Shown: positions 1 to 64,000 of the stretch, piece by piece
Numbering within the stretch: position 1 is the stretch's first letter
How the letters are laid out: each line of letters opens with the position of its first letter
Source: Bacteroidales bacterium
Lineage (GTDB): Bacteria; Bacteroidota; Bacteroidia; Bacteroidales; JAQUTK01
Length of the DNA stretch: 64,000 nt
Assembly: GCA_963677415.2 (NCBI GenBank)
Contig: CAXXFJ010000033.1
Span: forward strand, 24,115-88,114
Direction: 5' to 3'
Made by a program: the position numbers and the translations under genes
The notes under the pieces: model-generated
Seen by the model: only the letters and a program-made list of their open reading frames with translations
Database searches by the model: none
What the model was told of the DNA's origin: nothing

Positions 1-1176
1 ATCATGTGGAGTATAGGGAATGAAGTTCGTGAACAGAGCAAACCAGAAGGAAAAGAAGTTGCTGCATTCTTGAGTAATATTTGTCACAAACTTGATCCAA
101 CCCGTCCAACTACTTCCGGTTTTAACAGCCATAACGCTGCGATCAAAAACGGACTAAGTGATGTTGTTGATTTGGTAGGTTTCAACTACAAGCCATCGGA
201 TTATAAAAATAAACATACACTATACCCAAATTATGTGCTATATGGAAGCGAAACAGCATCTACAGTCAGTTCGCGTGGAGAATATAAATTTCCGGCTAAG
301 GAAAATAAAGGTGCTTGGTATCAGGATTATCAGGTTTCGGGTTACGATTACGATTATCCGGGATGGGCATCAACACCAGATACCGAGTTTGAAATGCAGG
401 ACGAAAACGAATTTATTCTTGGCGAGTATGTTTGGACCGGATTTGATTATTTGGGAGAACCAACACCCTATAACGAGGGAACACCTGCAAGAAGTTCATA
501 TTTTGGAATTGTAGATTTGGCAGGTTTGAAAAAGGACCGTTTTTATCTTTATCAAAGCAAGTGGAGTGATGCGCCGGTTTTGCATCTTCTTCCACATTGG
601 AATTGGCCAGAACGTGTTGGAATGAATGTGCCGGTTATGTGTTATACCAATTATCCGAAAGCCGAACTATTCGTAAATGGGGTGAGTGCCGGTGTGCGAC
701 AAAAAGACAAGAGCAATAAATATACACGCTACAGGTTGATATGGAATGATGTTGTTTATCAGCCAGGTGAGATTAAGGTGGTTGCTTATGATGATCAAAA
801 CAAGGTTGTTGCCGAACAAATTATAAAAACCGCCGGTGAACCATATTCGGTAAAATTATCAACAGAAAGAGATTCAATAAAAGCCGATGGAAAAGATTTA
901 TCCTTTGTTACGGTTGAATTGTTTGATAAGGATGGAAATCTTTGTCCGCGAGCCGATAATTTTCTTTTCTTCGAGGTAAAAGGAGCAGGTAAGTTAAAAG
1001 CATTATGCAACGGTAATGCCATAGATCAAACCTCATTTGCATCGAATTACATGCGGGCATTTAATGGGGAAATGATAGCAGTAATAGAACCAGGAGAAGA
1101 ACCCGGTGAGATTTCCTTAGTAGTTTCGGGCGGGAAATTGATAGGGAAGGAACTAAAAATAATTGCAGAGAGATAA
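1..1176 (+). CDS. Glycoside hydrolase family 2 (beta-galactosidase-like), C-terminal part; 5' end lies outside the window
   Basis: The frame is open to base 1. The WSIGNE acid/base motif sits at the start of the fragment. The C-terminal Ig-like module 'KADGKDLSFVTVELFDKDGN' recurs in the two other GH2 ORFs of this window. Confidence 0.85.
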   Translation: MMWSIGNEVREQSKPEGKEVAAFLSNICHKLDPTRPTTSGFNSHNAAIKNGLSDVVDLVGFNYKPSDYKNKHTLYPNYVLYGSETASTVSSRGEYKFPAKENKGAWYQDYQVSGYDYDYPGWASTPDTEFEMQDENEFILGEYVWTGFDYLGEPTPYNEGTPARSSYFGIVDLAGLKKDRFYLYQSKWSDAPVLHLLPHWNWPERVGMNVPVMCYTNYPKAELFVNGVSAGVRQKDKSNKYTRYRLIWNDVVYQPGEIKVVAYDDQNKVVAEQIIKTAGEPYSVKLSTERDSIKADGKDLSFVTVELFDKDGNLCPRADNFLFFEVKGAGKLKALCNGNAIDQTSFASNYMRAFNGEMIAVIEPGEEPGEISLVVSGGKLIGKELKIIAER

Positions 1177-1310
1177 TTATTTAATTAGAGTTCTGTCGTT
1201 CAGATATTATATCAGGAGGTATTTTACTATTAAAGGTATCAGATAAACCAAATGAATAGTTTAGCAAATAGCGCTCCTCTAATATAAGTCATACCAATAA
1301 AATAATAAAA

Positions 1311-2861
1311 ATGAAACGCATAACAGTACTTTTCCTTCTAGTGTTAATATCCATTTCAGGTCTAATAATGCCTATAAACCTCAATGCTCAGATGAATATC
1401 CGCGTTAGAGGAAACGGAGTAGATATTGACAATGTAGGCAGCTCAGATTATGTAGAATACAAACTAATATATCCTCTTTCAACGAGATTGGAATGGGAGA
1501 AACGTTACCTCATTCCTGGTAAGTTTCATCTGTTTGGTGACCGACCTGCTGCAATAGTGAATAAAGATTTTGCTACCATCCCTATTGCTAGTGGCTATTT
1601 CGATAAAGACGATACTCGCCAGGATTACTCTTTGGATAGCTTTTCAGCCGATAAACCAGGGTATGTAACAATTGCAGTACCCACAGATTCACTTACATCG
1701 TTGGGATGGTATCGCATAACCGGTTCCTTTAGTAGTACAATCACAAAATATTACTTATACAGGTATAAATATACCGATGTGGGCACATGGGTGGATATAC
1801 CCAAAACGAGAGAAGCAACGCCAACCCTGTTATTTGCAGAAAAGGGAAGTTTAAAGTTTGATAACCCGCTTCCGCTATCTGATCTGTCTGAGGGTGTACT
1901 GATAACAAAAAATATTGGTGACTATAACAAAGGCCCCTATATTGTTGATCCATTTCTTCTCATTATGCCCAATGGCGATTATATTGCGGGAGCTAACGGC
2001 GAACTGAGTTTCGAGCGGCAATTTGGACCTGATACGGATGTAGCACGGCTCTGGATATCCAAAGATAAAGGTTTGACCTGGAAACAGTTGACAAAATCGC
2101 CACTTGGTGTCCTGCATGCTTCTACTTTTTACCACGATGGAGCATTGTATTCCTTGGGAGATGTGATGGAGGGATATGGAGGCATTGTAAAATCTACCGA
2201 TGGCGGTCAGACATGGTCAGATCCGGTGCGGCTTAATTTTAAGGTTCGCAATTCGCCTTCTCATGTGGTAGTCAGCCAAGGCAGATACTGGTTAGCAATG
2301 GAAAGTCCAGTTAGTGCCATATCCGCATCTGTAACTAGCGATCTGATGGATCCTAATAGTTGGGTTCTTGCCATAAGGCAGGATAAAAACAAAACGGGCA
2401 ATGAAGCAGATATGATCGTTGCCAGAGATGGTGCTCCCGTTATTATACCCAAAGGGACCAAGAAGATCAGAGTCCTCAGTCCTACAGAAACGATAGTGGA
2501 TAATGAGGAGGATTTATTTTCACTTATGGGCAATGGATCAAAATACAGTATGATATATGATCCCATATCGGATAAATACTGGGCCTTAACAAGCTATTCA
2601 CCCATGGAAGGTAACATTAGGACAGGAATTGTACTGTCAAGCTCATCGGACCTTAAAATATTTACGGTTGTAAAACAGATTATTCAGGGAAAATCCAGTA
2701 GCTTTCATGGCTTTAATTATCCATTCATGCAAATTGACGGAGATGATATCGTTTTTGTTTTGAGAACTTCCTGGGAAGATGAAGATGGACAGGCCCAGCG
2801 TTGGCATGATGCAGATATGCTCACTTTTCATCGCATCCGCAATTTCAGGGCAAATGATTGA
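1311..2861 (+). CDS. BNR/Asp-box beta-propeller protein, sialidase-like glycoside hydrolase (secreted)
   Basis: 516-aa ORF with the signal peptide MKRITVLFLLVLISISG. It has two Asp-box motifs, SKDKGLTW and STDGGQTW. Confidence 0.6.
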   Translation: MKRITVLFLLVLISISGLIMPINLNAQMNIRVRGNGVDIDNVGSSDYVEYKLIYPLSTRLEWEKRYLIPGKFHLFGDRPAAIVNKDFATIPIASGYFDKDDTRQDYSLDSFSADKPGYVTIAVPTDSLTSLGWYRITGSFSSTITKYYLYRYKYTDVGTWVDIPKTREATPTLLFAEKGSLKFDNPLPLSDLSEGVLITKNIGDYNKGPYIVDPFLLIMPNGDYIAGANGELSFERQFGPDTDVARLWISKDKGLTWKQLTKSPLGVLHASTFYHDGALYSLGDVMEGYGGIVKSTDGGQTWSDPVRLNFKVRNSPSHVVVSQGRYWLAMESPVSAISASVTSDLMDPNSWVLAIRQDKNKTGNEADMIVARDGAPVIIPKGTKKIRVLSPTETIVDNEEDLFSLMGNGSKYSMIYDPISDKYWALTSYSPMEGNIRTGIVLSSSSDLKIFTVVKQIIQGKSSSFHGFNYPFMQIDGDDIVFVLRTSWEDEDGQAQRWHDADMLTFHRIRNFRAND

Positions 2862-2890
2862 ATTAGGCAAATAATAAATTAGAGAATCTC

Positions 2891-4132
2891 ATGAAGGACA
2901 AGAAATTTTATCCATGGTTGGTGGTTGGTATGCTTTGGTTTGTGGCTTTGCTAAATTATCTTGACAGGCAGATGCTTGCAACCATGAAGCCATCAATGAT
3001 GATTGATATTGCAGAATTGACTTCAGCAACAAATTTTGGACGGCTGATGGCAGTATTTCTTTGGATATACGCATTGATGAGCCCAATTTCCGGACTTATT
3101 GCCGACCGTCTCAATAGAAAGTGGCTAATTGTTGGCAGTATATTCGTTTGGTCTGCAGTTACCTTGCTTATGGGTTATGCCACAACATTTAATCAACTTT
3201 ATGTCCTGAGGGCAATCATGGGTATCAGTGAAGCCTTCTATATTCCCGCAGGACTGGCACTAATTGCTGATTATCATACAGGAAAAACAAGGTCATTTGC
3301 CATTGGCATTCATACAACAGGTATTTATTTAGGTCAGGCGCTTGGTGGATTTGGGGCGACAATAGCCAGTAATTTTTCGTGGCAAATAACATTCCATTCC
3401 TTTGGGTTTATTGGGATAGCTTATAGTCTTGTTCTAATTCTTTTCCTGAAGGAGAAAAAAGGATATGTTCAGGATACAAAGAAGAAAAATTCATTTTTCA
3501 AGGAGTTTTCTTCTTCATTTAAAGGATTGGGCGTGTTGCTTGGTAACATTTCCTTTTGGGTTTTACTCTTTTATTTTTCAGCGCCGAGCCTTCCGGGTTG
3601 GGCAACAAAAAACTGGCTTCCTACACTCTTCTCCAATACACTCCATTTAGATATGGCAACAGTAGGACCTATGGCAACGATAACAATAGCCATGGCTTCT
3701 TTTGTCGGCGTGTTATTAGGAGGCCTGCTATCAGACATATGGGTTCAAAAGCACTTAAAAGGAAGGATTTTTACAGGGGTAATCGGATTAGCCCTTACAA
3801 TTCCAGCATTGATTTTGCTTGGATATGGCCATAGTTTTGTAGCCATTTTTACGGGAGCAATATTTTTTGGTTTGGGTTTCGGTATTTTTGATGTCAATAA
3901 CATGCCAATTCTTTGCCAGTTTGTTTCGGCACGTTACAGGGCTACCGGATATGGCTTGATGAATTTGGTCGGAATAGCTTCAGGTGCTTTTATTACATCA
4001 TTTCTCGGTAAATCGCAGGATGCCGGGAATCTTGGGAAGGACTTTGCCATACTTGGCATATTTGTAGTCTTGGCAATTGTCCTTCAGCTCACCATGCTGC
4101 ACCCTAAACAAATTGATAAAGTTGACGATTAA
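2891..4132 (+). CDS. MFS transporter
   Basis: 413-aa ORF that is hydrophobic throughout (about 12 helices). It has an MFS-type TM2-3 loop 'GLIADRLNRKW'. Confidence 0.8.
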   Translation: MKDKKFYPWLVVGMLWFVALLNYLDRQMLATMKPSMMIDIAELTSATNFGRLMAVFLWIYALMSPISGLIADRLNRKWLIVGSIFVWSAVTLLMGYATTFNQLYVLRAIMGISEAFYIPAGLALIADYHTGKTRSFAIGIHTTGIYLGQALGGFGATIASNFSWQITFHSFGFIGIAYSLVLILFLKEKKGYVQDTKKKNSFFKEFSSSFKGLGVLLGNISFWVLLFYFSAPSLPGWATKNWLPTLFSNTLHLDMATVGPMATITIAMASFVGVLLGGLLSDIWVQKHLKGRIFTGVIGLALTIPALILLGYGHSFVAIFTGAIFFGLGFGIFDVNNMPILCQFVSARYRATGYGLMNLVGIASGAFITSFLGKSQDAGNLGKDFAILGIFVVLAIVLQLTMLHPKQIDKVDD

Positions 4133-4237
4133 AAAGATAAATAGCGAGATATTTATATGGTCTTTCTTTAATCTCATTTTGAAGTAGTTCGAAGATTAGT
4201 AAGTTAATCCATGGTTTAAAATTATATTTCGAAGTAT

Positions 4238-7213
4238 ATGAATTACATGCAATTTTTTAAAAAGACTCTTACTGTTGGATTTGCAGCATTTATTATTAAT
4301 TCGGGAGGGCTTTTTTCGCAAACGAACAATAATGCCATACTTCTTGAGCAATCTTTCAATTTTCCTTCGGTTTCAGCACGATCGTACGTTTGGTGGCATT
4401 GGATGAATGGCAACATCTCTAAAGCTGGCATTACTGCCGATTTAGAATCAATGAAACGAGTGGGTATTGCTGGAGCGATAATCTTTAACATCGGAAAATC
4501 GTCGATTACTAATATACCCAACGGAAATGTAGATTATATGAGTCCGGAATGGTTGGATATGGTACAATTCGCCTCGATGGAGGCTAAAAGGTTTGGGTTG
4601 GAGCTTGGCTTGTCTAATAGTGCCGGTTGGTCTGGTACCGGAGGAAAGTGGGTTACACCTGAAAATTCCATGAAGAATTTGGTATGGAGTGAGACTGCAG
4701 TTAACAGATTGACAGGGCAGCCAGTCCAATTGCCTCAGCCACCCACAAAGCTCGACTTCTATCGGGATGTTGTGGTGATTGCTTTTCCCTCTTCAGAATC
4801 AAAAACGGAAGCCATTACCAATGAGAATATTTTGAATTTGACAGACAAAATGGATGCTAATGGCTATTTGAATTGGCGGCCAACCACAGGAGACTGGACT
4901 GTGTTACGTTTTGGTTATACAACATCTGGAAGGTTGGTTCGCCCTGCACCTGAATCAGCTAAGGGTTTGGAAACGGATAAAATGAGCCGCCAGGCTCTGG
5001 ATGCCCATTGGGACGCAGGAGTACAACCTGTGCTGGACAAACTGGGCTCACTTGCTGGAGATGTGATGTCAACCATATTACTCGACAGTTACGAAGCATT
5101 TCCACAGCGCTGGACTGCTGCTATGCCGGAAGAGTTTCTGAAACGGCGAGGATATGATTTGATCCACTACCTGCCGGTATTGGCTGATCGGGTGGTTGTT
5201 AGCCGCGAGGTAAGTGATCGCTTTTTGTGGGACTTTAATAGAACAGTTAAAGATTTATTTACTGAAAACTTCTACGACTATTTTGCCGAGAAATGCCATA
5301 AGGCCGGGCTGAAATTTGCCAGTGAGCCATACGGTAACGGCGATTTTGACGAGCTGCAAGCAGGCGCACTGGCTGATATTACTATGGGCGAATTTTGGGT
5401 AAATGGAGGAGGAGATTCTCCTAAACAAGTAGCATCAATCGCTCACACAAATGGTAAAAAGGTTGTAGGCTCGGAGGCGTTCACAGATAGACCACCACAA
5501 GGCGGTCGCTGGATGAATTATCCCGGTTTGCTAAAGGCAAGTGGTGATCTGATGTGGTGTAACGGCGTTAATCGTTTCTACCTTCATAGCTATCCTCATC
5601 AGCCATGGTTCGACAAATTTCCGGGCATGACTATGGGCAGGTATGGAACCCACTTTGGCCGTACCACCACTTGGTGGGAACAAAGCGGAGCATGGATGAA
5701 TTACTGCGCACGTAGTCAGTCTTTACTTCAACAAGGTCGTTTCGTGGCTGATGTGTTGATATTCGATGCAGAAGGTTCGTCAGAAAAAAACAATATTAAT
5801 ACGTCAGACCTGCGCAAAGCAGGTTATGATTACGATTTGGTTGGAATCAATTTATTTAGCCAGCTTCGGGTAGAAAATGGTTTGGTGGTCTTGCCTTCAG
5901 GAATGTGTTACCAATTGTTGGTACTGAATAACACCTCACGCCTTACTCCATCTTATGTTAATAAAGTCCGCGATTTGGTGCGCGATGGTGCAACAGTAAT
6001 TGCCAAACAACCAGAAGGTTCTCCCAGTTTAGTGAATTTTCCGCAGTGTGACGACCAGGTAAAAACCATTGCCAACCAACTTTGGGGTGCTGGCAGTAAT
6101 ACTGCTTCCGGTGATCATGTCTTTGGTAAAGGCCATGTCATCTGGGGGTGCAAACCCGTGGATGTTCTCGCAGGATTGAAGTTGAAGCCTGATTTTAAAC
6201 CAACTGAAACGGACGATAAATTACATTATATACATCGGGAATTAGACGGTGTCGATATTTATTTTATTTCATATCAGGGTAAAGAGATCAAAATGGCGGA
6301 TTGTTTTTTCCGCGTTACCGGACGGCAGCCTGAGTTGTGGAATCCGCTAACCGGCGAAATGAAGCCCGCAGGATTATGGCAATCAGTGGAAGACGGTACT
6401 CGGGTAATTTTGTCACTTGACTCTCTAAGTTCGGTATTTGTGGTTTTCCGCAAACCGGAAACTTCCAAAACAACAACCTATACCGCAATACAATCCGATA
6501 AGGCATCTGATTCGCAATGGCTCCCGGAAGTAATTGTAACACCTAAGGGTGCGCAATTGCTTGCTTGGAACAATGGCCGTTACACGTTGAAAACTAAGGC
6601 GGGCAAAGAAAAGAGCATCACGTTTCGTTCCGTACTTAAACCCATTACTCTGAATCAACCATGGACGGTTGATTTCACTTCCGGGTGGGGCGCACCAACC
6701 CAAATCAAATTGCTACAGTTGCAGGACTGGTCAAAAAATTCCGATCCCGGTGTTCGGTATTATTCAGGAACCGGAATTTATCGGACAGACTTGAGATTGC
6801 CGGATCATTTTTTATCGAATGCTGATCGTATCGTATTAGATTTGGGTCAGGTAAGTATATTGGCAGAAGTAATTCTAAACGGAAAGAATTTGGGTGTCAT
6901 TTGGTGCACTCCTTATCGCGTTGATATTACCAATGCAGCAAAGGCAGGGGTCAACAAACTGGAAATTCGCGTAACTAATCTCTGGCCTAACCGCATGATT
7001 GGCGATGAGCAAAATCCGGATGATGTGGAATGGGCTGCCTCTGGATTGAAGGAGTGGCCAGATTGGATGAAAAACGGTACATCTCGTCCTTCCACAAACC
7101 GATTTACTTTTGCAACATGGCATCATTGGAATAAAGACGAAGCCTTGTTGCCTTCAGGTCTGTTAGGCCCCGTACAAGTACATGCAGGCCAATTTGTAAG
7201 TATCACCAAGTAG
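4238..7213 (+). CDS. GH106-like glycoside hydrolase (alpha-L-rhamnosidase family type), secreted
   Basis: 991 aa with a signal peptide. The N-terminal signature is 'YVWWHWMNGNISKAGITADLESMKRVGIAG'. The C-terminal galactose-binding-like module is 'YYSGTGIYR...NLWPNRMIGDEQ'. It is a paralogue of the next ORF. Confidence 0.6.
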   Translation: MNYMQFFKKTLTVGFAAFIINSGGLFSQTNNNAILLEQSFNFPSVSARSYVWWHWMNGNISKAGITADLESMKRVGIAGAIIFNIGKSSITNIPNGNVDYMSPEWLDMVQFASMEAKRFGLELGLSNSAGWSGTGGKWVTPENSMKNLVWSETAVNRLTGQPVQLPQPPTKLDFYRDVVVIAFPSSESKTEAITNENILNLTDKMDANGYLNWRPTTGDWTVLRFGYTTSGRLVRPAPESAKGLETDKMSRQALDAHWDAGVQPVLDKLGSLAGDVMSTILLDSYEAFPQRWTAAMPEEFLKRRGYDLIHYLPVLADRVVVSREVSDRFLWDFNRTVKDLFTENFYDYFAEKCHKAGLKFASEPYGNGDFDELQAGALADITMGEFWVNGGGDSPKQVASIAHTNGKKVVGSEAFTDRPPQGGRWMNYPGLLKASGDLMWCNGVNRFYLHSYPHQPWFDKFPGMTMGRYGTHFGRTTTWWEQSGAWMNYCARSQSLLQQGRFVADVLIFDAEGSSEKNNINTSDLRKAGYDYDLVGINLFSQLRVENGLVVLPSGMCYQLLVLNNTSRLTPSYVNKVRDLVRDGATVIAKQPEGSPSLVNFPQCDDQVKTIANQLWGAGSNTASGDHVFGKGHVIWGCKPVDVLAGLKLKPDFKPTETDDKLHYIHRELDGVDIYFISYQGKEIKMADCFFRVTGRQPELWNPLTGEMKPAGLWQSVEDGTRVILSLDSLSSVFVVFRKPETSKTTTYTAIQSDKASDSQWLPEVIVTPKGAQLLAWNNGRYTLKTKAGKEKSITFRSVLKPITLNQPWTVDFTSGWGAPTQIKLLQLQDWSKNSDPGVRYYSGTGIYRTDLRLPDHFLSNADRIVLDLGQVSILAEVILNGKNLGVIWCTPYRVDITNAAKAGVNKLEIRVTNLWPNRMIGDEQNPDDVEWAASGLKEWPDWMKNGTSRPSTNRFTFATWHHWNKDEALLPSGLLGPVQVHAGQFVSITK

Positions 7214-7251
7214 ATTCAGTATAAGGAACCATCATTAATAGTTTTATTTAT

Positions 7252-10200
7252 ATGGAACGTCGACAATTTCTAAAAAATAGTTTTGCAGTAGGGATAGTAA
7301 CAGTCTTAACTCCAAATGGCATACTATTTTCATGCAGGAGCAATTCAGTCAGTTCATTGGAACCATCTTTCAATACTCCTCCTTCTTCTGCAAAACCTTA
7401 TACCTGGTGGCACTGGATAAATGGCAACGTCACTAAAGATGGAATAACCCGCGATTTAGAAGCAATGGCCAAAGTGGGTATCGGAGGTTTTCAGACTTTC
7501 TCTGCCGATTCCGGAATTCCTTCAGGACCAGCCGAATACTTAAGTCCCTTGTGGATAGATTTAATGCAACATGCAGCTAAAGAGGCCGGAAGGTTAGGTC
7601 TTGAATTTGACATGCACAATTGCATGGGATGGAGTTCGAGCGGTGGTAGCTGGATTACGCCAGAACTCTCTATGCAACAGATAGTTTGGAGTGAAAACTA
7701 TGTCGAGGGAGGAAAACTTGTTTCATTGAAACTGAGACAGCCGTTCAAAAGGTTAGATTACTATAAAGATGCTTTAGTGTTAGCTTTTCCGTCTGAAGAT
7801 TGCGATAATGCACTCTATCAAGCAAAAAAAATCACAATTAACGGTGTGCCAATTAGTGCAGAAGAAATTTTAAAATGCGATTATTCCTCCGGTGTTAAAG
7901 CCATATCTACTGATCCCTCACTGCCATCTTATCTTCTTTTTGAATTTGAAAACCCCGTCGAGATCCGATCTATTACCATAAATTCAACGGAGATCAAAGA
8001 GTCAAAAAACAATTTAGGAGATAGTATCCTTTTGGAAGCATCGAATGATGGATCTAACTTTACTAAGATTACAGAACTTACTAATTTCAACCAAAATATT
8101 GAAATACCTTCTTTTGCAGGGTTTCCTGTTGAGAAAGCCAACTATTTTCGATTAATGATACCCATGGCCAGAAGCGTTTCTTATGTTAGACTATCTGGAT
8201 TGGAAAGCATCAACGAGTGGCCATTCAAGGCCAATTATCCGAAACTAGGAAAATTCAATCCCAATGTAGAGCTGAATGAAAGCATTCATGACGAAATAAT
8301 TTCTAAGTCCGCAATCAATCCGACTGAAGTAATTGATATTTCGAAATGTATGAATGAGAATGGTGAACTAAATTGGGATGCCCCTTATGGTCAATGGACT
8401 ATCTTACGTTTTGGTCATACCACTACTGGCGTAAAAAATCGACCTGCTGAAGGCAAAGGATTGGGGTTGGAATGTGACAAATTCAGTAGCGATGCCTTTG
8501 ACTTCCATTTCAACTACATGCTTGAACATGTAATGCCAGCACTTAAACCTCTGATACAGAAAGGGTCGGTGGGCATGTTAATAGATAGCTATGAAGTGGA
8601 CATGCAAAATTGGACTTCAAAAATGCCACAAGAGTTTAAAGCCAGAAGAGGGTATGATATACTAAATTACCTTCCTGTACTTACAGGAAGGGCTGTTGGG
8701 AATGCCAATCTTTCAGAGCGTTTTCTTTGGGATTTTAGAAGAACCTGTGCCGACATGATGAAGGAACATTATCAGGGAAGGTTTGTCGAATTATGTAAAA
8801 GAAACAACATTATTTCTTCTACTGAACCTTACAATCACTCACCATTCGAGCAAATGCAGGCAGGGGCAAAAATGGATGTAAATCTGAGTGAATTTTGGCT
8901 AAAGACTCCACATTTTTGCCATTCCATCAAACTGGCATCCTCTATTCAAAATATGAATGGAAAACAGATTGTTGGAGCAGAATCTTTTACCGGCCGTCCT
9001 TACTATTCTAAATGGCAGGAGTATCCATTTAGTATGAAGGCACAGGGTGATTTCATGTTTACCCGTGGGATCAATCGGTTTATTTTTCACCGTTATGCTC
9101 ATCAACCACATCCAACGGTAATGCCCGGTATGACAATGGGGCCTTGGGGCTTCCATTTCGATCGTACCAATACCTGGTTCTTTCAGGGACGAAAATGGCT
9201 TGAATATGCATCGCGATGCCAGTTTATGCTGCAACAAGGCATTTTTGTTGGCGATGTAATGTGCTATACCGGCGATGAAGCTCCCGGCGATGATTTATCC
9301 ATGGGGGAGTTACGACCAGATTTGCCTGAGGGCTATGGTTTTCAATTCGCCAATAAGGACATTATACTTAACCGGGTAAGAATTGTAAACGGAACTATTC
9401 TGTTGCCCGATGGGCTTTCGTTTAGCTTGATGTTATTACCGGGCAAGAAGTGTATGACAATCGAAGTTCTCCGTAAGCTAAAAGAGCTTGTAAGTCAGGG
9501 CATGATTCTCGTTGGACAGAAGCCTTCCACCATCCCCAGCTTAACTAATTTCACCGAAAACCTCGCAGAGTTTATTCAATTAGTAGCTGACATCTGGGGA
9601 ACAGATAATAATACTCCAATAGATAGAAAGTTGGGGCAGGGTAGGGTATTCTCCGGTACCCCAATTAAAGATGTTATTCAACTATTGGGATTAAAACCCG
9701 ATTTTATGTTTACCTCTAAATCAGGTGATGCTCCCATTAACTACATCCACCGGAAAACGGCGGATGGCCATATCTATTTTGTTGCTAACCGAAGAAGGTT
9801 TGAAGAAGATATCGTATGTGATTTCAGAGTGTCAGGATTTGAACCTGAATTGTGGGATGCCGATTCCGGCACAGAAATTCCAATAAGCTTGTACGACACC
9901 AAGGGAGGAATTACAACGATTCCTCTGCATCTTGATCCGGCAGGATCCTTATTTGTTGTGTTTAGAAAACCGGTTTCCAACGACCGGCTGATTTCCCTGA
10001 CTAAAAATGGTTTTCCTCAACTTGGCATCCAACACTTCATTCAGGATACATCGAAACTTAAAAGTCAACTGGTAAATAATTTTACGGTTAGTTTATGGGT
10101 AAAACCCGAAACCGATGAACTCATACCCGAAGAGTTGGGTCAATTTACCGAAACCACAAGATACACATCGAGTTATCCGGTCTATCCACCTCCAGGTAAG

Positions 10201-11274
10201 CGATTGTTTGGAGAGGGTCACACCTCATTTTGCTTATTAGTTGCCCGTAATGGGGTAGCAGTTTTTGAAAAAGAGGATGAAAACTTACAGGCAGTTGTTA
10301 TTGCTCAAATGCCATTATCCAGTTGGACTCATTTTGCTGTTGTATATCAGGATGGGATTCCCTCGCTGTATGTAAACGGCGCGTTTATAAATAAAGGAAT
10401 AAAGTCCGATAAGAAGGTACATCCCGTTATTGGCCAAGACTTTAAAAACGACAAACTATTTTATTATGATGGCGATTTAAGCAGACCGGAAGTTTTTAAT
10501 GAACCGTTCACTGAATCCAAGATTAAAGCTATTGTTGCTAAAGGTTGTCCAGTTCAGGTGCTGACAATAAGTGTTGAACCTGCTTTGATAAAAAACCCTT
10601 CATGGCTTTTTTGGGACAATGGCCAGTATGAATTCAAAACTTCTAAGGGAAATAGTTTCAAGGTATCCATCACTGAAATACAGAAACCAGTAGAATTAAC
10701 AGGGTCGTGGACAGTCAATTTCCCATCTGGTTTGGGAGCACCCTCGCAAATCGTGCTGCCTGAATTGATTTCGTTACATACCCATGCCAATAGTGAAGTG
10801 AAATACTTCTCTGGCACAGCTACTTATAGTAAGACGTTTAAAGTAAATCAGACGCTGATTGCTGAAGGAAAAAGGGTATTCCTTGATTTGGGAAGGATTG
10901 CAGTAATTGCGGAAATTGCTGTTAATGGCAAAGAGCTTGAAATACTTTGGAAACCACCCTACCGTTTGGATATAACGGATATTGTTAAAGTTGGCGACAA
11001 CGATTTGCACATTAAAGTTACCAATCAATGGCCTAATCGATTAATAGGCGATGAACAACTACCCGCCGAAAACGAATATGGAAAATTTACAGAAACGGGA
11101 GCTGCCATACAGAAATTGCCCGAATGGTACCAACAGAGCAAACCAAAACCAGCCGGAGGACGGATTACCTTCTCTACCTGGCAGCATTTTAGAAAGGATT
11201 CCCCATTACTTGAATCGGGATTAATTGGGCCGGTAGTCATTCGAAATGCCATTGTGAAAAAGATTTTGAGCTGA
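7252..11274 (+). CDS. GH106-like glycoside hydrolase with inserted discoidin-like and LamG-like modules; Tat-type signal
   Basis: 1340 aa with the twin-arginine motif 'ERRQFLK'. It carries the same 'YTWWHWINGNVTKDGITRDLEAMAKVGIGG' and 'NQWPNRLIGDEQ' modules as 4238-7213. It also has an F5/8-C-like insert (about 7800-8220) and a LamG-like insert 'FTVSLWVKP...WTHFAVVYQDGIPSLYVNG' (about 10070-10545). Confidence 0.6.
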   Translation: MERRQFLKNSFAVGIVTVLTPNGILFSCRSNSVSSLEPSFNTPPSSAKPYTWWHWINGNVTKDGITRDLEAMAKVGIGGFQTFSADSGIPSGPAEYLSPLWIDLMQHAAKEAGRLGLEFDMHNCMGWSSSGGSWITPELSMQQIVWSENYVEGGKLVSLKLRQPFKRLDYYKDALVLAFPSEDCDNALYQAKKITINGVPISAEEILKCDYSSGVKAISTDPSLPSYLLFEFENPVEIRSITINSTEIKESKNNLGDSILLEASNDGSNFTKITELTNFNQNIEIPSFAGFPVEKANYFRLMIPMARSVSYVRLSGLESINEWPFKANYPKLGKFNPNVELNESIHDEIISKSAINPTEVIDISKCMNENGELNWDAPYGQWTILRFGHTTTGVKNRPAEGKGLGLECDKFSSDAFDFHFNYMLEHVMPALKPLIQKGSVGMLIDSYEVDMQNWTSKMPQEFKARRGYDILNYLPVLTGRAVGNANLSERFLWDFRRTCADMMKEHYQGRFVELCKRNNIISSTEPYNHSPFEQMQAGAKMDVNLSEFWLKTPHFCHSIKLASSIQNMNGKQIVGAESFTGRPYYSKWQEYPFSMKAQGDFMFTRGINRFIFHRYAHQPHPTVMPGMTMGPWGFHFDRTNTWFFQGRKWLEYASRCQFMLQQGIFVGDVMCYTGDEAPGDDLSMGELRPDLPEGYGFQFANKDIILNRVRIVNGTILLPDGLSFSLMLLPGKKCMTIEVLRKLKELVSQGMILVGQKPSTIPSLTNFTENLAEFIQLVADIWGTDNNTPIDRKLGQGRVFSGTPIKDVIQLLGLKPDFMFTSKSGDAPINYIHRKTADGHIYFVANRRRFEEDIVCDFRVSGFEPELWDADSGTEIPISLYDTKGGITTIPLHLDPAGSLFVVFRKPVSNDRLISLTKNGFPQLGIQHFIQDTSKLKSQLVNNFTVSLWVKPETDELIPEELGQFTETTRYTSSYPVYPPPGKRLFGEGHTSFCLLVARNGVAVFEKEDENLQAVVIAQMPLSSWTHFAVVYQDGIPSLYVNGAFINKGIKSDKKVHPVIGQDFKNDKLFYYDGDLSRPEVFNEPFTESKIKAIVAKGCPVQVLTISVEPALIKNPSWLFWDNGQYEFKTSKGNSFKVSITEIQKPVELTGSWTVNFPSGLGAPSQIVLPELISLHTHANSEVKYFSGTATYSKTFKVNQTLIAEGKRVFLDLGRIAVIAEIAVNGKELEILWKPPYRLDITDIVKVGDNDLHIKVTNQWPNRLIGDEQLPAENEYGKFTETGAAIQKLPEWYQQSKPKPAGGRITFSTWQHFRKDSPLLESGLIGPVVIRNAIVKKILS

Positions 11275-12000
11275 ACAAAGCAATAGATCACGAGTCTGAT
11301 ACTGGAATCTGCAGGGATGATGGATGACCTGGAAGATGCACCATGCTAGTGCGGTTATATCGGAGCGTGCCTAAGAAATAAGTTTTTTCAATCTGGAGTT
11401 ATTTTTAATCAGAATGAGAGATTAACTATTCAATCAACATATTGAATGATGATCAGAGGGATATTGTACAATTGAATGCAAAGAGAGTGTCTGAATTTGA
11501 TCAGTTAGAAAAGGAATCGAAAGGAATATAGCTTGATTTTAACATGATTTATAGGCAATAGTATGACTCTTAGTTTGTGTTTCTTTTGTCAGGTACATGT
11601 TGTTGTTTTTATCGAGAAGACTTAGGAGTATACCGTTCAAAGCGTTTGTTTATAAAAGTTTCCATTTTATAAAACGCAAGTTTTCAGGCAATAATAAATG
11701 AATAGTTACGGAATATAATTATATATTTGCGTAATCAATTACTCGCTGCGGCTCACAGATGACTGACATAGCGAAGATGTTTGTATCGTTTTCTACAATA
11801 TCTAGATTTGATAAATAAGTTAATCGAAGATTAAAATATTAAAATCATTCTCAGTTTGGATTTTCGAAAGGAACTTCGGAGAAAATAGGAATAGTATGGT
11901 GGAAACGTCACGATTTGCGAAAATTGATACCTCAGTAATTAAATCGTTATCATAAACACATAGGGAAAATCAAATGAGCCCTATAAAACAAATTTATTCA

Positions 12001-13980
12001 ATGAAAAAGAGAATTATACTTATTGGCTTAAGTGGCTTGCTTTACTCCTTGGCAAGTGTTGCTCAATCTCCTTCTTTTAAGACATTTATGAATCCTGTCA
12101 TTCCCGGAGATCATTCAGATTGTACACTGACAAAAGTGGGGGATGATTTTTACACAACGGGATCATCATTTAATCCGACTCCTGTCATTTATCATTCTAC
12201 AGATTTAATACATTGGGAGGCTATTGCTCAACCGGTTTCTGCGGAGTGGTCTTTATATGGAGATTCTCCCAGTGCAGGTTGTTGGGGTGGACAGGTCGCT
12301 TTCTACAACAATAAGTATTGGGACTTTTTCTCGAGAGCCAACACGATGTATTTTGTTACTGCTGATAAACCTGAAGGACCATGGACTATGCCGGAAAAAG
12401 TCAATAATCCTTCTCAGCTTCCGTATGGTCTGGGATATGATAATTCAATCTTTATTGACGACGATGGTAAATGGTATATGATTGTCAAGAATGGTCAATC
12501 AAATAATGGAATAGTAGAACTGGATAAAACCGGTCAGCCAACAGGTGTGGTGTATGATTTGACCTGGTTAAATCCGGGAACAACAAATCATCCCTACAGT
12601 TGGGCTGAAGGACCGGTCATGTGGAAACACAATGGATATTATTATTACTCATTTGCCCGCGATGTATCGGGTGGACAAAAAGTTATGCGAAGTAATAAAC
12701 TTACTGTAGATAAGTCTTCCTGGACAGTGCCGGTCGATCTGTTTGATGAGAATGATCCGAACAAACCTAAAGCTCTCTTTTCTGGTCCAAATCACAGTTC
12801 GGCACCCGTAGAATTAGCGGACGGCACAAGTTGGGTTATTCATCCTCTCTGGGCAAGAGCAAATAGGAATGAATGGTATGGACAGGGACGCCAGGGATTG
12901 GCGAATCAAGTAAAATATGATTCTGACAATAATGTTGTTGCTGATTATCCGGTCAATATGGTTAAAAATGCACCCGTATTGCCTTCAAGTGGAATTCCAT
13001 GGATGGTGCCTAAATCAGATTGCTTTATAGCAGAGAAACTTCATCCTGAATGGTCTTTTCTGGGGCAAACTTCCTCTTCACTGGTCTCCCTTTCAGCCAG
13101 ACAGGGTTGGTTGAGACTGACTCCAAAAAGCATTACAAAACCGAATACGGTTATAAAAACAGATCCGGAGCATAACTATTCATTGATAACACGTCTTGAT
13201 TTTATTCCATACTCAGTTTCAAGTGAAGCAGGGTTGAGGATTATGAATGGTCAGGAAAGTATGTTTGCTAAAATATTTAGTACTTCAAACAGGACAGGAA
13301 AAAAAATTATTTGCTTCAGTTTTGAAGATGTTCGTTATGAAGTTGAAAACAATATTGGCACTATCGTGTGGCTAAAATTAGAAAGAACTAATCATGAATT
13401 GATCGGATCTTATAGCTCGGATGGTGTGAAATGGATACAAGTTGGAGAAAAAATAAATGTAGAAACGCTTGATCGTTTTACCGTTAATTATAACGGATGG
13501 TGTGGCAACAGACAAGGACTATATGTTCAGGGGGCACGATATGCAGACTTTGATCTATATATTTACCGCGATGCTTATACTTCAATCCTAGCAGAATGCC
13601 CGGCTAATCAATTTGGAACAGTCAGAACTGTATTGCCCAATGGTATTACTTTGTTAGACGATATTCACTCGAATGATTGGGCTTTATATGCAGGCGTTGA
13701 ATTTGGTAATAAAGATTATCGCAAAGTATCTAAAACAGTATCTTTCTCAGCTTCTTGTTCTACAAAAGGTGGCGTGGTGGAAGTATGGTTGGATTCAATC
13801 GATACGGGTAAGAAAATTGCTACTTGTAAGATTGACAATACAGGTGATTCATCAAGCATACAGACTTTTACAGCTAAAACTATTCCTACAAAAGGAAGAC
13901 ATGATGTGTATCTGAGATTTGTAGGTGAAGGAAGTGATGCGCTCTTTACTTTAAAGGATTTTGTTTTTACCAGTAAATAA
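12001..13980 (+). CDS. GH43 beta-xylosidase/alpha-L-arabinofuranosidase with C-terminal CBM6-like module
   Basis: The ATG at 12001 gives the signal peptide MKKRIILIGLSGLLYSLASVAQ. The GH43 N-terminus is 'NPVIPGDHSDCTLTKVGDDFYTTGSSF'. The C-terminus 'DWALYAGVEFGN...VEVWLDS...HDVYLRF' is CBM6-like. Confidence 0.8.
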   Translation: MKKRIILIGLSGLLYSLASVAQSPSFKTFMNPVIPGDHSDCTLTKVGDDFYTTGSSFNPTPVIYHSTDLIHWEAIAQPVSAEWSLYGDSPSAGCWGGQVAFYNNKYWDFFSRANTMYFVTADKPEGPWTMPEKVNNPSQLPYGLGYDNSIFIDDDGKWYMIVKNGQSNNGIVELDKTGQPTGVVYDLTWLNPGTTNHPYSWAEGPVMWKHNGYYYYSFARDVSGGQKVMRSNKLTVDKSSWTVPVDLFDENDPNKPKALFSGPNHSSAPVELADGTSWVIHPLWARANRNEWYGQGRQGLANQVKYDSDNNVVADYPVNMVKNAPVLPSSGIPWMVPKSDCFIAEKLHPEWSFLGQTSSSLVSLSARQGWLRLTPKSITKPNTVIKTDPEHNYSLITRLDFIPYSVSSEAGLRIMNGQESMFAKIFSTSNRTGKKIICFSFEDVRYEVENNIGTIVWLKLERTNHELIGSYSSDGVKWIQVGEKINVETLDRFTVNYNGWCGNRQGLYVQGARYADFDLYIYRDAYTSILAECPANQFGTVRTVLPNGITLLDDIHSNDWALYAGVEFGNKDYRKVSKTVSFSASCSTKGGVVEVWLDSIDTGKKIATCKIDNTGDSSSIQTFTAKTIPTKGRHDVYLRFVGEGSDALFTLKDFVFTSK

Positions 13981-13997
13981 AATATCAATTATCACAC

Positions 13998-15311
13998 ATG
14001 AAAATAGCAGTCACACATTTAGTTAAGTCAGTTAAATTGATAAGATATGTTTTTCTGATTGGTAGCATTTCTCTTTCAACTTTTCATGTTGCAGCCATAA
14101 ATCAGGTTGCTCAGAAAGATCAAAAAGGCAGTGGTTCCTTTTATTCCGGACAATATAGAAATGTATTTCTTGAATATGGGTACAAGAAGAACGACATCGA
14201 CCTCAAAGTAGCGAAAGCCTATTCTGATCTTTTTGAAGGGCCGAACAAGGTTTACTTTGAAGTAGGTGATTCAATGGCCTATGTATCAGATATAAAGAAT
14301 AAAGATGCACGTACCGAAGGACTATCTTACGGTTTGATGATCGCTGTTCAGCTGAATAAGAAAGATGTTTTTGATCGTATCTGGCGGTGGACAAGCAAAT
14401 ATTTACAACACCACGGTGGTGCACGCGACTCCTATTTTGCCTGGAGCGTGGAGCCCAACTCTCTGAAGCATAATTCTGAAGGTTCAGCTTCCGACGGCGA
14501 ACTCTATTTTATCACGGATCTGTTGTTTGCCTCCAATCGCTGGGGCAATGATACCGGTATCAACTACTACGCTGAAGCAAGAAAGATTTTGGATGCTATG
14601 TGGAGTAAAGATGGCACGGATGGAGTACGCAACCTGATCAATGTGGAGCACAAACTGATTACATTTACTCCAGACAATTACGGTTATACCTGGACAGATC
14701 CTTCCTATAATTTAGCTGCTTTCTATGAGATATGGGCTGAATATGCGAAGGATGGGAAAGAACAATTTTATCGTGATTGTGCCGATTCTGCCAGTGTTTA
14801 CCTCCACAAAGCATGTAATTCTGCAACGGCTCTCAATGCTGATTATACTGAATTTGATGGAACACCACGTTCTAACCGTAGGATGCCTGCGGCCTTCAGA
14901 TATGATTCCTGGCGTGTCCCTATGAATATTTCTATGGATTATGCCTGGTTTGGTAAAGATAAAAAGTGGCAGCAGGATTATTGCCAGCGGATTCAAAAGT
15001 TCTTCTCTGACAAAGGAGTTGACACCTTTGAGGATCAGTTTAATGTGGATGGAACCCGTCCTGATTTTATTCTTCAGGCTGGAGGATTTCAAAAGTTGCG
15101 CCATTCTTTAGGACTGGTTTCTACTGTTGCTGCGACATCGATGATTGGTACTCAGGCACAAAGTAAGAAATTTGTAGATGCCTTGTGGAATGCCAAACTG
15201 GAACCTTATGAGGATGGATATTTCGACCCATACTATGATGGATTGTTATACCTCTTCACTCTTATGCACTTAAGCGGTAATTATCAAATAATTAAACCTA
15301 CAGCACTTTAA
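13998..15311 (+). CDS. GH8 glycoside hydrolase (reducing-end xylose-releasing exo-oligoxylanase-like)
   Basis: 437 aa. 'ARTEGLSYGLMIAVQLNKKDVFDRIWRW' and 'SASDGELYF' are typical GH8 (alpha/alpha)6 motifs. It sits in a xylan-enzyme context. Confidence 0.75.
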   Translation: MKIAVTHLVKSVKLIRYVFLIGSISLSTFHVAAINQVAQKDQKGSGSFYSGQYRNVFLEYGYKKNDIDLKVAKAYSDLFEGPNKVYFEVGDSMAYVSDIKNKDARTEGLSYGLMIAVQLNKKDVFDRIWRWTSKYLQHHGGARDSYFAWSVEPNSLKHNSEGSASDGELYFITDLLFASNRWGNDTGINYYAEARKILDAMWSKDGTDGVRNLINVEHKLITFTPDNYGYTWTDPSYNLAAFYEIWAEYAKDGKEQFYRDCADSASVYLHKACNSATALNADYTEFDGTPRSNRRMPAAFRYDSWRVPMNISMDYAWFGKDKKWQQDYCQRIQKFFSDKGVDTFEDQFNVDGTRPDFILQAGGFQKLRHSLGLVSTVAATSMIGTQAQSKKFVDALWNAKLEPYEDGYFDPYYDGLLYLFTLMHLSGNYQIIKPTAL

Positions 15312-15354
15312 AGTGCTTTCATACAAGTCTTTTTTTTAAAACATATTTTAGTAA

Positions 15355-17359
<2,005 letters not shown>

Positions 17360-17373
17360 TACCAACTATCTAA

Positions 17374-18540
<1,167 letters not shown>

Positions 18541-18567
18541 GCCTACAAATTATAAATAAATTATTCA

Positions 18568-19497
18568 ATGAAACGTTTCTCAATTCTCCTTTTAACGCTG
18601 ATAGGGTTCACTCAATGTTACAGTCAGCAGTTTTCTAAAAACTGGAAAGACTTGAACTATGCCAGTGACAGTATGATTTATCATAAACTGGATATTTATT
18701 TACCGCAGGTGCAAAAGAGCAGTTATCCTGTCATAATTTCTATTTATGGTAGTGCATGGATGTCAAACAGTTCCAAAGGAGCCGCTCTTGGACCATTGGG
18801 CAAAGCATTGCTTGATGCCGGTTTTGCAGTTGTTACCCCCAATCACCGGTCAAGTATGGATGCCAAATTTCCCGCACCCATGCAGGATATAAAAGCAGCT
18901 ATCCGATTTGTGAGAGCCAATGCGGCAATGTATCAACTTGATACTTCGTTTGTCGGCATCACCGGTAGTTCCTCAGGAGGCAACATGGCTGCTATGGCTG
19001 GAACATCTCGATATGTAAAGACGTTCACGATTGGTGATGTTACTCTTGATATAGAAGGTAAAGTTGGCCCAAATACGGCTTACAGCAGTTCGGTTGATGC
19101 AGTTGTAGATTGGTTTGGCCCAACAAACATGCTAGTCATGGACTCATGTGGAGGCACTGATTTTATCCACAATGATGCTAATTCACCGGCATCGCTCTAT
19201 ATTGGAGGTCCAATACAGGAAAACAAAGAGAAGTGTCTAATGTCAAGTCCAATAACCTTTATTGATCCAAGTGATCCGCCATTCCTCATTTTCCACGGAG
19301 ATAAAGACAGGGTAGTGCCTCATTGTCAGAGTGAAATACTTTTTGATGCTTTGCAGAAAGCCAAAGTCCCCAGTCAGTTCTTTCTTGTTCCGGATGGACA
19401 GCATGGCCCTGGCGTACAAGTAGAGAAGAATCTAAAAATGATGGTCGACTTTTTTCAAAAAGAGTTAATGAAGAAAGGAGCAGATAAAAGGTTTTAG
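18568..19497 (+). CDS. Alpha/beta hydrolase, carbohydrate/carboxyl-esterase-like
   Basis: 309 aa with a signal peptide, the nucleophile elbow 'GSSSGG' and the C-terminal motif 'HGDKDRVVP'. Confidence 0.7.
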   Translation: MKRFSILLLTLIGFTQCYSQQFSKNWKDLNYASDSMIYHKLDIYLPQVQKSSYPVIISIYGSAWMSNSSKGAALGPLGKALLDAGFAVVTPNHRSSMDAKFPAPMQDIKAAIRFVRANAAMYQLDTSFVGITGSSSGGNMAAMAGTSRYVKTFTIGDVTLDIEGKVGPNTAYSSSVDAVVDWFGPTNMLVMDSCGGTDFIHNDANSPASLYIGGPIQENKEKCLMSSPITFIDPSDPPFLIFHGDKDRVVPHCQSEILFDALQKAKVPSQFFLVPDGQHGPGVQVEKNLKMMVDFFQKELMKKGADKRF

Positions 19498-19566
19498 AAT
19501 ATACTTCGATGAAGTCTACTCTATTGAAATAACGATGGAATAGCAACAATCAACTTGTTCCATACA

Positions 19567-19614
19567 AATAAGAAGCGTAACCCCTGGTAATCCGGGATAG
19601 TTACGCTTCTTATT
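19567..19614 (+). terminator. Stem-loop terminator after the esterase array
   Basis: The 15-bp perfect stem aataagaagcgtaac / gttacgcttcttatt encloses an 18-nt loop and is followed by an A/T-rich tail. Confidence 0.6.
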
Positions 19615-19762
19615 ATAATAATTCTGTAAGTTATACGTTTAGATTTTATCTAAGTTATTCAATCTTTATTGTATTTTTGCGAGGGTGTTACAGTTGTATG
19701 TTGGATGGTAGTTGTTGGGTGTGAATCTTATTAAATTAACTCTTTAAACTCGATCTGAATCT

Positions 19763-20574
19763 ATGAAGAAAGCGATATCGGCATTATTCATTCTCTGTAT
19801 GACATTACCAGTCTTTGGCAATGACGGAGTGTATAACACGCGTGGTGGGGTTATTTACCCTACGAAGGAAACCAAAATTTCTCTTGAGAAAGAAAACTTA
19901 TCATTTACTGTTCGAGACAATGTCTGTCATGTCAATATCTCATTCGAGTTTAACAACCCGGAGAGTGTTGAACGAAAACTAATGATTGGATTTCAAGCGC
20001 CAACAGCCGTTGGTGATATGTCGGATGAGATCAGAAACACAAACCAGATTACAGACTTTAAGATCCTCTCCAACGGACAGACATTGCCTTTCAAAGTGAA
20101 GCAGCTGAACGCGAGGACAGCGAACTAAAAGAACCCAAGGAGATCCATTTCTCGCAATTAAAGCAAGGGGTTTTTGTGTACTTATTTGAATTGTCCTTTA
20201 AGCCCGGACTGAATAAGATAGATCACAGTTACACATTCCCGGCAAGCTCCAATGTACTATATAGCCAGTTTTATAACTATATCTTAACGACAGGAGCTAA
20301 ATGGTCAGGCGGAAAAATAAAAAACCTGACAGTTCAGATTGACCTTGGAGAGAATAAGTCTTTTTATGTGAATGACATCTTTGGGAAAGACGCTAAATGG
20401 TCAATAATCGGCAGTGGTGAAGTAACAAAAGAAAGTTTCCGTAATCACGACAAAGACACAGCAAAAATAATTAAAGTCAACTCTGGCAAGCTTCAGATCA
20501 ATGTGTCTGACTTACAGCCCCAACGAAATATAGAGTTTGGTATTCGAAATGAAAAGACAGCCCAGCTTAAATAA
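19763..20574 (+). pseudogene. Secreted hypothetical protein (DUF4424-like by recollection), split by a -1 frame change
   Basis: ORF 19763-20128 and ORF 20176-20574 belong together. The second frame is open back to 20062 and reads '...AAEREDSELKEPKEIHFSQLKQGVFVYLFEL'. The junction is most plausibly near 20095-20105. Confidence 0.5.
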
Positions 20575-20613
20575 GACAAAAACATTCGTTTAGTCGGATG
20601 CGGACCAAAAACA

Positions 20614-20652
20614 ACGTGGGATGTGAAGCTTCAACAGCTTCACATCCCACGT
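20614..20652. terminator. Bidirectional stem-loop between convergent genes
   Basis: The 16-bp perfect stem acgtgggatgtgaagc / gcttcacatcccacgt has a 7-nt loop. It is flanked by an A-run upstream and a T-rich stretch downstream. Confidence 0.7.
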
Positions 20653-20659
20653 TTCCTTT

Positions 20660-23098
20660 TTACTTTGTTTGAAGTTTGACTTTGGAAGCCTTCAGTCCGG
20701 AGGTTGAGGCTTTCAGAATTACTTCTCCCGGCTGTTGTCCAGAGCGTAAGATCACCAGAGCAGATCCTTGGAAGAGTCTTCGCTGGTTGCCCACATGAAG
20801 TTCTTCAGAGGTCAGATCCCCATTATCGACAGCTACGATCCGGGCATTCCCTTCCACCTCAAACGTAAGGTTTTGGTTTGCATCAAAGACGCGGCGTCCT
20901 TTCGAATCAACAGCGTAAACGCGTATATGCTGTAGATCCAACCCATCCGCTTTCCAGTTGATCGAATCCGGTTCCAGTTTCAGCGCGACAGCCTTTCCGG
21001 TTGTTTCCAACATGTGGCGAGCAACTTCCTTGCCGTTCGTTCGTGCTATTGCTACGATATTACCTTTCTGATAAGCAATGTTTTCCCAACGGATTCGGTT
21101 ACGGCCTTTCGTATTATCCTTTTCATTCAGCTTCTTGCCGATTGATTTGCCATTGATAAGCAGTTCCACTTCATCCGCATTTGTATAGGTGTACAGAGAT
21201 ATCTGACTTCCATCTATACGATTCCAGTTTTCTGTCATAGGAGTAGTAGCGACATTCACCTGATTCCAATTCTTTGTACCTTCCTTTGCTTCGATGAGAG
21301 CGATGTGAACCATTGGTTCATCACTAAACATACTCTTCATCAGATAAGCTTGAGGCTTGGGTTGCAAAGAGATATCAAAAACTCCCTGCATCCAGCCTTT
21401 AGCAGGCCAACCGCCTGATTCACCCAGATAATCTACCAGTCCCCAATAAGCCAGTCCCACGACTTTATCCAGTTCCATCTCATAATAGTTCGGGCCCATA
21501 GCATTGACAGCAGCTTCACTCTGATAAAATATCATATTCGGATATCTTGCCGCATCCCCCTTGAAAAACATATATCGGTAGTTGTAACTTGCTATATCAG
21601 TCTCCAAAGCCAGTTCAGCAGGAAGATCCGGTTTGTCGTAGCTGCGACTGGTCGGAGCCATGGCAACAGTTGTCGGACGTGTCTTGTCATACCGTTTAAT
21701 CAGAACATTCTGTAATCTGTAAGGAGTAACTCCCCAATCATCATACACATTACCCCAGTACTGCAGCTCATTACCCAAGCTCCACATAATGACACAAGGG
21801 TGATTACGGTCCCGTTTGATGAACTCCGGTACCGCCTTTGGCCAAAGCTCCATCCAGGCAACCCGTCCACCGGTATTATTATCGTTCCATTTATCAAAAA
21901 GTTCGTCTACCACCAGAATACCATACTTATCTGCCAGATCCAGGAAGGACTTGCTGTACGGATTATGCGACGTACGGATATGATTCAGTCCAAACGACTT
22001 CATTAACTGCAAACGTTTCTCGATACCACGTTCATAAGCTGCAGCACCCAGAGCACCCATTTCGTGGTGATTGGCATTCCCTTTCAGTATCACTTTCTTG
22101 CCGTTCAGTTTGAAACCGAATGCCGGCGAATATTCAATCGTGCGGATACCAAAATACTCGTTGCACTGATCAGCAACAGATCCGTCTGATCGTAGGATGC
22201 TGACCTGTATGGTATAGAGTTGAGGCGATTCGCAAGACCACAAAAGCGGATTGTCAATCTTGATTGGTTCCAGCTGATATTCCCGGATTCGATAGTTGCC
22301 GATGGGCAGTTTGGATTGCACACTCTTCACTACCTGTCCCTTCGGATCCAGAATCTTCACATCTACCAGTAGATCCATCTTTTGTCTGGACAGATTCTCT
22401 ATTTCCGTCTGAATAGCAATGGTAGCACTATTTCCGGTAATCTCCGGTGTGGTGATATAGATGCCATGACGAGCTATTCCCAGTTGCGCATCCTTGATGA
22501 TCATATTCACATCGCGATACAACCCCGCACCCGTGTACCAGCGCGAGTTTAGAGGTTCACGGGTATCAGCTTTCACAGCAATCACATTCGGTTCGCCCCA
22601 TTTCAGCTCATTCGTTACATCAATCTCAAATCCAAGATATCCGTAATCAGTACCGCCGATCAGCTTCCCATTCAGAAAGACATCCGCCACATACAGAATA
22701 CCTTCGAAGTCAAGAATTACCCGTTTGCCTTTATCGGCAATATCCGGCGTGAAGCTCTTTCGATACCATCCGATGCCCATCTCCTTAAAACCACGCGCAC
22801 TGAGGCGGCTTCTGATATTGGCAAACGCTACATTGTTATTTCCGGTTTCTGTAGCTTGAGGAGCCACCCACGGTTGACTGATTTGGAAATCATGAGGTAC
22901 ATCAATCACCATCCAGCCAGCATCATCCAAGCCGGGGAGTTGCGCATTTTCCAGATCACCGGCATGAAACTTCCAGCCAAAATTCATGGATACCACTTTT
23001 CTTCCCTTCTGCTCGGCTGTCTGAGAGACACTCTGTGCGGTGAGATACGAAGGGATCATCAAGAAGGAACTAATAATGAGTAACAGTAACTTTTTCAT
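20660..23098 (-). CDS. GH2 glycoside hydrolase (beta-galactosidase/beta-glucuronidase-like)
   Basis: The ATG at 23098 gives the signal peptide MKKLLLLIISSFLMIPSYLTAQ. 'HIRTSHNP' and 'WSLGNE' are present. The C-terminal module 'KADGLDLQHIRVYAVDSKG' matches the other GH2s. Confidence 0.85.
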   Translation of the reverse strand: MKKLLLLIISSFLMIPSYLTAQSVSQTAEQKGRKVVSMNFGWKFHAGDLENAQLPGLDDAGWMVIDVPHDFQISQPWVAPQATETGNNNVAFANIRSRLSARGFKEMGIGWYRKSFTPDIADKGKRVILDFEGILYVADVFLNGKLIGGTDYGYLGFEIDVTNELKWGEPNVIAVKADTREPLNSRWYTGAGLYRDVNMIIKDAQLGIARHGIYITTPEITGNSATIAIQTEIENLSRQKMDLLVDVKILDPKGQVVKSVQSKLPIGNYRIREYQLEPIKIDNPLLWSCESPQLYTIQVSILRSDGSVADQCNEYFGIRTIEYSPAFGFKLNGKKVILKGNANHHEMGALGAAAYERGIEKRLQLMKSFGLNHIRTSHNPYSKSFLDLADKYGILVVDELFDKWNDNNTGGRVAWMELWPKAVPEFIKRDRNHPCVIMWSLGNELQYWGNVYDDWGVTPYRLQNVLIKRYDKTRPTTVAMAPTSRSYDKPDLPAELALETDIASYNYRYMFFKGDAARYPNMIFYQSEAAVNAMGPNYYEMELDKVVGLAYWGLVDYLGESGGWPAKGWMQGVFDISLQPKPQAYLMKSMFSDEPMVHIALIEAKEGTKNWNQVNVATTPMTENWNRIDGSQISLYTYTNADEVELLINGKSIGKKLNEKDNTKGRNRIRWENIAYQKGNIVAIARTNGKEVARHMLETTGKAVALKLEPDSINWKADGLDLQHIRVYAVDSKGRRVFDANQNLTFEVEGNARIVAVDNGDLTSEELHVGNQRRLFQGSALVILRSGQQPGEVILKASTSGLKASKVKLQTK

Positions 23099-23312
23099 AG
23101 GTATATTGATTTTCATTTGTTGCAAAAATACGATTGTTATTTGAAATTCAGCAAGAAACGTAAGTCAACTTTTCTTGTTTGCAACTCCTTTTTTGCATTT
23201 TGCATCGTGTATATCGCAATCTTTTTGCAATTTTGCATTGAAAAGAGATTTCTATCACAAACTTTTTGCAGTTCATCTCGTTGGAAGGATAACAAACAAA
23301 TATATAAAGATT

Positions 23313-24134
23313 ATGGATTTATTGACGATCAATCACACCACATGCACAAGCTGTGGCATTTGCATACAGAGCTGCCCGGTATCTATTATATCATTCGGAG
23401 AAGATAAGTTCCCATTCGTAAAAGAGGGGTCAGCCAAACGATGTGTCTTGTGCGGACATTGTGTTTCCGTTTGTCCCGACTCAGCAATAAAGCACAACCT
23501 TTTGCCGGATACAGCACCAATCCGCAAAGAAATAAAGGATCAGATTACTCCGACAAATATCGCCGAATATTTCAAGAGCCGTCGTTCTATCCGTAAGTTT
23601 ATCTCCAAACCCGTGGCAAAACCACTTTTGGAGGAAGTCTTTGACATTGTCAGTTATGCGCCAACCGGAGTGAACTCGCAAATGAACAAATGGGTTGTTG
23701 TAAGTGATCCAACGATTATCCATCAGTTAAGTGATGGCGTCATTGAATGGATGAAAGCAGCGATTACGGTAAATCCCGAGTTTGCCAAACTCCTTAATTT
23801 TGCCGGACTAATCTATATGTATGAACAAGGCAACGATGTGATTTGTCGCAATGCCCCCAGTTTGGTCATCGGTTATACCAATGCATCTTATACCGGCGGC
23901 ACTATTGACTCAGTGATAGCAACATCGCATCTTGAAGTCTTGCTTCCGGCGTTTGGTTTGGGTAGTTGCTGGGCCGGTTATCTAATGATCGCTTTGAGGT
24001 ATTCTCCCGAAATGCGGAAGATGATCGGGCTTGATGACTCGCATACCATACATTCAGCAACGATGATAGGCTATCCCCAATATCACTATTACAAAATACC
24101 GGCCCGCAAAGACCCACAGGTAAGCTGGATGTAA
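23313..24134 (+). CDS. 4Fe-4S ferredoxin domain fused to a nitroreductase-family domain
   Basis: The start was chosen at ATG 23313 (MDLLTINH). Two cysteine clusters are present, CTSCGICIQSCP and CVLCGHCVSVCP. Nitroreductase-like 'RRSIRKF...APTGVNSQ' follows. Confidence 0.75.
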   Translation: MDLLTINHTTCTSCGICIQSCPVSIISFGEDKFPFVKEGSAKRCVLCGHCVSVCPDSAIKHNLLPDTAPIRKEIKDQITPTNIAEYFKSRRSIRKFISKPVAKPLLEEVFDIVSYAPTGVNSQMNKWVVVSDPTIIHQLSDGVIEWMKAAITVNPEFAKLLNFAGLIYMYEQGNDVICRNAPSLVIGYTNASYTGGTIDSVIATSHLEVLLPAFGLGSCWAGYLMIALRYSPEMRKMIGLDDSHTIHSATMIGYPQYHYYKIPARKDPQVSWM

Positions 24135-24289
24135 AAAGGATCAAACTTTCCTTGAATTTAAATGAGACTGAATAGTTACTTACTATTTCAACATTAATAT
24201 CTTATTTACAGATAATTTTCTTGTGGAAGTCCAATTATTAGACTATCTTTATTCCCAGAATATGTGATTATCACAAATAATTGGAATAA

Positions 24290-25552
24290 ATGATTATTAA
24301 GCGACAGAAATATCTTGATATGCTCATTGCAGGAATAGGCAATGGCTTAGTGAAAATAGTCACAGGAGGACGACGTTGTGGGAAGTCCTTCTTGCTATTT
24401 ACCTTATTTCATAAATATTTGACAGAACAAGGAGTAACTGATAACCACATCATAGAGTTTTCGCTTGATGATCGTCGCAATCGTCCACTTCGTAACCCAG
24501 ACGCATTGCTTGACCGCATAGATACACTTTTGCAGAATGATGATGAAAAGTACTATGTGATTCTTGATGAAGTACAGCTGGTTGAAGACTTTGTGGAAGT
24601 TCTTCTTAGTTTGATGCATAACCCAAAGTTGGAAGTGTTTGTATCTGGTTCTAACTCAAAATTTCTTTCTAAAGACGTGGTAACTGAATTCCGTGGTCGT
24701 GGTGAGGAAATTAGGGTATGGCCTCTATCGTTTTCGGAGTATTATGAAGCGATGGGCGGTGATAGACGAGAAGCTTGGCAAGACTATTATACCTATGGCG
24801 GGCTTCCTCAAGTTCTACTATTGGAGAATGAACAACAAAAAGTGGATTATCTTCGCAATATCTATGAACTAACTTACATCAATGATGTGGTTGAACGTAA
24901 TCACTTACGTAATGCAGAAGGGTTACGAAAGTTAATTCAATTTGCAGCATCTTCTATAGGTTCGCCTATGAATCCTAAACGTATTAGTAACACCTTTGGT
25001 TCGGTAGAGAATATAATAATTGACAACAAAACGATTACTAAATATCTTGGCTATTTACAAGATTCGTTTATGATAGAAGAAGCACTACGCTTTGATGTAA
25101 AAGGTCGCAAATACATCGGAACAGAGACTAAATATTACTTTGCAGATATGGGGCTTCGTGCCATAGCTCTAAATTTTCGGCAACAAGAAGAAACGCACAT
25201 TATGGAGAATATTATCTATAATGAATTGCGTATGCGTGGATACCTTGTAGATGTGGGTACAGTGGAAGTGTGGGATAAAAATGAAGATGGAAATTATCGA
25301 CGAAAAATGGTTGAAGTAGACTTTGTTGTTAATAGTGGAGCTCATCGTGTTTACATTCAATCGGCTTATAAACTTCCAGATGCAGAGAAAGTAATACAAG
25401 AGCAGCGTCCACTTCTAAATATTAATGATAACTTTCGTAAAATTGTTATAGTTTGGGATGATATTAAGAAAAAGGTCGACGAACAAGGTATTGTAACAAT
25501 GTCGTTATTAGATTTTCTACTTGACAAAGATAGCATAAGCCAACTATTGTAA
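24290..25552 (+). CDS. AAA+ ATPase with C-terminal DUF4143-type (restriction-endonuclease-fold-like) domain
   Basis: 420 aa with Walker A 'GGRRCGKS' and Walker B 'ILDEVQ'. The C-terminal 'EVDFVV...VYIQSAYKL' resembles the DUF4143 core. Confidence 0.7.
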   Translation: MIIKRQKYLDMLIAGIGNGLVKIVTGGRRCGKSFLLFTLFHKYLTEQGVTDNHIIEFSLDDRRNRPLRNPDALLDRIDTLLQNDDEKYYVILDEVQLVEDFVEVLLSLMHNPKLEVFVSGSNSKFLSKDVVTEFRGRGEEIRVWPLSFSEYYEAMGGDRREAWQDYYTYGGLPQVLLLENEQQKVDYLRNIYELTYINDVVERNHLRNAEGLRKLIQFAASSIGSPMNPKRISNTFGSVENIIIDNKTITKYLGYLQDSFMIEEALRFDVKGRKYIGTETKYYFADMGLRAIALNFRQQEETHIMENIIYNELRMRGYLVDVGTVEVWDKNEDGNYRRKMVEVDFVVNSGAHRVYIQSAYKLPDAEKVIQEQRPLLNINDNFRKIVIVWDDIKKKVDEQGIVTMSLLDFLLDKDSISQLL

Positions 25553-26020
25553 ACCCTACATAAGAATTAATATTGAGAATATTGCTGTCCAATAAAAGTT
25601 GGTATCTTTGATACTCCCCCTCTGACGGTCTAATTTGAGGGCACTTTTTATCTATTTTAAAAATGCAACCCCCCTGTATCGTAAAAGAGAACAAGGGAAT
25701 GGAAAGAAAGCTAATCGAGAAGAATTATAAGATTGAAGGATGGCAGTTTTAAGAAGAGTGATTTTCTCTGTTGCAAGTAATTATCTCTTTGCATTGTGAG
25801 CAGTGTAAATCGCATCTTTTTTGCATATCAGCTGGTTCTATCGCAACTTCTTTGCACTTTATCCAGAAAAACGAATATTTGTCGCAAACTTTTTACACTT
25901 TTGAGCCAAATTACTTAATTGCATTATCTGCGGTGTAAAATAGCTATTTTCGTCTTGTTTGTTTGATACTTATAAAACTTTGATTAACTTTGTAAGTGTT
26001 CAAATAATGACATTAAGAAG

Positions 26021-26356
26021 ATGAAAAGCGAACTAAACGATAATATATTGTCTCTTATAGGCAAGACGCCTGACATATTGATGATGGGTATTGCAGAACG
26101 TGTTAAGGAGAGGCGGCTGGAGAAGAATTGGACGCAAAAGATGCTTGCAACAAAAGCAGGAATCTCGTTTAGTTCATACCGACGCTTTGAAGCGTCCGGT
26201 GAAATATCTATGCGCTCCTTGGTAATGATTGCTTTTGCATTGGATATGACCGATGAATTTGATACCCTGTTTTGCGGAAAGACCTACCAAAGCGTTGACG
26301 ATATAATAAATGCAGAGCAATCGAAACAACGAAAGCGAGGAACTAAAAATGGATAA
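26021..26356 (+). CDS. hipB: XRE-family HTH protein, HipB-like antitoxin
   Basis: 111 aa with the HTH 'WTQKMLATKAGISFSSYRRFE'. Its stop overlaps the start of the HipA-like ORF (ATGGATAA). Confidence 0.65.
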   Translation: MKSELNDNILSLIGKTPDILMMGIAERVKERRLEKNWTQKMLATKAGISFSSYRRFEASGEISMRSLVMIAFALDMTDEFDTLFCGKTYQSVDDIINAEQSKQRKRGTKNG

Positions 26357-27467
26357 TATTTCCGTAATAGAGATTTTTATGGCGAGTAGGCGTGTAGGGC
26401 GAATGGCGCTCACGCCTGATGGTTTGTGCGGTTTTGAATATGATACAGATTGGATTCAAACCGGATTTTCCATCTCTCCATATTACCTTCATTTGAAGCC
26501 GGGATTGATAATGGCCAAACGAGATCCATTCAGTGGAAACTTCGGAGTGTTCGATGATAGCCTTCCGGATGGTTGGGGTAATTTATTGCTTGATCGTTAT
26601 TTGCAAGAGAAAGAAATAGATCCCTATAAACTGAATGTCTTAGAGCGACTATCACTCATCGGATCTACAGGACGTGGCTCATTGGAATATCGTCCAGACA
26701 AAAGCATTGCCACTGATGATGAATTTCTTGACTTTAATCGTTTGGCGAAAGAGGCAGAAAATATACTTGAAAGTAAAGAGAGTGCTGGTTCGGTTGACTT
26801 GCTCTATAAATATGGCGGTTCGTCCGGTGGAGCTCGCCCAAAAGTGTTTGCCAAGATAGATGACCGTGAGTGGCTTCTGAAGTTTAAAGCTACATACGAC
26901 CCGGTTAATGTGGGAGAGACTGAGTACAATTACACGTTACTCGCGCGTGAATGTGGAATACGAATGGCAGAAACCCGCTTGTTCGATGGCCGTTATTTTG
27001 GAGTCGAACGATTTGATAGAACTCCTCAAGGTAAGATCCACACCATAAGTGCGGCAGGATTACTACATGCGAATTATCGGATTCCCAGCCTTGACTACTC
27101 TATACTACTAAAACTGACGTTAAATCTTACCAAAGATATGGAGCAGGTAGCCCAAATGTTCCGTCTGATGGTATTTAATATTCTAATTTCCAATCGAGAC
27201 GATCATGCCAAAAACTTCTCCTTCCAATGGGTTAATGGAGTGTGGAAACTCTCGCCTGCCTATGACCTTTTGCCAAGTAGTGGATTTAACGGATACCATA
27301 CCACGACCATAAATGGCAAAGGCGAACCTACATTTTCTGATATCATAGCCGTTGCTTCGGAAGTAGGAATAACCAAACAGCGTGCAACTCAAATTACAGA
27401 AGAAGTGTCGGAAAAGTGTATGAAGGAGAGAATGTCTATGATAATAGTAAAAACAACGAGGTGCTAA
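26349..27467 (+). CDS. hipA: HipA-family serine/threonine kinase toxin
   Basis: The start is at ATG 26349 (MDNISVIEIF). The HipA N-terminal couple domain 'FDDSLPDGWG' is present. The ATP site is 'GGSSGGARPK'. The catalytic motif is 'NRDDHAKNFSF'. Confidence 0.85.
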   Translation: MDNISVIEIFMASRRVGRMALTPDGLCGFEYDTDWIQTGFSISPYYLHLKPGLIMAKRDPFSGNFGVFDDSLPDGWGNLLLDRYLQEKEIDPYKLNVLERLSLIGSTGRGSLEYRPDKSIATDDEFLDFNRLAKEAENILESKESAGSVDLLYKYGGSSGGARPKVFAKIDDREWLLKFKATYDPVNVGETEYNYTLLARECGIRMAETRLFDGRYFGVERFDRTPQGKIHTISAAGLLHANYRIPSLDYSILLKLTLNLTKDMEQVAQMFRLMVFNILISNRDDHAKNFSFQWVNGVWKLSPAYDLLPSSGFNGYHTTTINGKGEPTFSDIIAVASEVGITKQRATQITEEVSEKCMKERMSMIIVKTTRC

Positions 27468-27524
27468 AGTTGACTTTAGCACCTCGTTATCACCAATGTT
27501 GCCAATGGTGACTATTTTCACAAA

Positions 27525-29438
27525 TTACTTTATCAAGATACGCTTCGATTCGCCACTGCCATCTTGCTTGCGAAGTATGTAAATTCCATTGGGGTATTTA
27601 CTTTTCAAGCTTGAAATATCGCCATTGAAGATTTCAACAACTCCCATCCCGATGCCCATAATAGAGTACACCTCATACACTCCATCAAATGTGTCAACTT
27701 GATCATTGTCTACCCCTGTTGATAAGGAAGTAAAAGTTACCTTGTCGATATTGCAAGAGGAACCCTCGATAACAAAACGCATTTTGTAAGTACCTGCTGG
27801 CAAAGTAAATTTTGTACGGCCTTTCACCTCGGTATAAGTCGACCAATTGCTGTTAGGAGATTGTGGCACAGAAATCTTACCGGTAACGTCGTTAAGGCCC
27901 AAATAGATTCTGAAAGAAGAACCGGTCGTTCCCGATGCAACCTTTGCCGTCCAAGCCATCTTCTGCGATTCTTCTATTGTTACGGTATAGTCCAGCCACT
28001 CGCCAGCTGAAGTCCAACCAACAAAAAATTCGTTATTGGCATAGCTACCAATATCAACACCACAATCGGTCCGGTATTTTCCGCCATCATTTTTATTGTC
28101 TGTATCGCTGTAAGCCACACCATTTGCCCCTTTGTCGAAATTTTCCGCTTCTACTATGCCTGGCAAAGCTATTGGTGCTGTTTCAAATGGAGTGCTTGGT
28201 TCGTAAGCCTTAGCCGTGCACGTTTTCTCGAAAAGGAGACTGTCTGCCTTATTGAACACTTTCAATTTAAAGGTATAGTTACCGGCAACTGTAGGAGTCC
28301 ACTTCAGTTCAACCGATGATTCTGTGGTATCGCACAATAGTACGTTGTTGACGTAAACCTGCATCTTGCCAATGGAGTCTTTATCACTGTATGCCTTTGC
28401 CTTAATTGTGGTTTCGGTATTGATTTCAACCATGCTTGACGATGCAGTGATGTAGGCATATGTGCCAACGTTCATTAACGGACTCTTTGCATTTATTGCG
28501 GCATCTGTGAGCATATAGTCACGAAGCCATTTCATAGCGGGACGGTCAACTCCATTTTTGATCAACCCCGAATAGTCAACCCAGGTGGAGCCGTAGATGT
28601 AACCCCATAAGGTTACTCCGGCAACGAAATCAGCCTCCCACATCACAGGGATTTGCTCCTTGTAACGTAGCAGCTGTTGCTGGTCGTCTAGCTTATTGAT
28701 GTCATACTCAGAAATTAGAATAGGAAGTCCTGTTTGGTTGTGTATTTTATAGAGCACGGTTTTGAAATCGGTACCCGACATATCTCCCAGGTCGTGAGCC
28801 TGGCAACCTGCAGCATCAACAGGAGCACCCGCAGCCTTTATTTTTTTCAGCAAATCAATATAAGCATCGGTGTTCCACATGAATGTATTGTAATCATTGT
28901 AGATAAGCACCGCTTTAGGCCAACGCTCACGAGCCATAATAAATGCTTTCACAATCCAATCGTACCCCGATGCGCCATCGCCACCCAGTGCATTTTTATA
29001 GGGTGCCGGTGCATGCCCGGGAAGTGCTTCGTTAACAACATCGATATAATCCAAATCGGGATAACGTGCAGAAGCAGCATCAAACCATTCCGTAATTTCA
29101 TCCAGTTGGTCTTTTTGAGAAAGGTTATCCATCCAACTTGGATATTGGCCGCCCCAAATAAGCGTATGAAATTTGAACGGGATATTGTGATCTTTGCAAT
29201 ACTTATATTCCTTGTCGACTGTAGTCCAATTGAACACATCACGGGTTCCTTCTACCGATCCCCACTTCGTTTCATTTTCAGGTGTCAACTGGTTCCAATA
29301 AGTACTGAAATCACTTCTTACAGTATATGCAGTGGTAATGTTACCCAAAAATTTATTCGGGTTTTTTGATAATTGGGCATATCCGAAAGTACTGCCCATT
29401 GCTAGCAACGTCACTAAAAATATTGCTTTAATCTTCAT
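27525..29438 (-). CDS. GH10 endo-1,4-beta-xylanase with Ig-like, CBM6/35-like and T9SS C-terminal sorting domains
   Basis: 637 aa with a signal peptide. GH10 motifs are 'LTPENETKW', 'VVNEAL' and 'ILISEYDI'. A CBM-like 'AENFDKGANGVAYSDTD...YKMRFVIEG' follows. The C-terminus 'YEVYSIMG...NGIYILRK' is T9SS-CTD-like. Confidence 0.85.
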   Translation of the reverse strand: MKIKAIFLVTLLAMGSTFGYAQLSKNPNKFLGNITTAYTVRSDFSTYWNQLTPENETKWGSVEGTRDVFNWTTVDKEYKYCKDHNIPFKFHTLIWGGQYPSWMDNLSQKDQLDEITEWFDAASARYPDLDYIDVVNEALPGHAPAPYKNALGGDGASGYDWIVKAFIMARERWPKAVLIYNDYNTFMWNTDAYIDLLKKIKAAGAPVDAAGCQAHDLGDMSGTDFKTVLYKIHNQTGLPILISEYDINKLDDQQQLLRYKEQIPVMWEADFVAGVTLWGYIYGSTWVDYSGLIKNGVDRPAMKWLRDYMLTDAAINAKSPLMNVGTYAYITASSSMVEINTETTIKAKAYSDKDSIGKMQVYVNNVLLCDTTESSVELKWTPTVAGNYTFKLKVFNKADSLLFEKTCTAKAYEPSTPFETAPIALPGIVEAENFDKGANGVAYSDTDNKNDGGKYRTDCGVDIGSYANNEFFVGWTSAGEWLDYTVTIEESQKMAWTAKVASGTTGSSFRIYLGLNDVTGKISVPQSPNSNWSTYTEVKGRTKFTLPAGTYKMRFVIEGSSCNIDKVTFTSLSTGVDNDQVDTFDGVYEVYSIMGIGMGVVEIFNGDISSLKSKYPNGIYILRKQDGSGESKRILIK

Positions 29439-29645
29439 CGTAGTTTGTGTATTTTTTAGATATAAATAGTTGGTTTTCTCACAAAGAATCTTGTAAATTT
29501 ACAATAAATCATTGGATTTACTATCAAAATCTGCTCTTAAATTCTTTTCAATAAATGAGTATCTTATATCTTTATGTTATCATTATAAAGTTGATTTATA
29601 CTGAAATGATTACATCGAGATTATAATATTTTATGTGGCGGACGG

Positions 29646-29680
29646 AAAAAGCAATGTGCAAATTTTGCACATTGCTTTTT
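29646..29680. repeat. Perfect 35-nt palindrome (17-nt arms)
   Basis: The sequence is aaaaagcaatgtgcaaa-t-tttgcacattgcttttt. It lies about 210 nt upstream of the GH10 start, and no ORF ends next to it. Confidence 0.9.
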
Positions 29681-29788
29681 GCATCTAATTCACCTTCTGT
29701 GAAAATAATACTTATATGTTTGGTAATCACGCTTCGTTCCCGTTGAAATAGCTCACTAATTTGTCCTAGCGTTTGATAATTGTGGTCT

Positions 29789-29827
29789 TAGCGTACCACA
29801 ACTGTGGAAGTAGCGTAGGACAACTGT
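29789..29827. repeat. Two 17-bp direct repeats bracketed by a 10-bp inverted repeat
   Basis: The repeats are tagcgtaccacaactgt (29789-29805) and tagcgtaggacaactgt (29811-29827). The flanking inverted repeat is tagcgtttga (29767-29776) / tcaaacgcta (29827-29836). Confidence 0.85.
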
Positions 29828-29880
29828 CAAACGCTACACGCTTCCGTATGCGTGGATCCATACATACGGACGCATGAATT

Positions 29881-29965
29881 GTTTCGTCCGTATGTCCGAT
29901 TTGAACCGTATGTTCTACTCATTTGTACTGTATGTTGTTCCGGTTTGTACCTTATGTTCTCCAGG
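29881..29965. repeat. Four tandem 20-22-bp iteron-like units (core CCGTATGT)
   Basis: The units are gtttcgtCCGTATGTccgat, ttgaaCCGTATGTtctactca, tttgtaCTGTATGTtgttccgg and tttgtaCCTTATGTtctccagg. Further copies of the core lie in both orientations at 29843-29849 and 29864-29870. Confidence 0.8.
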
Positions 29966-29995
29966 TTTCATTTAATAGTTTTTTGGGGTGGGTTA

Positions 29996-30102
29996 GGGGA
30001 TTGCGGATCAAGCCCGCAATGACGGTGTGGGGTAGCCCTTGATGGGTTAGGGGGGTGGCAACAGTCATTGAGGGCTCCGACCCGCAATCTCCGTTTTTTT
30101 TT
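29996..30102 (+). terminator. Long interrupted G-rich stem-loop followed by T9 (terminator-like, or the 3' end of a structured RNA)
   Basis: Three paired segments are visible: ggggattgcgg/ccgcaatctcc, agccc/gggct and caatgacggt/acagtcattg. They enclose a 34-nt G-rich loop. TTTTTTTTT follows at 30094-30102. Confidence 0.4.
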
Positions 30103-30164
30103 ATTTATTTTCGTTTTGCAAAATGGTAGATACCATGATTTCAATGCACCAAGAGCACCAAGCC

Positions 30165-30194
30165 ATGCCTTACAGTATGCTGTAAGGCATTTTG
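30165..30194 (+). terminator. Intrinsic-terminator-like hairpin
   Basis: The 11-bp stem atgccttacag / ctgtaaggcat has a tatg loop and is followed by tttt. Confidence 0.55.
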
Positions 30195-30402
30195 GCCTTT
30201 CACTTATTTACTTGCTCGGTTGATAATTGCTTACATAAATGTTTGCTCGGAGGCATTTTGCATACATTATTGCAATCTACTCCATCTAGCCGAAAAGTTT
30301 TCCAATAGTTTTGCTCCTAACTATTTGAAAACTTTGTCGCGCGAACCGTATATCTTTCCGACGTTAACCGTATATCTTTTGTGTCTTTTGAGGAATTTCC
30401 TT

Positions 30403-30619
30403 GTATTTGATAGTGTTTGCAACTAACAATGTATGTAAATAGTATGAAAAGAGCCTTCTGAGCAAATAAACATGTATGCAAATTGTGGCGAGCAATGTAA
30501 AAATTTGGAGATTGACATGACACACAGTATGCTGAGAGTCATATCTCGGTGCAGATGGTGCAGATAAATAGCACTTTTTTACTCATTCCTAAATCGAAAT
30601 TCGAAAAAACAACAGACTT
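30403..30619. repeat. Copy 1 of a ~217-bp direct repeat
   Basis: It starts gtatttgatagtgtttgcaactaacaatgtatg and ends aaatcgaaattcgaaaaaacaacagactt. It aligns by eye with 30761-30976 and has a divergent central segment. Confidence 0.85.
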
Positions 30620-30625
30620 ACATGA

Positions 30626-30745
30626 AACACAGGAATGGCAAACCTGTTTGGTAAAGCCAGTAACACTATTACCGAACATATACAAAACGTGTTTAATGAG
30701 GGTGAGTTAAACGAAGAAGTGGTATGTCGGAATTTCCGACTAACC
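30626..30745 (+). pseudogene. Internal fragment of a rhuM-family (virulence protein RhuM-like) gene
   Basis: The translation 'MANLFGKASNTITEHIQNVFNEGELNEEVVCRNFRLTT' matches the conserved RhuM core '..QMAELF......I..HI.NIF.EGEL.E..V...F..T'. The N- and C-terminal parts of the gene are absent. Confidence 0.6.
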
Positions 30746-30760
30746 ACCATGGAGAAACAC

Positions 30761-30976
30761 GTATTTGATAGTGTTTGCAATTAACAATGTATGCAAATAC
30801 TATGAAAAGAGCCTTCTGAGCAAATAAACATGGTTGCAAATTGTGGCGATAAAATGTAGAAAATGGAAATTGACATGACACACAAGCCTTCAAATGGCAT
30901 ATTGGGGTGGAGGGGTGTAGATAAATAGTACTTTTTTACTGATTTCTAAATCGAAATTCAAAAAAACAACAGACTT
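30761..30976. repeat. Copy 2 of the ~217-bp direct repeat
   Basis: See 30403-30619. Both copies are preceded by ggaatttcc, which encodes 'RNF' of the rhuM fragment in copy 2. Confidence 0.85.
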
Positions 30977-31241
30977 GACACACTGGGATGGATGAATACT
31001 TAAATCTAAACCGGTATCCAAACGTGTGAAGGACTCATACGATATTTTGGGCCTATCTCATTAAGTGCAATGCAATGAAAATATTTATGAATAAATCGAC
31101 AATGTTATTGAAAATATTTCTTTTCTTTGTATTTGTCTTAATTATTATAGTAACAAGAGACCTCACATGAGTATCGTTGAGACGTTTATGTTTTTACGGG
31201 CTAAAACAATAAAATTCTATGATTATATTAAACTTTGCGAC

Positions 31242-33005
31242 ATGAAAAATTCACGTTTAGTAGCTCAAATACTATTTTTTATTCTTTCTGTTTCATTACA
31301 GGCACAAACAACATATTATGTCAAATCCGGTAGTACGGGCAGAGGGTCTTCATGGTCAGAAGCTTCTGGTAGTATTCAAACGATGCTTGATAAAGCCGTA
31401 TCTGGTGATGTAATATGGGTAGCTTCAGGTACTTATAAAACTGCACGTTTTGAAGGTTTTTTATTAAAGCGGGGTGTAAACATATATGGTGGTTTTAATG
31501 GTACTGAAACAAGTTCATCCCAGAGAGAAATAATAGATACAGACTCAAATGGGGTCATTGATGCATGGGAATTCAAAAATCAAACAATCATTGATGCTCA
31601 AAATCATGGTCGTTGTATTACTGGAAATTTCTATGGCTATAATAGTCCATATATTATTTTTGATGGTTTTACCGTTCAAAATGGCAAGATAAATGATGCT
31701 AGTTTAGCAGGAGGAGGGATTGACGCTCAGAATGATTTAACTATACAGAATTGTATTGTGAAAAATTGCTCTTCTGTAACCTGCGGAGGTGGAATTTATT
31801 GCAATAATTCAAGCTTAGAAATAAATAATTGTAAAGTTATAAATTGCAGTTCTGGACAAGGTGGTGGAATTGCTTCCTCTGGTGTAGTGAGTAATTGTGA
31901 CATCAGTTACTGCACTGCTTCCTCTGGTGGTGGAATATGCGCCACAAGAGTTTTTAGATGTACAGTTACAAATTGTAGTGGTGGATGGGGTGGTGGCATT
32001 TATGCGTCTACTTTTACATATAGTCCTTATTCGTCAAAATATACATACATATCAGGTTGTACAGTTACAAATTGTAGTGGTGGATTTGGTGGTGGCATTT
32101 ACTCTACATTTAGTGTAAGTCATTGCAAAATAAGTAACTGTAATTCTAGTTTTGCAGGTGGCGGTATTTGTTTGAGCGAATATGGGTATTGCGCAAACTG
32201 TCTTATTGAAAATTGTTTTTCTCTTGGTGAGGGTGGAGGTATAAATTCTTCTACTTCTGGCACTGCTAATCTTGTGGCAGGTGTTTATAATTCAAATATT
32301 TTAAATTGTTCTGCTTCAACATTTGGTGGTGGCATATATTCTAACTCTACAACTGAAGATGCTTTTCTGAATAATAATATAATTGTAAACTGTTCTGCAA
32401 ATAATGATGGTGGTGGCATTTATTGCAATAATTCTTATTCCCATATAAATAATTGTGCTGCAACAAATAATTTTGTTGGTACAGTAGTTTCAAATTTCGT
32501 ATTTGGTTCTCAATCAGGGAATATAACCCCGAACTTAAACTCTATATTTGTAAAACCAACTAATTTTATTGGTAAAGCAAATAATAGTGAAGATTATACT
32601 AGTTTATCGGCTGCTAATTGGCATTTAAAGATGGGGTCTCCTTGTATTAACGCCGGAACTTCATATAATTTGCCGAAAGCACTACTTTCAGGCGATGATT
32701 TAGATAATAATTCAAGAGTTTTATATGGTAGAATTGATATGGGCGCATATGAATATGCAGATGTTTTAAGTGCAATTAATTCACCTTTTATTGATAAATA
32801 TAAGTATGAGATTATTGATGATTTAGTTGTTATTAAAGAGTTGACACCTAATTCAGTTGTTAGGCTTTTTGACATTGCTGGTAAAATTATTCTGAGTAAT
32901 AATGTAGATGCAGAATCTTCAACGTTCAGATTACCTCACAAAGGTATCTATATAATCAATGTAACCTCTGGCAACAAAATTGTAAACAGAAAAATAATAT
33001 GGTAA
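31242..33005 (+). CDS. Right-handed beta-helix (Pmp-like 'NCS...GGGIY' repeat) protein with T9SS C-terminal sorting domain
   Basis: The ATG at 31242 gives the signal peptide MKNSRLVAQILFFILSVSLQAQ. There are more than 10 repeats of the form N-C-S/T-x(3-6)-GGGI-Y/C. The C-terminus 'VVRLFDIAGKII...KGIYIINV' is CTD-like. The DNA is AT-rich. Confidence 0.7.
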   Translation: MKNSRLVAQILFFILSVSLQAQTTYYVKSGSTGRGSSWSEASGSIQTMLDKAVSGDVIWVASGTYKTARFEGFLLKRGVNIYGGFNGTETSSSQREIIDTDSNGVIDAWEFKNQTIIDAQNHGRCITGNFYGYNSPYIIFDGFTVQNGKINDASLAGGGIDAQNDLTIQNCIVKNCSSVTCGGGIYCNNSSLEINNCKVINCSSGQGGGIASSGVVSNCDISYCTASSGGGICATRVFRCTVTNCSGGWGGGIYASTFTYSPYSSKYTYISGCTVTNCSGGFGGGIYSTFSVSHCKISNCNSSFAGGGICLSEYGYCANCLIENCFSLGEGGGINSSTSGTANLVAGVYNSNILNCSASTFGGGIYSNSTTEDAFLNNNIIVNCSANNDGGGIYCNNSYSHINNCAATNNFVGTVVSNFVFGSQSGNITPNLNSIFVKPTNFIGKANNSEDYTSLSAANWHLKMGSPCINAGTSYNLPKALLSGDDLDNNSRVLYGRIDMGAYEYADVLSAINSPFIDKYKYEIIDDLVVIKELTPNSVVRLFDIAGKIILSNNVDAESSTFRLPHKGIYIINVTSGNKIVNRKIIW

Positions 33006-33214
33006 ACCAATTAGATATATTAAAAAGAATAGAAGAGTTAATCAACAAGAAATGTCAATTAAAGCTGAAATCAGGTGAAATATTTACTGGCTTAATTGAT
33101 AAATTTGAAGTTAACTCGAAGGTCACTCAACTTCGTATTACTCTTCTTATTGAAGAGAACGAAAAAGAAATATTTTTACTTTCAAAAATTGAAGAATTAA
33201 TCGAGTTAGAATAG
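32999..33214 (+). CDS. Small hypothetical protein (71 aa), start overlaps the stop of the beta-helix gene
   Basis: ATGGTAA gives a start/stop overlap. 'LKLKSGEIFTGLIDKFE' is loosely Sm-like. There is no other support. Confidence 0.3.
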   Translation: MVNQLDILKRIEELINKKCQLKLKSGEIFTGLIDKFEVNSKVTQLRITLLIEENEKEIFLLSKIEELIELE

Positions 33215-33347
33215 GAATGCGAAGCTCATCACCCGCATTACAGTTTTTGCCGAGGATAATGACCTTCTCCGCAGTCACTTTCAGACCATATTGTCACTGT
33301 TAGCTGAAAGAAAAAAATAATTTACCAAACCACAAATAATTACTATT

Positions 33348-34010
33348 ATGACAGAAAAACAACTTTTCGCGATTTACTCATTGACAACTATTTTTTCTGC
33401 AAGCAAACAAATTGCTTCGTTTGATTACTTATACAACAACTACGAACTCTTTTTAAATGAGCATTTGGAAGATGAAATTCAGAAAAAAGTCGATAAGATT
33501 AATGAAATTGAAGTTGACAAATTTACTGAAGAACAACTTGAATTACAGACTAAATATATAAATCAGTATCATGGACAATCTTTCCAAGCGAAAGAGCTTT
33601 TGACAAATTATATGATAGTTGCGACTTGGAGTATTTATGAAAAAGCATTCAAACAACTGTTGAAACTTTCAAATAAGCTCACAACTAATCAAATAGAAAA
33701 CTGCTACAAAATTAAAGAATCAATCAAATTACTTAAATCGAAATTCAATATCGATTTTAATCAACTTGACAACTATCAAGAAATAGAAGAATTGAGATGT
33801 TTAAACAACGCAATTAAGCATAAAGGACTAGTATCTAAAGAACTGAATGATGCGAACTCAAAATGGATAATAAATAGTCCTTTAGGTGACACTTATAATG
33901 ACTTTTTAAGACTAAAGAATGCTCCATATCAGTTATTAACTGACTTACGGCAAGAATTACTTGAGGATGAAGAAGAAACAGCGGATACAAAAAATATCCA
34001 ATCTCACTAA
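33348..34010 (+). CDS. Hypothetical protein (220 aa), helical, no signal peptide
   Basis: It is a long ORF in an AT-rich island. The only motif noted is 'ELRCLNNAIKHKG', which is distantly HEPN-like. Confidence 0.4.
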   Translation: MTEKQLFAIYSLTTIFSASKQIASFDYLYNNYELFLNEHLEDEIQKKVDKINEIEVDKFTEEQLELQTKYINQYHGQSFQAKELLTNYMIVATWSIYEKAFKQLLKLSNKLTTNQIENCYKIKESIKLLKSKFNIDFNQLDNYQEIEELRCLNNAIKHKGLVSKELNDANSKWIINSPLGDTYNDFLRLKNAPYQLLTDLRQELLEDEEETADTKNIQSH

Positions 34011-34125
34011 TTCCCTAAATTATTTCATCAGGGAAACAATTTATTTACTAAATGAAAATGATAAAGCAATAAAGTCGTTTTTTCCGTCAGCCTCTACTCC
34101 CTAAAATTTCTTTGCAATACGGTAT

Positions 34126-35424
34126 CATTAGTGTCCACTAAAAAAATCGAGAGTCAGCTGACCTGATATTTGTTCTTTGACATCGTTGAATTCTGCCTTT
34201 GCGAACAACTCTTTAATCGGCGTTTTGTCTAGGAGAGAAATCCCTAGAATCTGTAAAACTTCGTAAGTTGAACGATCTATCTTGAGATCAGCCTCAATAA
34301 TTGCGACAGTACAATATGCGATGATTGCAGAGAAAATTTGGGTTCGAACAGCATTTTCCGTAGTTCCCCAAAAGGATTTAATCTTGAGATGTTGTTTGAT
34401 CCATTTAAAGAATAATTCTATTTGCCAACGGTTCTTGTATAACAATGCAACTTGTTCAGGAGTGATCTCAAGGTTGTTTGTCAGATAGACAAAAGTACGG
34501 TTCTTTTCTTTGTCATAATAGACAACTTTACGAAGAATCTCCGGATAATATTTTGAGATGTAGAAACTTTTAAGTTTTCCAATCTGATCGCTCATAACCC
34601 CGTTCATTTCATTGACTGGGTTATATCTGACACAGTCAAACTGGAGATTCTTTTTTGCTCTAACGACAAAAGATGCTGAGTGTAAAGTAATGTTGTAAAG
34701 TCTTTTATAATCGACATATCCACGGTCAAAGATATAATATGCTCCACATTCATAAGGATTACATCCATGGCATTCATATCATTGACAGACGCATTTGTTA
34801 TATGGATGAACGTTGGTATCTGGGTTGTAATATCGTAAAGTGTATGCATTTTAATCCCTGCTTTCGCTTTACGAAACTTTGCCCACCAAAATACATTCAG
34901 GCATAAATCTATTGTTGTGGAGTCAAAAGCATATACTTTACCTTTAATTTCAAAGTCTTCATTGGCTCTCTTTCTACGCGCAATATCTATTAGAGAATAA
35001 GCAAACTCTTCAAAGATTTTACAGTCTCTGGTTTCGTTCGCTTTAGAAAGATTGCTTCTTGTGACATTCTTACCAAAGCCAAGATGATAACTCTTTTGAC
35101 TATGTGCATCAATGGCAACAATCAAATCACGGAGACTGTCGCGACAAGTCAGTTGCCCAAACATCATTGTCAGTAATTGATTCCAACAGGTGAAATGTTT
35201 TACGTATTTGTTTCCAGAATATTTATCAACGATACCATCAAAGACTCGTTGTGGGAGAAACTCAATAAGCTGAGCAAAAACGTATTTTCCGGTATGCATT
35301 GTCTGAATTATATTTTTTCAGACAATAATAATAAATTCAAATCGTCACGCGCTAAATTCGCTCGTAATTAGCAGAATTTCAATTGTTTCAAAGAACGATT
35401 TCTAATCTTTAGTGGACACTAGTG
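34126..35424 (-). mobile_element. IS4-family insertion sequence (~1.3 kb)
   Basis: The terminal inverted repeats are cattagtgtccactaaa (34126-34142) and the reverse complement of 35408-35424, cactagtgtccactaaa (16/17 match). Identical 9-bp ATACGGTAT flanks lie at 34117-34125 and 35425-35433. Confidence 0.8.
34128..35299 (-). pseudogene. IS4-family DDE transposase (DUF4372-type N-terminus), single frame change
   Basis: The N-terminus is 'MHTGKYVFAQLIEFLP...FTCWNQLLTMMFGQL'. The downstream frame is open from 34778 and reads 'PYECGAYYIFDRGYVDYKRLY...', so the frame switch lies within about 34755-34779. Confidence 0.75.
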
Positions 35425-35556
35425 ATACGGTATATTAAATAGATCTAAAGTAAGCGTCTTCACGATACTGTTTACGAAATACTGCATTAAAATTTTGAGG
35501 GGATGATATATACATACTTTTGCAAACCCTGATGTATTGTATATACTTTACTAATT

Positions 35557-35725
35557 AACCCGAAGAATGAAAAACTTTATTTTGGCGTACCTCTGTCTGG
35601 CGATGGTATCTCTTTCCTCCAATGCGAAAGAGATCGTTTTGCTAAGTAATTATGTGTCGTTGTCCATCAATCAGAAAGGATGCATCACGAGTATAAAGAG
35701 TCTTGAAAATGGGAAGGAGTATGCC
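35557..35725 (+). repeat. 169-bp duplicate of the RBS-proximal region plus first 53 codons of gene 36358-38536
   Basis: It aligns base for base with 36348-36516 with a small number of mismatches. 'MKNFILAYLCLAMVSLSSNAKEIVL' compares with 'MKNFILAFLCLAMVSLSSNAKEIVL'. The copy ends abruptly after 'GKEYA'. Confidence 0.85.
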
Positions 35726-35742
35726 TGGAAACAAGTGAGTTG

Positions 35743-35955
35743 GCTACAAATTGTAGTCAACTGAAAATGCGATCTGCTGATGTTAAGAACTATCTGACCG
35801 ATGTAGCTGATACCGAGCAATTATTGTGTTTAATATAATCTATTCCCTCGCCCAAAGCAGAGCCGTTTAAGCAATGAATGGCACAAGTAGCGAGTGAACG
35901 CTTAGATCAGATGCAAGATACTGAACTCTCTATTGAGCAGGCGATGACAGATTAA
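35743..35955 (+). pseudogene. Fragment of a Bro-N/DinD-like (DNA-damage-inducible protein D type) gene with two in-frame nonsense codons
   Basis: A single frame reads 'ATNCSQLKMRSADVKNYLTDVADTEQLLCLI*SIPSPKAEPFKQ*MAQVASERLDQMQDTELSIEQAMTD*'. 'SIPSPKAEPFK' is the hallmark motif. TAA and TGA sit where I recall Q and W in intact homologues. Confidence 0.65.
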
Positions 35956-36357
35956 GCGGTATGATGTGCTGTTCTGTTATGTCTTTCAAAAGTACTTAGA
36001 AGTCCATATATTCAAATATGCATTAGATTCCTTTTCTTTATTCTGTGAAGAATATATAAACAAAGCCAAACTATATAAAGCGTTTTTTTTACGCACTAAC
36101 TTCTCTTATTGTTGAATATCAATACCTCTGTTTTTTTCAGAAGAAGGATGCTCATGGCATATATAAATTGGGAGGCTGTTTATCTGTGAGAGTTATTGTA
36201 TAAGTTACGATAAGATTTAATTTATGTGTATAATTGCCTATTCTTAAAATGAATGCATTCAATTTTGCTAGGTAAGATTTGAATGAATACATTTGCGAAG
36301 TCCCTGAATAATATTGTTGAATCAAGATGTAAGAAACTTTCAAATGTAACCCGAAGA

Positions 36358-38536
36358 ATGAAAAACTTTATTTTGGCTTTCCTCTGCCTGGCGATGGTAT
36401 CTCTTTCCTCCAATGCGAAAGAGATCGTTTTGCAAAGTAAATATGTGTCGTTGTCCATCAATGCGAAAGGATACGTCACGAGTATAAAGAATCTGGAGAA
36501 TGGGAAGGAGTACGCCATTGATGGAAAGCCATCGGCACTGCTCGCCTTGTATGAAGGGAATGAAAATGCCATTTATCCGGTTTCTGCCTCTCAGAAAGGG
36601 CGTACTATTACTCTTTCATATCCCAATGGATCTACGGCTGTAGTCGCTGCGCAAGAGAAAAATGAATATATCAACTTCAAACTTCTTTCTCTGGATCACA
36701 GAGAACAGATTGATAATGTGGTGTGGGGGCCTTATCATACCTCTGTCAGAAAATATATCGGTGATGTGATCGGTGTGGTGAGTGATGATACGTATTCCAT
36801 CGGTCTCTTTGCTACGGACGACAATACGATTACCGGCTTGCCTTCGGATGGTGATCTGTATCAGATGTTTTATTATGTGCATTCTGTTGATCCGGTGAAG
36901 TATCCGATTCCTGACTCTCTTTCTGAAGGACAGAAGTTCACCATAGGAGGTGATGGCTGGTCGGATGTGGCGTTTTATTCCAAACCGGAGGAGTATTTTC
37001 ATCTGAACTCGGGATGTGGTGCTATCTATGATCCCGCGTATGGTTCGTCGGTAGTGATGCATGCGAGGGATCGTCGCAAACCGCAGACTATATTTTTTAC
37101 GCTTCTTCCCGGTTTTAAGAATATCAACGTGCCAAAGCATCATGATGTGGAGACGATAGATGTTGATTTTATAGGTTCTTCCATTGCTTTTTATGGTTGT
37201 CCGAAAGAGAAAACAATACAGGTGCTTGAGAAAATTGTCAAGGGTGAAGGTTTACCTTATGTGACCCGTGAAGGCAAATGGATACGTGATCCGGAATCTT
37301 TCCGTGCGGATGTGGCTTGGTGGGGAAGACACGATAGTTTGATTTCCTATTGCAATCAACTGGGGGTGAAGGCTGTGCAAGACGAGGGTCTTGGGGAGTA
37401 TTATGCCAATCCTGCTGACCGATGGGCAGGGAAAACAATCAACTATGGAGGCAAACAGATTGCAATCGCTGAATTTACCAAACTGACGAATGAGAATGGC
37501 ATTGCGTATGGCATTCATACGTTGTGTGAATTTTTACAACCTCATTGTAGTGATGTGAGTCCGGTGCCGAATGATAGTTTGTGTCTTGTGCTGCGTACAA
37601 AGATTGTGACTAATGTATCGGCTTCCGATACGGCTATTTGCGTAGCGGATACCAGTTGGCTCAACGAACATGGGACCTGGCATTGTAACAAACTGAATGT
37701 TTTGAAACTGGGCAAAGAACTGCTGACCTATGAAGGGGTGACGACTACAAAGCCTTACACATTGATAGGTGTGAAGAGAGGAGCTTATAAAACGGTTGCT
37801 CAGTCGCACAAGGCCGGTACTCAACTGGGTAAGTTACAGATGAACTGCTACAATGGTTTTGTGCCGGACATGAATCTGCAGGACGATTATGCCAATTATT
37901 ATGCCAAACTTCTTATTGATGGTGGCATGAATTATGTGGATTTTGACGGACAGGAGAGCTACATGTATCAGGGACATGGCACTTATTCATTCAAGCGTTT
38001 TTACAGAGAGCTATTTACTAAGTTTAAGGAGTATGGTGGTGACTATTTGCGCGTGATGGGTTTCTGGTGTGATGGATGGCAACTGGTTGTATATGAGCAA
38101 CTCCAATATTGGCGGTGGTAATCACATGTTTAATCCCGAGACTAACCAATGGGGGATTGAGGGGAAGGATGTCCGTAATGTGAATAGAAACAGCTTTATT
38201 CCTCCTTCATTTGGTATTCAGAACTTCAATTCAAATTGGTCGGTGCAGACGATTGAAAATCTTCAGTCAACGGCTATTGCGTGGGATGCAATGTATATGC
38301 TGGGTATCAGTGAAAATAGTGTGGAAAAGTGCAAGGATAAGTACGCGATCTTTAAGGTGTTTAAAGCCTGGGAGAATGCTCGTTCCGCTCAAGTCTTTTC
38401 AAAAGAGCTGAAGGAGGAGATGCAGAGTGCGACGAACCATTACCACATCGAACAGCTGGATAAGAAGAGCTGGAAGCTCTATCAGGTGTCAGCAACCGGA
38501 GAGTATATGAATCCAAGGATATTGAAAAAGAAATAA
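36358..38536 (+). pseudogene. Secreted protein of unknown family (~725 aa if repaired), +1 frame change
   Basis: The ATG at 36358 gives the signal peptide MKNFILAFLCLAMVSLSSNA. ORF 36283-38121 (frame 1) continues in ORF 38069-38536 (frame 2). The second frame opens at 38057, so the switch lies within 38057-38068 around the ttt at 38061-38063. Confidence 0.55.
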
Positions 38537-38550
38537 TAGTAACAATAGAT

Positions 38551-40134
38551 ATGAAACACACACTCAGTCTTGTTTGGCTTCTGAGCTTTTTGTTTGCTGG
38601 TAACGCTGCGGCACAGTCGACCGTATGGTCGCCCGATAATGGGAATGGCACTTTTACGAATCCGATCATGTGGGGAGACTGGCCTGATCCGGATGTGATC
38701 CGGGTAGGAGATGATTTTTATCTGGTATCAACGAGTATGCATTATGTGCCGGGTGCACCGATTGCCAAGTCTAAGGATTTGGTGAACTGGGAGCTTGCCG
38801 GTTATGCAGTACAACGATATGATGAAGATCCGAAATATGATATGCAAGGAGGTAATTTGTATCTGAATGGTTCGTGGGCGACGACTATCCGTCATCATAA
38901 CGGGAAATTTTATGTTGGTTTTTGTACCCCGTATGGTTGGGGACGGGAGACCGGTCATTTTTCAATATGTATTGCGGATAAAGTGGAAGGACCCTGGGAG
39001 CGGACTATCTTCCCTGAATATCTGTATGATCCGGGTTTGTTTTTTGATGATAATGGGAAAGTGTATGTCTTTCATGGACAGGGTACGATCTATGCAACTG
39101 AATTGAATGCGGATGTCAAGTCTGTCAAGAGTGAAAAGGTAAAGGTCTGGAGCGGAGGTTTCAAGAATGCCAATGAATTGGGCGGAGGCTTTGGTATGGA
39201 GGGTTCTCATGCCTACAAGATCAATGGGAAGTATTACATCACTTGTCCAGCAGGAGGCACCGAAGGATGGCAGATCTGTCTGCGTTCCGATAATATCTAT
39301 GGTCCCTACGAACACAAACTGATCATGAATGATAACAGTTCGTATCCACCCAATGGTTTGCATCAGGGAGGAATGGTACAGTTGAAGAATGGAGACTGGT
39401 GGTTTATCATCATGCAGGATCGTGGCGCGATAGGCCGTGTGCCTTATTTGGTTCCTGTAGAGTGGGTCGATGGCTGGCCGATGTTAGGGAAGGGCGGGAG
39501 AGATGTGATCACCTACGCCAAGCCTGCTGTTGGGAAGAAATCTCCTATCAAGAGTCCGGCGACATCAGATGAGTTTAATAGTCCGAAGCTTGGTTTGCAG
39601 TGGCAATGGAACCACAATCCGGATCCGAAAAGATGGTCGCTCACAGAAAGAAAAGGAGTGATGCGTCTGAAAGCCTCGGTTGCCGAATCGCTGAAGACTG
39701 CCCGCAACACATTGACACAGCGTGTGCAGGGACCAAGTTCGGAAGGTACGGTAGAGATGAATGTAAAGGGTTTGAAAGAGGGTAATGTGGCCGGTTTCGG
39801 TGTCTTTGAGTTTCCGTATGCCTATGTGGCAGTGACCCGTTCGGGCGGTGTATCGAGGATTAGTATGTACAATGATGATAAGGAGATAGAGTCCATTGAC
39901 AACTTTCAGGGGGAGAACCTCTGGATTCGTGCCCGTGTAACGGACAGGGATTTTACTGCGAAGTTTTATTATAGTCTGGACGGCACCTCTTTTTCTCCCA
40001 TAGGTGATGATCTGAAGATGGGCTTGGGATTGCCGTGGACAGCCAATCGTTTTGCATTGTTTAATTTCAGTACAACAGAGTCAGGAGCAGATGGTTATGC
40101 CGACTTTAACTGGTTCCACTTTACGAATAAATAG
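38551..40134 (+). CDS. GH43 beta-xylosidase/arabinofuranosidase with C-terminal beta-sandwich domain
   Basis: 527 aa with a signal peptide. 'NPIMWGDWPDPDVIRVGDDFYLVSTSMHYVPG' is typical of the GH43 N-terminus. Confidence 0.85.
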   Translation: MKHTLSLVWLLSFLFAGNAAAQSTVWSPDNGNGTFTNPIMWGDWPDPDVIRVGDDFYLVSTSMHYVPGAPIAKSKDLVNWELAGYAVQRYDEDPKYDMQGGNLYLNGSWATTIRHHNGKFYVGFCTPYGWGRETGHFSICIADKVEGPWERTIFPEYLYDPGLFFDDNGKVYVFHGQGTIYATELNADVKSVKSEKVKVWSGGFKNANELGGGFGMEGSHAYKINGKYYITCPAGGTEGWQICLRSDNIYGPYEHKLIMNDNSSYPPNGLHQGGMVQLKNGDWWFIIMQDRGAIGRVPYLVPVEWVDGWPMLGKGGRDVITYAKPAVGKKSPIKSPATSDEFNSPKLGLQWQWNHNPDPKRWSLTERKGVMRLKASVAESLKTARNTLTQRVQGPSSEGTVEMNVKGLKEGNVAGFGVFEFPYAYVAVTRSGGVSRISMYNDDKEIESIDNFQGENLWIRARVTDRDFTAKFYYSLDGTSFSPIGDDLKMGLGLPWTANRFALFNFSTTESGADGYADFNWFHFTNK

Positions 40135-40162
40135 AAGACTATACCGGTTGCAATCAATCACC

Positions 40163-40200
40163 AAAATGTCCCGTTTATTACGTAATAAACGGGACATTTT
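40163..40200. terminator. Perfect 38-nt palindrome between convergent GH43 genes (bidirectional terminator)
   Basis: The two halves aaaatgtcccgtttattac / gtaataaacgggacatttt have an A-run on one side and a T-run on the other. Confidence 0.75.
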
Positions 40201-40228
40201 ATCCTAGTGGTGAATAAGAATGTTGCGG

Positions 40229-41680
40229 TTAGTGATCCTTAAAATTCCATTTGGAATTGTCGCTATCCATATTGAACTCAGCCAGTGTTGGGGTGCTGTC
40301 TCCGGAAGATACCAGCGCTAACTTCTTCGTTGAATTGGGCACGACCTTGGGCATGATTCTGTAGGTGCCATCAGTCAATTGTTCGATGCGCCACAACTGT
40401 TCGGGTGCACCGGTAAATGCGGGAACTGATATTAACTCAGCTTCTGCTGTTGCTGCCAATGCCCGATCAGTTCCTTCTATTACGATTTTGTAATAGGGGG
40501 CTCCAAGGTAACCTCCTGCATCGGGAACAGCTGTGATGGTCCATTTCTGGTGAGGTCGGAACATGTAATCGCCTATTCTTATACCAATGTTTCCGGTTGG
40601 CCAGGTGTTCACTACATCCGCCAATGTCTGAGATGGAACAGGTTTTACAGGCTCATCGTTGTTGCGGTTGAAACCACGCATTCCGCCTGGCATTCGAACA
40701 AAATCAACTGCTAATTCTAAAGCATATCCTCTTCTCTCGGACTCAATTTCATACGTGCCTTCTTTGAAGTTATCCCCTGCAACAGGCCATCCATTTTTCC
40801 ATAGCAACGGACGAATCCCCAAGACGCTACGTCCTCCTTGTTGCAAATCGGCTTCATAGTGGCAAGACATTCTTTCAACGCCTTTATCCATGATAAAACG
40901 TCCGAAATGTCCTGGTCCTGTAACTCTTCCACCGGCTGCAACCACCATCTTACCGCCGCCTTCCAACATATCTCTTCCCATGTTGTCAAGGTAAGGGCCA
41001 GTGACTTTTTTGGAACGGCCAACAACAATGTTGTAGGTTGAGTTTGCGCCATCGCAGCAGGTACCATGTGTGCCGAGAAGATAATACCATCCATCACGAT
41101 ACATCAAATCTGTAGCCTCACAATCAATGGCAATGTTTATGGCTTTATTGCCTTTTACACGTTCTCCCGTTTTGGGATCAAGTTCCACGAGGCGAATGAA
41201 TCCAAAATAGGTGCCGTAGGATATCCAGAGTCGTCCATCTGTTGGATCTAAAAGCAGCCCGGGGTCTATGGCATCGTTGTCTTCCATGTTTTCGGACGAA
41301 GCAACAACGATCGCTTCTGAATACTTGAAATCAGGGGATGTCGGGTCAAGTGTTTTGTTCCACATGGTAAGGATTTTACCATTGTGTCCGCCACCAAGAC
41401 CACCTCCGGTTGCACCGTAAACCACGAGGTAACGATCTCCGATTTTTAATGCATCGGGAGCCGCTCCTCCACCGGGTCTTACTCCTCCGCCGTTCCACGT
41501 CCATCCATCTTCGGAAATCAATCCGCCTGAACCCGTGCCAAAGGTGTAATACTTTCCTTCACATTCCATGATGGTTGACGGGTCGTGTATAAATGGTTTT
41601 CCCACTTGTGCCGACAATGTTCCGGTTAACAACGCTGATAAGAGGGCTGTTGTGCCCAATATATTGTTTTTTAATTTCAT
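40229..41680 (-). CDS. GH43 (arabinanase/arabinofuranosidase-like) with C-terminal ricin-type beta-trefoil (CBM13-like)
   Basis: The start was chosen at M22 (MKLKNNILGTTALLSALLTGTLSAQ). The GH43 motif is 'FIHDPSTIMECEGKYYTFGTG'. The C-terminal QxW-like repeats are QKW, QLW and SKW. Confidence 0.8.
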   Translation of the reverse strand: MKLKNNILGTTALLSALLTGTLSAQVGKPFIHDPSTIMECEGKYYTFGTGSGGLISEDGWTWNGGGVRPGGGAAPDALKIGDRYLVVYGATGGGLGGGHNGKILTMWNKTLDPTSPDFKYSEAIVVASSENMEDNDAIDPGLLLDPTDGRLWISYGTYFGFIRLVELDPKTGERVKGNKAINIAIDCEATDLMYRDGWYYLLGTHGTCCDGANSTYNIVVGRSKKVTGPYLDNMGRDMLEGGGKMVVAAGGRVTGPGHFGRFIMDKGVERMSCHYEADLQQGGRSVLGIRPLLWKNGWPVAGDNFKEGTYEIESERRGYALELAVDFVRMPGGMRGFNRNNDEPVKPVPSQTLADVVNTWPTGNIGIRIGDYMFRPHQKWTITAVPDAGGYLGAPYYKIVIEGTDRALAATAEAELISVPAFTGAPEQLWRIEQLTDGTYRIMPKVVPNSTKKLALVSSGDSTPTLAEFNMDSDNSKWNFKDH

Positions 41681-41733
41681 AATAACTCGATTTTTTAAAC
41701 GACTAAGATCCTGTATTCGATGATTCATTAATT

Positions 41734-42468
41734 TCATTCGCAACTGATGGTGAGATTCTTGATGGGATTGCCCTCTTCGTCCAGGAAGCGAACGCAGAAA
41801 TCACTCATGCCGGGACCGTTGATGACCACTCCCCGTATGATATTCTTCCCTTTGTTGAGTGTAAGGCGGTTTGATACGCAATCATCCACCACCATACGCC
41901 TGTCTCCGGAAAGAATCACAGCCTCTTTGCCATTTAACCACCACATGGATGCTGAATTGGAGCCTACAGCCATTCTTACATTTTTCATTTCTTGCGGACA
42001 GTTCACCACGGTTACTGCCCAAAACAGAACGCCGTAAATCTCTTTATTCAGCCCATAAGCAAAACGAAACAGTTTGACATTGTAATTCTTGCTATCCAGT
42101 GCATGCCACATAAGTTCCTTCTCCCCAACTTTTACCTTATCTCCATCTTTGGGAACGACGGTAAACTGGTTTGGAAAATACTCTTCAGCAAAGGCTGTTC
42201 GAAGGTAGCTGTCTGTAAAAACAGTATTGCTACGGTTGGGTTTGCTGATGGGCTCAAGAAGCGACCATCGTTGAATAAATCCTTTGGGATCCGGTGTTTT
42301 TTTCTTTGTTGTAGCAGGGATGAAATACGATGCGATACTTCGCGTTGTATCGATTTGGACCGTAGCATTTTGTTTGATACCAGATGCGGCGAAGCATCCT
42401 TGCAGCCCTGACCCTACAAAAATGACAGAGCTTGCTGCCAATAACAGCGCTTTTTGTTTAATGTTCAT
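41734..42468 (-). CDS. Secreted hypothetical protein (jelly-roll-like), co-oriented upstream of GH43
   Basis: 244 aa with the signal peptide MNIKQKALLLAASSVIFVGSG. I recognise no catalytic motif. Confidence 0.45.
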   Translation of the reverse strand: MNIKQKALLLAASSVIFVGSGLQGCFAASGIKQNATVQIDTTRSIASYFIPATTKKKTPDPKGFIQRWSLLEPISKPNRSNTVFTDSYLRTAFAEEYFPNQFTVVPKDGDKVKVGEKELMWHALDSKNYNVKLFRFAYGLNKEIYGVLFWAVTVVNCPQEMKNVRMAVGSNSASMWWLNGKEAVILSGDRRMVVDDCVSNRLTLNKGKNIIRGVVINGPGMSDFCVRFLDEEGNPIKNLTISCE

Positions 42469-42883
42469 GTTAGATTTTTACAGCGTGAGAATTTGTTTTT
42501 TAGAAATAAGGTATACCTGTTTGCAAAACTACAAAAATATTTTCCGATTTGAAATACATGAACAACAAAATGTTGCAACAAAATGGGGATGGGTAAGCTG
42601 TTTCGGATTCTCTGTCATTCTAGCGGATTGAGTAGAGGTTCTTTTGAAGATTTTGAGTATCTTAAATATAAACACTATATTTGCAACTAGAGGAACTGTT
42701 TCCTATGTTCATATTGTAATGTATATGAAAGAACTTCAGTCCTGATTGGTCCCAAAGCGAGTTGTCGAATCGTATCAGAAAACATCCTTTTAAAAAGAGT
42801 TTATGACTCAATAATCCATTTTTAGTATAATAGACCGAAGGATTTTTGTCTTTTCACGACTAATAAGTGAAAAATGAAAATAA

Positions 42884-43435
42884 ATGACACACAGCGATAC
42901 TGAATTAATAAAGGGTATAAGAAACGGAGAGCAAAATGCTTTTAAAGTTTTATATCTCAAATATTCGGATTTGCTATTTGCGTATATTTTGCATCACCTT
43001 GATAAAGATAAAGAGGTGGCTTCTGATATCTGGCAAGAAACATGGGTAGTAGTTGTTGAAAGAATAAACGATTTTAAATCTCAAAGCGGCTTTTTTACTT
43101 GGCTCTGTGCAATTGCAAACAACAAAATATCTGATTATTATAGGAATGCTGTAAAGCAAGAACTATTTACAAACATTAAACAGACACATCTTGAGATTGA
43201 TGTGGAAGAATTGGATATTGAGTTAATTGATGCAGAGACTCACGTGGATGTAATTACAATACTGGCTAATCTATCAGATGAATACCGGTATTTACTTGAG
43301 GCAAAGTATATCGAAAATAAAAGTATCAGTGAAATATCTGATGTAATTGGCAAATCTTACAAAGCTACCGAATCGATGCTATCACGTGCCAGAGAGTCAT
43401 TTAGAAAAGAATTTAAGAAATTTAAAAGATCATGA
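42884..43435 (+). CDS. ECF-type sigma-70 family RNA polymerase sigma factor
   Basis: 183 aa. Region 2 is 'DIWQETWVVVVERINDF'. The region 4 HTH is 'ISEISDVIGKSYKATESMLSRARESF'. Confidence 0.85.
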   Translation: MTHSDTELIKGIRNGEQNAFKVLYLKYSDLLFAYILHHLDKDKEVASDIWQETWVVVVERINDFKSQSGFFTWLCAIANNKISDYYRNAVKQELFTNIKQTHLEIDVEELDIELIDAETHVDVITILANLSDEYRYLLEAKYIENKSISEISDVIGKSYKATESMLSRARESFRKEFKKFKRS

Positions 43436-43438
43436 GTC

Positions 43439-43786
43439 ATGCAAGATAAAATGAAATATACGGAAGAAAACATTGAGAAGCTTCTTCATGCAAGTTATAG
43501 CAAAGAAGAGAGACTTGATGATCAACTCAAAGAGGATACGTTGCATTTACTGGAACAAAAGCTTGCACAAAACTCTAAAGTATCGCAACCTGAAAATAAG
43601 ATTGTCGCAGGGCTTTCACTTGTTTGGATTGTTATTCTTATTTTGATTTTCTCGGAAATAAAGCTTTCAATATATATGTTGGATTTGATAAAACCGGTTT
43701 TAGGCCTAAGCTTGGTTTTTATTCCTGTTTCAAGTGTGATTTTAATAATTTTAAAATGGAGGGTATATGAAAAAAGAATGGTATAA
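43439..43786 (+). CDS. Small membrane protein, putative anti-sigma factor
   Basis: 115 aa that starts 4 nt after the sigma gene stop. It has two hydrophobic helices. Confidence 0.45.
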   Translation: MQDKMKYTEENIEKLLHASYSKEERLDDQLKEDTLHLLEQKLAQNSKVSQPENKIVAGLSLVWIVILILIFSEIKLSIYMLDLIKPVLGLSLVFIPVSSVILIILKWRVYEKRMV

Positions 43787-44492
43787 AATATTGCCGTGGA
43801 TGGCTTTGTTGTCAGGGATTTTAGTAATTCTCTTATTGGGTTTGGCGACTCTCTTAAAGCCATCTAAAAACATTGACAGTACAGTAAATAGAACAATTGC
43901 TCTTGACAAACTAAAACAGATTCGGGTAGATAGTGCGGACAGTCTGAATAGTAACTTTCTTTTTGACCACATTGACCAAACTTTAAGCTCCTCTGTGATT
44001 GAGACTACATGGCTGATTTCCGAAAAAGGTGAAGTAATTTACACGAAAGGGATGATGTCACCAAGTACGCCTCTGCACTCAAATGTTTTTTGTTTTGCGG
44101 ATGATCAAAGCCGCGGATTAATTGAGGCGGTCGAATGTAATATTGATACATTACAGAAGCATATCATGCTTATAGCAGCTTCTATCAGGCGTGAAGGTGA
44201 ACACAACGATGTATTAGGGCATCTGGTAATGCCTTTAAAAACAAGTTCGAATGTTTTAGTCGGTTATATTGCGGTGGCATATTCATTAGATAATCTTAAA
44301 CCGGCTAGTCCGATTTATTTAGTTGTCATCGTTACTTTGATTATCTCTTTTCTTTTATATTGGCTATTATTACCGGTCTGGGTCTATTTTGATTGTCGTG
44401 ACAGAAATAACAAATATGTTTTATGGTCTATCTTTGTGCTTTTAGGCAATATCCCGGCTCTGATTGCTTATTTAATCTCGAATAGAAAGTAA
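43767..44492 (+). CDS. Membrane protein with C-terminal PLDc_N-like small transmembrane domain
   Basis: 241 aa that overlaps the previous ORF by 20 nt. It has an N-terminal TM helix. The C-terminus is 'LLPVWVYFDCRDRNNKYVLWSIFVLLGNIPALIAYLI'. Confidence 0.5.
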   Translation: MKKEWYKILPWMALLSGILVILLLGLATLLKPSKNIDSTVNRTIALDKLKQIRVDSADSLNSNFLFDHIDQTLSSSVIETTWLISEKGEVIYTKGMMSPSTPLHSNVFCFADDQSRGLIEAVECNIDTLQKHIMLIAASIRREGEHNDVLGHLVMPLKTSSNVLVGYIAVAYSLDNLKPASPIYLVVIVTLIISFLLYWLLLPVWVYFDCRDRNNKYVLWSIFVLLGNIPALIAYLISNRK

Positions 44493-44519
44493 GGGTAAAA
44501 CAATAAATAATGACAAGCG

Positions 44520-46982
44520 ATGGGAAAGAAACTACTTTACAGTCTCCTGCTTTTTGCAGTCTCTCTGGTACAGATTAATGCCCGGGAAATAAAACGCGAT
44601 TCTTTGTTTGATTCGGATTGGAAATTTATTCGCGGCAAAGAAAATGGTGCAGAGAAACCTGATTTTGAGGATAAAACATGGCGTAACCTTACTTTACCTC
44701 ACGACTGGAGTATTGAAGACTTAGTGGTATCTGATCTATCGCGGTCAATAAACGAAAAAGAGCGTATTATTAGTGGTCCTTTCGATTCTGAAGCAGTAAG
44801 TGGCAATGCTACCGGATATACAGTGGGCGGTACTGGTTGGTATCGGAAGCATTTCCGCTTGCCGAAGGAGTATGCCGATAAAGTGGTGACGATCCTGTTT
44901 GATGGTGTGTATATGAATTCTGATGTATGGATTAATGGGCATCATCTGGGCAATCATCCGTATGGGTACACAGCTTTTGAATATGATCTTTCCAACTATT
45001 TAAAGTATGGCGACACTGAAAATGTTATTGCCGTTGAGGTTAAGAATGAAGGACGCAACTCGCGATGGTATTCAGGGTCGGGCATTTATCGGCATGTGTA
45101 TTTGCAAACGACAGACAAACTTCATATTGCCACGTGGGGGACATTTGTTACAACTACGAATGCAGATTCGCTACATGCTAGGATTGAAGTAAAAGCAAGT
45201 GTGAATAATTATACTGTGCAAAATGCCGATATAACCTTCGTTTGTAAGATTTTAAATCCAGCTTCAGAGATTATATCTGAGAAGAAGCTATTCACACAAA
45301 TACATAATAAGGTTCCTTCCATACTCAGTATTCCCTTTGATGTGTTAAGACCTGAATTATGGTCGCTCGAATCTCCTGCTATTTACACGACTGTTTGCGA
45401 AATTGTTCAAAACGGTAACGTTATTGATCGAACTGAAACAAAGTTTGGAATTCGTACTTTACGCTTCGATTCTGAGAAAGGTTTCTTTCTGAATGGAAAG
45501 CATCTGAAACTCAAAGGAGGGGCAATGCATGCAGATAATGGTCCTTTGGGTGCTGTGGCCAATGATAGGGCTGAAGAACGCAAAGTAGAGCTGATGAAAG
45601 CGGCTGGTTTTAATGCTATTCGTTGTGCGCATAATCCACCTTCATCGGTGTTTCTTGACGCTTGCGACAGGCTTGGCATGCTGGTACTCTTAGAGAGTTT
45701 TGACGTTTGGACGAAGGGTTGGAATGATGATGATTATCAGTTGTTTTTCAACGATTGGTGGAGAAAAGACATTACAAACATAGTGATGAGGGATAGGAAT
45801 CATCCCAGCATTTTTGCATGGGGTATTGGTAATCAGATCAGAGAAAATCGCGATAGCATTGGAGTGGCAATAGCTTATCAGATTGCAGGTTTAGTTCGTA
45901 GTCTGGATCCTTCGAGGGCAGTAGCAGCAGATGTTGCTTTAACCGGAAAGGATTGGCGGAATGGCTCACCGGACGAATGGCGTAAATGTGATCCTCTCTT
46001 TTCGGCTTTGGATATTTGTGGTTACAGTTACCAATCGTCGCAATATGAAAACGACCATCAGCGTTTACCAAACAGGATTATGTTCTCTATTGAGATAGAT
46101 CCCCGGCACTCGTTCGATAATTGGATGAAAGCATTGGACTATGAGTATGTGCTGGGTAATTTTGAATGGACTGCCATGGATTATATAGGTGAAGCTGCAT
46201 CGGGTTGGTTTAGTTTTGCTGAGAGACCTAACTCTCTTTTCCCCTGGAATAGTTCCTATACAGGAGATATTGATGTGTGCGGTTTTAAAAAGCCGCGGTC
46301 GTACTATCGTGACATTCTTTTTAATAATGAGAATAAACTCTCCGTTTTTGTAAAGAATCCGGTTTCTTCTTTTGAGGATGGCGGTAGTTCTCTGTGGGGG
46401 TGGGAGGATGTGAAAGCAAGTTGGACGTGGCCAGGGTATAATGGGAAAAGCCTCTCTGTCGTTGCTTATTCAGGCTGCGATAGTGTACAACTCATTTTAA
46501 ACGGAAAGATAATTGGCACAAAACAAACTTCGAGAGAAACAGAATTCAAGGCAATGTGGCAAGTTCCTTATGAACGGGGCACATTAAAGGCGGTTGGTTA
46601 TACCAATGGGATGAAAACCGCTGAATGGAATCTTATCACTGCCAATAAACCGGCTAAGATTCGTCTGACTGCCGATCGTTCAATGATACAAGCAGACGGT
46701 CAGGACTTGTGCTTTGTGACCGTTGAAGTAACAGATAAAAATGGTATTCTAAACCCTCAATACAGCGACCGTATAAATTTTAGCATTGAAGGAGAAGGCA
46801 AAATTATAGCCGTTGGCAATTCAGATCCGAGAAGTTTGGAGAGTTTTCAGCAGCCTTATCGAAAAGCATATGAAGGGAAATGTCTGGTTATCATTCAATC
46901 GAAAAACAAGGCGGGCCAATTTATCTTGCATGCTGCCGGTAAAGGTCTTTCTGAAAGTAGGATTGTAATCAACACAAAGTAA
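44520..46982 (+). CDS. GH2 glycoside hydrolase (beta-galactosidase-like)
   Basis: 820 aa with a signal peptide. 'IRCAHNP' and 'WGIGNQ' are present. The C-terminal module is 'QADGQDLCFVTVEVTDKNG'. Confidence 0.85.
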   Translation: MGKKLLYSLLLFAVSLVQINAREIKRDSLFDSDWKFIRGKENGAEKPDFEDKTWRNLTLPHDWSIEDLVVSDLSRSINEKERIISGPFDSEAVSGNATGYTVGGTGWYRKHFRLPKEYADKVVTILFDGVYMNSDVWINGHHLGNHPYGYTAFEYDLSNYLKYGDTENVIAVEVKNEGRNSRWYSGSGIYRHVYLQTTDKLHIATWGTFVTTTNADSLHARIEVKASVNNYTVQNADITFVCKILNPASEIISEKKLFTQIHNKVPSILSIPFDVLRPELWSLESPAIYTTVCEIVQNGNVIDRTETKFGIRTLRFDSEKGFFLNGKHLKLKGGAMHADNGPLGAVANDRAEERKVELMKAAGFNAIRCAHNPPSSVFLDACDRLGMLVLLESFDVWTKGWNDDDYQLFFNDWWRKDITNIVMRDRNHPSIFAWGIGNQIRENRDSIGVAIAYQIAGLVRSLDPSRAVAADVALTGKDWRNGSPDEWRKCDPLFSALDICGYSYQSSQYENDHQRLPNRIMFSIEIDPRHSFDNWMKALDYEYVLGNFEWTAMDYIGEAASGWFSFAERPNSLFPWNSSYTGDIDVCGFKKPRSYYRDILFNNENKLSVFVKNPVSSFEDGGSSLWGWEDVKASWTWPGYNGKSLSVVAYSGCDSVQLILNGKIIGTKQTSRETEFKAMWQVPYERGTLKAVGYTNGMKTAEWNLITANKPAKIRLTADRSMIQADGQDLCFVTVEVTDKNGILNPQYSDRINFSIEGEGKIIAVGNSDPRSLESFQQPYRKAYEGKCLVIIQSKNKAGQFILHAAGKGLSESRIVINTK

Positions 46983-47063
46983 AAAGGACCCTTGTAAGGG
47001 GAGAAGATTTCAAGTTATCGGATCGATCTATAAGAATGTTCAAGAATTTCAATATATATCCAT

Positions 47064-47570
47064 ATGAGAAAAGTAAATCAGGAGATTACAGATGAATCTA
47101 TCCTCGAAGAGATTCTGAGACAGTCCGCCATTTGTAGGATTGGAATGATAGACAACGGATTGCCTTATGTATTGCCATTTAACTATGGATACAAGGATCA
47201 TCATATTTTTATCCATTGTGCTCTTGTCGGAAAGAAAATAGACGTTTTGAGAGCTAACCCAAAGGTCTGTTTTGAGATTGAAGAAAAGGCGGAGCTTCTC
47301 AAAGGGGCGAAGGCTTGTAAGTGGTCTTCTGTCTATCGTTCGATTGTAGGATATGGAACGGTTGAGATAATTACCGATTTTGAACTCAAAAGGCAGGGGC
47401 TCGAGATTATTATGTCTCATAATGGAGCACCTGAGTTAGTTGACTTTGAGCCTGAACTGATTGATGCTGTACTGATATTGAAACTACACATCGATTCTCT
47501 TTCGGGTAAGAAGTCCAGCAATTGGGACAGGCTCCAAACTCCGGAAAAGAATAGCCTTGGGAGTGAATGA
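47064..47570 (+). CDS. Pyridoxamine 5'-phosphate oxidase-like FMN-binding family protein
   Basis: 168 aa. 'CRIGMIDNGLPYVLPFNYGY...IFIHCALVGKKIDVLRANPKVCFEIE' is typical of the Pyridox_ox_2/NimA-like fold. Confidence 0.65.
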   Translation: MRKVNQEITDESILEEILRQSAICRIGMIDNGLPYVLPFNYGYKDHHIFIHCALVGKKIDVLRANPKVCFEIEEKAELLKGAKACKWSSVYRSIVGYGTVEIITDFELKRQGLEIIMSHNGAPELVDFEPELIDAVLILKLHIDSLSGKKSSNWDRLQTPEKNSLGSE

Positions 47571-47811
47571 ATGAACAAATAAGACATGATCCTCTTACCT
47601 TTTCTACACTCAAAAAACCTAATCATAACCGCTATTCTCAAGAAATAGAGAGGTTTGTACGTCTTTGAGTATTCTACCATGACGCAACACATCACTGTTC
47701 ATTATACATTAATGTTCTACAACATATTTCTTATAATTTAACTTTTAAACGTGATCCTATGTGTTGATTGACTCTATATTTGCAGTTCAAATATGGAAAT
47801 AGTTTTCAAAT

Positions 47812-48600
47812 ATGGAAAATATAGAGTTAGAGTCAGAAGAATCGTACAAAGTTCCTAATCTCGAAAAGGGAATTGCCGTCCTGGAACTTTTATCGGAACA
47901 ACCACTTGGAATGACACTGCTGGAGTTGAAAATGCAGCTGGAGATTTCACAGACAACTGCCTACCGGATATTGAATACCTTGGTTCGCTTGGGCTATCTC
48001 AACTACATAGAAACCGGAAAGAAATATAAACTTTCGCGTAAGATGCTGACCATAGGCTATCGTTCTATTCAAGAGCATAATATTATGGAAGTTGTATTGC
48101 CTAAATTAAGAGAACTGCGCGATATAGTGAAGGAAACAGTTTGCTTTGGCATTATGGGTGCTGAAAAAGGTCTTTTTATCGAACAGGCCATTGGTTCGCA
48201 TCCTTTTTGTTTTGTGTTGTCACCCGGCAAAGAGATTGACTTGCATTGCTCTGCTCCCGGCAAAGCTATCATGGCGTATCTCCCGGATAATATACGTAGC
48301 TCTTATCTTGCAAAAATGAAATACGAAGCGCACAATATCCGTACTATAACCAATGAAACAGACTATTTGAAGGAGTTGGAAAAAGTTCGCCGGCTTGGAT
48401 ATGCACTTGATATGGAAGAGGAACTTGGGGGGGTAGTTTGTATTGGTGCTCCTGTGTTTAGCTATGATGCTTATCCTTGTGGTTCTATTTGGTTATCAGG
48501 ACCTAAAGATAGATTACCGAAAGAAAAGATTCAACTGTTTGCAGCCCACTTGTTAGAGAGTACGCGTTCGGTTTCATTGGAGCTTGGATATAAAGATTAA
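47812..48600 (+). CDS. IclR-family transcriptional regulator
   Basis: 262 aa. The N-terminal wHTH is 'LEKGIAVLELLSEQPLGMTLLELKMQLEISQTTAYRILNTLVRLGYL'. A C-terminal effector domain follows. Confidence 0.85.
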   Translation: MENIELESEESYKVPNLEKGIAVLELLSEQPLGMTLLELKMQLEISQTTAYRILNTLVRLGYLNYIETGKKYKLSRKMLTIGYRSIQEHNIMEVVLPKLRELRDIVKETVCFGIMGAEKGLFIEQAIGSHPFCFVLSPGKEIDLHCSAPGKAIMAYLPDNIRSSYLAKMKYEAHNIRTITNETDYLKELEKVRRLGYALDMEEELGGVVCIGAPVFSYDAYPCGSIWLSGPKDRLPKEKIQLFAAHLLESTRSVSLELGYKD

Positions 48601-48632
48601 AAGCATTTTCAAACCAATCCATCAAAATTGAT

Positions 48633-50420
48633 ATGAAAATAATACAAGGTCTCACCTTGACGACATTACTTCTGATTGCTGCGTTAATGATGAACTTTAC
48701 GCAGCTGAAAGAAGAAGTATATACGGAAACTCCGGTTTTTGTTACTGACATTAAAGTAGCAACTAATGAGGGTGTTTTTATGTCGCAAAAAGGTACAAAG
48801 AGCGTTGTGTTATATAAGAATGACTTTTCGGCGAAAGTTCAGGAATGGGTTTTCGATGAGACACCTACTGCCATTGCTGTTACTGACAAACTTCTTTTTG
48901 TGACAACTTTTGAAACAAAAGGGCTTTTGCACATCATTGATTTAACAACGAATAAAATTGCTGCTACCATTCCGGTTTCTTCCGGAGCAACTGCTCCAAT
49001 AGTAAATGCTGATCAAAGCAAGGTATATGTGTGCAATCAGTTTGCTAATACGATTTCGGAAATAGATATTAAAAAGCAAAAAGAGCTCCGTACGGTAAAA
49101 GTGCTCCGCGAACCCCGGGCGGCAATTATCAGCCCTGACGGCAAGCTGCTGTATGTAGCCAATTATCTGCCTGCTCAACGTGCTGATGTGGATACTATAG
49201 CGGCATGTATCTCGGTAATTAATCTATCCAACTTCAAGAGGATTAAAGATATTCAATTGACGAATGGCAGCAATGCAGTACAAAGTATCTGTTTGAGTCC
49301 CGATGCGAACTATTTATTTGCCACCCACAATTTGGGCCGTTTTCAGGTTCCAACTAGTCAGCTTCAGCAAGGATGGATGAACACCAGTGCCATGAGTGTC
49401 ATTAATATTCACACTCAGATATGCGAAGGTGCAGTGTTGCTCGATGAACCGGATCGTGGTGCGGGTGGTCTTTGGTCGGTAGAATGTACTGCGCAGGAGA
49501 TCATTGTTTCGCAATATGGTACACATGAAATAAGTGTGATTGATTATCCGGCATTCATTGAAAAGTACAACAGCCTGACTGATAAATCGACATTAAATTA
49601 TGACTTGCGCTTCTTGAATGGAATCCGCCGTCGTGTTCCGCTTATTGGTAATGGTCCCCGGGCATTTGCCATTTCCGGCGATAAGGTAATCATCCCTACC
49701 TACTTTTCCGATACGGTAAATGTATATGATCTGAAAACCCAATCGATTGAGGCTTTTTCTTTAGTCAAAAACAGAGTTGAGACGGATGCTCAAAAAGGAG
49801 AGCGTTATTTCAATGATGCCAATTTTTGCTATCAAAACTGGCAATCCTGTAACGGCTGTCATCCAGGCGAAGCCAGGACAGACGGCATGAACTGGGATTT
49901 GATGAACGACGGCATTGGCAACGCCAAAAACTGCAAAAGCATGATCCTGGCTCATGAGACGCCACCTAGTATGATCTCAGGAATTCGTGAACACGCGGAA
50001 TTAGCTGTTCGCAAAGGATATAATCTTATTCAGTTTTATGAAATTCCGGAATCTAAGGCAATCTGTGTAGATACCTATCTTAAGTCACTGAAACCGGTGC
50101 CAAGTCCCTATCTGGTGGATGGGAAACTATCAGAGAAAGCAGTCAGTGGTCGTCAGGTCTTTGAAAAGTTTGATTGTACCAGATGTCATTCAGGTTCTTA
50201 TTATACGGATATGAAAATGCATCGGATCGGTGACAGTATAGAATTTGAAAAAGGCTGGGACACTCCAACTCTGATTGAAGTGTGGCGTACTGCTCCCTAT
50301 TTATTCAATGGAAAGGCAAATACGCTCAAAGATGTTTTTGAGAAGTACAAACACGGAATTGATAAGAAGATTACTGAGAAGGAGTTGGACGAACTGGTCG
50401 AATATGTAAACTCTCTCTAA
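48633..50420 (+). CDS. Exported YVTN-type beta-propeller fused to a di-haem cytochrome c peroxidase/MauG-like domain
   Basis: 595 aa with a signal peptide. The propeller repeats are 'SKVYVCNQFANTISEIDI' and 'GKLLYVANYLP'. Two CxxCH sites are present, CNGCH and CTRCH. Confidence 0.65.
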   Translation: MKIIQGLTLTTLLLIAALMMNFTQLKEEVYTETPVFVTDIKVATNEGVFMSQKGTKSVVLYKNDFSAKVQEWVFDETPTAIAVTDKLLFVTTFETKGLLHIIDLTTNKIAATIPVSSGATAPIVNADQSKVYVCNQFANTISEIDIKKQKELRTVKVLREPRAAIISPDGKLLYVANYLPAQRADVDTIAACISVINLSNFKRIKDIQLTNGSNAVQSICLSPDANYLFATHNLGRFQVPTSQLQQGWMNTSAMSVINIHTQICEGAVLLDEPDRGAGGLWSVECTAQEIIVSQYGTHEISVIDYPAFIEKYNSLTDKSTLNYDLRFLNGIRRRVPLIGNGPRAFAISGDKVIIPTYFSDTVNVYDLKTQSIEAFSLVKNRVETDAQKGERYFNDANFCYQNWQSCNGCHPGEARTDGMNWDLMNDGIGNAKNCKSMILAHETPPSMISGIREHAELAVRKGYNLIQFYEIPESKAICVDTYLKSLKPVPSPYLVDGKLSEKAVSGRQVFEKFDCTRCHSGSYYTDMKMHRIGDSIEFEKGWDTPTLIEVWRTAPYLFNGKANTLKDVFEKYKHGIDKKITEKELDELVEYVNSL

Positions 50421-50434
50421 AATATAAAATATAG

Positions 50435-51589
50435 ATGAAGAACCTGAATCTGATGATAGAGTATTTTGCAGCAGAAGCTAAACAAAGCTTCTGTGAAACG
50501 GTGCAAGCAATCATCGATCAGGTGAATGAAGGCCAACGAACACCTATTCGTTTCGTTTTTTTCGGCATTCCGCAAAATAATGAAGAGTATTCGAAAGAGT
50601 TTTCGCTCATAAAGGAACGCATACGAACGAAATTTGGCAAGCATATGCCGGTGGTGAGTTATGTAGCTCAAAAACCACTTTGCAATAATGCATTGGTGCT
50701 CGAAGCACATTGGAGTGTGGTGACGGCGGACAAAGATGTTCATCACAAGCAGGTTGATGGTGTGGATTATTTGACTGTTGAAGATGAGATATCTAAAAAG
50801 CTCTCTCTGGGTGGAATAACTTCTGTAAACAATCAGTATTCAATCTTCGATCAGTCAGTTGAAATATTTGAAAAGATAAAGAAGATCTTTGAATTGGAGA
50901 AAATGCCGGTTGACTCAATCGTTCGTCAGTGGAATTACATTGCTGATATAACGAAAGTAGTGGATGGCAAACAGCATTATCAGGAATTTAATAATGCCCG
51001 TTCGCAATTTTATGGTTTGACCTCGTGGCCAAAAGGATATCCGGCAGCTACAGGTATTGGTACGTATACTGGGGGCGTTGTGGTGGAAGTGTTTGCCGTA
51101 AAACCAAAATCACATCGGGTAGAAATCGTTCCACTGGACAATAAGCTTCAGGTGCCTCCTCATGCTTACTCGCAAGAGGTGCTGGTAGGTGATAAGGATA
51201 GTGCTAAGAAGAGCTGCACAACCCCAAAGTTTGAACGGGGGAAAGTGCTTTATATTAAGCCGGAAGCTCTGGTGTATATTTCGGGAACGGCTGCCATCAG
51301 GGGCGAAGAGAGTCTGGATGGAGTGGGAGCCGGGAGACAAACGATTGCTACTCTTGAGAATATAAACTATTTGAGATCTCCGGAGAACTTGCGTAATGCG
51401 GGTGTAAAGTGTGAAATTGCGCCCGGGATGAAAAGTCTTCGGGTCTATCTCAAGGAAAGTTCCTATTATGAGGAGGTCAAACAAGTGGTTGATAGTATGA
51501 TGCCTGATGTGCCTTCTGTGTATTTGCTGGGTGATATTTGTCGCGATAATTTATTGATAGAAATAGAAGGAATAGCAACTAATTTTTAA
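50435..51589 (+). CDS. RidA/YjgF-fold protein, FkbO/Hyg5 chorismatase-like
   Basis: 384 aa with no signal peptide. The C-terminal 'LVYISGTAAIRGEESL...RQTIATLENI' resembles the FkbO/Hyg5-RidA signature. The assignment is from memory only. Confidence 0.4.
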   Translation: MKNLNLMIEYFAAEAKQSFCETVQAIIDQVNEGQRTPIRFVFFGIPQNNEEYSKEFSLIKERIRTKFGKHMPVVSYVAQKPLCNNALVLEAHWSVVTADKDVHHKQVDGVDYLTVEDEISKKLSLGGITSVNNQYSIFDQSVEIFEKIKKIFELEKMPVDSIVRQWNYIADITKVVDGKQHYQEFNNARSQFYGLTSWPKGYPAATGIGTYTGGVVVEVFAVKPKSHRVEIVPLDNKLQVPPHAYSQEVLVGDKDSAKKSCTTPKFERGKVLYIKPEALVYISGTAAIRGEESLDGVGAGRQTIATLENINYLRSPENLRNAGVKCEIAPGMKSLRVYLKESSYYEEVKQVVDSMMPDVPSVYLLGDICRDNLLIEIEGIATNF

Positions 51590-51599
51590 TTGTATAAAG

Positions 51600-52289
51600 A
51601 TGAAAACGAAATTTATTTTAACGGCTGTCTTGACCCTCTTGTTGTGTGTATATGGGATCAGCCAGACAACGGCGCCCGCCCAAACAGCAACGCCCGCTAA
51701 AACTGCGGTCAAACAGAAAGCATTGTATGAAAAGAAATATACCAATGCTGATTATTACACCAACGGCACATTCAATCAGGAGGTTGCTTTAAAAGCAGTA
51801 TTGGATATGTTTGCTTTTTATGGTGTCGAATACACCGATTTCATGAAGAAGAATATGTTTGTTTCGGACTTTAATCTTGGTGATTTCGAGAATATTGGCA
51901 TGGCAGGTATTTTCTGGGTAAATGATGCCGAGCATAATATGTTTGGACATGAGATTTATTTGCTGCCCAACCAAATGATTGCCGAACATGCGCATGTTGC
52001 CACCACGTATCCCGCCAAACATGAAACCGGATTGGTTCGCTATGGAAGCGGCTATAATTTTAGTATTGGTGAGCCCACCTTGAATGCGCCTAAGTTGCCA
52101 GCAAGCCAAAAAGACTTTATCACTTTAAAGCATTTTGAGCCAAAGAAAGTGGGAGAGATGATTTTACTTTCAAAGATTGAGAGCAAACATTTTCTTTTTG
52201 CCGGGGATAATGGTTTAATCGTGACCGAGTTTGGTACTTATCATGACAACGCCGGACTACGGTTCACCAATCCGAAAGTTAAATTCTAA
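51600..52289 (+). CDS. Exported cupin, D-lyxose/D-mannose isomerase-family-like
   Basis: 229 aa with a signal peptide. 'VSDFNLGDFENIGMAGIFWVND' and 'HEIYLLPNQMIAEHAHV' resemble the lyxose-isomerase cupin core. Confidence 0.5.
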   Translation: MKTKFILTAVLTLLLCVYGISQTTAPAQTATPAKTAVKQKALYEKKYTNADYYTNGTFNQEVALKAVLDMFAFYGVEYTDFMKKNMFVSDFNLGDFENIGMAGIFWVNDAEHNMFGHEIYLLPNQMIAEHAHVATTYPAKHETGLVRYGSGYNFSIGEPTLNAPKLPASQKDFITLKHFEPKKVGEMILLSKIESKHFLFAGDNGLIVTEFGTYHDNAGLRFTNPKVKF

Positions 52290-52329
52290 TTTATTTCATT
52301 GTATATTAATCATTTAATCATAGCTCATT

Positions 52330-53015
52330 ATGAAGATCAAAACTATTTCAACAGCATTATTAGTCGTTATGTTAAGCGTTACATGCGTGAGTTGTACGCC
52401 AACAACTAAAACCGACAATTCATCCGATGCTACATCGGAAGTAAATGGCTATACCAAGAAGTACACCAACGCCGACTTTTACACCAATGGGGTGTTTAAT
52501 AAAGACACAGCACTAAAAGCATACTTAGACATGTTTGAATATTATGGGGTTCCTTATACCGACTTGATGAAAAAGGATATGTGGGTGACTGATTTTAACC
52601 TTGGTGACTTCGAACATGTGGGGATGGGTGGTATCTTTTGGGTGAACGATTCTATTCACAACTATTTTGGTCATGAGATCTATTTATTGCCTAACCAAAT
52701 GATTGTGGAACATGCTCACATGCCAACTCCGGGTCATGCTGCCAAGTTTGAAAGCTGGTTGGTACGTAATGGCAGTTGCTACAACTATAGCATTGGTGAC
52801 TCAACAGCAAATCCACCTCAACTTCGGAAAGTCAAAAAGGTTTTATCACCGTTTCTCACTTTGCTGAAATGAAGGTGGGTGATATTCTTCCATTGGCTCA
52901 GATTGAATCCAAGCACTTCCTGTTTGCCGGTGACAATGGACTTATTGTGACCGAGTTTGGATCTTATCACGATGGTGCCGGTCTTCGTTTTACCAACCCA
53001 AGCGTAAAGTTTTAA
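52330..53015 (+). pseudogene. Paralogous exported (lipoprotein-type) lyxose-isomerase-like cupin, -1 frame change
   Basis: The lipobox is 'LSVTCVSC'. ORF 52330-52872 diverges from paralogue 51600-52289 after 'NPPQL'. The next frame, open from 52800, reads 'ESQKGFITVSHFAEMKVGDILPLAQIESKHFLFAGDNGLIVTEFGSYHDGAGLRFTNPSVKF*' and restores homology. The junction is at 52822-52827 (cttcgg). Confidence 0.65.
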
Positions 53016-53056
53016 TACACCAATCCTATTTTATAAACCTATAATCGAATAGAATC

Positions 53057-53401
53057 ATGAGAAAATTAAATCATTTCGGAATTCCGACTCAGACCGTACA
53101 AGCTGGTGAGAATTATGCTGAAGGACTGAAAGTGCATTTGACTGACTTTAGCAAGAGTGAAAACAAGATTGAGTTTCTTCGTTTTGAAGAAGGTTCGTGC
53201 ATGCCGGATATTATACAGAAGGTGGCACATATAGCGTATGAAGTTCCTGATATGAAAGCTGCACTTGAAGGAAAGAATGTAATCGTCGAACCGATGGAAG
53301 GTGGTCCCGGTTTGCAAATTGCTTTCATTGTGGAAGAAGGAATTCCTATCGAACTGATGTGTTTTGATAGTAGTGTACAAAGACCCCAATCAGCTTATTA
53401 A
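53057..53401 (+). CDS. VOC (glyoxalase/bleomycin-resistance/dioxygenase) family small protein
   Basis: 114 aa. 'LNHFGIPT' at the N-terminus and 'VAHIAYEV...IAFIVEEGIPIELM' fit paired beta-alpha-beta-beta-beta modules. Confidence 0.55.
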   Translation: MRKLNHFGIPTQTVQAGENYAEGLKVHLTDFSKSENKIEFLRFEEGSCMPDIIQKVAHIAYEVPDMKAALEGKNVIVEPMEGGPGLQIAFIVEEGIPIELMCFDSSVQRPQSAY

Positions 53402-53420
53402 TCCATAATAAACAAGACCT

Positions 53421-54440
53421 ATGACAACAAAAATCATGAATAAGTTCATCAATGAACCAGCAAATATTACAGCAGAGTTACTGGAAGGTTATGTAATGGC
53501 GTATCGCGACATAGTAACTCTTGATGGTGAAAACACCGTAGTGCGTGTGCATGCAAAATCGCAGGACAAAGTGGCCATCGTAACATTAGGCGGTGCCGGT
53601 CACGAACCTGCATTAAGCGGTTTTGTCGGCGAAGGAATGCTGGATTGTTCGGTGGTTGGCGACGTATTTGCAGCACCCGGTGCACAGCGTTTATATCAGG
53701 CTTTGCTGAAATTTAAACGTGAAGCAGGCATTTTATTGGTGGTTTTGAACCATTCCGGCGATGTGATGAGTGCTAATATGGCTTGTCAGCTGGCAGAACG
53801 TGCGGGTATTAAAGTGAAGCAAATAGTTACACACGAAGATATCAGTGCCGGTTTGAATACACCGGATAGTGATCGTAGAGGATTGGCCGGTTGTATTCCA
53901 CTTTACAAGATTGTAGGTGCAGCTGCTGAGGATGGTAAATCGTTGGATGAGATTATTGAGATAGGTGAACGTTTCAATCAACAAATTGCAACGCTGGCTG
54001 TGGCAATGGGTTCTTGTACACATCCGCAAAACGGTGTTACGATCGCCCAGTTGGCTCCCGGTGAGATGGAAATCGGAATGGGACAACACGGTGAAGGTGG
54101 TGGCGGACGTCAGATGCTTATATCGGCTGATGATACGGCTGAGAAAATGGTGACGCAACTGATGGCTAAGATTCAACCCAAAGCCGGCGACAAAGTGCTG
54201 TTGTATATCAATGGAGTAGGAGCAACTACCATGATGGAAATGAATATCATTTTCCGCAAAGCATGTCAGGTGTTGGAAGCAACCGGAGCAAGTGTGGTGG
54301 AAAGCCGTATCGGCGAGATGCTGACTGTGCAGGAATCTGCCGGTTTTCAGATGTTGTTGGCTAAACTGGATGCTGATCACGTTGAACTGTTGAAAGATAG
54401 AAAAGCAAATTCACCTTTTTGGATAACCATTGGCAAATAA
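53421..54440 (+). CDS. dhaK: Dihydroxyacetone kinase, DhaK (substrate-binding) subunit
   Basis: 339 aa. 'TLGGAGHEPALSGFVGEGMLDCSVVGDVFAAP' is the canonical DhaK motif. Confidence 0.9.
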   Translation: MTTKIMNKFINEPANITAELLEGYVMAYRDIVTLDGENTVVRVHAKSQDKVAIVTLGGAGHEPALSGFVGEGMLDCSVVGDVFAAPGAQRLYQALLKFKREAGILLVVLNHSGDVMSANMACQLAERAGIKVKQIVTHEDISAGLNTPDSDRRGLAGCIPLYKIVGAAAEDGKSLDEIIEIGERFNQQIATLAVAMGSCTHPQNGVTIAQLAPGEMEIGMGQHGEGGGGRQMLISADDTAEKMVTQLMAKIQPKAGDKVLLYINGVGATTMMEMNIIFRKACQVLEATGASVVESRIGEMLTVQESAGFQMLLAKLDADHVELLKDRKANSPFWITIGK

Positions 54441-54443
54441 GTG

Positions 54444-55079
54444 ATGGAAAAGCTGACAATTGATGATTTCAAAAGAATGATTGCCGTGGCTCTGGATCAT
54501 ATAACAGCCCGTTCGGATGAGTTTTCGGCTCTGGATGCTGTTATTGGTGACGGCGATCATGGCACGGCAATCGTTCAGGCATTAAAAGCGGTTACAGAAG
54601 CAGCCGATAGAGGTGTAGAGTTCAAAGCTATGCTTGACGATGTGGGTTTTAATGTGATGATGCAAACAAGTGGTTCGACCAGCACATTGCTCGGTGGTTT
54701 CTTCCTCGGAATGAGCGATTCCGTAACAGGTACCGAACTCACATCAGCCGAAGTGGTGGCGATGTTTCGTGGTGCTTTAGAGGGCGTGAAGAAACAAACA
54801 AAAGCTTTAAAAGGGGATAAAACTATGATGGATGCGTTGATTCCTGCTATCGAAGCAATGGAAGCTTGTACGTCAACTGATATTAAGAAAATAATGCGTG
54901 CCGGTGCTGATGCTGCTTTGCAAGGTGCATCTGAAACGATACAAATGAAAGCCAATTTTGGCCGTGCCCGTAATTATGGCGAAAAGTCAATAGGATATGC
55001 AGACTCAGGTGCTGCTTCATGGGCCTGTATGTTTGATTCATTTGCAACGGCATTAGAGACAAATGGAGTGGACAACTAA
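54444..55079 (+). CDS. dhaL: Dihydroxyacetone kinase, DhaL (nucleotide-binding) subunit
   Basis: The ATG lies 4 nt after the dhaK stop. The 'LDAVIGDGDHGTAI' motif is present. About 211 aa. Confidence 0.9.
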   Translation: MEKLTIDDFKRMIAVALDHITARSDEFSALDAVIGDGDHGTAIVQALKAVTEAADRGVEFKAMLDDVGFNVMMQTSGSTSTLLGGFFLGMSDSVTGTELTSAEVVAMFRGALEGVKKQTKALKGDKTMMDALIPAIEAMEACTSTDIKKIMRAGADAALQGASETIQMKANFGRARNYGEKSIGYADSGAASWACMFDSFATALETNGVDN

Positions 55080-55128
55080 TGTCTCAACAAATAATTAGAG
55101 TAACTATTCATTTACAACTTTAGGAATA

Positions 55129-56001
55129 ATGGCAGATTTAGATGATTTAAGAGAAGGTAATAAATTTGGAATTGGACAGGCTGTTCAAAATCAATCGTTT
55201 CATATTAAGGGAGCAGACAATTTATCGTGGGGAAAGAAAGACCGTCTGACACGAATCTTTAATCCGAAGTCGGGAAGAACTGTCATGCTGGCTTTCGATC
55301 ATGGCTTTATTATGGGACCAACGTCGGGTGTGGAGAGAATCGACATAACAATTGCTCCATTGATGGAATATGCTGACTGCTTGATGTGTACACGAGGTAT
55401 TTTGCAATCATCGGTACCAGCCAATACCAACAAACCAATTTGCTTGCGTTCAGATGCCGGCACTACCATCCTGACTGAATTAAACGATAATGTAGTCATT
55501 GATGTTGAAGATGCTATTCGCCTGAATGTATCTGCTATGGCTGTGATGCTGGCCATTGGTGATCCTGAGATGGAAGCTAAAACCATTGCCAATCTATTTA
55601 GAGCTGTTGATTCAGGCTCAAGATATGGTATTCCGGTCATGGGTGTTACCGCAGTGGGAAAAGATATGGCTCGTGATGCACGTTACTTTGGTTTGGCGTC
55701 ACGTGTTTGTGCTGAGAATGGAGCCAATATCGTGAAGACATATTACTGCGAGGGTTTTGAGAATGTCGTGGCTTGCTGTCCGGTGCCTATTGTAATAGCA
55801 GGTGGTAAGAAGTTGCCGGAAAGAGATGCATTGGAGCTGTGCTATAAGGCTATCAATGATGGTGCAGCCGGTGTAGATATGGGGCGCAATGTGTTTCAAT
55901 CTGAAGATCCGATAGCGATGATTCAGGCTGTTCATGCGTTGGTGCACGAGAATTTGTCTGTTGATCAGGCTTTTCAGATGTTTAATGATTTGAAGAAATA
56001 A
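55129..56001 (+). CDS. lsrF: LsrF-type class I aldolase-fold enzyme (3-hydroxy-5-phosphonooxypentane-2,4-dione thiolase-like)
   Basis: 290 aa. 'MADLDDL..G', 'RIFNPKSGRTVMLAFDHGF..GPTSGVERIDITIAPL..YADCLMCTRGIL', 'IVKTYY' (Schiff-base Lys) and 'CPVPIVIAGGKKLPERDALE' track my recollection of E. coli LsrF along the whole length. Confidence 0.75.
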   Translation: MADLDDLREGNKFGIGQAVQNQSFHIKGADNLSWGKKDRLTRIFNPKSGRTVMLAFDHGFIMGPTSGVERIDITIAPLMEYADCLMCTRGILQSSVPANTNKPICLRSDAGTTILTELNDNVVIDVEDAIRLNVSAMAVMLAIGDPEMEAKTIANLFRAVDSGSRYGIPVMGVTAVGKDMARDARYFGLASRVCAENGANIVKTYYCEGFENVVACCPVPIVIAGGKKLPERDALELCYKAINDGAAGVDMGRNVFQSEDPIAMIQAVHALVHENLSVDQAFQMFNDLKK

Positions 56002-56002
56002 G

Positions 56003-56923
56003 ATGAAAATGAGATTGCTCCTTGTTTGCTTTGCATTGTTTGGCTTAAATGCTGCTCAATCGGCAGAAACCTATCTTTTAATAGCAGGATCGGGTACTAA
56101 AGACGTGTCCATCTTTCAAAAATCGACGAAGAAGATCATTTGGAGTCATGATCTTGAAGCGGGTCAGGAATGCAACAGTGTTGCCATGAACAAGAAGGGT
56201 GAGGTTCTGTATTCTTATAAACAAGGAGCCAAACTCATCTCACTCGATCATAAAGTGATCTGGGATTATACCTGTTCTGAAGGATCAGAGTTGCAGTTAG
56301 CATCGGTTTTACCGGATGGTGGATACTTACTTGGTATTTGTGGCCACCCGGCAAAAATAGTGGAGTTGGATAAATACGGAGTGGTTCGGAAAGAACTTTC
56401 TATAAATATCAATGTTCAAGCTCCGCATCAACAGTTTCGTAGAATCTCAAAAGCTAAAAACGGAAACTATATTCTTCCAATCTTAGAAACCAATGAGATT
56501 CTGGAAATTGACAAGAACGGGAAAGAGATAAACCGGTTGAATGTGGCTGCCGGCTGTTTTGCAGCCCTGGAACTGAAAGATGGTAATTTACTCGCTTCTG
56601 GTGGTGATTCACATCAATTTATGACAGTAAACCGACAAACAGGTGAGATATCAGGTCGTGTGACTCAGAATGATATTGAAGGTGTTTCTTTGCTGTATGT
56701 TGCTCAAATAAGGGTACTTGATAATGGCAATCTATTACTATGCAACTGGCAGGGACACAATCGTGAGGCTGGTGTAGATGAACCTCAACTTGTCGAAATA
56801 GATCGGGAGAATAAGGTCGTGTGGTCATTGAATGATAAAAAGAGTTTCGACAAAATCTCATCTGTTTTCATCATTTCTCCCGATAAATCATTTACTATTT
56901 TCCTCAAAAAACTTAATCGCTGA
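56003..56923 (+). CDS. Exported beta-propeller protein (PQQ/BamB-like repeats), unknown function
   Basis: 306 aa that starts 2 nt after the lsrF-like stop. It has a signal peptide and repeated 'G.(V/I)LW' type blades. Confidence 0.5.
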   Translation: MKMRLLLVCFALFGLNAAQSAETYLLIAGSGTKDVSIFQKSTKKIIWSHDLEAGQECNSVAMNKKGEVLYSYKQGAKLISLDHKVIWDYTCSEGSELQLASVLPDGGYLLGICGHPAKIVELDKYGVVRKELSININVQAPHQQFRRISKAKNGNYILPILETNEILEIDKNGKEINRLNVAAGCFAALELKDGNLLASGGDSHQFMTVNRQTGEISGRVTQNDIEGVSLLYVAQIRVLDNGNLLLCNWQGHNREAGVDEPQLVEIDRENKVVWSLNDKKSFDKISSVFIISPDKSFTIFLKKLNR

Positions 56924-56928
56924 TATCA

Positions 56929-59055
56929 ATGAAAAAAATCAACTTATTACTGGTAATTGCACTCATCGGTGGTCAAGCACTGATGGCTCTACCAACAAAG
57001 AAAATAGTTGCTTCCACTTGGACCAGTGCTGCGGCAGCTTATAAAGTGGAACTTCTTGCAAAGCAAAAGGCTGTAGGGTTTCCAATAGAATCGGGCGAAG
57101 TAAAGAAAGGTGAGTTAAAGAAGATTACAGCCAAAGTCGCTAATCTGGATTATATCGTACTGGTTGTCACCGCTAAGAAAGGTGAGAAGAAATGCAATGA
57201 TGCCATTTGGGTCAACGCCAAAGTCTATGAAAAAGATGGAAAAGCGATTAATATCAGTGACTTGAAAATTAGTGGCCAAGCAAAACTGAATCAAAATTCC
57301 GGCGAAAAAGAAGTTGTGATTAATAAAAACAAAGTCAGCAACTCGATTTTGTCAAGTACCAGTAAGTATATATATATTCCCTTGGATAAGAAGTATGTAC
57401 GCTTTGAATCTGAGATTGGTATAGATGACAATAGTAAAGATAGTACTGCCATTTTCAGAATTCAGAGCGAGAGTGGTCAGAAAGAATTCAACGAACTGTC
57501 TGAACGTTTTCCGGAAGATTGTAATGCTTTTTTTCCTCTTTGTCCGACTACAGGCCAGTGTTGGTTGTCAAATGGTACGGCAAATGAGGATGAGGTAATT
57601 ATAAAAGAACTTCTCAACCGGTTAAAAGAAAAAGTATATTTTAATGATGAATTGACCAAGATCGCCAGCCTTCCGGCAGCAAAACAAACAGAGGCTTATT
57701 TGTCACTTTTCAAAGATCTGTCAGATGTAATAAAGATTCAGTCTGAGGTGGACTGGATAAATATCGAATCCATTCAATTGGCTTTCGATGATATGAAGAA
57801 GAATGCATCGTTTAATGCCGCTGTCAATCAGGAAAAGTTAAACCAACTCAGCTCGTTGGTGAAAGCTGGTTTCGAGGGTCTTTGCATGAATAATAAGGAC
57901 GCTATTGCCCATGCAAGCAAAGCCATTGCACTTAAAAAAGAGATTCTGTTAGCCAATCCTTTGTTTGATATGGATAAGATCATTGTAGGAAAATATAAAG
58001 TAGGATACAATGCGCGATCGGTGAATGTTTCTTCATTAGGCACAGAGCCTGCCAACTGGAGCTGCTTAATGTCTGCCAATAGGAAAGGCTTTAAAGCCGA
58101 GATTGCTGAACTTTCCAATTTACGTGGGGAATTGCGCTCAACCACCCTCTTCAAAGCACAAAACAACTCCTCCCTTCCGCATATTCGCTTAAACTGGAAT
58201 GCGGATCATATTTTGTTTACCATGTCAAATGCAGATGGCTTGTGGCAGGTTTATGAAGTGGATATGGAGGGTAAAAATCTCCGCCAGGTAATCAAATCAA
58301 CAGAACCGGATCTGGAGTTCTTTGATGCGACTTATCTGCCCAATGGCAAAATTATAGCTGTGTCCAATATAGGATATTTAGGAGTACCTTGTGTAGATGG
58401 TAGTGATATTGCAGGGAACATGGTGTTATATGATCAAAATACGGATGATCTTCGCCGTATCACTTTTGATCAGGAAAGCAATTGGGGACCTATCGTAATG
58501 AACAACGGCCGTGTCATGTACACACGTTGGGAATATACCGATCTGACTCACTATTTTTCGCGTATTGTGATGCATATGAATCCTGATGGAACCGAGCAAA
58601 AAGCCTTGTACGGAAGCGGTTCGTATTTCCCCAATAGTACATTTGATATCAAACCACTGCCAGGCAACGGAACTCGTTTTGTTGGAATTATTTCAGGCCA
58701 TCACGGTGTAGTTCGTGCGGGTCGTATGCTGATTTTCGATCCATCAATTGCTCGGAAAAATGCAGATGGGATTGTTCATGAATTCCCTTATCGCAACCGT
58801 AAAGTGGTGCCAATCATTAAGGATGAATTAGTGAATGGTGTATGGCCACAATTTATTAAGCCGTATCCATTGAATGAAAATTATTATCTTGTTACTGCAA
58901 AGCTGACTCCGGATGGTTTATGGGGGATATATTTGGTGGATACATTTGATAACCTTACCCTGTTGAAAGAAGCGGAAGGAGAAGGCTATATTCATGCTAC
59001 CCCGGTAACAAAAACAGCTGTACCTCCAATAATCCCGGATAAAATCAAACTTTAA
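56929..59055 (+). CDS. Exported NPCBM-like domain + helical region + TolB/hydrazine-synthase-alpha-like beta-propeller protein
   Basis: 708 aa with a signal peptide. 'KYIYIPLDKKYVRFESEIGIDDNSKDSTAIFRI' is NPCBM-like. The propeller segment is 'GRVMYTRWEYTDLTHYFSRIVMHMNPDGTEQKALYG'. Confidence 0.5.
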   Translation: MKKINLLLVIALIGGQALMALPTKKIVASTWTSAAAAYKVELLAKQKAVGFPIESGEVKKGELKKITAKVANLDYIVLVVTAKKGEKKCNDAIWVNAKVYEKDGKAINISDLKISGQAKLNQNSGEKEVVINKNKVSNSILSSTSKYIYIPLDKKYVRFESEIGIDDNSKDSTAIFRIQSESGQKEFNELSERFPEDCNAFFPLCPTTGQCWLSNGTANEDEVIIKELLNRLKEKVYFNDELTKIASLPAAKQTEAYLSLFKDLSDVIKIQSEVDWINIESIQLAFDDMKKNASFNAAVNQEKLNQLSSLVKAGFEGLCMNNKDAIAHASKAIALKKEILLANPLFDMDKIIVGKYKVGYNARSVNVSSLGTEPANWSCLMSANRKGFKAEIAELSNLRGELRSTTLFKAQNNSSLPHIRLNWNADHILFTMSNADGLWQVYEVDMEGKNLRQVIKSTEPDLEFFDATYLPNGKIIAVSNIGYLGVPCVDGSDIAGNMVLYDQNTDDLRRITFDQESNWGPIVMNNGRVMYTRWEYTDLTHYFSRIVMHMNPDGTEQKALYGSGSYFPNSTFDIKPLPGNGTRFVGIISGHHGVVRAGRMLIFDPSIARKNADGIVHEFPYRNRKVVPIIKDELVNGVWPQFIKPYPLNENYYLVTAKLTPDGLWGIYLVDTFDNLTLLKEAEGEGYIHATPVTKTAVPPIIPDKIKL

Positions 59056-59075
59056 TACACACAAACTTATTGATC

Positions 59076-60980
59076 ATGTTTAAAATAAGACTTCTGTTCA
59101 TTGCATGTATAACTTCGCAATTTCTTTCTGCTCAAGGAGAGAAAGAACGTGCCAAAAATGCTGTCGTATTTATCCAGGATATTTACGAAGGTGAAGGCTT
59201 GAAAGGTGTACCTCGAGGAACAGTCAAAGCCATACGCATATTGAATTACGAGTTTGCATATATAAAATCACCCTCTAACAATAATGCTCAAGGTGTTCAA
59301 AGTGGTTGGGATATTAAGCGCTCATTAGGCGAAGTGCCTGTTGAAGCAGATGGATCCGTTCTGTTTAATGTTCCATCGAATACGCCAATTTCATTTCAAC
59401 CGCTTGATGCTGAAGGTAGAGCTCTTCAATTAATGCGTAGCTGGACAACCGGAATGCCGGGAGAAGTGATCTCTTGTACCGGTTGTCATGAAAATCAAAA
59501 CCAGATACCAATGCCTAAGCGTTCCATTGCTTCAGGTAAAGCTCCTTCTTCATTGATCAAACCAGTGGGTGGGGTACGACCATTTACATTTGAAATGGAA
59601 GTGCAGCCTGTGCTCGACCGTGCTTGTATTGCTTGTCATAATGGAAATGGTACTATCTCAGATCTTACAGGTGGTCGTTTTGATGAATCGACTAAGTATG
59701 GCAAAAGTTACCTTAATCTTCATCCCTATGTTTTTCGTCAAGGTCCCGAAGCTGAAATGGAAGTGCTGAATCCGTATGAATATCATGCTTCTGTGAGTCC
59801 ACTGATCCAAATGCTGAAGAAGGGGCATCATAATGTGCAACTCACAGACAAAGAATGGCGTACTTTATATAACTGGATTGATTTTAATGCTCCTTTTAAC
59901 AGTACATTTCAGGCCGTTGATTATAAAGGTGTTGATCAAATCAAACGAAGGATGGAGCTGTATGATAAATATGGTGGAAATTCCAGTATCGATTGGCAAG
60001 GCGAGATCGTTGCTTATGCAGATTATCTGAAAAAGCAACCTAAAATTGTTCCAGTTAAACCAGTTGAGCTGGTTGCAAAATCAGTGAAAGAAGTGAAACT
60101 GAAAGGTTGGCCATTTGGTGTCGATGATGTAACCCGGATGTTGGCAAAAGAAAGGGAAACAAAAAAAACAATTGATCTTGGAGATAGTATAAAAATGAAC
60201 TTTGTTCGTATCCCTGCCGGAAAGTTTGTGATGGGTAAGAATGGAACTTCTGATTATTCACCGGCGAGTATTGCCAAAATTGATAAGGGATTTTGGATGG
60301 CAGAAATAGAGGTGAGCAACGAACAAATGCGTGCCATCTTACCAGAACACAATAGCCGTTTTATACAGCAACAATGGAAAGATCACGTCGGACCTGGATA
60401 TATTGCAAACAGTCCGAAACAACCTGCCATTCGTATGACATGGAACGAAGCCATGGATTATTGTAAAAAGCTAAGTGAGAAAACTGGTTTGAAGTGTACC
60501 TTGCCAACAGAAACACAATGGGAGTGGGCATGTAGAGCAGGATGTGAAACTGACTTTTGGTATGGAAATTTGAATACTAGTTTTGCTCCTTATGAAAATA
60601 TGGCAGATAAACAGCTAAATAAATTGGCAGTTAGTGGTGTTGATCCACAGCCTCAATCTGAAAATTGGTTTTGGTATAAATATTATACGTATCAACCCAA
60701 GGATAATACTGTCGACGATGGTTCATTCTTAACAGTGCAAGGTGCAAAATATCAGTCGAATGCTTTTGGGTTGTATGATATGCATGGAAATGTGTCTGAG
60801 TGGACTCGCTCCGATTATGTGCCCTATCCTTTGAAGAAGAATGCGACTAATGATCTGAAAGTAGTAAGAGGAGGTTCGTGGATTGATCCACCCAAGACTT
60901 CTACCAGTTATTTCCGTAAGTCTTTTTTGCCTTGGCAGAGTGTTCATAATGTAGGTTTCCGGGTGATTATTGAAGAGTAA
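59076..60980 (+). CDS. Exported protein with two c-type haem sites and a C-terminal FGE-sulfatase (SUMF1/EgtB-like) domain
   Basis: The ATG at 59076 gives the signal peptide MFKIRLLFIACITSQFLSAQ. CxxCH sites are CTGCH and CIACH. FGE-type motifs are 'WEWACRAG', 'GLYDMHGNVSEWT' and 'VVRGGSW'. Confidence 0.65.
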   Translation: MFKIRLLFIACITSQFLSAQGEKERAKNAVVFIQDIYEGEGLKGVPRGTVKAIRILNYEFAYIKSPSNNNAQGVQSGWDIKRSLGEVPVEADGSVLFNVPSNTPISFQPLDAEGRALQLMRSWTTGMPGEVISCTGCHENQNQIPMPKRSIASGKAPSSLIKPVGGVRPFTFEMEVQPVLDRACIACHNGNGTISDLTGGRFDESTKYGKSYLNLHPYVFRQGPEAEMEVLNPYEYHASVSPLIQMLKKGHHNVQLTDKEWRTLYNWIDFNAPFNSTFQAVDYKGVDQIKRRMELYDKYGGNSSIDWQGEIVAYADYLKKQPKIVPVKPVELVAKSVKEVKLKGWPFGVDDVTRMLAKERETKKTIDLGDSIKMNFVRIPAGKFVMGKNGTSDYSPASIAKIDKGFWMAEIEVSNEQMRAILPEHNSRFIQQQWKDHVGPGYIANSPKQPAIRMTWNEAMDYCKKLSEKTGLKCTLPTETQWEWACRAGCETDFWYGNLNTSFAPYENMADKQLNKLAVSGVDPQPQSENWFWYKYYTYQPKDNTVDDGSFLTVQGAKYQSNAFGLYDMHGNVSEWTRSDYVPYPLKKNATNDLKVVRGGSWIDPPKTSTSYFRKSFLPWQSVHNVGFRVIIEE

Positions 60981-61015
60981 ATCTAATAGTCTAATAACAT
61001 AAAGAATCTACCAAT

Positions 61016-63427
61016 ATGAAAAACAAATGGATGCAACAAGCGAAAGCTCAAATAAATATCCCGGGGGTATTTATTTGTACGGCAATTTCTGTACTCTCTT
61101 TTTTCCCCTTTTCTGTAAAGGCTCAGCTTAATTCATCGGTAAAGAAATCCGATTCGTCATGGATTAACGTTTCCGAAAGTCTTGGATTTCCATTAGGAGG
61201 AATAGGAACAGGTTATTCTGCTTTTGGAAGATATGGCTTTGTGCGGGTAAACTTTGACGGACGACCATACGATGGATTAGATGTAAGTCAATGGGAGTAT
61301 AACGCTGAGTATGTGCTTCGTAATGACACTTCATTTCAGAAAGTGGAGGAACAATGGATGAAAGCTCAGAAAGCTGATCCTCCGCTGGAGGCCAGTGCTC
61401 TTGAGAAGTTGAAGCGAAAATATGAGAATGCCGCAAGAGTTCACAAGATGGCTACTGCTCCGGAAGGTTTTGTACAGTCTTCTTATGGATTCACGCTGTC
61501 TGAAGGAAATAAATCTTACATTGTTCAAACCACTCCTGCAAACTGGAAAAAAGAGGCCACACCGTTTGAGAGTGCAAAAGTGTCGGCGTGCCTGCCTAAG
61601 GGCTTGGCTGTGTTTTCCGATAAAGAGGCAAAGCTTCAAGTGAGTGTCAGAGCATTCACTCCTTTGATACCTCATGATTTGGAGAGTTCGACCTTGCCGG
61701 TTCAGGTCTATGATGTGAAGGTCAAAAATACAGGAAAAACGGCCCGACAACTGAGTCTTTGCTTAGAGAATGGTACTCCTGGTACATCAGCATCTGATCG
61801 TACTGTGTTCACTTTTTCTTCTGGCGAGATGGTGTTTGCTGCAAATACTGGTACTGCATCGGAGAAAGGTGTCTCCGTAAAGCTTTCACTGGCACCAGGA
61901 GGTGAAGTGACAAAAAGGTTTTATATCTCCTGGCACTTTCCAAAGATAGACGGTTATAAAAGATATTATACACTGGCAATGCCAAATGCATCGGCTGTAA
62001 TAGATAAAGCCATGAAAGATGCTTCTCAATGGAGCAACAAAATTGATGCATGGCATAATTCTGTTCAAGTTCCTGCTTACTTAAAACGTGTTTGGTTTGG
62101 CTCTTTGGCTTCTATTATGACTTCTACATTCATGACGACAGATCCATATTTCTTTGAAATAGAAACACCTCATGGCTGTCTGAATACCATGGATGTTTGT
62201 GTTTATTCTGGATGGGTTTACATGATTAATTGGCCAGAACTTGAACGAATGGATATGAGTCAATTTTTTAAAGCTACACCCAAAACAGGAGAGAATGCCG
62301 GATTGATTATGCACGCCCTTTGGAATGATGCGGCTCATTATGTGGAAGAACCCACCTTTATGTGCCGCATGCGCCGGGATGCTCTTTGGTTTAACGATCC
62401 AGCATTTACCCGCGAAGGTTTTGATGTCTCTGTCCTGGCTGCCAATCGTGTTTACAATCTTGACAATTATGAAAATCTCATTCAAAGTAAGCATGGTAAT
62501 CAGAGTTATGATGCCTGGAAGATGCCTGGTGTAAGTAGTTATGTGAACTCAGCTTGGGTGTATGGTCTTGATGCATTGAAATCAATGGCTGCCGGATTGG
62601 GTGAAACGAATGTGATAGTCGGCTCTATTCCTCTTGACGAGATGCTTACAAAGGCACGTGCCAGCTATGACAGACTATTGTGGAATCCACAGACAAAGGC
62701 CTGGAATCTTTTTTATCGCACGGAAGGTTCTGCTCAGGAAAATACGCCTGAAACATTATTCACCGATCAACTTTTTGGACTTTGGGTAGCAGCGATCGAT
62801 CGTAATGCTAAGGAGGTATTGCCATCAGAGAAAATAAAGTTAGCACTTAACTCGCTATACATTAACAATATGGTTGAAGATAAGACACAAAATTTCCGTG
62901 GTTGGGTCAATGGCATGAAACCAAACCGTGTTCCTGATTATACGATTAATGGCTACCATGCACGAACATGCTGGTTTGGCGCACAGATTAATCTCAGTTC
63001 GCTGCTCGGATATATGGGCAATGAAGTTGCATCGATTGATATCATGCGTTCCATAGATATGAGTTTGAAAAACAATCATTTTGCTGCAGGAGAATGGAAT
63101 GGATCTATTAATGCAAAAGGTGAAGTACTTCCCTTACCGGAAGAAACGGCTAAGGATACTCCGCGTTTTGCACCCTATCCCCGCTACAAATCTTCTTGGG
63201 AATATCTTATTCGCCTTCTTGGTTTGCAGATGGATGAAAAGGCACTTTATCTGCAACCTTTCAAAACAGTGGATTTTCGTTTCGGGGATATACAACTCGC
63301 CGGAAAGAAAATGAATATCACCGTTGAAGCAGGTTGGAAGCGTGTCTTGGTAGATGGTAAGAAAGTAAGTTTGCCCGTGAGCATTCCAAGGACAAATGAG
63401 AGTGTGAGAGTAGAGTTTCTAAAATAA
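61016..63427 (+). CDS. GH116-like glycoside hydrolase (N-terminal beta-sandwich + (alpha/alpha)6 DUF608-type domain)
   Basis: 803 aa with a signal/TM segment. 'LGFPLGGIGTGYSAFGRYGF' is the GH116 N-domain signature. Confidence 0.55.
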   Translation: MKNKWMQQAKAQINIPGVFICTAISVLSFFPFSVKAQLNSSVKKSDSSWINVSESLGFPLGGIGTGYSAFGRYGFVRVNFDGRPYDGLDVSQWEYNAEYVLRNDTSFQKVEEQWMKAQKADPPLEASALEKLKRKYENAARVHKMATAPEGFVQSSYGFTLSEGNKSYIVQTTPANWKKEATPFESAKVSACLPKGLAVFSDKEAKLQVSVRAFTPLIPHDLESSTLPVQVYDVKVKNTGKTARQLSLCLENGTPGTSASDRTVFTFSSGEMVFAANTGTASEKGVSVKLSLAPGGEVTKRFYISWHFPKIDGYKRYYTLAMPNASAVIDKAMKDASQWSNKIDAWHNSVQVPAYLKRVWFGSLASIMTSTFMTTDPYFFEIETPHGCLNTMDVCVYSGWVYMINWPELERMDMSQFFKATPKTGENAGLIMHALWNDAAHYVEEPTFMCRMRRDALWFNDPAFTREGFDVSVLAANRVYNLDNYENLIQSKHGNQSYDAWKMPGVSSYVNSAWVYGLDALKSMAAGLGETNVIVGSIPLDEMLTKARASYDRLLWNPQTKAWNLFYRTEGSAQENTPETLFTDQLFGLWVAAIDRNAKEVLPSEKIKLALNSLYINNMVEDKTQNFRGWVNGMKPNRVPDYTINGYHARTCWFGAQINLSSLLGYMGNEVASIDIMRSIDMSLKNNHFAAGEWNGSINAKGEVLPLPEETAKDTPRFAPYPRYKSSWEYLIRLLGLQMDEKALYLQPFKTVDFRFGDIQLAGKKMNITVEAGWKRVLVDGKKVSLPVSIPRTNESVRVEFLK

Positions 63428-63464
63428 GAAGTTAATCACTTTGTCCTGATCAAATATTATCACT

Positions 63465-63517
63465 GATCACAAAAGAAGAAGCCACGCAAAATTTGCATGG
63501 CTTCTTCTTTTGTGATC
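63465..63517. terminator. 20-bp-stem hairpin, bidirectional terminator overlapping the tRNA 3' end
   Basis: The stem is gatcacaaaagaagaagcca / tggcttcttcttttgtgatc with a 13-nt loop. The last 5 nt of the stem are the tRNA acceptor 3' end. Confidence 0.7.
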
Positions 63518-63585
63518 CGCTTGGGGCTCGAACCCAAGACCCCAACATTAAAAGTGTTGTGCTCTACCAACTGAGCTAGCGAATC
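63513..63585 (-). tRNA. tRNA-Lys (anticodon UUU), 73 nt, CCA not encoded
   Basis: The reverse complement folds by hand as follows. Acceptor GATTCGC/GCGGATC (one G-U pair); D-arm GCTC-AGTTGGTA-GAGC; anticodon arm CAACA-CTTTTAA-TGTTG; T-arm TTGGG-TTCGAGC-CCCAA; discriminator A. Confidence 0.9.
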
Positions 63586-63721
63586 ATTTCACAGTGTGCA
63601 AAGGTATGATTATTTTACAAGAAGCACAAGTATTGACCTTTTTTTCTGTTTACACTCTTCTGAGAAGTATTTAAATACTATTTTTGTCGCGATATAATAA
63701 TTTGAATCACATTAAAAACAT

Positions 63722-64000
63722 ATGTATAAGAAGATCGCAATGCTATCCGTGCTTATGGCACAAATGATTGGCAGTGGTGCACTGTATGCCAGGGAAGAAG
63801 GCTTTCCCGTTGACTCTGTGGTTAGCCTGAGGGAGGTAATGGTTACTTCGACTAAGAATGAGACAAGTATATTGAATACGCCTCTCACAATGACAGTTAT
63901 CGATAAGGAGGAGCTGGCGGAGAGACAGGAGCCGGCAATTCTTCAAACTCTCTCCAAACGAGTGCCCGGACTCTTTGTGACGCAAAAAGGGCTTTTTGGC
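63722..64000 (+). CDS. TonB-dependent receptor, N-terminal part (runs off the window)
   Basis: The frame is open from ATG 63722 to the window end. It has a signal peptide and the plug-domain start 'LREVMVTSTKNETSILNTPLTMTVIDKEELAERQEPAILQTLSKRVPGLFV'. Confidence 0.75.
   Translation, partial: MYKKIAMLSVLMAQMIGSGALYAREEGFPVDSVVSLREVMVTSTKNETSILNTPLTMTVIDKEELAERQEPAILQTLSKRVPGLFVTQKGLFG

Follow-up and report, generated by a model that had tools for sequence, protein, structure and literature searches.

The window analysed here, a 64-kb stretch of Bacteroidales DNA, contains a cluster of ~15.7 kb that opens with an IclR regulator gene and closes at a 24-bp hairpin. According to the ORF listing, 13 co-directional plus-strand ORFs of at least 110 amino acids lie between positions 47812 and 63427, instead of the fourteen counted in the first-pass annotation, and the measured inter-ORF gaps of 0–49 nt agree with the ~1–50 nt given there. 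The sole larger spacing, an apparent 184 nt after position 52872, arises because the out-of-frame 3′ remainder of the second cupin gene fills it, and the true gap is 41 nt. Every family assigned previously was reproduced by profile or structure comparison, the cupin and VOC assignments as described below and the others as IclR, a beta-propeller with two CXXCH motifs, FkbO_N/RidA, Dak1, Dak2, DeoC/LsrF, a Mala_s_1 propeller, NPCBM, HZS_alpha with FGE, and GH116. All features described below lie on the plus strand unless stated otherwise, and exported status refers to signal peptides called by eye only.

Control region, tail hairpin and conservation of the cluster

The putative promoter/operator region (47773..47818) holds a Bacteroidota -7 motif, TATATTTG, at 47775–47782, which is the only intergenic TAnnTTTG of the cluster, followed by two palindromic boxes, GTTCAAATATGGAAA at 47785–47799 and TTTCAAATATGGAAA at 47804–47818, the latter overlapping the start codon of the IclR gene. 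The two boxes form an inverted repeat, and the exact box was found nowhere else in the window. Among 16 loci holding the IclR 5′ end, the window included, a box with at most one mismatch lies 8–9 nt before the IclR start in 12, is displaced in three and is absent in one; off-target matches amounted to one in 1.29 Mb. The regulator itself (47812..48600; HTH_IclR 4.3e-12, IclR_C 4.1e-35) scores below every NCBIfam equivalog cut-off, with BhcR as top match (149.7 bits against 350), and occupies the cluster head in the relatives L001–L003, L006–L010, L064 and L070. The IclR protein probably binds both of these boxes, which lie across its promoter and the start of its gene.

At the other end, the hairpin at 63465–63517 has a stem of 20+4 bp (ΔG -37.8 kcal/mol, z = -8.9), and none of 200 shuffled sequences folded equally well. 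It was missed by a consensus terminator scan because it has no T-tract. A tRNA-Lys gene on the minus strand (63512–63585) abuts the hairpin and is convergent with the cluster, and the hairpin is likely a two-way terminator between them. Of the 20-bp-stem terminator announced earlier, the hairpin is present, and termination is what we infer from it. One promoter-like motif with operator-like boxes at the head and one hairpin at the tail would fit a single transcription unit.

Conserved synteny had been set beforehand as one test that could refute the cluster, and the neighbourhood search returned a strongly positive result: the same set recurred in 20–22 of 22 species-level loci, each from a different species and with at least 7 kb of flank. 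The arrangement is therefore more than chance. The cupin and DhaL occur in all 22 loci, the VOC protein, DhaK and the HZS-alpha-like protein in 20 each, the Mala_s_1 propeller in 17, and the cytochrome c synthase CcsBA, absent from the window cluster, in 16. The cultured species B. salyersiae, B. nordii and B. neonati have the gene set, as do one complete 7.2-Mb genome and a 54%-GC Akkermansia-like verrucomicrobial contig; two Rikenellaceae loci are without DhaK, VOC and haem proteins. No published description of the gene set or pathway was found in a literature search, in line with the earlier statement that no characterised catabolic locus matches.

The distribution of these genes also bears on whether the haem system that is exported and the Dha-kinase/aldolase set of the cytoplasm are unrelated modules that only happen to be neighbours. 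In Firmicutes, DhaL-DhaK-LsrF-VOC occur alone with a SorC-type regulator, which marks these four genes as a self-contained module, and HZS_alpha/FGE proteins are encoded without the cytoplasmic module in Planctomycetota and Kiritimatiellae. However, the two sets stay together in 20 of 22 species despite at least three gene orders in which exported and cytoplasmic genes are interleaved, they do so across a phylum boundary, and they share a single head regulator with conserved operator-like boxes and the short intergenic gaps noted above, so that we regard mere juxtaposition as very improbable.

Exported haem, cupin and propeller proteins

The first exported protein (48633..50420; 595 aa, signal peptide by inspection) joins a beta-propeller to a di-haem CCP/MauG-like domain with CXXCH motifs at residues 406 and 515. 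In the PDB it matches the beta (5C2V_B, E 7.1e-19) and gamma (5C2V_C, E 1.9e-15) subunits of hydrazine synthase (HZS), and its top NCBIfam match is the HZS beta-gamma fusion (82.6 bits, cut-off 1250). By sequence comparison it is a homologue of this fusion, a relationship that the earlier call of a beta-propeller/di-haem peroxidase had missed while naming the propeller and both haem motifs correctly.

Two further ORFs, at 56929..59055 and 59070..60980, are the halves of one HZS-alpha-like gene. The N-terminal half carries a signal peptide, an NPCBM module (E 5.8e-7 in the profile search), a helical linker and a beta-propeller, and its AF2 model (pLDDT 91.6) has HZS alpha (5C2V_A) as top PDB fold match (E 1.4e-13, 423 columns), with TolB propellers ranking behind. 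The C-terminal half has its own signal peptide, an HZS_alpha middle domain (5.7e-35), an FGE-fold domain (FGE-sulfatase 6.4e-38) and, at residues 136 and 186, CXXCH motifs; in the alignment with 5C2V_A, its CTGCH falls on CSGCH and its CIACH on CAMCH. The FGE part is closest to PvdO, SUMF2 and PorK and lacks the catalytic cysteine pair of FGE, inspection of the last 66 residues, which cover everything past the RGGS motif, revealing zero cysteines. Both halves are fused in most relatives into one protein of 1090–1330 aa, and the split is common to the window and L002; the labels “NPCBM-propeller” and “c-haem/FGE-like” had thus captured the families, though not as parts of a single split gene.

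Relatives of all three HZS subunits are accordingly encoded in the cluster: the alpha-like protein shares with 5C2V the propeller, the HZS_alpha middle domain and the two aligned CXXCH motifs, and the beta-gamma-like protein the propeller and di-haem domain, giving four haem motifs in total. The cluster proteins differ from HZS in scoring far below the equivalog cut-offs (82.6 against 1250; 34.9 against 800), in lacking a tyrosine where HZS has its haem alpha-I ligand, in their extra NPCBM and FGE-fold domains, and in belonging to what appears to be a Bacteroidales operon for carbon catabolism. Bacteroidales live anaerobically, and no obvious partner could be named that would donate electrons to the haem complex or accept them from it. 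Alpha and beta-gamma homologues, co-localised as they are here, have recently been reported in non-anammox anaerobes (PMC12758564); the main text of that paper names Bacteroidota only for beta-gamma homologues, makes no mention of LsrF or Dha kinase, and gives the non-anammox homologues no function.

Such haem proteins could instead belong to a stress-defence operon directed against reactive carbonyls and peroxide or nitrogen oxides, in which CCP-like proteins would remove H2O2, NO or hydroxylamine, and the VOC protein, Dha kinase and aldolase would remove dihydroxyacetone or methylglyoxal-type compounds. Hydrazine synthase handles NO and hydroxylamine, the di-haem domain looks like CCP/MauG, glyoxalase I has a fold similar to that of the VOC protein, and the cluster of one relative (L029) includes a catalase gene. 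However, a defence function gives no role to the LsrF equivalog, to the NPCBM module or to the exported cupin, which resembles sugar isomerases and is present in every locus. The scores far under the HZS cut-offs likewise speak against it, as does the first haem motif, whose His+4 position, where PMC12758564 places the HZS alpha haem ligand Tyr591, is not a tyrosine, and we consider stress defence distinctly unlikely.

The exported cupin 1 (51600..52289) is D-lyxose/D-mannose-isomerase-like (7NZO, E 1.7e-14; 2Y0O, E 6.3e-10), and its metal motif EHxH...ET...H aligns with these structures, the metal ligands being conserved; most cupin orthologues have lipoprotein signal peptides. Its paralogue, cupin 2 (52330..53015), is split by a 1-nt deletion into frames 52330–52872 and 52800–53015, the second of which encodes the conserved C-terminus ...FLFAGDNGLIVTEFGSYHDGAGLRFTNPSVKF, and L002 has only one cupin, which shares 87% identity with cupin 2 and 64% with cupin 1. 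Cupin 2 is either a pseudogene or an assembly error, and of the two exported lyxose-isomerase-like cupins proposed earlier, the relation to D-lyxose isomerase stands, with the second gene frameshifted. The remaining exported proteins are the Mala_s_1-like beta-propeller (56003..56923; PF22701 4.5e-48, signal peptide by inspection) and a GH116-like glycoside hydrolase (61016..63427; catalytic domain 7.9e-28, N-terminal domain 9.5e-23). The latter, previously counted as a cluster part, is not core but a lineage-specific addition, present in two of 22 loci (L002, same position and 85% identical; L001, divergent, 27% identical and fragmented).

Cytoplasmic enzymes and comparison with the Lsr pathway

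The LsrF-type enzyme (55129..56001), a 3-hydroxy-5-phosphonooxypentane-2,4-dione thiolase by family, is 57% identical to E. coli LsrF across 292 aa and exceeds the cut-off of the LsrF equivalog NF006081 (467.6 bits against 297). It matches PDB 3GKF with E 1.9e-109, and a lysine is conserved at the position aligned with E. coli Lys203, which we take to be the Schiff-base lysine. On this sequence evidence the aldolase of the cluster is an LsrF equivalog, and since the cut-off is passed, cytoplasmic phosphorylation followed by cleavage to DHAP is the best-founded part of the earlier interpretation.

No LsrK, LsrG or LsrB homologue was found within 10 kb in any Bacteroidales locus, so that another kinase and another isomerase are needed. 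Candidates for both always adjoin the LsrF gene. DhaK (53421..54440; Dak1 5.5e-96), the substrate-binding subunit of a Dak-type kinase, and DhaL (54441..55079; Dak2 8.7e-37), the nucleotide-binding subunit, are separated by a gap of 0 nt and score below TIGR02363 (286.7 bits against 406) and TIGR02365 (128.2 bits against 138.3), respectively. Inspection showed GGxGHEP, SGD and HGE, presumably the substrate-binding motifs known from the E. coli proteins. The pair resembles dihydroxyacetone kinase operons in its separate subunits with strong Dak matches, and differs in the sub-threshold scores and in the absence from the cluster of DhaM, which belongs to PTS-dependent systems; the constant company of LsrF and VOC argues for a hydroxy-ketone substrate larger than dihydroxyacetone.

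The small VOC-fold metalloenzyme (53057..53401) has no Pfam or NCBIfam match, and the earlier call is borne out by its AF2 model (pLDDT 92.5), whose top folds are BH1468, methylmalonyl-CoA epimerase and Ni-glyoxalase I (TM ~0.65). Residues H6, E39, H58 and E99 are invariant, and the protein, which also occurs in the Firmicutes module, is likely an isomerase or epimerase. An FkbO/Hyg5-chorismatase-like protein of the RidA superfamily (50435..51589; FkbO_Hyg5-like_N 6.4e-13, Ribonuc_L-PSP 6.1e-7; 110.5 bits against a TIGR04444 cut-off of 325) is also cytoplasmic, occurs in 14 of 22 loci, is missing from the closest relative (L002), and is an accessory part.

The cluster shares its last enzyme with the Lsr pathway of E. 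coli and Salmonella, and the genes beside it encode a kinase and a probable enediol isomerase, so that the logic of kinase, isomerase, thiolase and DHAP can match. In contrast, LsrK (an FGGY kinase), LsrG, LsrACDB and LsrR are absent from the window and from the ~10-kb flanks of each Bacteroidales locus; the cluster has instead a two-subunit kinase of Dak type, a VOC protein and a regulator of the IclR family, plus exported haem proteins and a cupin.

This similarity raises the possibility of an Lsr-independent uptake and destruction of the quorum signal AI-2 (DPD), with the VOC protein replacing LsrG, DhaKL replacing LsrK and LsrF retained, while the role of the exported proteins would be to trap DPD and its furanone forms or to isomerise them. 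The equivalog assignment to an AI-2 pathway enzyme, whose sole known substrate is P-HPD, and the filling of all kinase, isomerase and thiolase roles are consistent with it, as is the Firmicutes version, which has a regulator of LsrR's SorC family and occurs in gut taxa such as Phascolarctobacterium, a genus not known to ferment sugars. Nevertheless, we judge AI-2 processing unlikely: AI-2 would call neither for a complex of four haems with its dedicated cytochrome c synthase nor for GH116 and a module that binds carbohydrate, the SorC regulator scores 68.9 bits against LsrR and 91.1 bits against DeoR, and no LsrB-type receptor is present. The ABC system adjoining the Firmicutes module is TrpX-like (tryptophan binding-protein-like, 366 bits against a cut-off of 390) and may be unrelated to the module.

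A proposed two-compartment route and its carbohydrate context

The reading that we favour, tentatively and with slightly less than even confidence, is that of a conserved catabolic operon under IclR control, active in two compartments, which converts a carbohydrate-derived substrate to DHAP and acyl-CoA. Outside the cytoplasm, a four-haem complex built like hydrazine synthase, with a split alpha-like subunit bearing NPCBM sugar-binding and FGE-fold domains and a beta-gamma-like subunit, would act on this substrate together with the cupin lipoprotein and the Mala_s_1 propeller, most likely by a redox step and an aldose-ketose isomerisation that yield a small keto- or diketo-sugar. For the cytoplasmic steps the families are established and the chemistry is what we infer from them: the VOC-fold metalloenzyme would move the carbonyl via an enediol in the manner of LsrG of the Lsr pathway, ATP-dependent DhaK/DhaL would phosphorylate the terminal hydroxyl beside the carbonyl, and the LsrF-type thiolase would use CoA to cleave the 2,4-diulose phosphate so formed, giving DHAP and acyl-CoA. 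With the E. coli substrate, the C5 compound P-HPD, this acyl-CoA would be acetyl-CoA. CcsBA, inside the cluster of many relatives, would mature the haem proteins, and the FkbO-like protein, the second cupin and GH116 would be lineage-specific add-ons. If true, the route would bring a sugar-like compound into central metabolism via an isomerase, a kinase and a thiolase.

In favour of this operon we count the conservation and interleaving of its genes, the H/E/H/E tetrad and fold of the VOC protein, the LsrF equivalog, the four-gene Firmicutes module, the likeness to hydrazine synthase, the link to carbohydrates described below, the cupin metal ligands and lipoprotein signals, and the operator-like boxes. 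Counted against it are the sub-equivalog scores of DhaK, DhaL, the FkbO-like protein and IclR, the lack of an evident electron partner, the reduced Rikenellaceae loci, the possibly unrelated Firmicutes transporter, the absence of a function for the non-anammox HZS homologues in PMC12758564, and the fact that neither the ORFs nor the profile search revealed an inner-membrane transporter encoded in the cluster. Of the first-pass interpretation as a whole, synteny, a fit to one transcription unit, the DHAP end, the missing SusC/SusD pair and the lack of a published match persist, and GH116 as a core part and the argument from the surroundings fall away.

That argument had drawn on neighbouring xylan and pectin genes, and it points to a further alternative, in which glycosidases encoded nearby release one rare plant cell-wall sugar, deoxy or branched, with 5-deoxy-pentoses, aceric acid and 6-deoxy-hexoses as examples, which extracellular isomerisation and oxidation would turn into a methyl diketone. 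The window is indeed rich in GH106 rhamnosidases, GH43, GH10, GH8 and GH2 and contains one esterase, the cupin is a sugar isomerase homologue, and an acetyl-CoA-yielding thiolase would need a methyl-ketone end, which deoxy sugars could give. However, the xylan/rhamnosidase genes are not kept beside the cluster in other species (of the neighbours, GH2 was absent from every other locus and PNPOx recurred in L002 alone), which makes reasoning from the surroundings weak; moreover, the cluster occurs in mucin-/host-associated and sediment lineages alike and has no core glycosidase specific to such sugars. We therefore hold a plant-sugar pathway to be unlikely as well.

Like Bacteroidota polysaccharide utilisation loci and periplasmic oxidative (keto-sugar) glycoside pathways, the favoured operon has carbohydrate-binding and glycosidase-like components that are exported, as well as lipoproteins and finishing steps in the cytoplasm. 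It differs from these systems in that, as stated earlier, the cluster itself has no SusC/SusD pair, in its c-type haem proteins in place of NAD- or FAD-dependent oxidoreductases, and in its IclR regulator in place of a hybrid two-component, SusR or ECF system. A link to carbohydrates is indicated by the fused NPCBM module, by GH116 attached in three lineages and by several features of relatives: an F5/8-type-C fusion with an adjoining IclR gene in one Kiritimatiellae relative, a GH123 gene adjoining in one from Thermoguttaceae, SusC/SusD after the cluster in one genome (L070), and verrucomicrobial LsrF homologues that adjoin cytochrome-c-fused FGE-like and 3-keto-disaccharide-hydrolase-like proteins.

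A conserved gene cluster around an LsrF homologue

The cluster comprises 13 plus-strand ORFs of at least 110 aa (47812-63427), as compared to the 14 counted in the first-pass annotation, with no competing long ORFs in the ORF listing and intergenic gaps of 0-49 nt; the apparent 184-nt gap after position 52872 is the 3' remainder of the second cupin gene and not intergenic sequence. All family assignments of that annotation were reproduced by Pfam, by a PDB sequence match for the cupin and by a fold match for the VOC protein, and the components of the cluster are all from known families. A SusC/SusD pair is not present among the 13 ORFs. With a GC content of 0.415, the cluster matches the window (0.407), so that there is no hint of a foreign island.

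Close Bacteroidales relatives of the LsrF-like protein (55129-56001) are very numerous, with 79-100% identity among the best 120 matches. One scan of species-representative genomes yielded 66 loci, which were searched by tblastn with all window proteins, and conservation was scored in the 22 loci combining an LsrF of at least 73% identity with at least 7 kb of flank on either side. A cupin and DhaL (54441-55079) are encoded in all 22, and DhaK (53421-54440), whose gene together with that of DhaL precedes LsrF, in 20, as are the VOC protein of about 105 aa accompanying LsrF (53057-53401) and the hydrazine synthase (HZS)-alpha-like/FGE protein (56929-60980). The Mala_s_1 propeller (56003-56923) recurs in 17 loci, the cytochrome c synthase CcsBA, absent from the window cluster, in 16 and the FkbO-like protein (50435-51589) in 14. 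Flank length limits the counts for the propeller/di-haem protein (48633-50420; at least 13/22) and for IclR (47812-48600; at least 10/22), and GH116 (61016-63427) is found in two loci.

At least three gene orders were encountered. Order A runs IclR, propeller/haem, FkbO, cupin, VOC, DhaK, DhaL, LsrF, Mala_s_1 propeller, alpha-like and, in some cases, CcsBA; order B runs FkbO, cupin, alpha-like, CcsBA, VOC, DhaK, DhaL, LsrF and Mala_s_1 propeller; and order C runs cupin, VOC, DhaK, DhaL, LsrF, alpha-like, Mala_s_1 propeller and propeller/haem. Among cultured strains, the cluster is carried by Bacteroides salyersiae DSM 18765, B. nordii JCM 12987 and B. neonati MS4, and a complete 7.2-Mb genome (L070) shows order A followed by SusC/SusD. 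The GH2 and PNPOx genes flanking the cluster in the window recur, by tblastn of the loci, only in its closest relative, Bacteroidales bacterium STD2_118 (L002). The co-occurrence that the first-pass annotation had proposed to look for was therefore found, and an absence of conserved synteny is clearly ruled out; the cluster behaves as a unit.

Several loci deviate in content or origin. In a 54%-GC contig binned as Akkermansia (L029), the LsrF and alpha-like genes of the cluster are separated by a catalase gene (12236-13717). Three Rikenellaceae MAGs (L023, L024 and L026) have a reduced cluster of IclR, a cupin lacking a signal peptide, CcsBA, DhaL and LsrF, and DhaK, VOC and haem proteins were not detected in these loci. 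At the locus labelled 'Coprobacillus sp. CAG:698' (L020), the CcsBA of the cluster shares 89% identity with its B. salyersiae counterpart; here, a Bacteroides contig has probably ended up in the wrong genome bin.

Taken together, the finding is real, in the form of a predicted operon that is widely conserved and apparently undescribed and that brings homologues of HZS and an equivalog of LsrF into a single metabolic setting. A literature search of incomplete coverage found no description of the cluster, in line with the earlier statement that it corresponds to no characterised locus, nor, within the same coverage, any article that connects LsrF to a Dha kinase. Occurrence of the operon in cultured human-gut Bacteroides may make genetics, induction screens and enzymology feasible.

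Putatively exported haem proteins related to hydrazine synthase

The propeller of the 595-aa propeller/di-haem protein matches HZS beta (5C2V_B, 7.1e-19) and its di-haem domain HZS gamma (5C2V_C, 1.9e-15). Its best NCBIfam match is the beta-gamma fusion subunit, at 82.6 bits versus a cut-off of 1250; within the cluster, the other HZS models reach 64.9 bits versus 625 (gamma), 61.3 versus 560 (beta) and 34.9 versus 800 (alpha). The alpha-like protein is encoded by two ORFs of 708 aa (56929-59055) and 636 aa (59070-60980). In the 636-aa ORF, the Pfam HZS_alpha middle domain was detected at 5.7e-35, with both CXXCH motifs aligned with the HZS alpha haem motifs. The 708-aa ORF had no PDB match by sequence, and profile searches of the N-terminal propeller against PDB sequences returned only weak TolB and designed-propeller matches; with an AF2 model (pLDDT 91.6), the top PDB match in Foldseek was 5C2V_A (E 1.4e-13, 423 columns), HZS alpha ranking above TolB propellers.

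In 10/10 relatives examined, the two ORFs are joined into one protein of 1090-1330 aa, and only in the window (56929-60980) and in L002 (11796-15857) is the gene split into 708-aa and 636-aa ORFs, the second half having newly gained its own signal peptide (MIMFKIRLLFIACITSQFLSAQ). The split is a gene fission. From these homologies, counterparts of all three HZS subunits, with four haem motifs, are present in the cluster. The alpha-like protein has the propeller, the middle domain and the two c-haem motifs in common with HZS alpha, and the counterparts of HZS beta and gamma are fused, as is likewise the case in Scalindua (PMC12758564).

These proteins are not a true hydrazine synthase. The ligand of haem alpha-I in HZS is Tyr591, which follows the CXXCH histidine by four residues and is accompanied by a Zn site (PMC12758564), whereas no tyrosine lies within eight residues after the histidine of the corresponding CTGCH-ENQN motif, as judged from an ungapped, moderately reliable alignment extension. 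Scores are, moreover, far below the cut-offs, and NPCBM and FGE-fold domains have been added. A true FGE can be discarded as well. The FGE-like domain matches PF03781 at 6.4e-38, and FGE itself was also matched, but the PDB structures closest to the domain are PvdO, SUMF2 and PorK, members of the fold that are not FGEs. In true FGEs, a catalytic cysteine pair follows the RGGS motif, whereas the segment after RGGS lacks cysteine, the last 66 residues of the C-terminal half, including ...VVRGGSWIDPPKTSTSYFRKSFLPWQSVHNVGFRVIIEE, being cysteine-free.

The gene for CcsBA, a fused ResB-CcsA cytochrome c synthase, belongs to the cluster of B. salyersiae and to that of 21 further loci, which argues for the haem proteins being both produced and important. 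Two tandem copies of the alpha-like protein occur in L070 and in two further loci (L003 and L006). Among other relatives of the alpha-like protein, those in a Kiritimatiellae contig are fused to F5/8-type-C modules, with an IclR gene beside them, and one of Thermoguttaceae adjoins GH123.

Co-localised alpha and fused beta-gamma homologues have been described in Planctomycetota, Desulfobacterota and a small number of further anaerobes (Genome Biol Evol 2025, December; PMC12758564). In the main text of that article, Bacteroidota are named for beta-gamma homologues only, key catalytic residues are described as not conserved in non-anammox homologues, and the homologues are given no function. Whether relatives of the key anammox enzyme serve in other roles is an open question in the field. 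Here, the homologues share a closely kept operon with enzymes whose chemistry can be predicted, and this provides a concrete metabolic context. One possible, albeit doubtful, reading is that the HZS-like pair constitutes a new exported c-haem carbohydrate-active redox enzyme, possibly peroxide-driven in a MauG-like manner, whose small keto-sugar product would be passed to DHAP and acyl-CoA by a route of VOC, DhaKL and LsrF that has so far escaped recognition. If true, this would be the first physiological function for non-anammox HZS homologues. No electron partner for the haem complex is evident, and the host is an anaerobe.

LsrF, the adjoining kinase and a candidate catabolic pathway

LsrF scores 467.6 bits with NF006081, the 3-hydroxy-5-phosphonooxypentane-2,4-dione thiolase equivalog (cut-off 297). 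It is 57% identical to E. coli LsrF, whose structures were matched at E 1.9e-109, and conserves the lysine aligned with Lys203 of the E. coli enzyme, which we take to be the Schiff-base residue. LsrF is, to our knowledge, known solely from quorum-signal degradation. The cluster shares LsrF with the Lsr AI-2 system but lacks the LsrK, LsrG, LsrACDB and LsrR belonging there, and its regulator is IclR. Using tblastn with E. coli queries, LsrK, LsrG, LsrR and LsrACDB were found neither in the 64-kb window nor, up to 10 kb away, at any of the Bacteroidales loci; among all loci, LsrK was found only at an Acidimicrobiaceae locus (L038), and LsrB, LsrC and LsrD had no matches in the window or any locus. 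A 429-aa LsrF homologue suspected to be a domain fusion (P0102) proved to be of the E. coli type and to contain an internal duplication.

DhaK (Dak1, 5.5e-96) and DhaL (Dak2, 8.7e-37) are two separate subunits and thereby share the two-subunit Dak1/Dak2 build of dihydroxyacetone kinase. Their scores, 286.7 bits versus an equivalog cut-off of 406.25 and 128.2 versus 138.3, respectively, are both below the equivalog level that would designate dihydroxyacetone as substrate.

The VOC protein has no family match in Pfam or NCBIfam, and its best PDB match by sequence is a weak profile match to glyoxalase I (E 0.002). Because sequence searches were insufficient, its assignment required a structure model: an AF2 model (pLDDT 92.5) matches the folds of methylmalonyl-CoA epimerase and Ni-glyoxalase I with a TM of about 0.65, and H6, E39, H58 and E99 are invariant in the alignments. 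Methylmalonyl-CoA epimerase and Ni-glyoxalase I move a proton via a metal-bound enolate or enediolate. With haem proteins and a glyoxalase-like fold in one operon, a role in carbonyl, peroxide or NO defence can also be considered, which we hold to be quite unlikely.

A paralogue of the VOC protein (P0331, 51% identical) was encountered in 342 collection blocks and lies, in human gut metagenome contigs (L073-L075, gene 10001-10315), together with RhaT, an enolase-superfamily enzyme, GH127, three sulfatases, an aldehyde dehydrogenase, an HpcH aldolase, a PfkB kinase and a KDPG-type aldolase. This sugar locus, adjoined by a TraG gene, differs greatly from the cluster and is similar to loci by which seaweed (anhydrogalactose) is utilised. 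Enzymes of the VOC family may take part in sugar pathways generally, without having been recognised there.

The cupin (cupin 1, 51600-52289) is without Pfam or NCBIfam match and aligns with D-lyxose isomerase 7NZO (E 1.7e-14), including the metal ligands HxH, E and H. Unlike known D-lyxose/D-mannose isomerases it is predicted to be exported, which is unusual for a sugar isomerase, and most relatives carry a lipoprotein signal. The second cupin gene (cupin 2, 52330-53015) comprises a frame at 52330-52872 followed by a frame at 52800-53015 that encodes the conserved C-terminus, and is short by one base near 52840 (CTTCGGAAAG). With the C-terminus intact in the other frame, this switch indicates that a 1-nt deletion broke cupin 2, so that either a pseudogene or an error of assembly is present; in L002, the only cupin is intact and of the cupin 2 type. 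GH116 is assigned from its N-terminal (9.5e-23) and catalytic (7.9e-28) domain matches. The FkbO-like protein reaches 110.5 bits with TIGR04444 versus a cut-off of 325 and is, judged by this score, a related fold and not a chorismatase.

We tentatively favour a two-compartment catabolic pathway, at somewhat short of an even chance. What the analysis shows directly is homology, gene content, conservation and the footprint of the operator; the substrate, the chemistry and the localisation are our inference. Outside the cell, the HZS-like complex and the cupin would carry out redox and isomerase processing. Inside, isomerisation and phosphorylation would precede LsrF-type thiolysis to DHAP and acyl-CoA, the VOC protein taking the place of LsrG as isomerase and DhaKL that of LsrK as kinase, in either order. 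Dak-type kinases require a hydroxyl near the carbonyl; HPD would meet this requirement directly, and DPD as glyceraldehyde does. The cluster contains no transporter gene. That the cluster is dedicated instead to a rare plant sugar of the deoxy or branched type is in our estimation improbable.

LsrF as an equivalog would also be compatible with Lsr-independent AI-2 consumption, which we consider unlikely. Verrucomicrobial LsrF homologues adjoin cytochrome-c-fused FGE-like and 3-keto-disaccharide-hydrolase-like proteins and a xylose-isomerase-like TIM barrel, and with such neighbours LsrF is more likely to be tied generally to keto-sugar metabolism linked to cytochrome c than to serve AI-2 alone. 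The homologues concerned (L033, L036 and L037) are 64-69% identical. In L033, a protein of Planctomycete-cytochrome-c and FGE fold (5962-7509) is encoded about 2.5 kb upstream of LsrF; immediately downstream of LsrF lie the gene for the 3-keto-disaccharide-hydrolase-like and cytochrome c protein in L037 (10892-14146) and that for the TIM barrel in L036 (10926-11951).

A DhaL-DhaK-LsrF-VOC module with a SorC-type regulator stands alone in Phascolarctobacterium, Fusicatenibacter and Faecalibacterium contigs, and the LsrF of this Firmicutes module likewise passes the equivalog cut-off (403.7 bits). That two modules, intracellular and haem-containing, are adjacent merely by chance in Bacteroidales is very unlikely in view of the synteny across loci. 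The genes upstream of the Firmicutes module, suspected to encode an Lsr-like ABC transporter, are tetrapyrrole biosynthesis genes, and the ABC system downstream is TrpX-like, for which reasons this locus is not taken to mirror every Lsr part. LsrF with a different kinase and isomerase appears widespread in Bacteroidales, Verrucomicrobiota and gut Firmicutes; either many gut bacteria use an unrecognised AI-2 route or LsrF-type cleavage is part of an unknown sugar pathway. If the HZS-like pair is indeed a carbohydrate-active redox enzyme feeding this route, LsrF chemistry would be a general sugar-catabolic step and not AI-2-specific.

A putative IclR operator and the surroundings of the cluster

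The Bacteroidota -7 motif TAnnTTTG occurs at 47775 as its sole intergenic copy in the cluster and overlaps an inverted repeat. The palindromic 15-mer TTYCAWATATGRAAA has one exact copy in the window, spanning the IclR start codon, and a one-mismatch copy 19 nt upstream of it. Both strands of related loci (1.29 Mb) were searched with up to one mismatch. Of the 16 loci containing the IclR 5' end, the window among them, 12 have this box 8-9 nt ahead of the IclR start; it is displaced in L006, L023 and L070 and absent in L015, and a single match lies elsewhere in the 1.29 Mb. Four loci, namely the window, L002, L010 and L064, have an additional box some 19 nt upstream of the first. The ATG-GAA coding start forms part of the box, the upstream half and the second box being non-coding. 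This pattern constitutes a strong phylogenetic footprint for a putative operator, to which the IclR protein would bind.

At its other end, the cluster is followed by a tail hairpin (63465-63517; 20+4 bp stem, dG -37.8 kcal/mol, z -8.9) directly abutted by a convergent tRNA-Lys, the sole match of the Rfam search. Consensus scans, ill-suited to Bacteroidota, were at chance level for both promoter-like (38 versus 42 expected) and terminator-like sites (14 versus 12.2). A TonB-dependent-receptor-like ORF (63722-64000) begins beyond the tRNA and continues past the window end.

Elsewhere in the 64-kb window, two large GH106 alpha-L-rhamnosidase genes (991 and 1340 aa) lie in tandem at 4238-11274, and genes nearby encode GH43 (four genes), GH10, GH8, an esterase, an MFS transporter and GH2, the last in three genes plus a truncated copy. 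Genes for an AAA_14/DUF4143 ATPase (24290-25552) and a HipA-like toxin kinase (26310-27467) are located among the CAZyme genes. A low-GC stretch (0.31-0.36) extends over 32000-36000, with ORFs lacking Pfam matches around a minus-strand DDE transposase fragment (DUF4372 and DDE_Tnp_1, 34604-35299). Finally, the plus-strand ORFs at 15358-16002 and 15935-17359 overlap and may represent one frameshifted gene.

Follow-up and report, generated by a model that had tools for sequence, protein, structure and literature searches.

A conserved VOC-DhaK-DhaL-LsrF gene block in Bacteroidota, linked to exported haem proteins

The four-gene block and its distribution

Four co-directional open reading frames (ORFs), separated by intergenic gaps of 0-49 bp, occupy positions 53057-56001 on the forward strand of the window, i.e. 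the whole 64,000-nucleotide stretch of DNA that was analysed (Table 1). In order, they encode a 114-aa glyoxalase-fold (VOC) protein, a split DhaK, a split DhaL and a 290-aa LsrF-like enzyme. A preliminary description had placed the same four ORFs at these coordinates, and the motifs it quoted are present: GGAGHEP at DhaK residues 57-63, GDGDHG at DhaL residues 36-41 and KTYY at residues 203-206 of the LsrF-like protein.

The block is a conserved module of four genes whose products are predicted to be cytoplasmic. Related loci number 84 overall, of which 72 are long enough for block synteny to be judged and 50 have flanks long enough for neighbour counts; those carrying the block are nearly all from Bacteroidota. 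The four genes are contiguous and co-directional in 71 of the 72, so the arrangement is not due to chance, and the VOC gene lies directly upstream of dhaK in every case. No description of such a DhaKL-LsrF arrangement was found in the literature searched. Sediment and termite-gut lineages also commonly carry the cluster.

Although the four genes had first been treated as a free-standing unit, they are embedded in a conserved operon of 10-13 genes with an exported cupin, haem proteins, a propeller and a chorismatase-like protein. At two loci (L027 and L043) the block is found alone among unrelated neighbours, and it therefore looks self-sufficient.

Table 1. Genes of the block and of its surroundings, in window coordinates
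Position	Strand	Feature	Basis or detail
47812..48600	+	IclR-family transcriptional regulator, first of same-strand array	Pfam HTH_IclR, IclR_C
48633..50420	+	Exported beta-propeller and di-haem protein, fused hydrazine synthase beta-gamma homologue	hydrazine_BC, PDB 5c2v
50435..51589	+	Cytoplasmic FkbO/Hyg5 chorismatase-like protein, RidA-type fold, operon accessory	Pfam FkbO_Hyg5-like_N, Ribonuc_L-PSP
51600..52289	+	Cupin of the D-lyxose/D-mannose isomerase family, exported by signal peptide or as lipoprotein	PDB profile, Foldseek
52330..53012	+	Second cupin isomerase copy, frameshifted	ORF 52330-52872, remainder out of frame, up to about 53012
53057..53401	+	VOC (glyoxalase-fold) protein, cytoplasmic, 114 aa; candidate ketol isomerase/epimerase	Homologue profile, AlphaFold model
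53421..54440	+	DhaK subunit, Dak1 domain, distinct subfamily, 339 aa	Pfam Dak1 5.5e-96
54441..55079	+	DhaL subunit, Dak2 domain, nucleotide-binding, 212 aa	Pfam Dak2 8.7e-37
55129..56001	+	Predicted CoA-dependent thiolase, LsrF type, class I (Schiff-base lysine)	290 aa; NF006081
56003..56923	+	Exported Mal s 1-like beta-propeller	Pfam Mala_s_1-like 4.5e-48
56929..59055	+	Exported N-terminal half, hydrazine-synthase-alpha-like protein	Weak NPCBM carbohydrate-binding match, 5.8e-07
59070..60980	+	Exported C-terminal half: HZS_alpha middle domain, two CXXCH, FGE/PvdO-like domain	Pfam HZS_alpha 5.7e-35, FGE-sulfatase 6.4e-38
61016..63427	+	GH116-family glycoside hydrolase, lineage-specific neighbour	Pfam GH116 N-terminal and catalytic domains

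Identity of the block enzymes

The LsrF-like protein scores 467.6 bits against the NCBIfam model for the LsrF thiolase (NF006081, cutoff 297), compared with 184.8 for ADH synthase and 105.2 for archaeal class I FBP aldolase. The preliminary description held that it tracks E. coli LsrF along its length, and it does so at 58% identity over aligned residues 1 to 286 (PDB 3gkf), including the N-terminal extension. Every residue that the E. coli structure paper names as ligand-contacting or catalytic is invariant among 79 Bacteroidota orthologues, the positions equivalent to E. coli D57, H58, K203, G226, G227, D251, M252, G253 and R254 being kept in 79 of 79 sequences. Asp251, which is specific to LsrF, is present at a position occupied by Ala in ADH synthase and FBP aldolase, and the catalytic Tyr of both these enzymes is missing. 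Plain FBP aldolase or ADH synthase identity was therefore rejected, on the far lower model scores as well as the active site, and the profile check suggested earlier places the aldolase-fold protein as LsrF-type rather than FbaB or ADH synthase. Archaeal ADH synthase MJ0400 shares the fold family and a substrate with a methyl ketone end and a DHAP-like end, but it matches at 121 bits against 369 for LsrF and has Ala, not Asp, beside the Schiff-base lysine. Thiolase rather than aldolase chemistry is accordingly the expectation for this enzyme.

The DhaK and DhaL subunits are canonical in their catalytic residues, as had been claimed: His61, Asp114 and His223 of DhaK are invariant in 85 sequences, and Asp32, Asp37 and Asp39 of DhaL in 80. 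The split Dak1/Dak2 organisation, the catalytic His/Asp/His and the Mg-binding Asp triad are shared with the PTS-dependent DhaK/DhaL/DhaM systems of E. coli and Lactococcus lactis, but the block lacks DhaM and a PTS, its subunits fall below the PTS-type NCBIfam equivalog cutoffs (DhaK 286.7 against 406.25, DhaL 128.2 against 138.3), and it is linked to LsrF, not to glycerol dehydrogenase or DhaR. In DhaK, NHSGDVMSA and GQHGEGG stand for the usual NY(T/S/A)GDxxNF and G(I/V)HGEPG, so that the residues flanking both substrate-contacting catalytic residues depart from the family norm, which fits a substrate other than dihydroxyacetone. DhaK and DhaL form a discrete subfamily, with full-length relatives at least 54% identical before identity falls to 41% or less.

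By PDB similarity, the ATP-dependent Citrobacter enzyme is more distant from both subunits than the PTS-dependent split enzymes are, so that only the missing PTS partner points to ATP as the phosphoryl donor. According to a published survey (PMC2405797), the PTS is absent from Bacteroidetes, in agreement with the preliminary description, and since the phylum is without one, DhaKL would most simply be ATP-dependent. A domain scan of the cluster ORFs and of window ORFs from 150 aa upwards found no PTS/DhaM, FGGY or ABC-transporter domains; DhaM is absent from all 84 related loci, across which no further conserved gene family was found. LsrR, the LsrACDB transporter and an FGGY kinase were likewise not found in the window ORFs scanned or the related loci. 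The absences from the window asserted earlier thus stand for DhaM, LsrK and Lsr transporter domains in the ORFs scanned, and for LsrG within the conserved operon, where no LsrG-like gene was found; for ORFs as small as LsrG (about 96 aa) the screen covered those of the operon.

A phosphoryl donor is probably shared with ATP-dependent DAK kinases such as Citrobacter freundii DAK, but these are single fused polypeptides, and in sequence the block kinase is nearer to the PTS-type enzymes than to the Citrobacter one. The ATP-dependent DAK family also includes the erythrulose kinases of Mycobacterium smegmatis, LerK and DerK, and a further likeness, if the inference holds, would be use of the DAK fold on ketoses larger than dihydroxyacetone. 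An ordinary dihydroxyacetone/glycerol kinase, supplied by a PTS relay from another part of the genome and functionally unconnected to the adjacent LsrF-like gene, would account for the complete catalytic residues and the nearness to the Lactococcus and E. coli split enzymes; it is nonetheless very improbable, given the curated cutoffs missed by both subunits, the changed motifs next to catalytic Asp and His in all 85 DhaK orthologues, the lack of DhaM in the 84 loci, the reported absence of the PTS from the phylum, and the retained linkage to LsrF and VOC genes (71/72 loci).

Neither Pfam nor NCBIfam gives a match for the 114-aa protein. A profile built from its homologues matches glyoxalase I (E about 2e-4), and its AlphaFold model (pLDDT 92.9) resembles glyoxalase-family proteins, methylmalonyl-CoA epimerase and glyoxalase I. 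His6, Glu39 and His58 are invariant among homologues and Glu93 is also kept, while Glu99 never varies across the loci and only rarely among all homologues. The profile match, the fold match and the His/Glu/His/Glu pattern bear out the VOC label given in the preliminary description; a role as a substitute for LsrG would be consistent with this fold.

The exported proteins of the operon

The block is interleaved with haem proteins and an isomerase, all predicted to be exported, in a single operon at 47-48 of the 50 long-flank loci, and the gene order varies, which argues for a single shared pathway. The fused beta-gamma-like haem protein, found in 48 of the 50, has a signal-like N-terminus and two CXXCH motifs read in the translation; it matches PDB 5c2v (chain B 7e-19, chain C 1.9e-15) and scores 82.6 bits against hydrazine_BC of NCBIfam, far below the cutoff of 1250. 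The alpha-like protein is fused in most relatives (about 1300 aa), whereas here its C-terminal half is a separate gene with its own signal peptide, as read directly from the junction sequence. That half matches PvdO (1.1e-12) and HZS alpha (2.5e-5) in the PDB, and the N-terminal half has no PDB sequence match. The Mal s 1-like propeller is present in 41 of the 50 loci, with a signal-like N-terminus in 57 of 61 sequences, and the cytochrome c maturase CcsBA is often encoded in the operon.

Homologues of the alpha middle domain, beta and gamma of hydrazine synthase are thus co-encoded, as in anammox and non-anammox systems, a pattern used to define putative complexes (PMC12758564). The operon proteins differ from these in scoring far below the hydrazine synthase cutoffs, in the FGE/PvdO-like and NPCBM-like domains borne by the alpha-like protein, and in their host, here a fermentative Bacteroidales. 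The DhaKL-LsrF linkage was not found in the passages of PMC12758564 that were searched, and 'dihydroxyacetone', 'FGE' and 'sulfatase' occur nowhere in its main text.

The chorismatase-like gene (PDB 5ag3, 3.8e-21; 4bps, 6e-14) is found in 42 of the 50 loci and is missing from the closest relative, L005. The exported cupin is found in 48; its profile matches PDB 7nzo (2.5e-22) and 2y0o (7.8e-17), and Foldseek gives 7nzp (E 4e-15, target TM 0.82-0.86). His130, His132 and Glu142 are invariant, His197 is nearly so, and 50 of 52 orthologues have a signal-like N-terminus. This protein is a further candidate ketol isomerase beside VOC. The second copy has lost its C-terminus in the alignment, the missing part being read in a different frame; the sole isomerase of L005 is its orthologue (87% identity).

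The presence of an aldose-ketose isomerase would also suit a classical rare- or deoxy-sugar route of isomerase, kinase and aldolase, in which the cupin would convert an aldose to a 2-ketose, DhaKL would be a ketose 1-kinase and the LsrF-like enzyme a CoA-independent ketose-1-phosphate aldolase yielding DHAP and an aldehyde, with VOC detoxifying or isomerising a 2-oxoaldehyde; a compound like 6-deoxy-5-ketofructose-1-phosphate, for example, would give DHAP and methylglyoxal. The intact metal ligands of the widespread cupin, the match of the VOC model to glyoxalase I and the class I aldolase fold of LsrF, kin to ADH synthase acting on 6-deoxy-5-ketofructose 1-phosphate, are consistent with it, as are a sodium:solute symporter and a GH130 mannoside phosphorylase-like gene directly after the block at some loci and a rhamnulose-1-phosphate aldolase at one. 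Isomerisation, phosphorylation of a 2-ketose at C1 and DHAP release would likewise be shared with the L-fucose, L-rhamnose and 5-deoxyribose (DHAP shunt) routes, but those use other enzyme families at each step, with a class II aldolase where the block has an LsrF-type class I lyase (CoA-dependent in E. coli). The cupin is exported while kinase and lyase are cytoplasmic, so there is no simple cytoplasmic trio; the LsrF-specific active site and the far higher LsrF score also count against this route, which leaves the haem proteins without explanation and is judged unlikely.

A possible route into the LsrF reaction

In E. coli and Salmonella, LsrK, LsrG and LsrF act on AI-2, and the block shares with this pathway the terminal LsrF orthologue with its checked active-site residues and, putatively, the sequence of kinase, isomerase and thiolytic DHAP release. 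It differs in having DhaK/DhaL as its kinase, VOC and the exported cupin as its isomerase candidates, and exported haem proteins in its operon. DhaK enzymes hold a carbonyl as a hemiaminal and phosphorylate the neighbouring CH2OH, and the LsrF substrate P-HPD bears exactly such a dihydroxyacetone-phosphate end. The non-canonical route into the LsrF reaction proposed in the preliminary description stays the best reading, albeit a tentative one rated slightly short of even, while simple AI-2 scavenging is disfavoured by the operon context. DhaKL would phosphorylate, using ATP, the CH2OH beside the carbonyl of a small hydroxy-diketone, with candidates being DPD/HPD-type compounds (1-deoxy-pentodiulose, as CH3-CO-CHOH-CO-CH2OH or as the 2,3-dione isomer) and closely similar deoxy-ketosugars. 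Before or after this step, the metal-dependent VOC protein may carry out the enediol-type isomerisation or epimerisation that is the job of LsrG in E. coli. The LsrF orthologue would then form a Schiff base through Lys203 and pass the acyl group to CoA, releasing DHAP and acetyl-CoA or another short acyl-CoA. A probable task of the exported cupin, haem proteins and Mal s 1-like propeller would be to make the substrate, or prepare it, from a precursor of sugar origin outside the cytoplasm, and the exported-protein context argues for a substrate derived from extracellular material. Against this reading, there is no obvious source of DPD/HPD-type compounds for which haem proteins would be needed, and a conserved transporter is missing from the operon.

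A narrower reading, built on the preliminary description, would have the block quench AI-2: DhaKL would phosphorylate DPD from the gut lumen, VOC would isomerise it and LsrF would cleave the product, with exported neighbours unrelated in function. The strong LsrF orthology and the loci carrying the block alone accord with this, as does a phylogeny-corrected survey (PMC6084841) that tied a Bacteroidetes lsrF homologue to colonisation of the gut and proposed that AI-2 is degraded. The single, variably ordered operon with exported proteins, the frequency of the cluster in sediment and termite-gut lineages and the lack of a conserved transporter or AI-2 binding protein in the operon across the 84 loci make quenching decidedly unlikely. 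In many Bacteroidota of gut and sediment, the block appears to reach the LsrF step via a DHA-type kinase and a glyoxalase-fold enzyme and not via LsrK and LsrG; if the non-canonical route is right, the last step of AI-2 breakdown would be entered without these two enzymes and in operon linkage with secreted haem proteins.

The reverse direction, in which DHAP made by DhaKL and acetyl-CoA would pass through reverse LsrF and VOC isomerisation to a LuxS-independent DPD-like molecule, is barely credible. The enzymes are present and each step is formally reversible, but thermodynamics disfavour the Claisen condensation and no phosphatase is found in the cluster. The IclR regulator, which adjoins the cluster in 11 of the 50 long-flank loci, the exported isomerase and the glycoside hydrolase neighbours look catabolic; L005 also has the GH116 gene, as does L004 on the other strand.

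The LsrF-type enzyme and the VOC protein

The 53057-56001 interval contains four tightly packed plus-strand ORFs encoding a 114-aa protein, DhaK (339 aa), DhaL (212 aa) and a 290-aa protein; no gap separates the end of DhaK from the start of DhaL. Every motif quoted in the preliminary description was found in the window translations. The 290-aa protein has a Pfam match to the DeoC/LacD-type aldolases, and on NCBIfam it scored 467.6 bits against NF006081, the LsrF thiolase equivalog (cutoff 297), compared with 184.8 for ADH synthase and 105.2 for archaeal class I FBP aldolase. Alignment to E. coli LsrF spans residues 1-286 at 58% identity and starts from residue 1, with MADLDD in both proteins, so the N-terminal extension of about 50 residues ahead of the barrel is present. 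In the 2009 structure paper, Lys203 is the Schiff-base lysine of E. coli LsrF, Asp57 the general acid/base, and His58, Gly226, Gly227, Gly253 and Arg254 the phosphate ligands; Asp251, beside the lysine, is LsrF-specific and is replaced by Ala in close homologues, whose catalytic Tyr LsrF lacks (PMC2728841). All nine LsrF active-site positions checked carry the E. coli residue, both in the window protein and in 79/79 orthologues from related loci. In pairwise alignments, GVDMGRN in the window protein corresponds to GVAVGRN in the Methanocaldococcus jannaschii ADH synthase and GIAVGRN in the Thermoproteus FBP aldolase, and the Tyr of the ADH synthase (MJ0400) maps to an insertion that neither E. 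coli LsrF nor the window protein has. The model scores, the LsrF-specific Asp251 and the missing Tyr thus uphold the earlier reading of the protein as LsrF-type and not a plain FBP aldolase, and by its sequence it is an LsrF-type enzyme with predicted thiolase activity. Identity as an FBP aldolase or ADH synthase is ruled out by the model scores and active-site alignment. Among the matches listed, its closest relative is P0001, given as 100% identical.

The 114-aa protein had no Pfam or NCBIfam match, and its assignment as a VOC protein with the paired beta-alpha-beta-beta-beta fold was corroborated by structure prediction. Its AlphaFold model (pLDDT 92.9) gave 3oa4, 6bu2, 2qh0, 3hdp and 6qh4 as top Foldseek matches (probability 1.00); glyoxalase I, methylmalonyl-CoA epimerases and BH1468, a glyoxalase-family protein, were matched at that probability, and a profile of its homologues matched Clostridium glyoxalase I (~2e-4). 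His6, Glu39, His58 and Glu93 are invariant among the homologues (~105 aa) and are candidate metal ligands; Glu99 is invariant across loci and close to invariant in the full homologue set. Enzymes with the VOC fold use a metal site to stabilise an enediolate or enolate intermediate, and such chemistry would suit a ketol shift of the DPD/HPD type or epimerisation at a carbon flanked by two carbonyls.

The split DhaK/DhaL kinase

DhaK and DhaL were matched by Pfam Dak1 (5.5e-96) and Dak2 (8.7e-37), respectively. In DhaK, His61, Asp114 and the hemiaminal His223 are invariant (n=85 sequences), and in DhaL so is the triad Asp32/Asp37/Asp39 (n=80 sequences); both sets line up with catalytic residues of the characterised subunits. 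This His/Asp/His set and Asp triad are shared with PTS-dependent DhaKLM, and in PDB comparisons both subunits resemble the PTS-dependent proteins of Lactococcus and E. coli more closely than the ATP-dependent Citrobacter enzyme. However, both subunits fall below the curated PTS-type equivalogs (DhaK, 286.7 against a TIGR02363 cutoff of 406.25; DhaL, 128.2 against a TIGR02365 cutoff of 138.3), and no DhaM-like gene was found in the window ORFs scanned or among the 84 related loci, making an ordinary PTS-fed dihydroxyacetone kinase highly improbable. Dak1 and Dak2 are two ORFs in the window and in all loci, whereas the ATP-dependent single-chain DAK is a Dak1-Dak2 fusion. We know of no characterised split DhaK/DhaL from a phylum reported to lack PTS. 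A phylogenomic survey found PTS absent from the Bacteroidetes (PMC2405797), and it is from this absence, together with that of DhaM in the window ORFs scanned and the 84 loci, that ATP is taken as the putative phosphoryl donor.

A search of 1.84 billion representatives returned full-length DhaK relatives at 54-59% identity, with the next full-length matches at 41% and 39%, which places the window kinase in what is, by sequence, a discrete subfamily. The outgroup at 32-41% identity mixes split and fused enzymes and thus gives no verdict on ATP versus PTS. Within the subfamily the general motifs NY(T/S/A)GDxxNF and G(I/V)HGEPG have become NH(S/A/E/N)GD(V)MSA and GQHGE(G/A)G. Because these changes adjoin the catalytic Asp and the substrate-binding His, they hint at a substrate other than dihydroxyacetone.

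Features of the window and their occurrence at related loci. Operon membership was counted where each flank reached at least 9 kb (n=50 loci); CcsBA was counted over all 84 loci.
Feature	Window coordinates	Strand	Related loci	Remark
Cell-wall degradation region	1-46982
Esterase-domain ORFs	15358-16002, 15935-17359			overlapping
HipA-family toxin kinase gene	26310-27467
DDE transposase ORFs	34128-35299	-		DUF4372 and DDE_Tnp_1 fragments
Nim-like protein	47064-47570			just upstream of IclR gene
Array	47812-63427			IclR gene to GH116 hydrolase
Beta-propeller/di-haem protein (beta-gamma-like)	48633-50420		48/50
FkbO/Hyg5 chorismatase-like protein	50435-51589		42/50	RidA-fold
Cupin lipoprotein	51600-52289		48/50	first copy
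Cupin, second copy	52330-53012			frameshifted near 52830
VOC protein	53057-53401	+
DhaK	53421-54440	+
DhaK motif NHSGDVMSA	53748-53774	+		residues 110-118; adjoins catalytic Asp
DhaK motif GMGQHGEGG	54075-54101	+		residues 219-227; adjoins hemiaminal, substrate-binding His
DhaL	54441-55079	+
LsrF-like protein	55129-56001	+
Mal s 1-like propeller	56003-56923		41/50
Alpha-like protein (~1300 aa in most species; two genes in the window)	56929-60980		47/50	HZS_alpha middle domain, two CXXCH, FGE/PvdO-like domain
CcsBA cytochrome c maturase			53/84	adjoins hydrazine-synthase-like genes
tRNA gene	63513-63585	-		sole Rfam match in window

Conservation and the wider operon

Scanning one genome per GTDB species yielded at least 554 DhaK relatives, and the best 80 loci (66-96% identity) are nearly all from Bacteroidales and Marinilabiliales. 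Cultured carriers include Bacteroides stercorirosoris, B. nordii, Parabacteroides goldsteinii, P. distasonis, P. acidifaciens and P. hominis, and carrier habitats comprise human, bird, ruminant and termite guts as well as sediments. VOC, DhaK, DhaL and LsrF are contiguous and co-directional in 71/72 loci of sufficient length. At two loci (L027 and L043) the block stands alone amid unrelated genes and is therefore able to exist as a self-contained unit; those flanks offered no substrate clue. The earlier description of the block had missed a wider conserved operon around it, which in the window belongs to an array running from an IclR gene to a GH116 hydrolase. Gene order varies by lineage while the set is retained, with the alpha-like gene between cupin and VOC in Parabacteroides and after the propeller in Bacteroides. 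A Nim-like pyridoxamine-phosphate-oxidase-fold protein (nitroimidazole reductase family, below cutoff) is encoded just upstream of the array, and likewise in the closest relative of the window locus (L005).

Pure AI-2 quenching with unrelated neighbours would be in keeping with the gut-association signal reported for Bacteroidetes lsrF (PMC6084841), but the operon is conserved and interleaved and carriers also occur outside guts, so that this explanation is considered quite unlikely. Co-occurrence with the other genes of the Lsr operon (lsrK, lsrG, lsrACDB, lsrR) was not encountered in the window ORFs scanned (at least 150 aa outside the operon, plus the operon ORFs), which contained no FGGY or ABC domain, in agreement with the earlier statement that dhaM, lsrK and an lsr transporter are missing, or in the 84 loci, which held no further conserved family. 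Across the related loci no transporter is conserved; the genes after the block include a sodium:solute symporter (8 loci), an MFS transporter (4) and a GH130 mannoside-phosphorylase-like gene (12), and a hybrid two-component sensor lies close by in 6 loci. The symporter and GH130 gene directly follow the cluster in Tannerellaceae and Parabacteroides (locus L019, 13601-16517, and relatives), a rhamnulose-1-phosphate aldolase does so in one Bacteroidales MAG (L004, 15572-16399) and a DAHP-synthase-family gene in the B. stercorirosoris group (L012, 17695-18501). Such lineage-specific genes are possible substrate clues.

A simple N-terminal hydropathy test predicted export of the cupin (50/52), the propeller (57/61), the alpha-like protein (36/38) and the beta-gamma-like protein (19/22). 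The remaining products are predicted to be cytoplasmic, an exported-type N-terminus being present in 0/40 chorismatase-like, 0/79 VOC, 0/84 DhaK, 1/79 DhaL and 1/78 LsrF proteins. The cupin profile matched the D-lyxose/D-mannose isomerase family in the PDB (7nzo, 2.5e-22), with Foldseek TM scores of 0.82-0.86 at 29% identity, and the H-x-H...E...H ligand set is kept (H130, H132 and E142 invariant, H197 nearly so). It occurs in tandem in the window; the second, ancestral copy is orthologous to the single L005 gene and is frameshifted, with its C-terminus readable in another frame. A classical isomerase-kinase-aldolase route, in which the VOC protein would serve as a glyoxalase for a 2-oxoaldehyde product, is unlikely, as the isomerase is predicted to be exported and the aldolase-fold enzyme has an LsrF-specific active site. 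The chorismatase-like gene is missing from L005, whose DhaK is 96% identical, and its product is an accessory member of the operon; enol-ether hydrolase chemistry of this kind could open a furanone or unsaturated sugar.

Of the haem proteins, the di-haem one resembles the beta (7e-19) and gamma (1.9e-15) subunits of hydrazine synthase, while the alpha-like one gave matches to the middle domain of HZS alpha and to PvdO/FGE, with a weak NPCBM match. Homologues of all three hydrazine synthase subunits, beta and gamma in fused form, are co-encoded in fermentative Bacteroidales (L001-L084). Because scores on the hydrazine synthase models are far under the curated cutoffs (34.9 against 800 and 82.6 against 1250), the operon haem proteins are judged to be hydrazine synthase homologues and not hydrazine synthase. 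The alpha-like protein is fused (~1300 aa) in most species and encoded by two genes in the window (junction at 59040-59110) and L005 (15610-15690); both window genes, and the second of the L005 pair, begin with their own signal-peptide-like sequence. Its N-terminal half had no sequence match in the PDB. Its C-terminal stretch, with the translation read by eye, has no cysteine pair at the position of the catalytic pair of FGE, and a catalytic FGE is doubted there. A 2025 study recognised alpha and beta-gamma homologues encoded together in organisms other than anammox bacteria; the searched passages of that study give them no function and do not raise a DhaKL-LsrF linkage (PMC12758564).

A proposed route and its genomic surroundings

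DhaK holds the carbonyl of its substrate as a hemiaminal while the adjacent CH2OH is phosphorylated, and LsrF, through a Schiff base at the ketone beside the CH2OP of P-HPD (CH3-CO-CHOH-CO-CH2OP), passes the acetyl group to CoA and leaves DHAP. Because unphosphorylated HPD has exactly a dihydroxyacetone-like end, its phosphorylation there by a kinase of the DhaK type could give the LsrF substrate directly; DPD, the 2,3-dione isomer, which is glyceraldehyde-like at its diol end, could also be phosphorylated first and isomerised later. Either order would require one ketol isomerase, for which the cytoplasmic VOC protein is the natural candidate, and LsrF with CoA would then yield DHAP and acetyl- or acyl-CoA. 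The substrate that the module turns into DHAP and acetyl-/acyl-CoA is quite possibly a hydroxy-diketone of the DPD/HPD type or a similar compound ending in a different acyl group. Substrate, phosphoryl donor and direction are all read from sequence and synteny, and operation in the biosynthetic direction can hardly be credited.

Since the cupin isomerase and the haem proteins are predicted to be exported, they suggest that the compound is made from sugar outside the cytoplasm. Speculatively, a (deoxy)aldose oxidised at C4 would, after aldose-ketose isomerisation, become a suitably shaped 2,4-diketose. This extends, doubtfully, to an undescribed two-compartment sugar breakdown in Bacteroidota. 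Exported hydrazine-synthase-like c-type haem proteins and the cupin would act on a glycan-derived (deoxy)sugar by oxidation and isomerisation, producing a 2-ketose with a second carbonyl, PTS-independent split DhaKL would phosphorylate it and the LsrF thiolase would release DHAP and acyl-CoA; AI-2 could be degraded by this module as well, with no need for LsrK or LsrG. If true, this would be the first function for non-anammox hydrazine synthase homologues.

To our knowledge, the Lsr quorum-quenching operon is the only setting in which LsrF chemistry, the thiolysis of a hydroxy-diketone phosphate to DHAP and acetyl-CoA, has been characterised. Full-text literature searches, some swamped by irrelevant matches, turned up no account of this operon or of DhaKL paired with LsrF; the enzyme families are singly known, and it is their combination, the PTS-independent split DhaKL and the tie to hydrazine-synthase-like haem proteins that were not found described. 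In at least several hundred species of Bacteroidota, cultured Parabacteroides and Bacteroides among them, an LsrF orthologue is apparently fed by another kinase family, providing a candidate path for abundant gut Bacteroidales to use up AI-2 or related dicarbonyls of Maillard or sugar origin. Furthermore, the operon offers a genetically tractable handle on the role of hydrazine-synthase-like haem proteins outside anammox bacteria.

A promoter/terminator scan of the window, run without a Bacteroides promoter model, gave counts at background. Upstream of the array, plant cell-wall degradation genes are densely packed, comprising two GH106 rhamnosidases, three GH43, GH8, GH10 with CBM6 and three GH2, along with an MFS transporter and several esterases including a BD-FAE feruloyl/acetyl esterase; these cell-wall degradation genes are not kept beside the cluster in other species. 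The two overlapping esterase-domain ORFs there may be one frameshifted gene. The same region contains the HipA-family toxin kinase gene and a DDE transposase in two adjacent ORFs, around which GC is low (~31-36% at 32-36 kb). The tRNA gene lies directly after GH116, at the array end.
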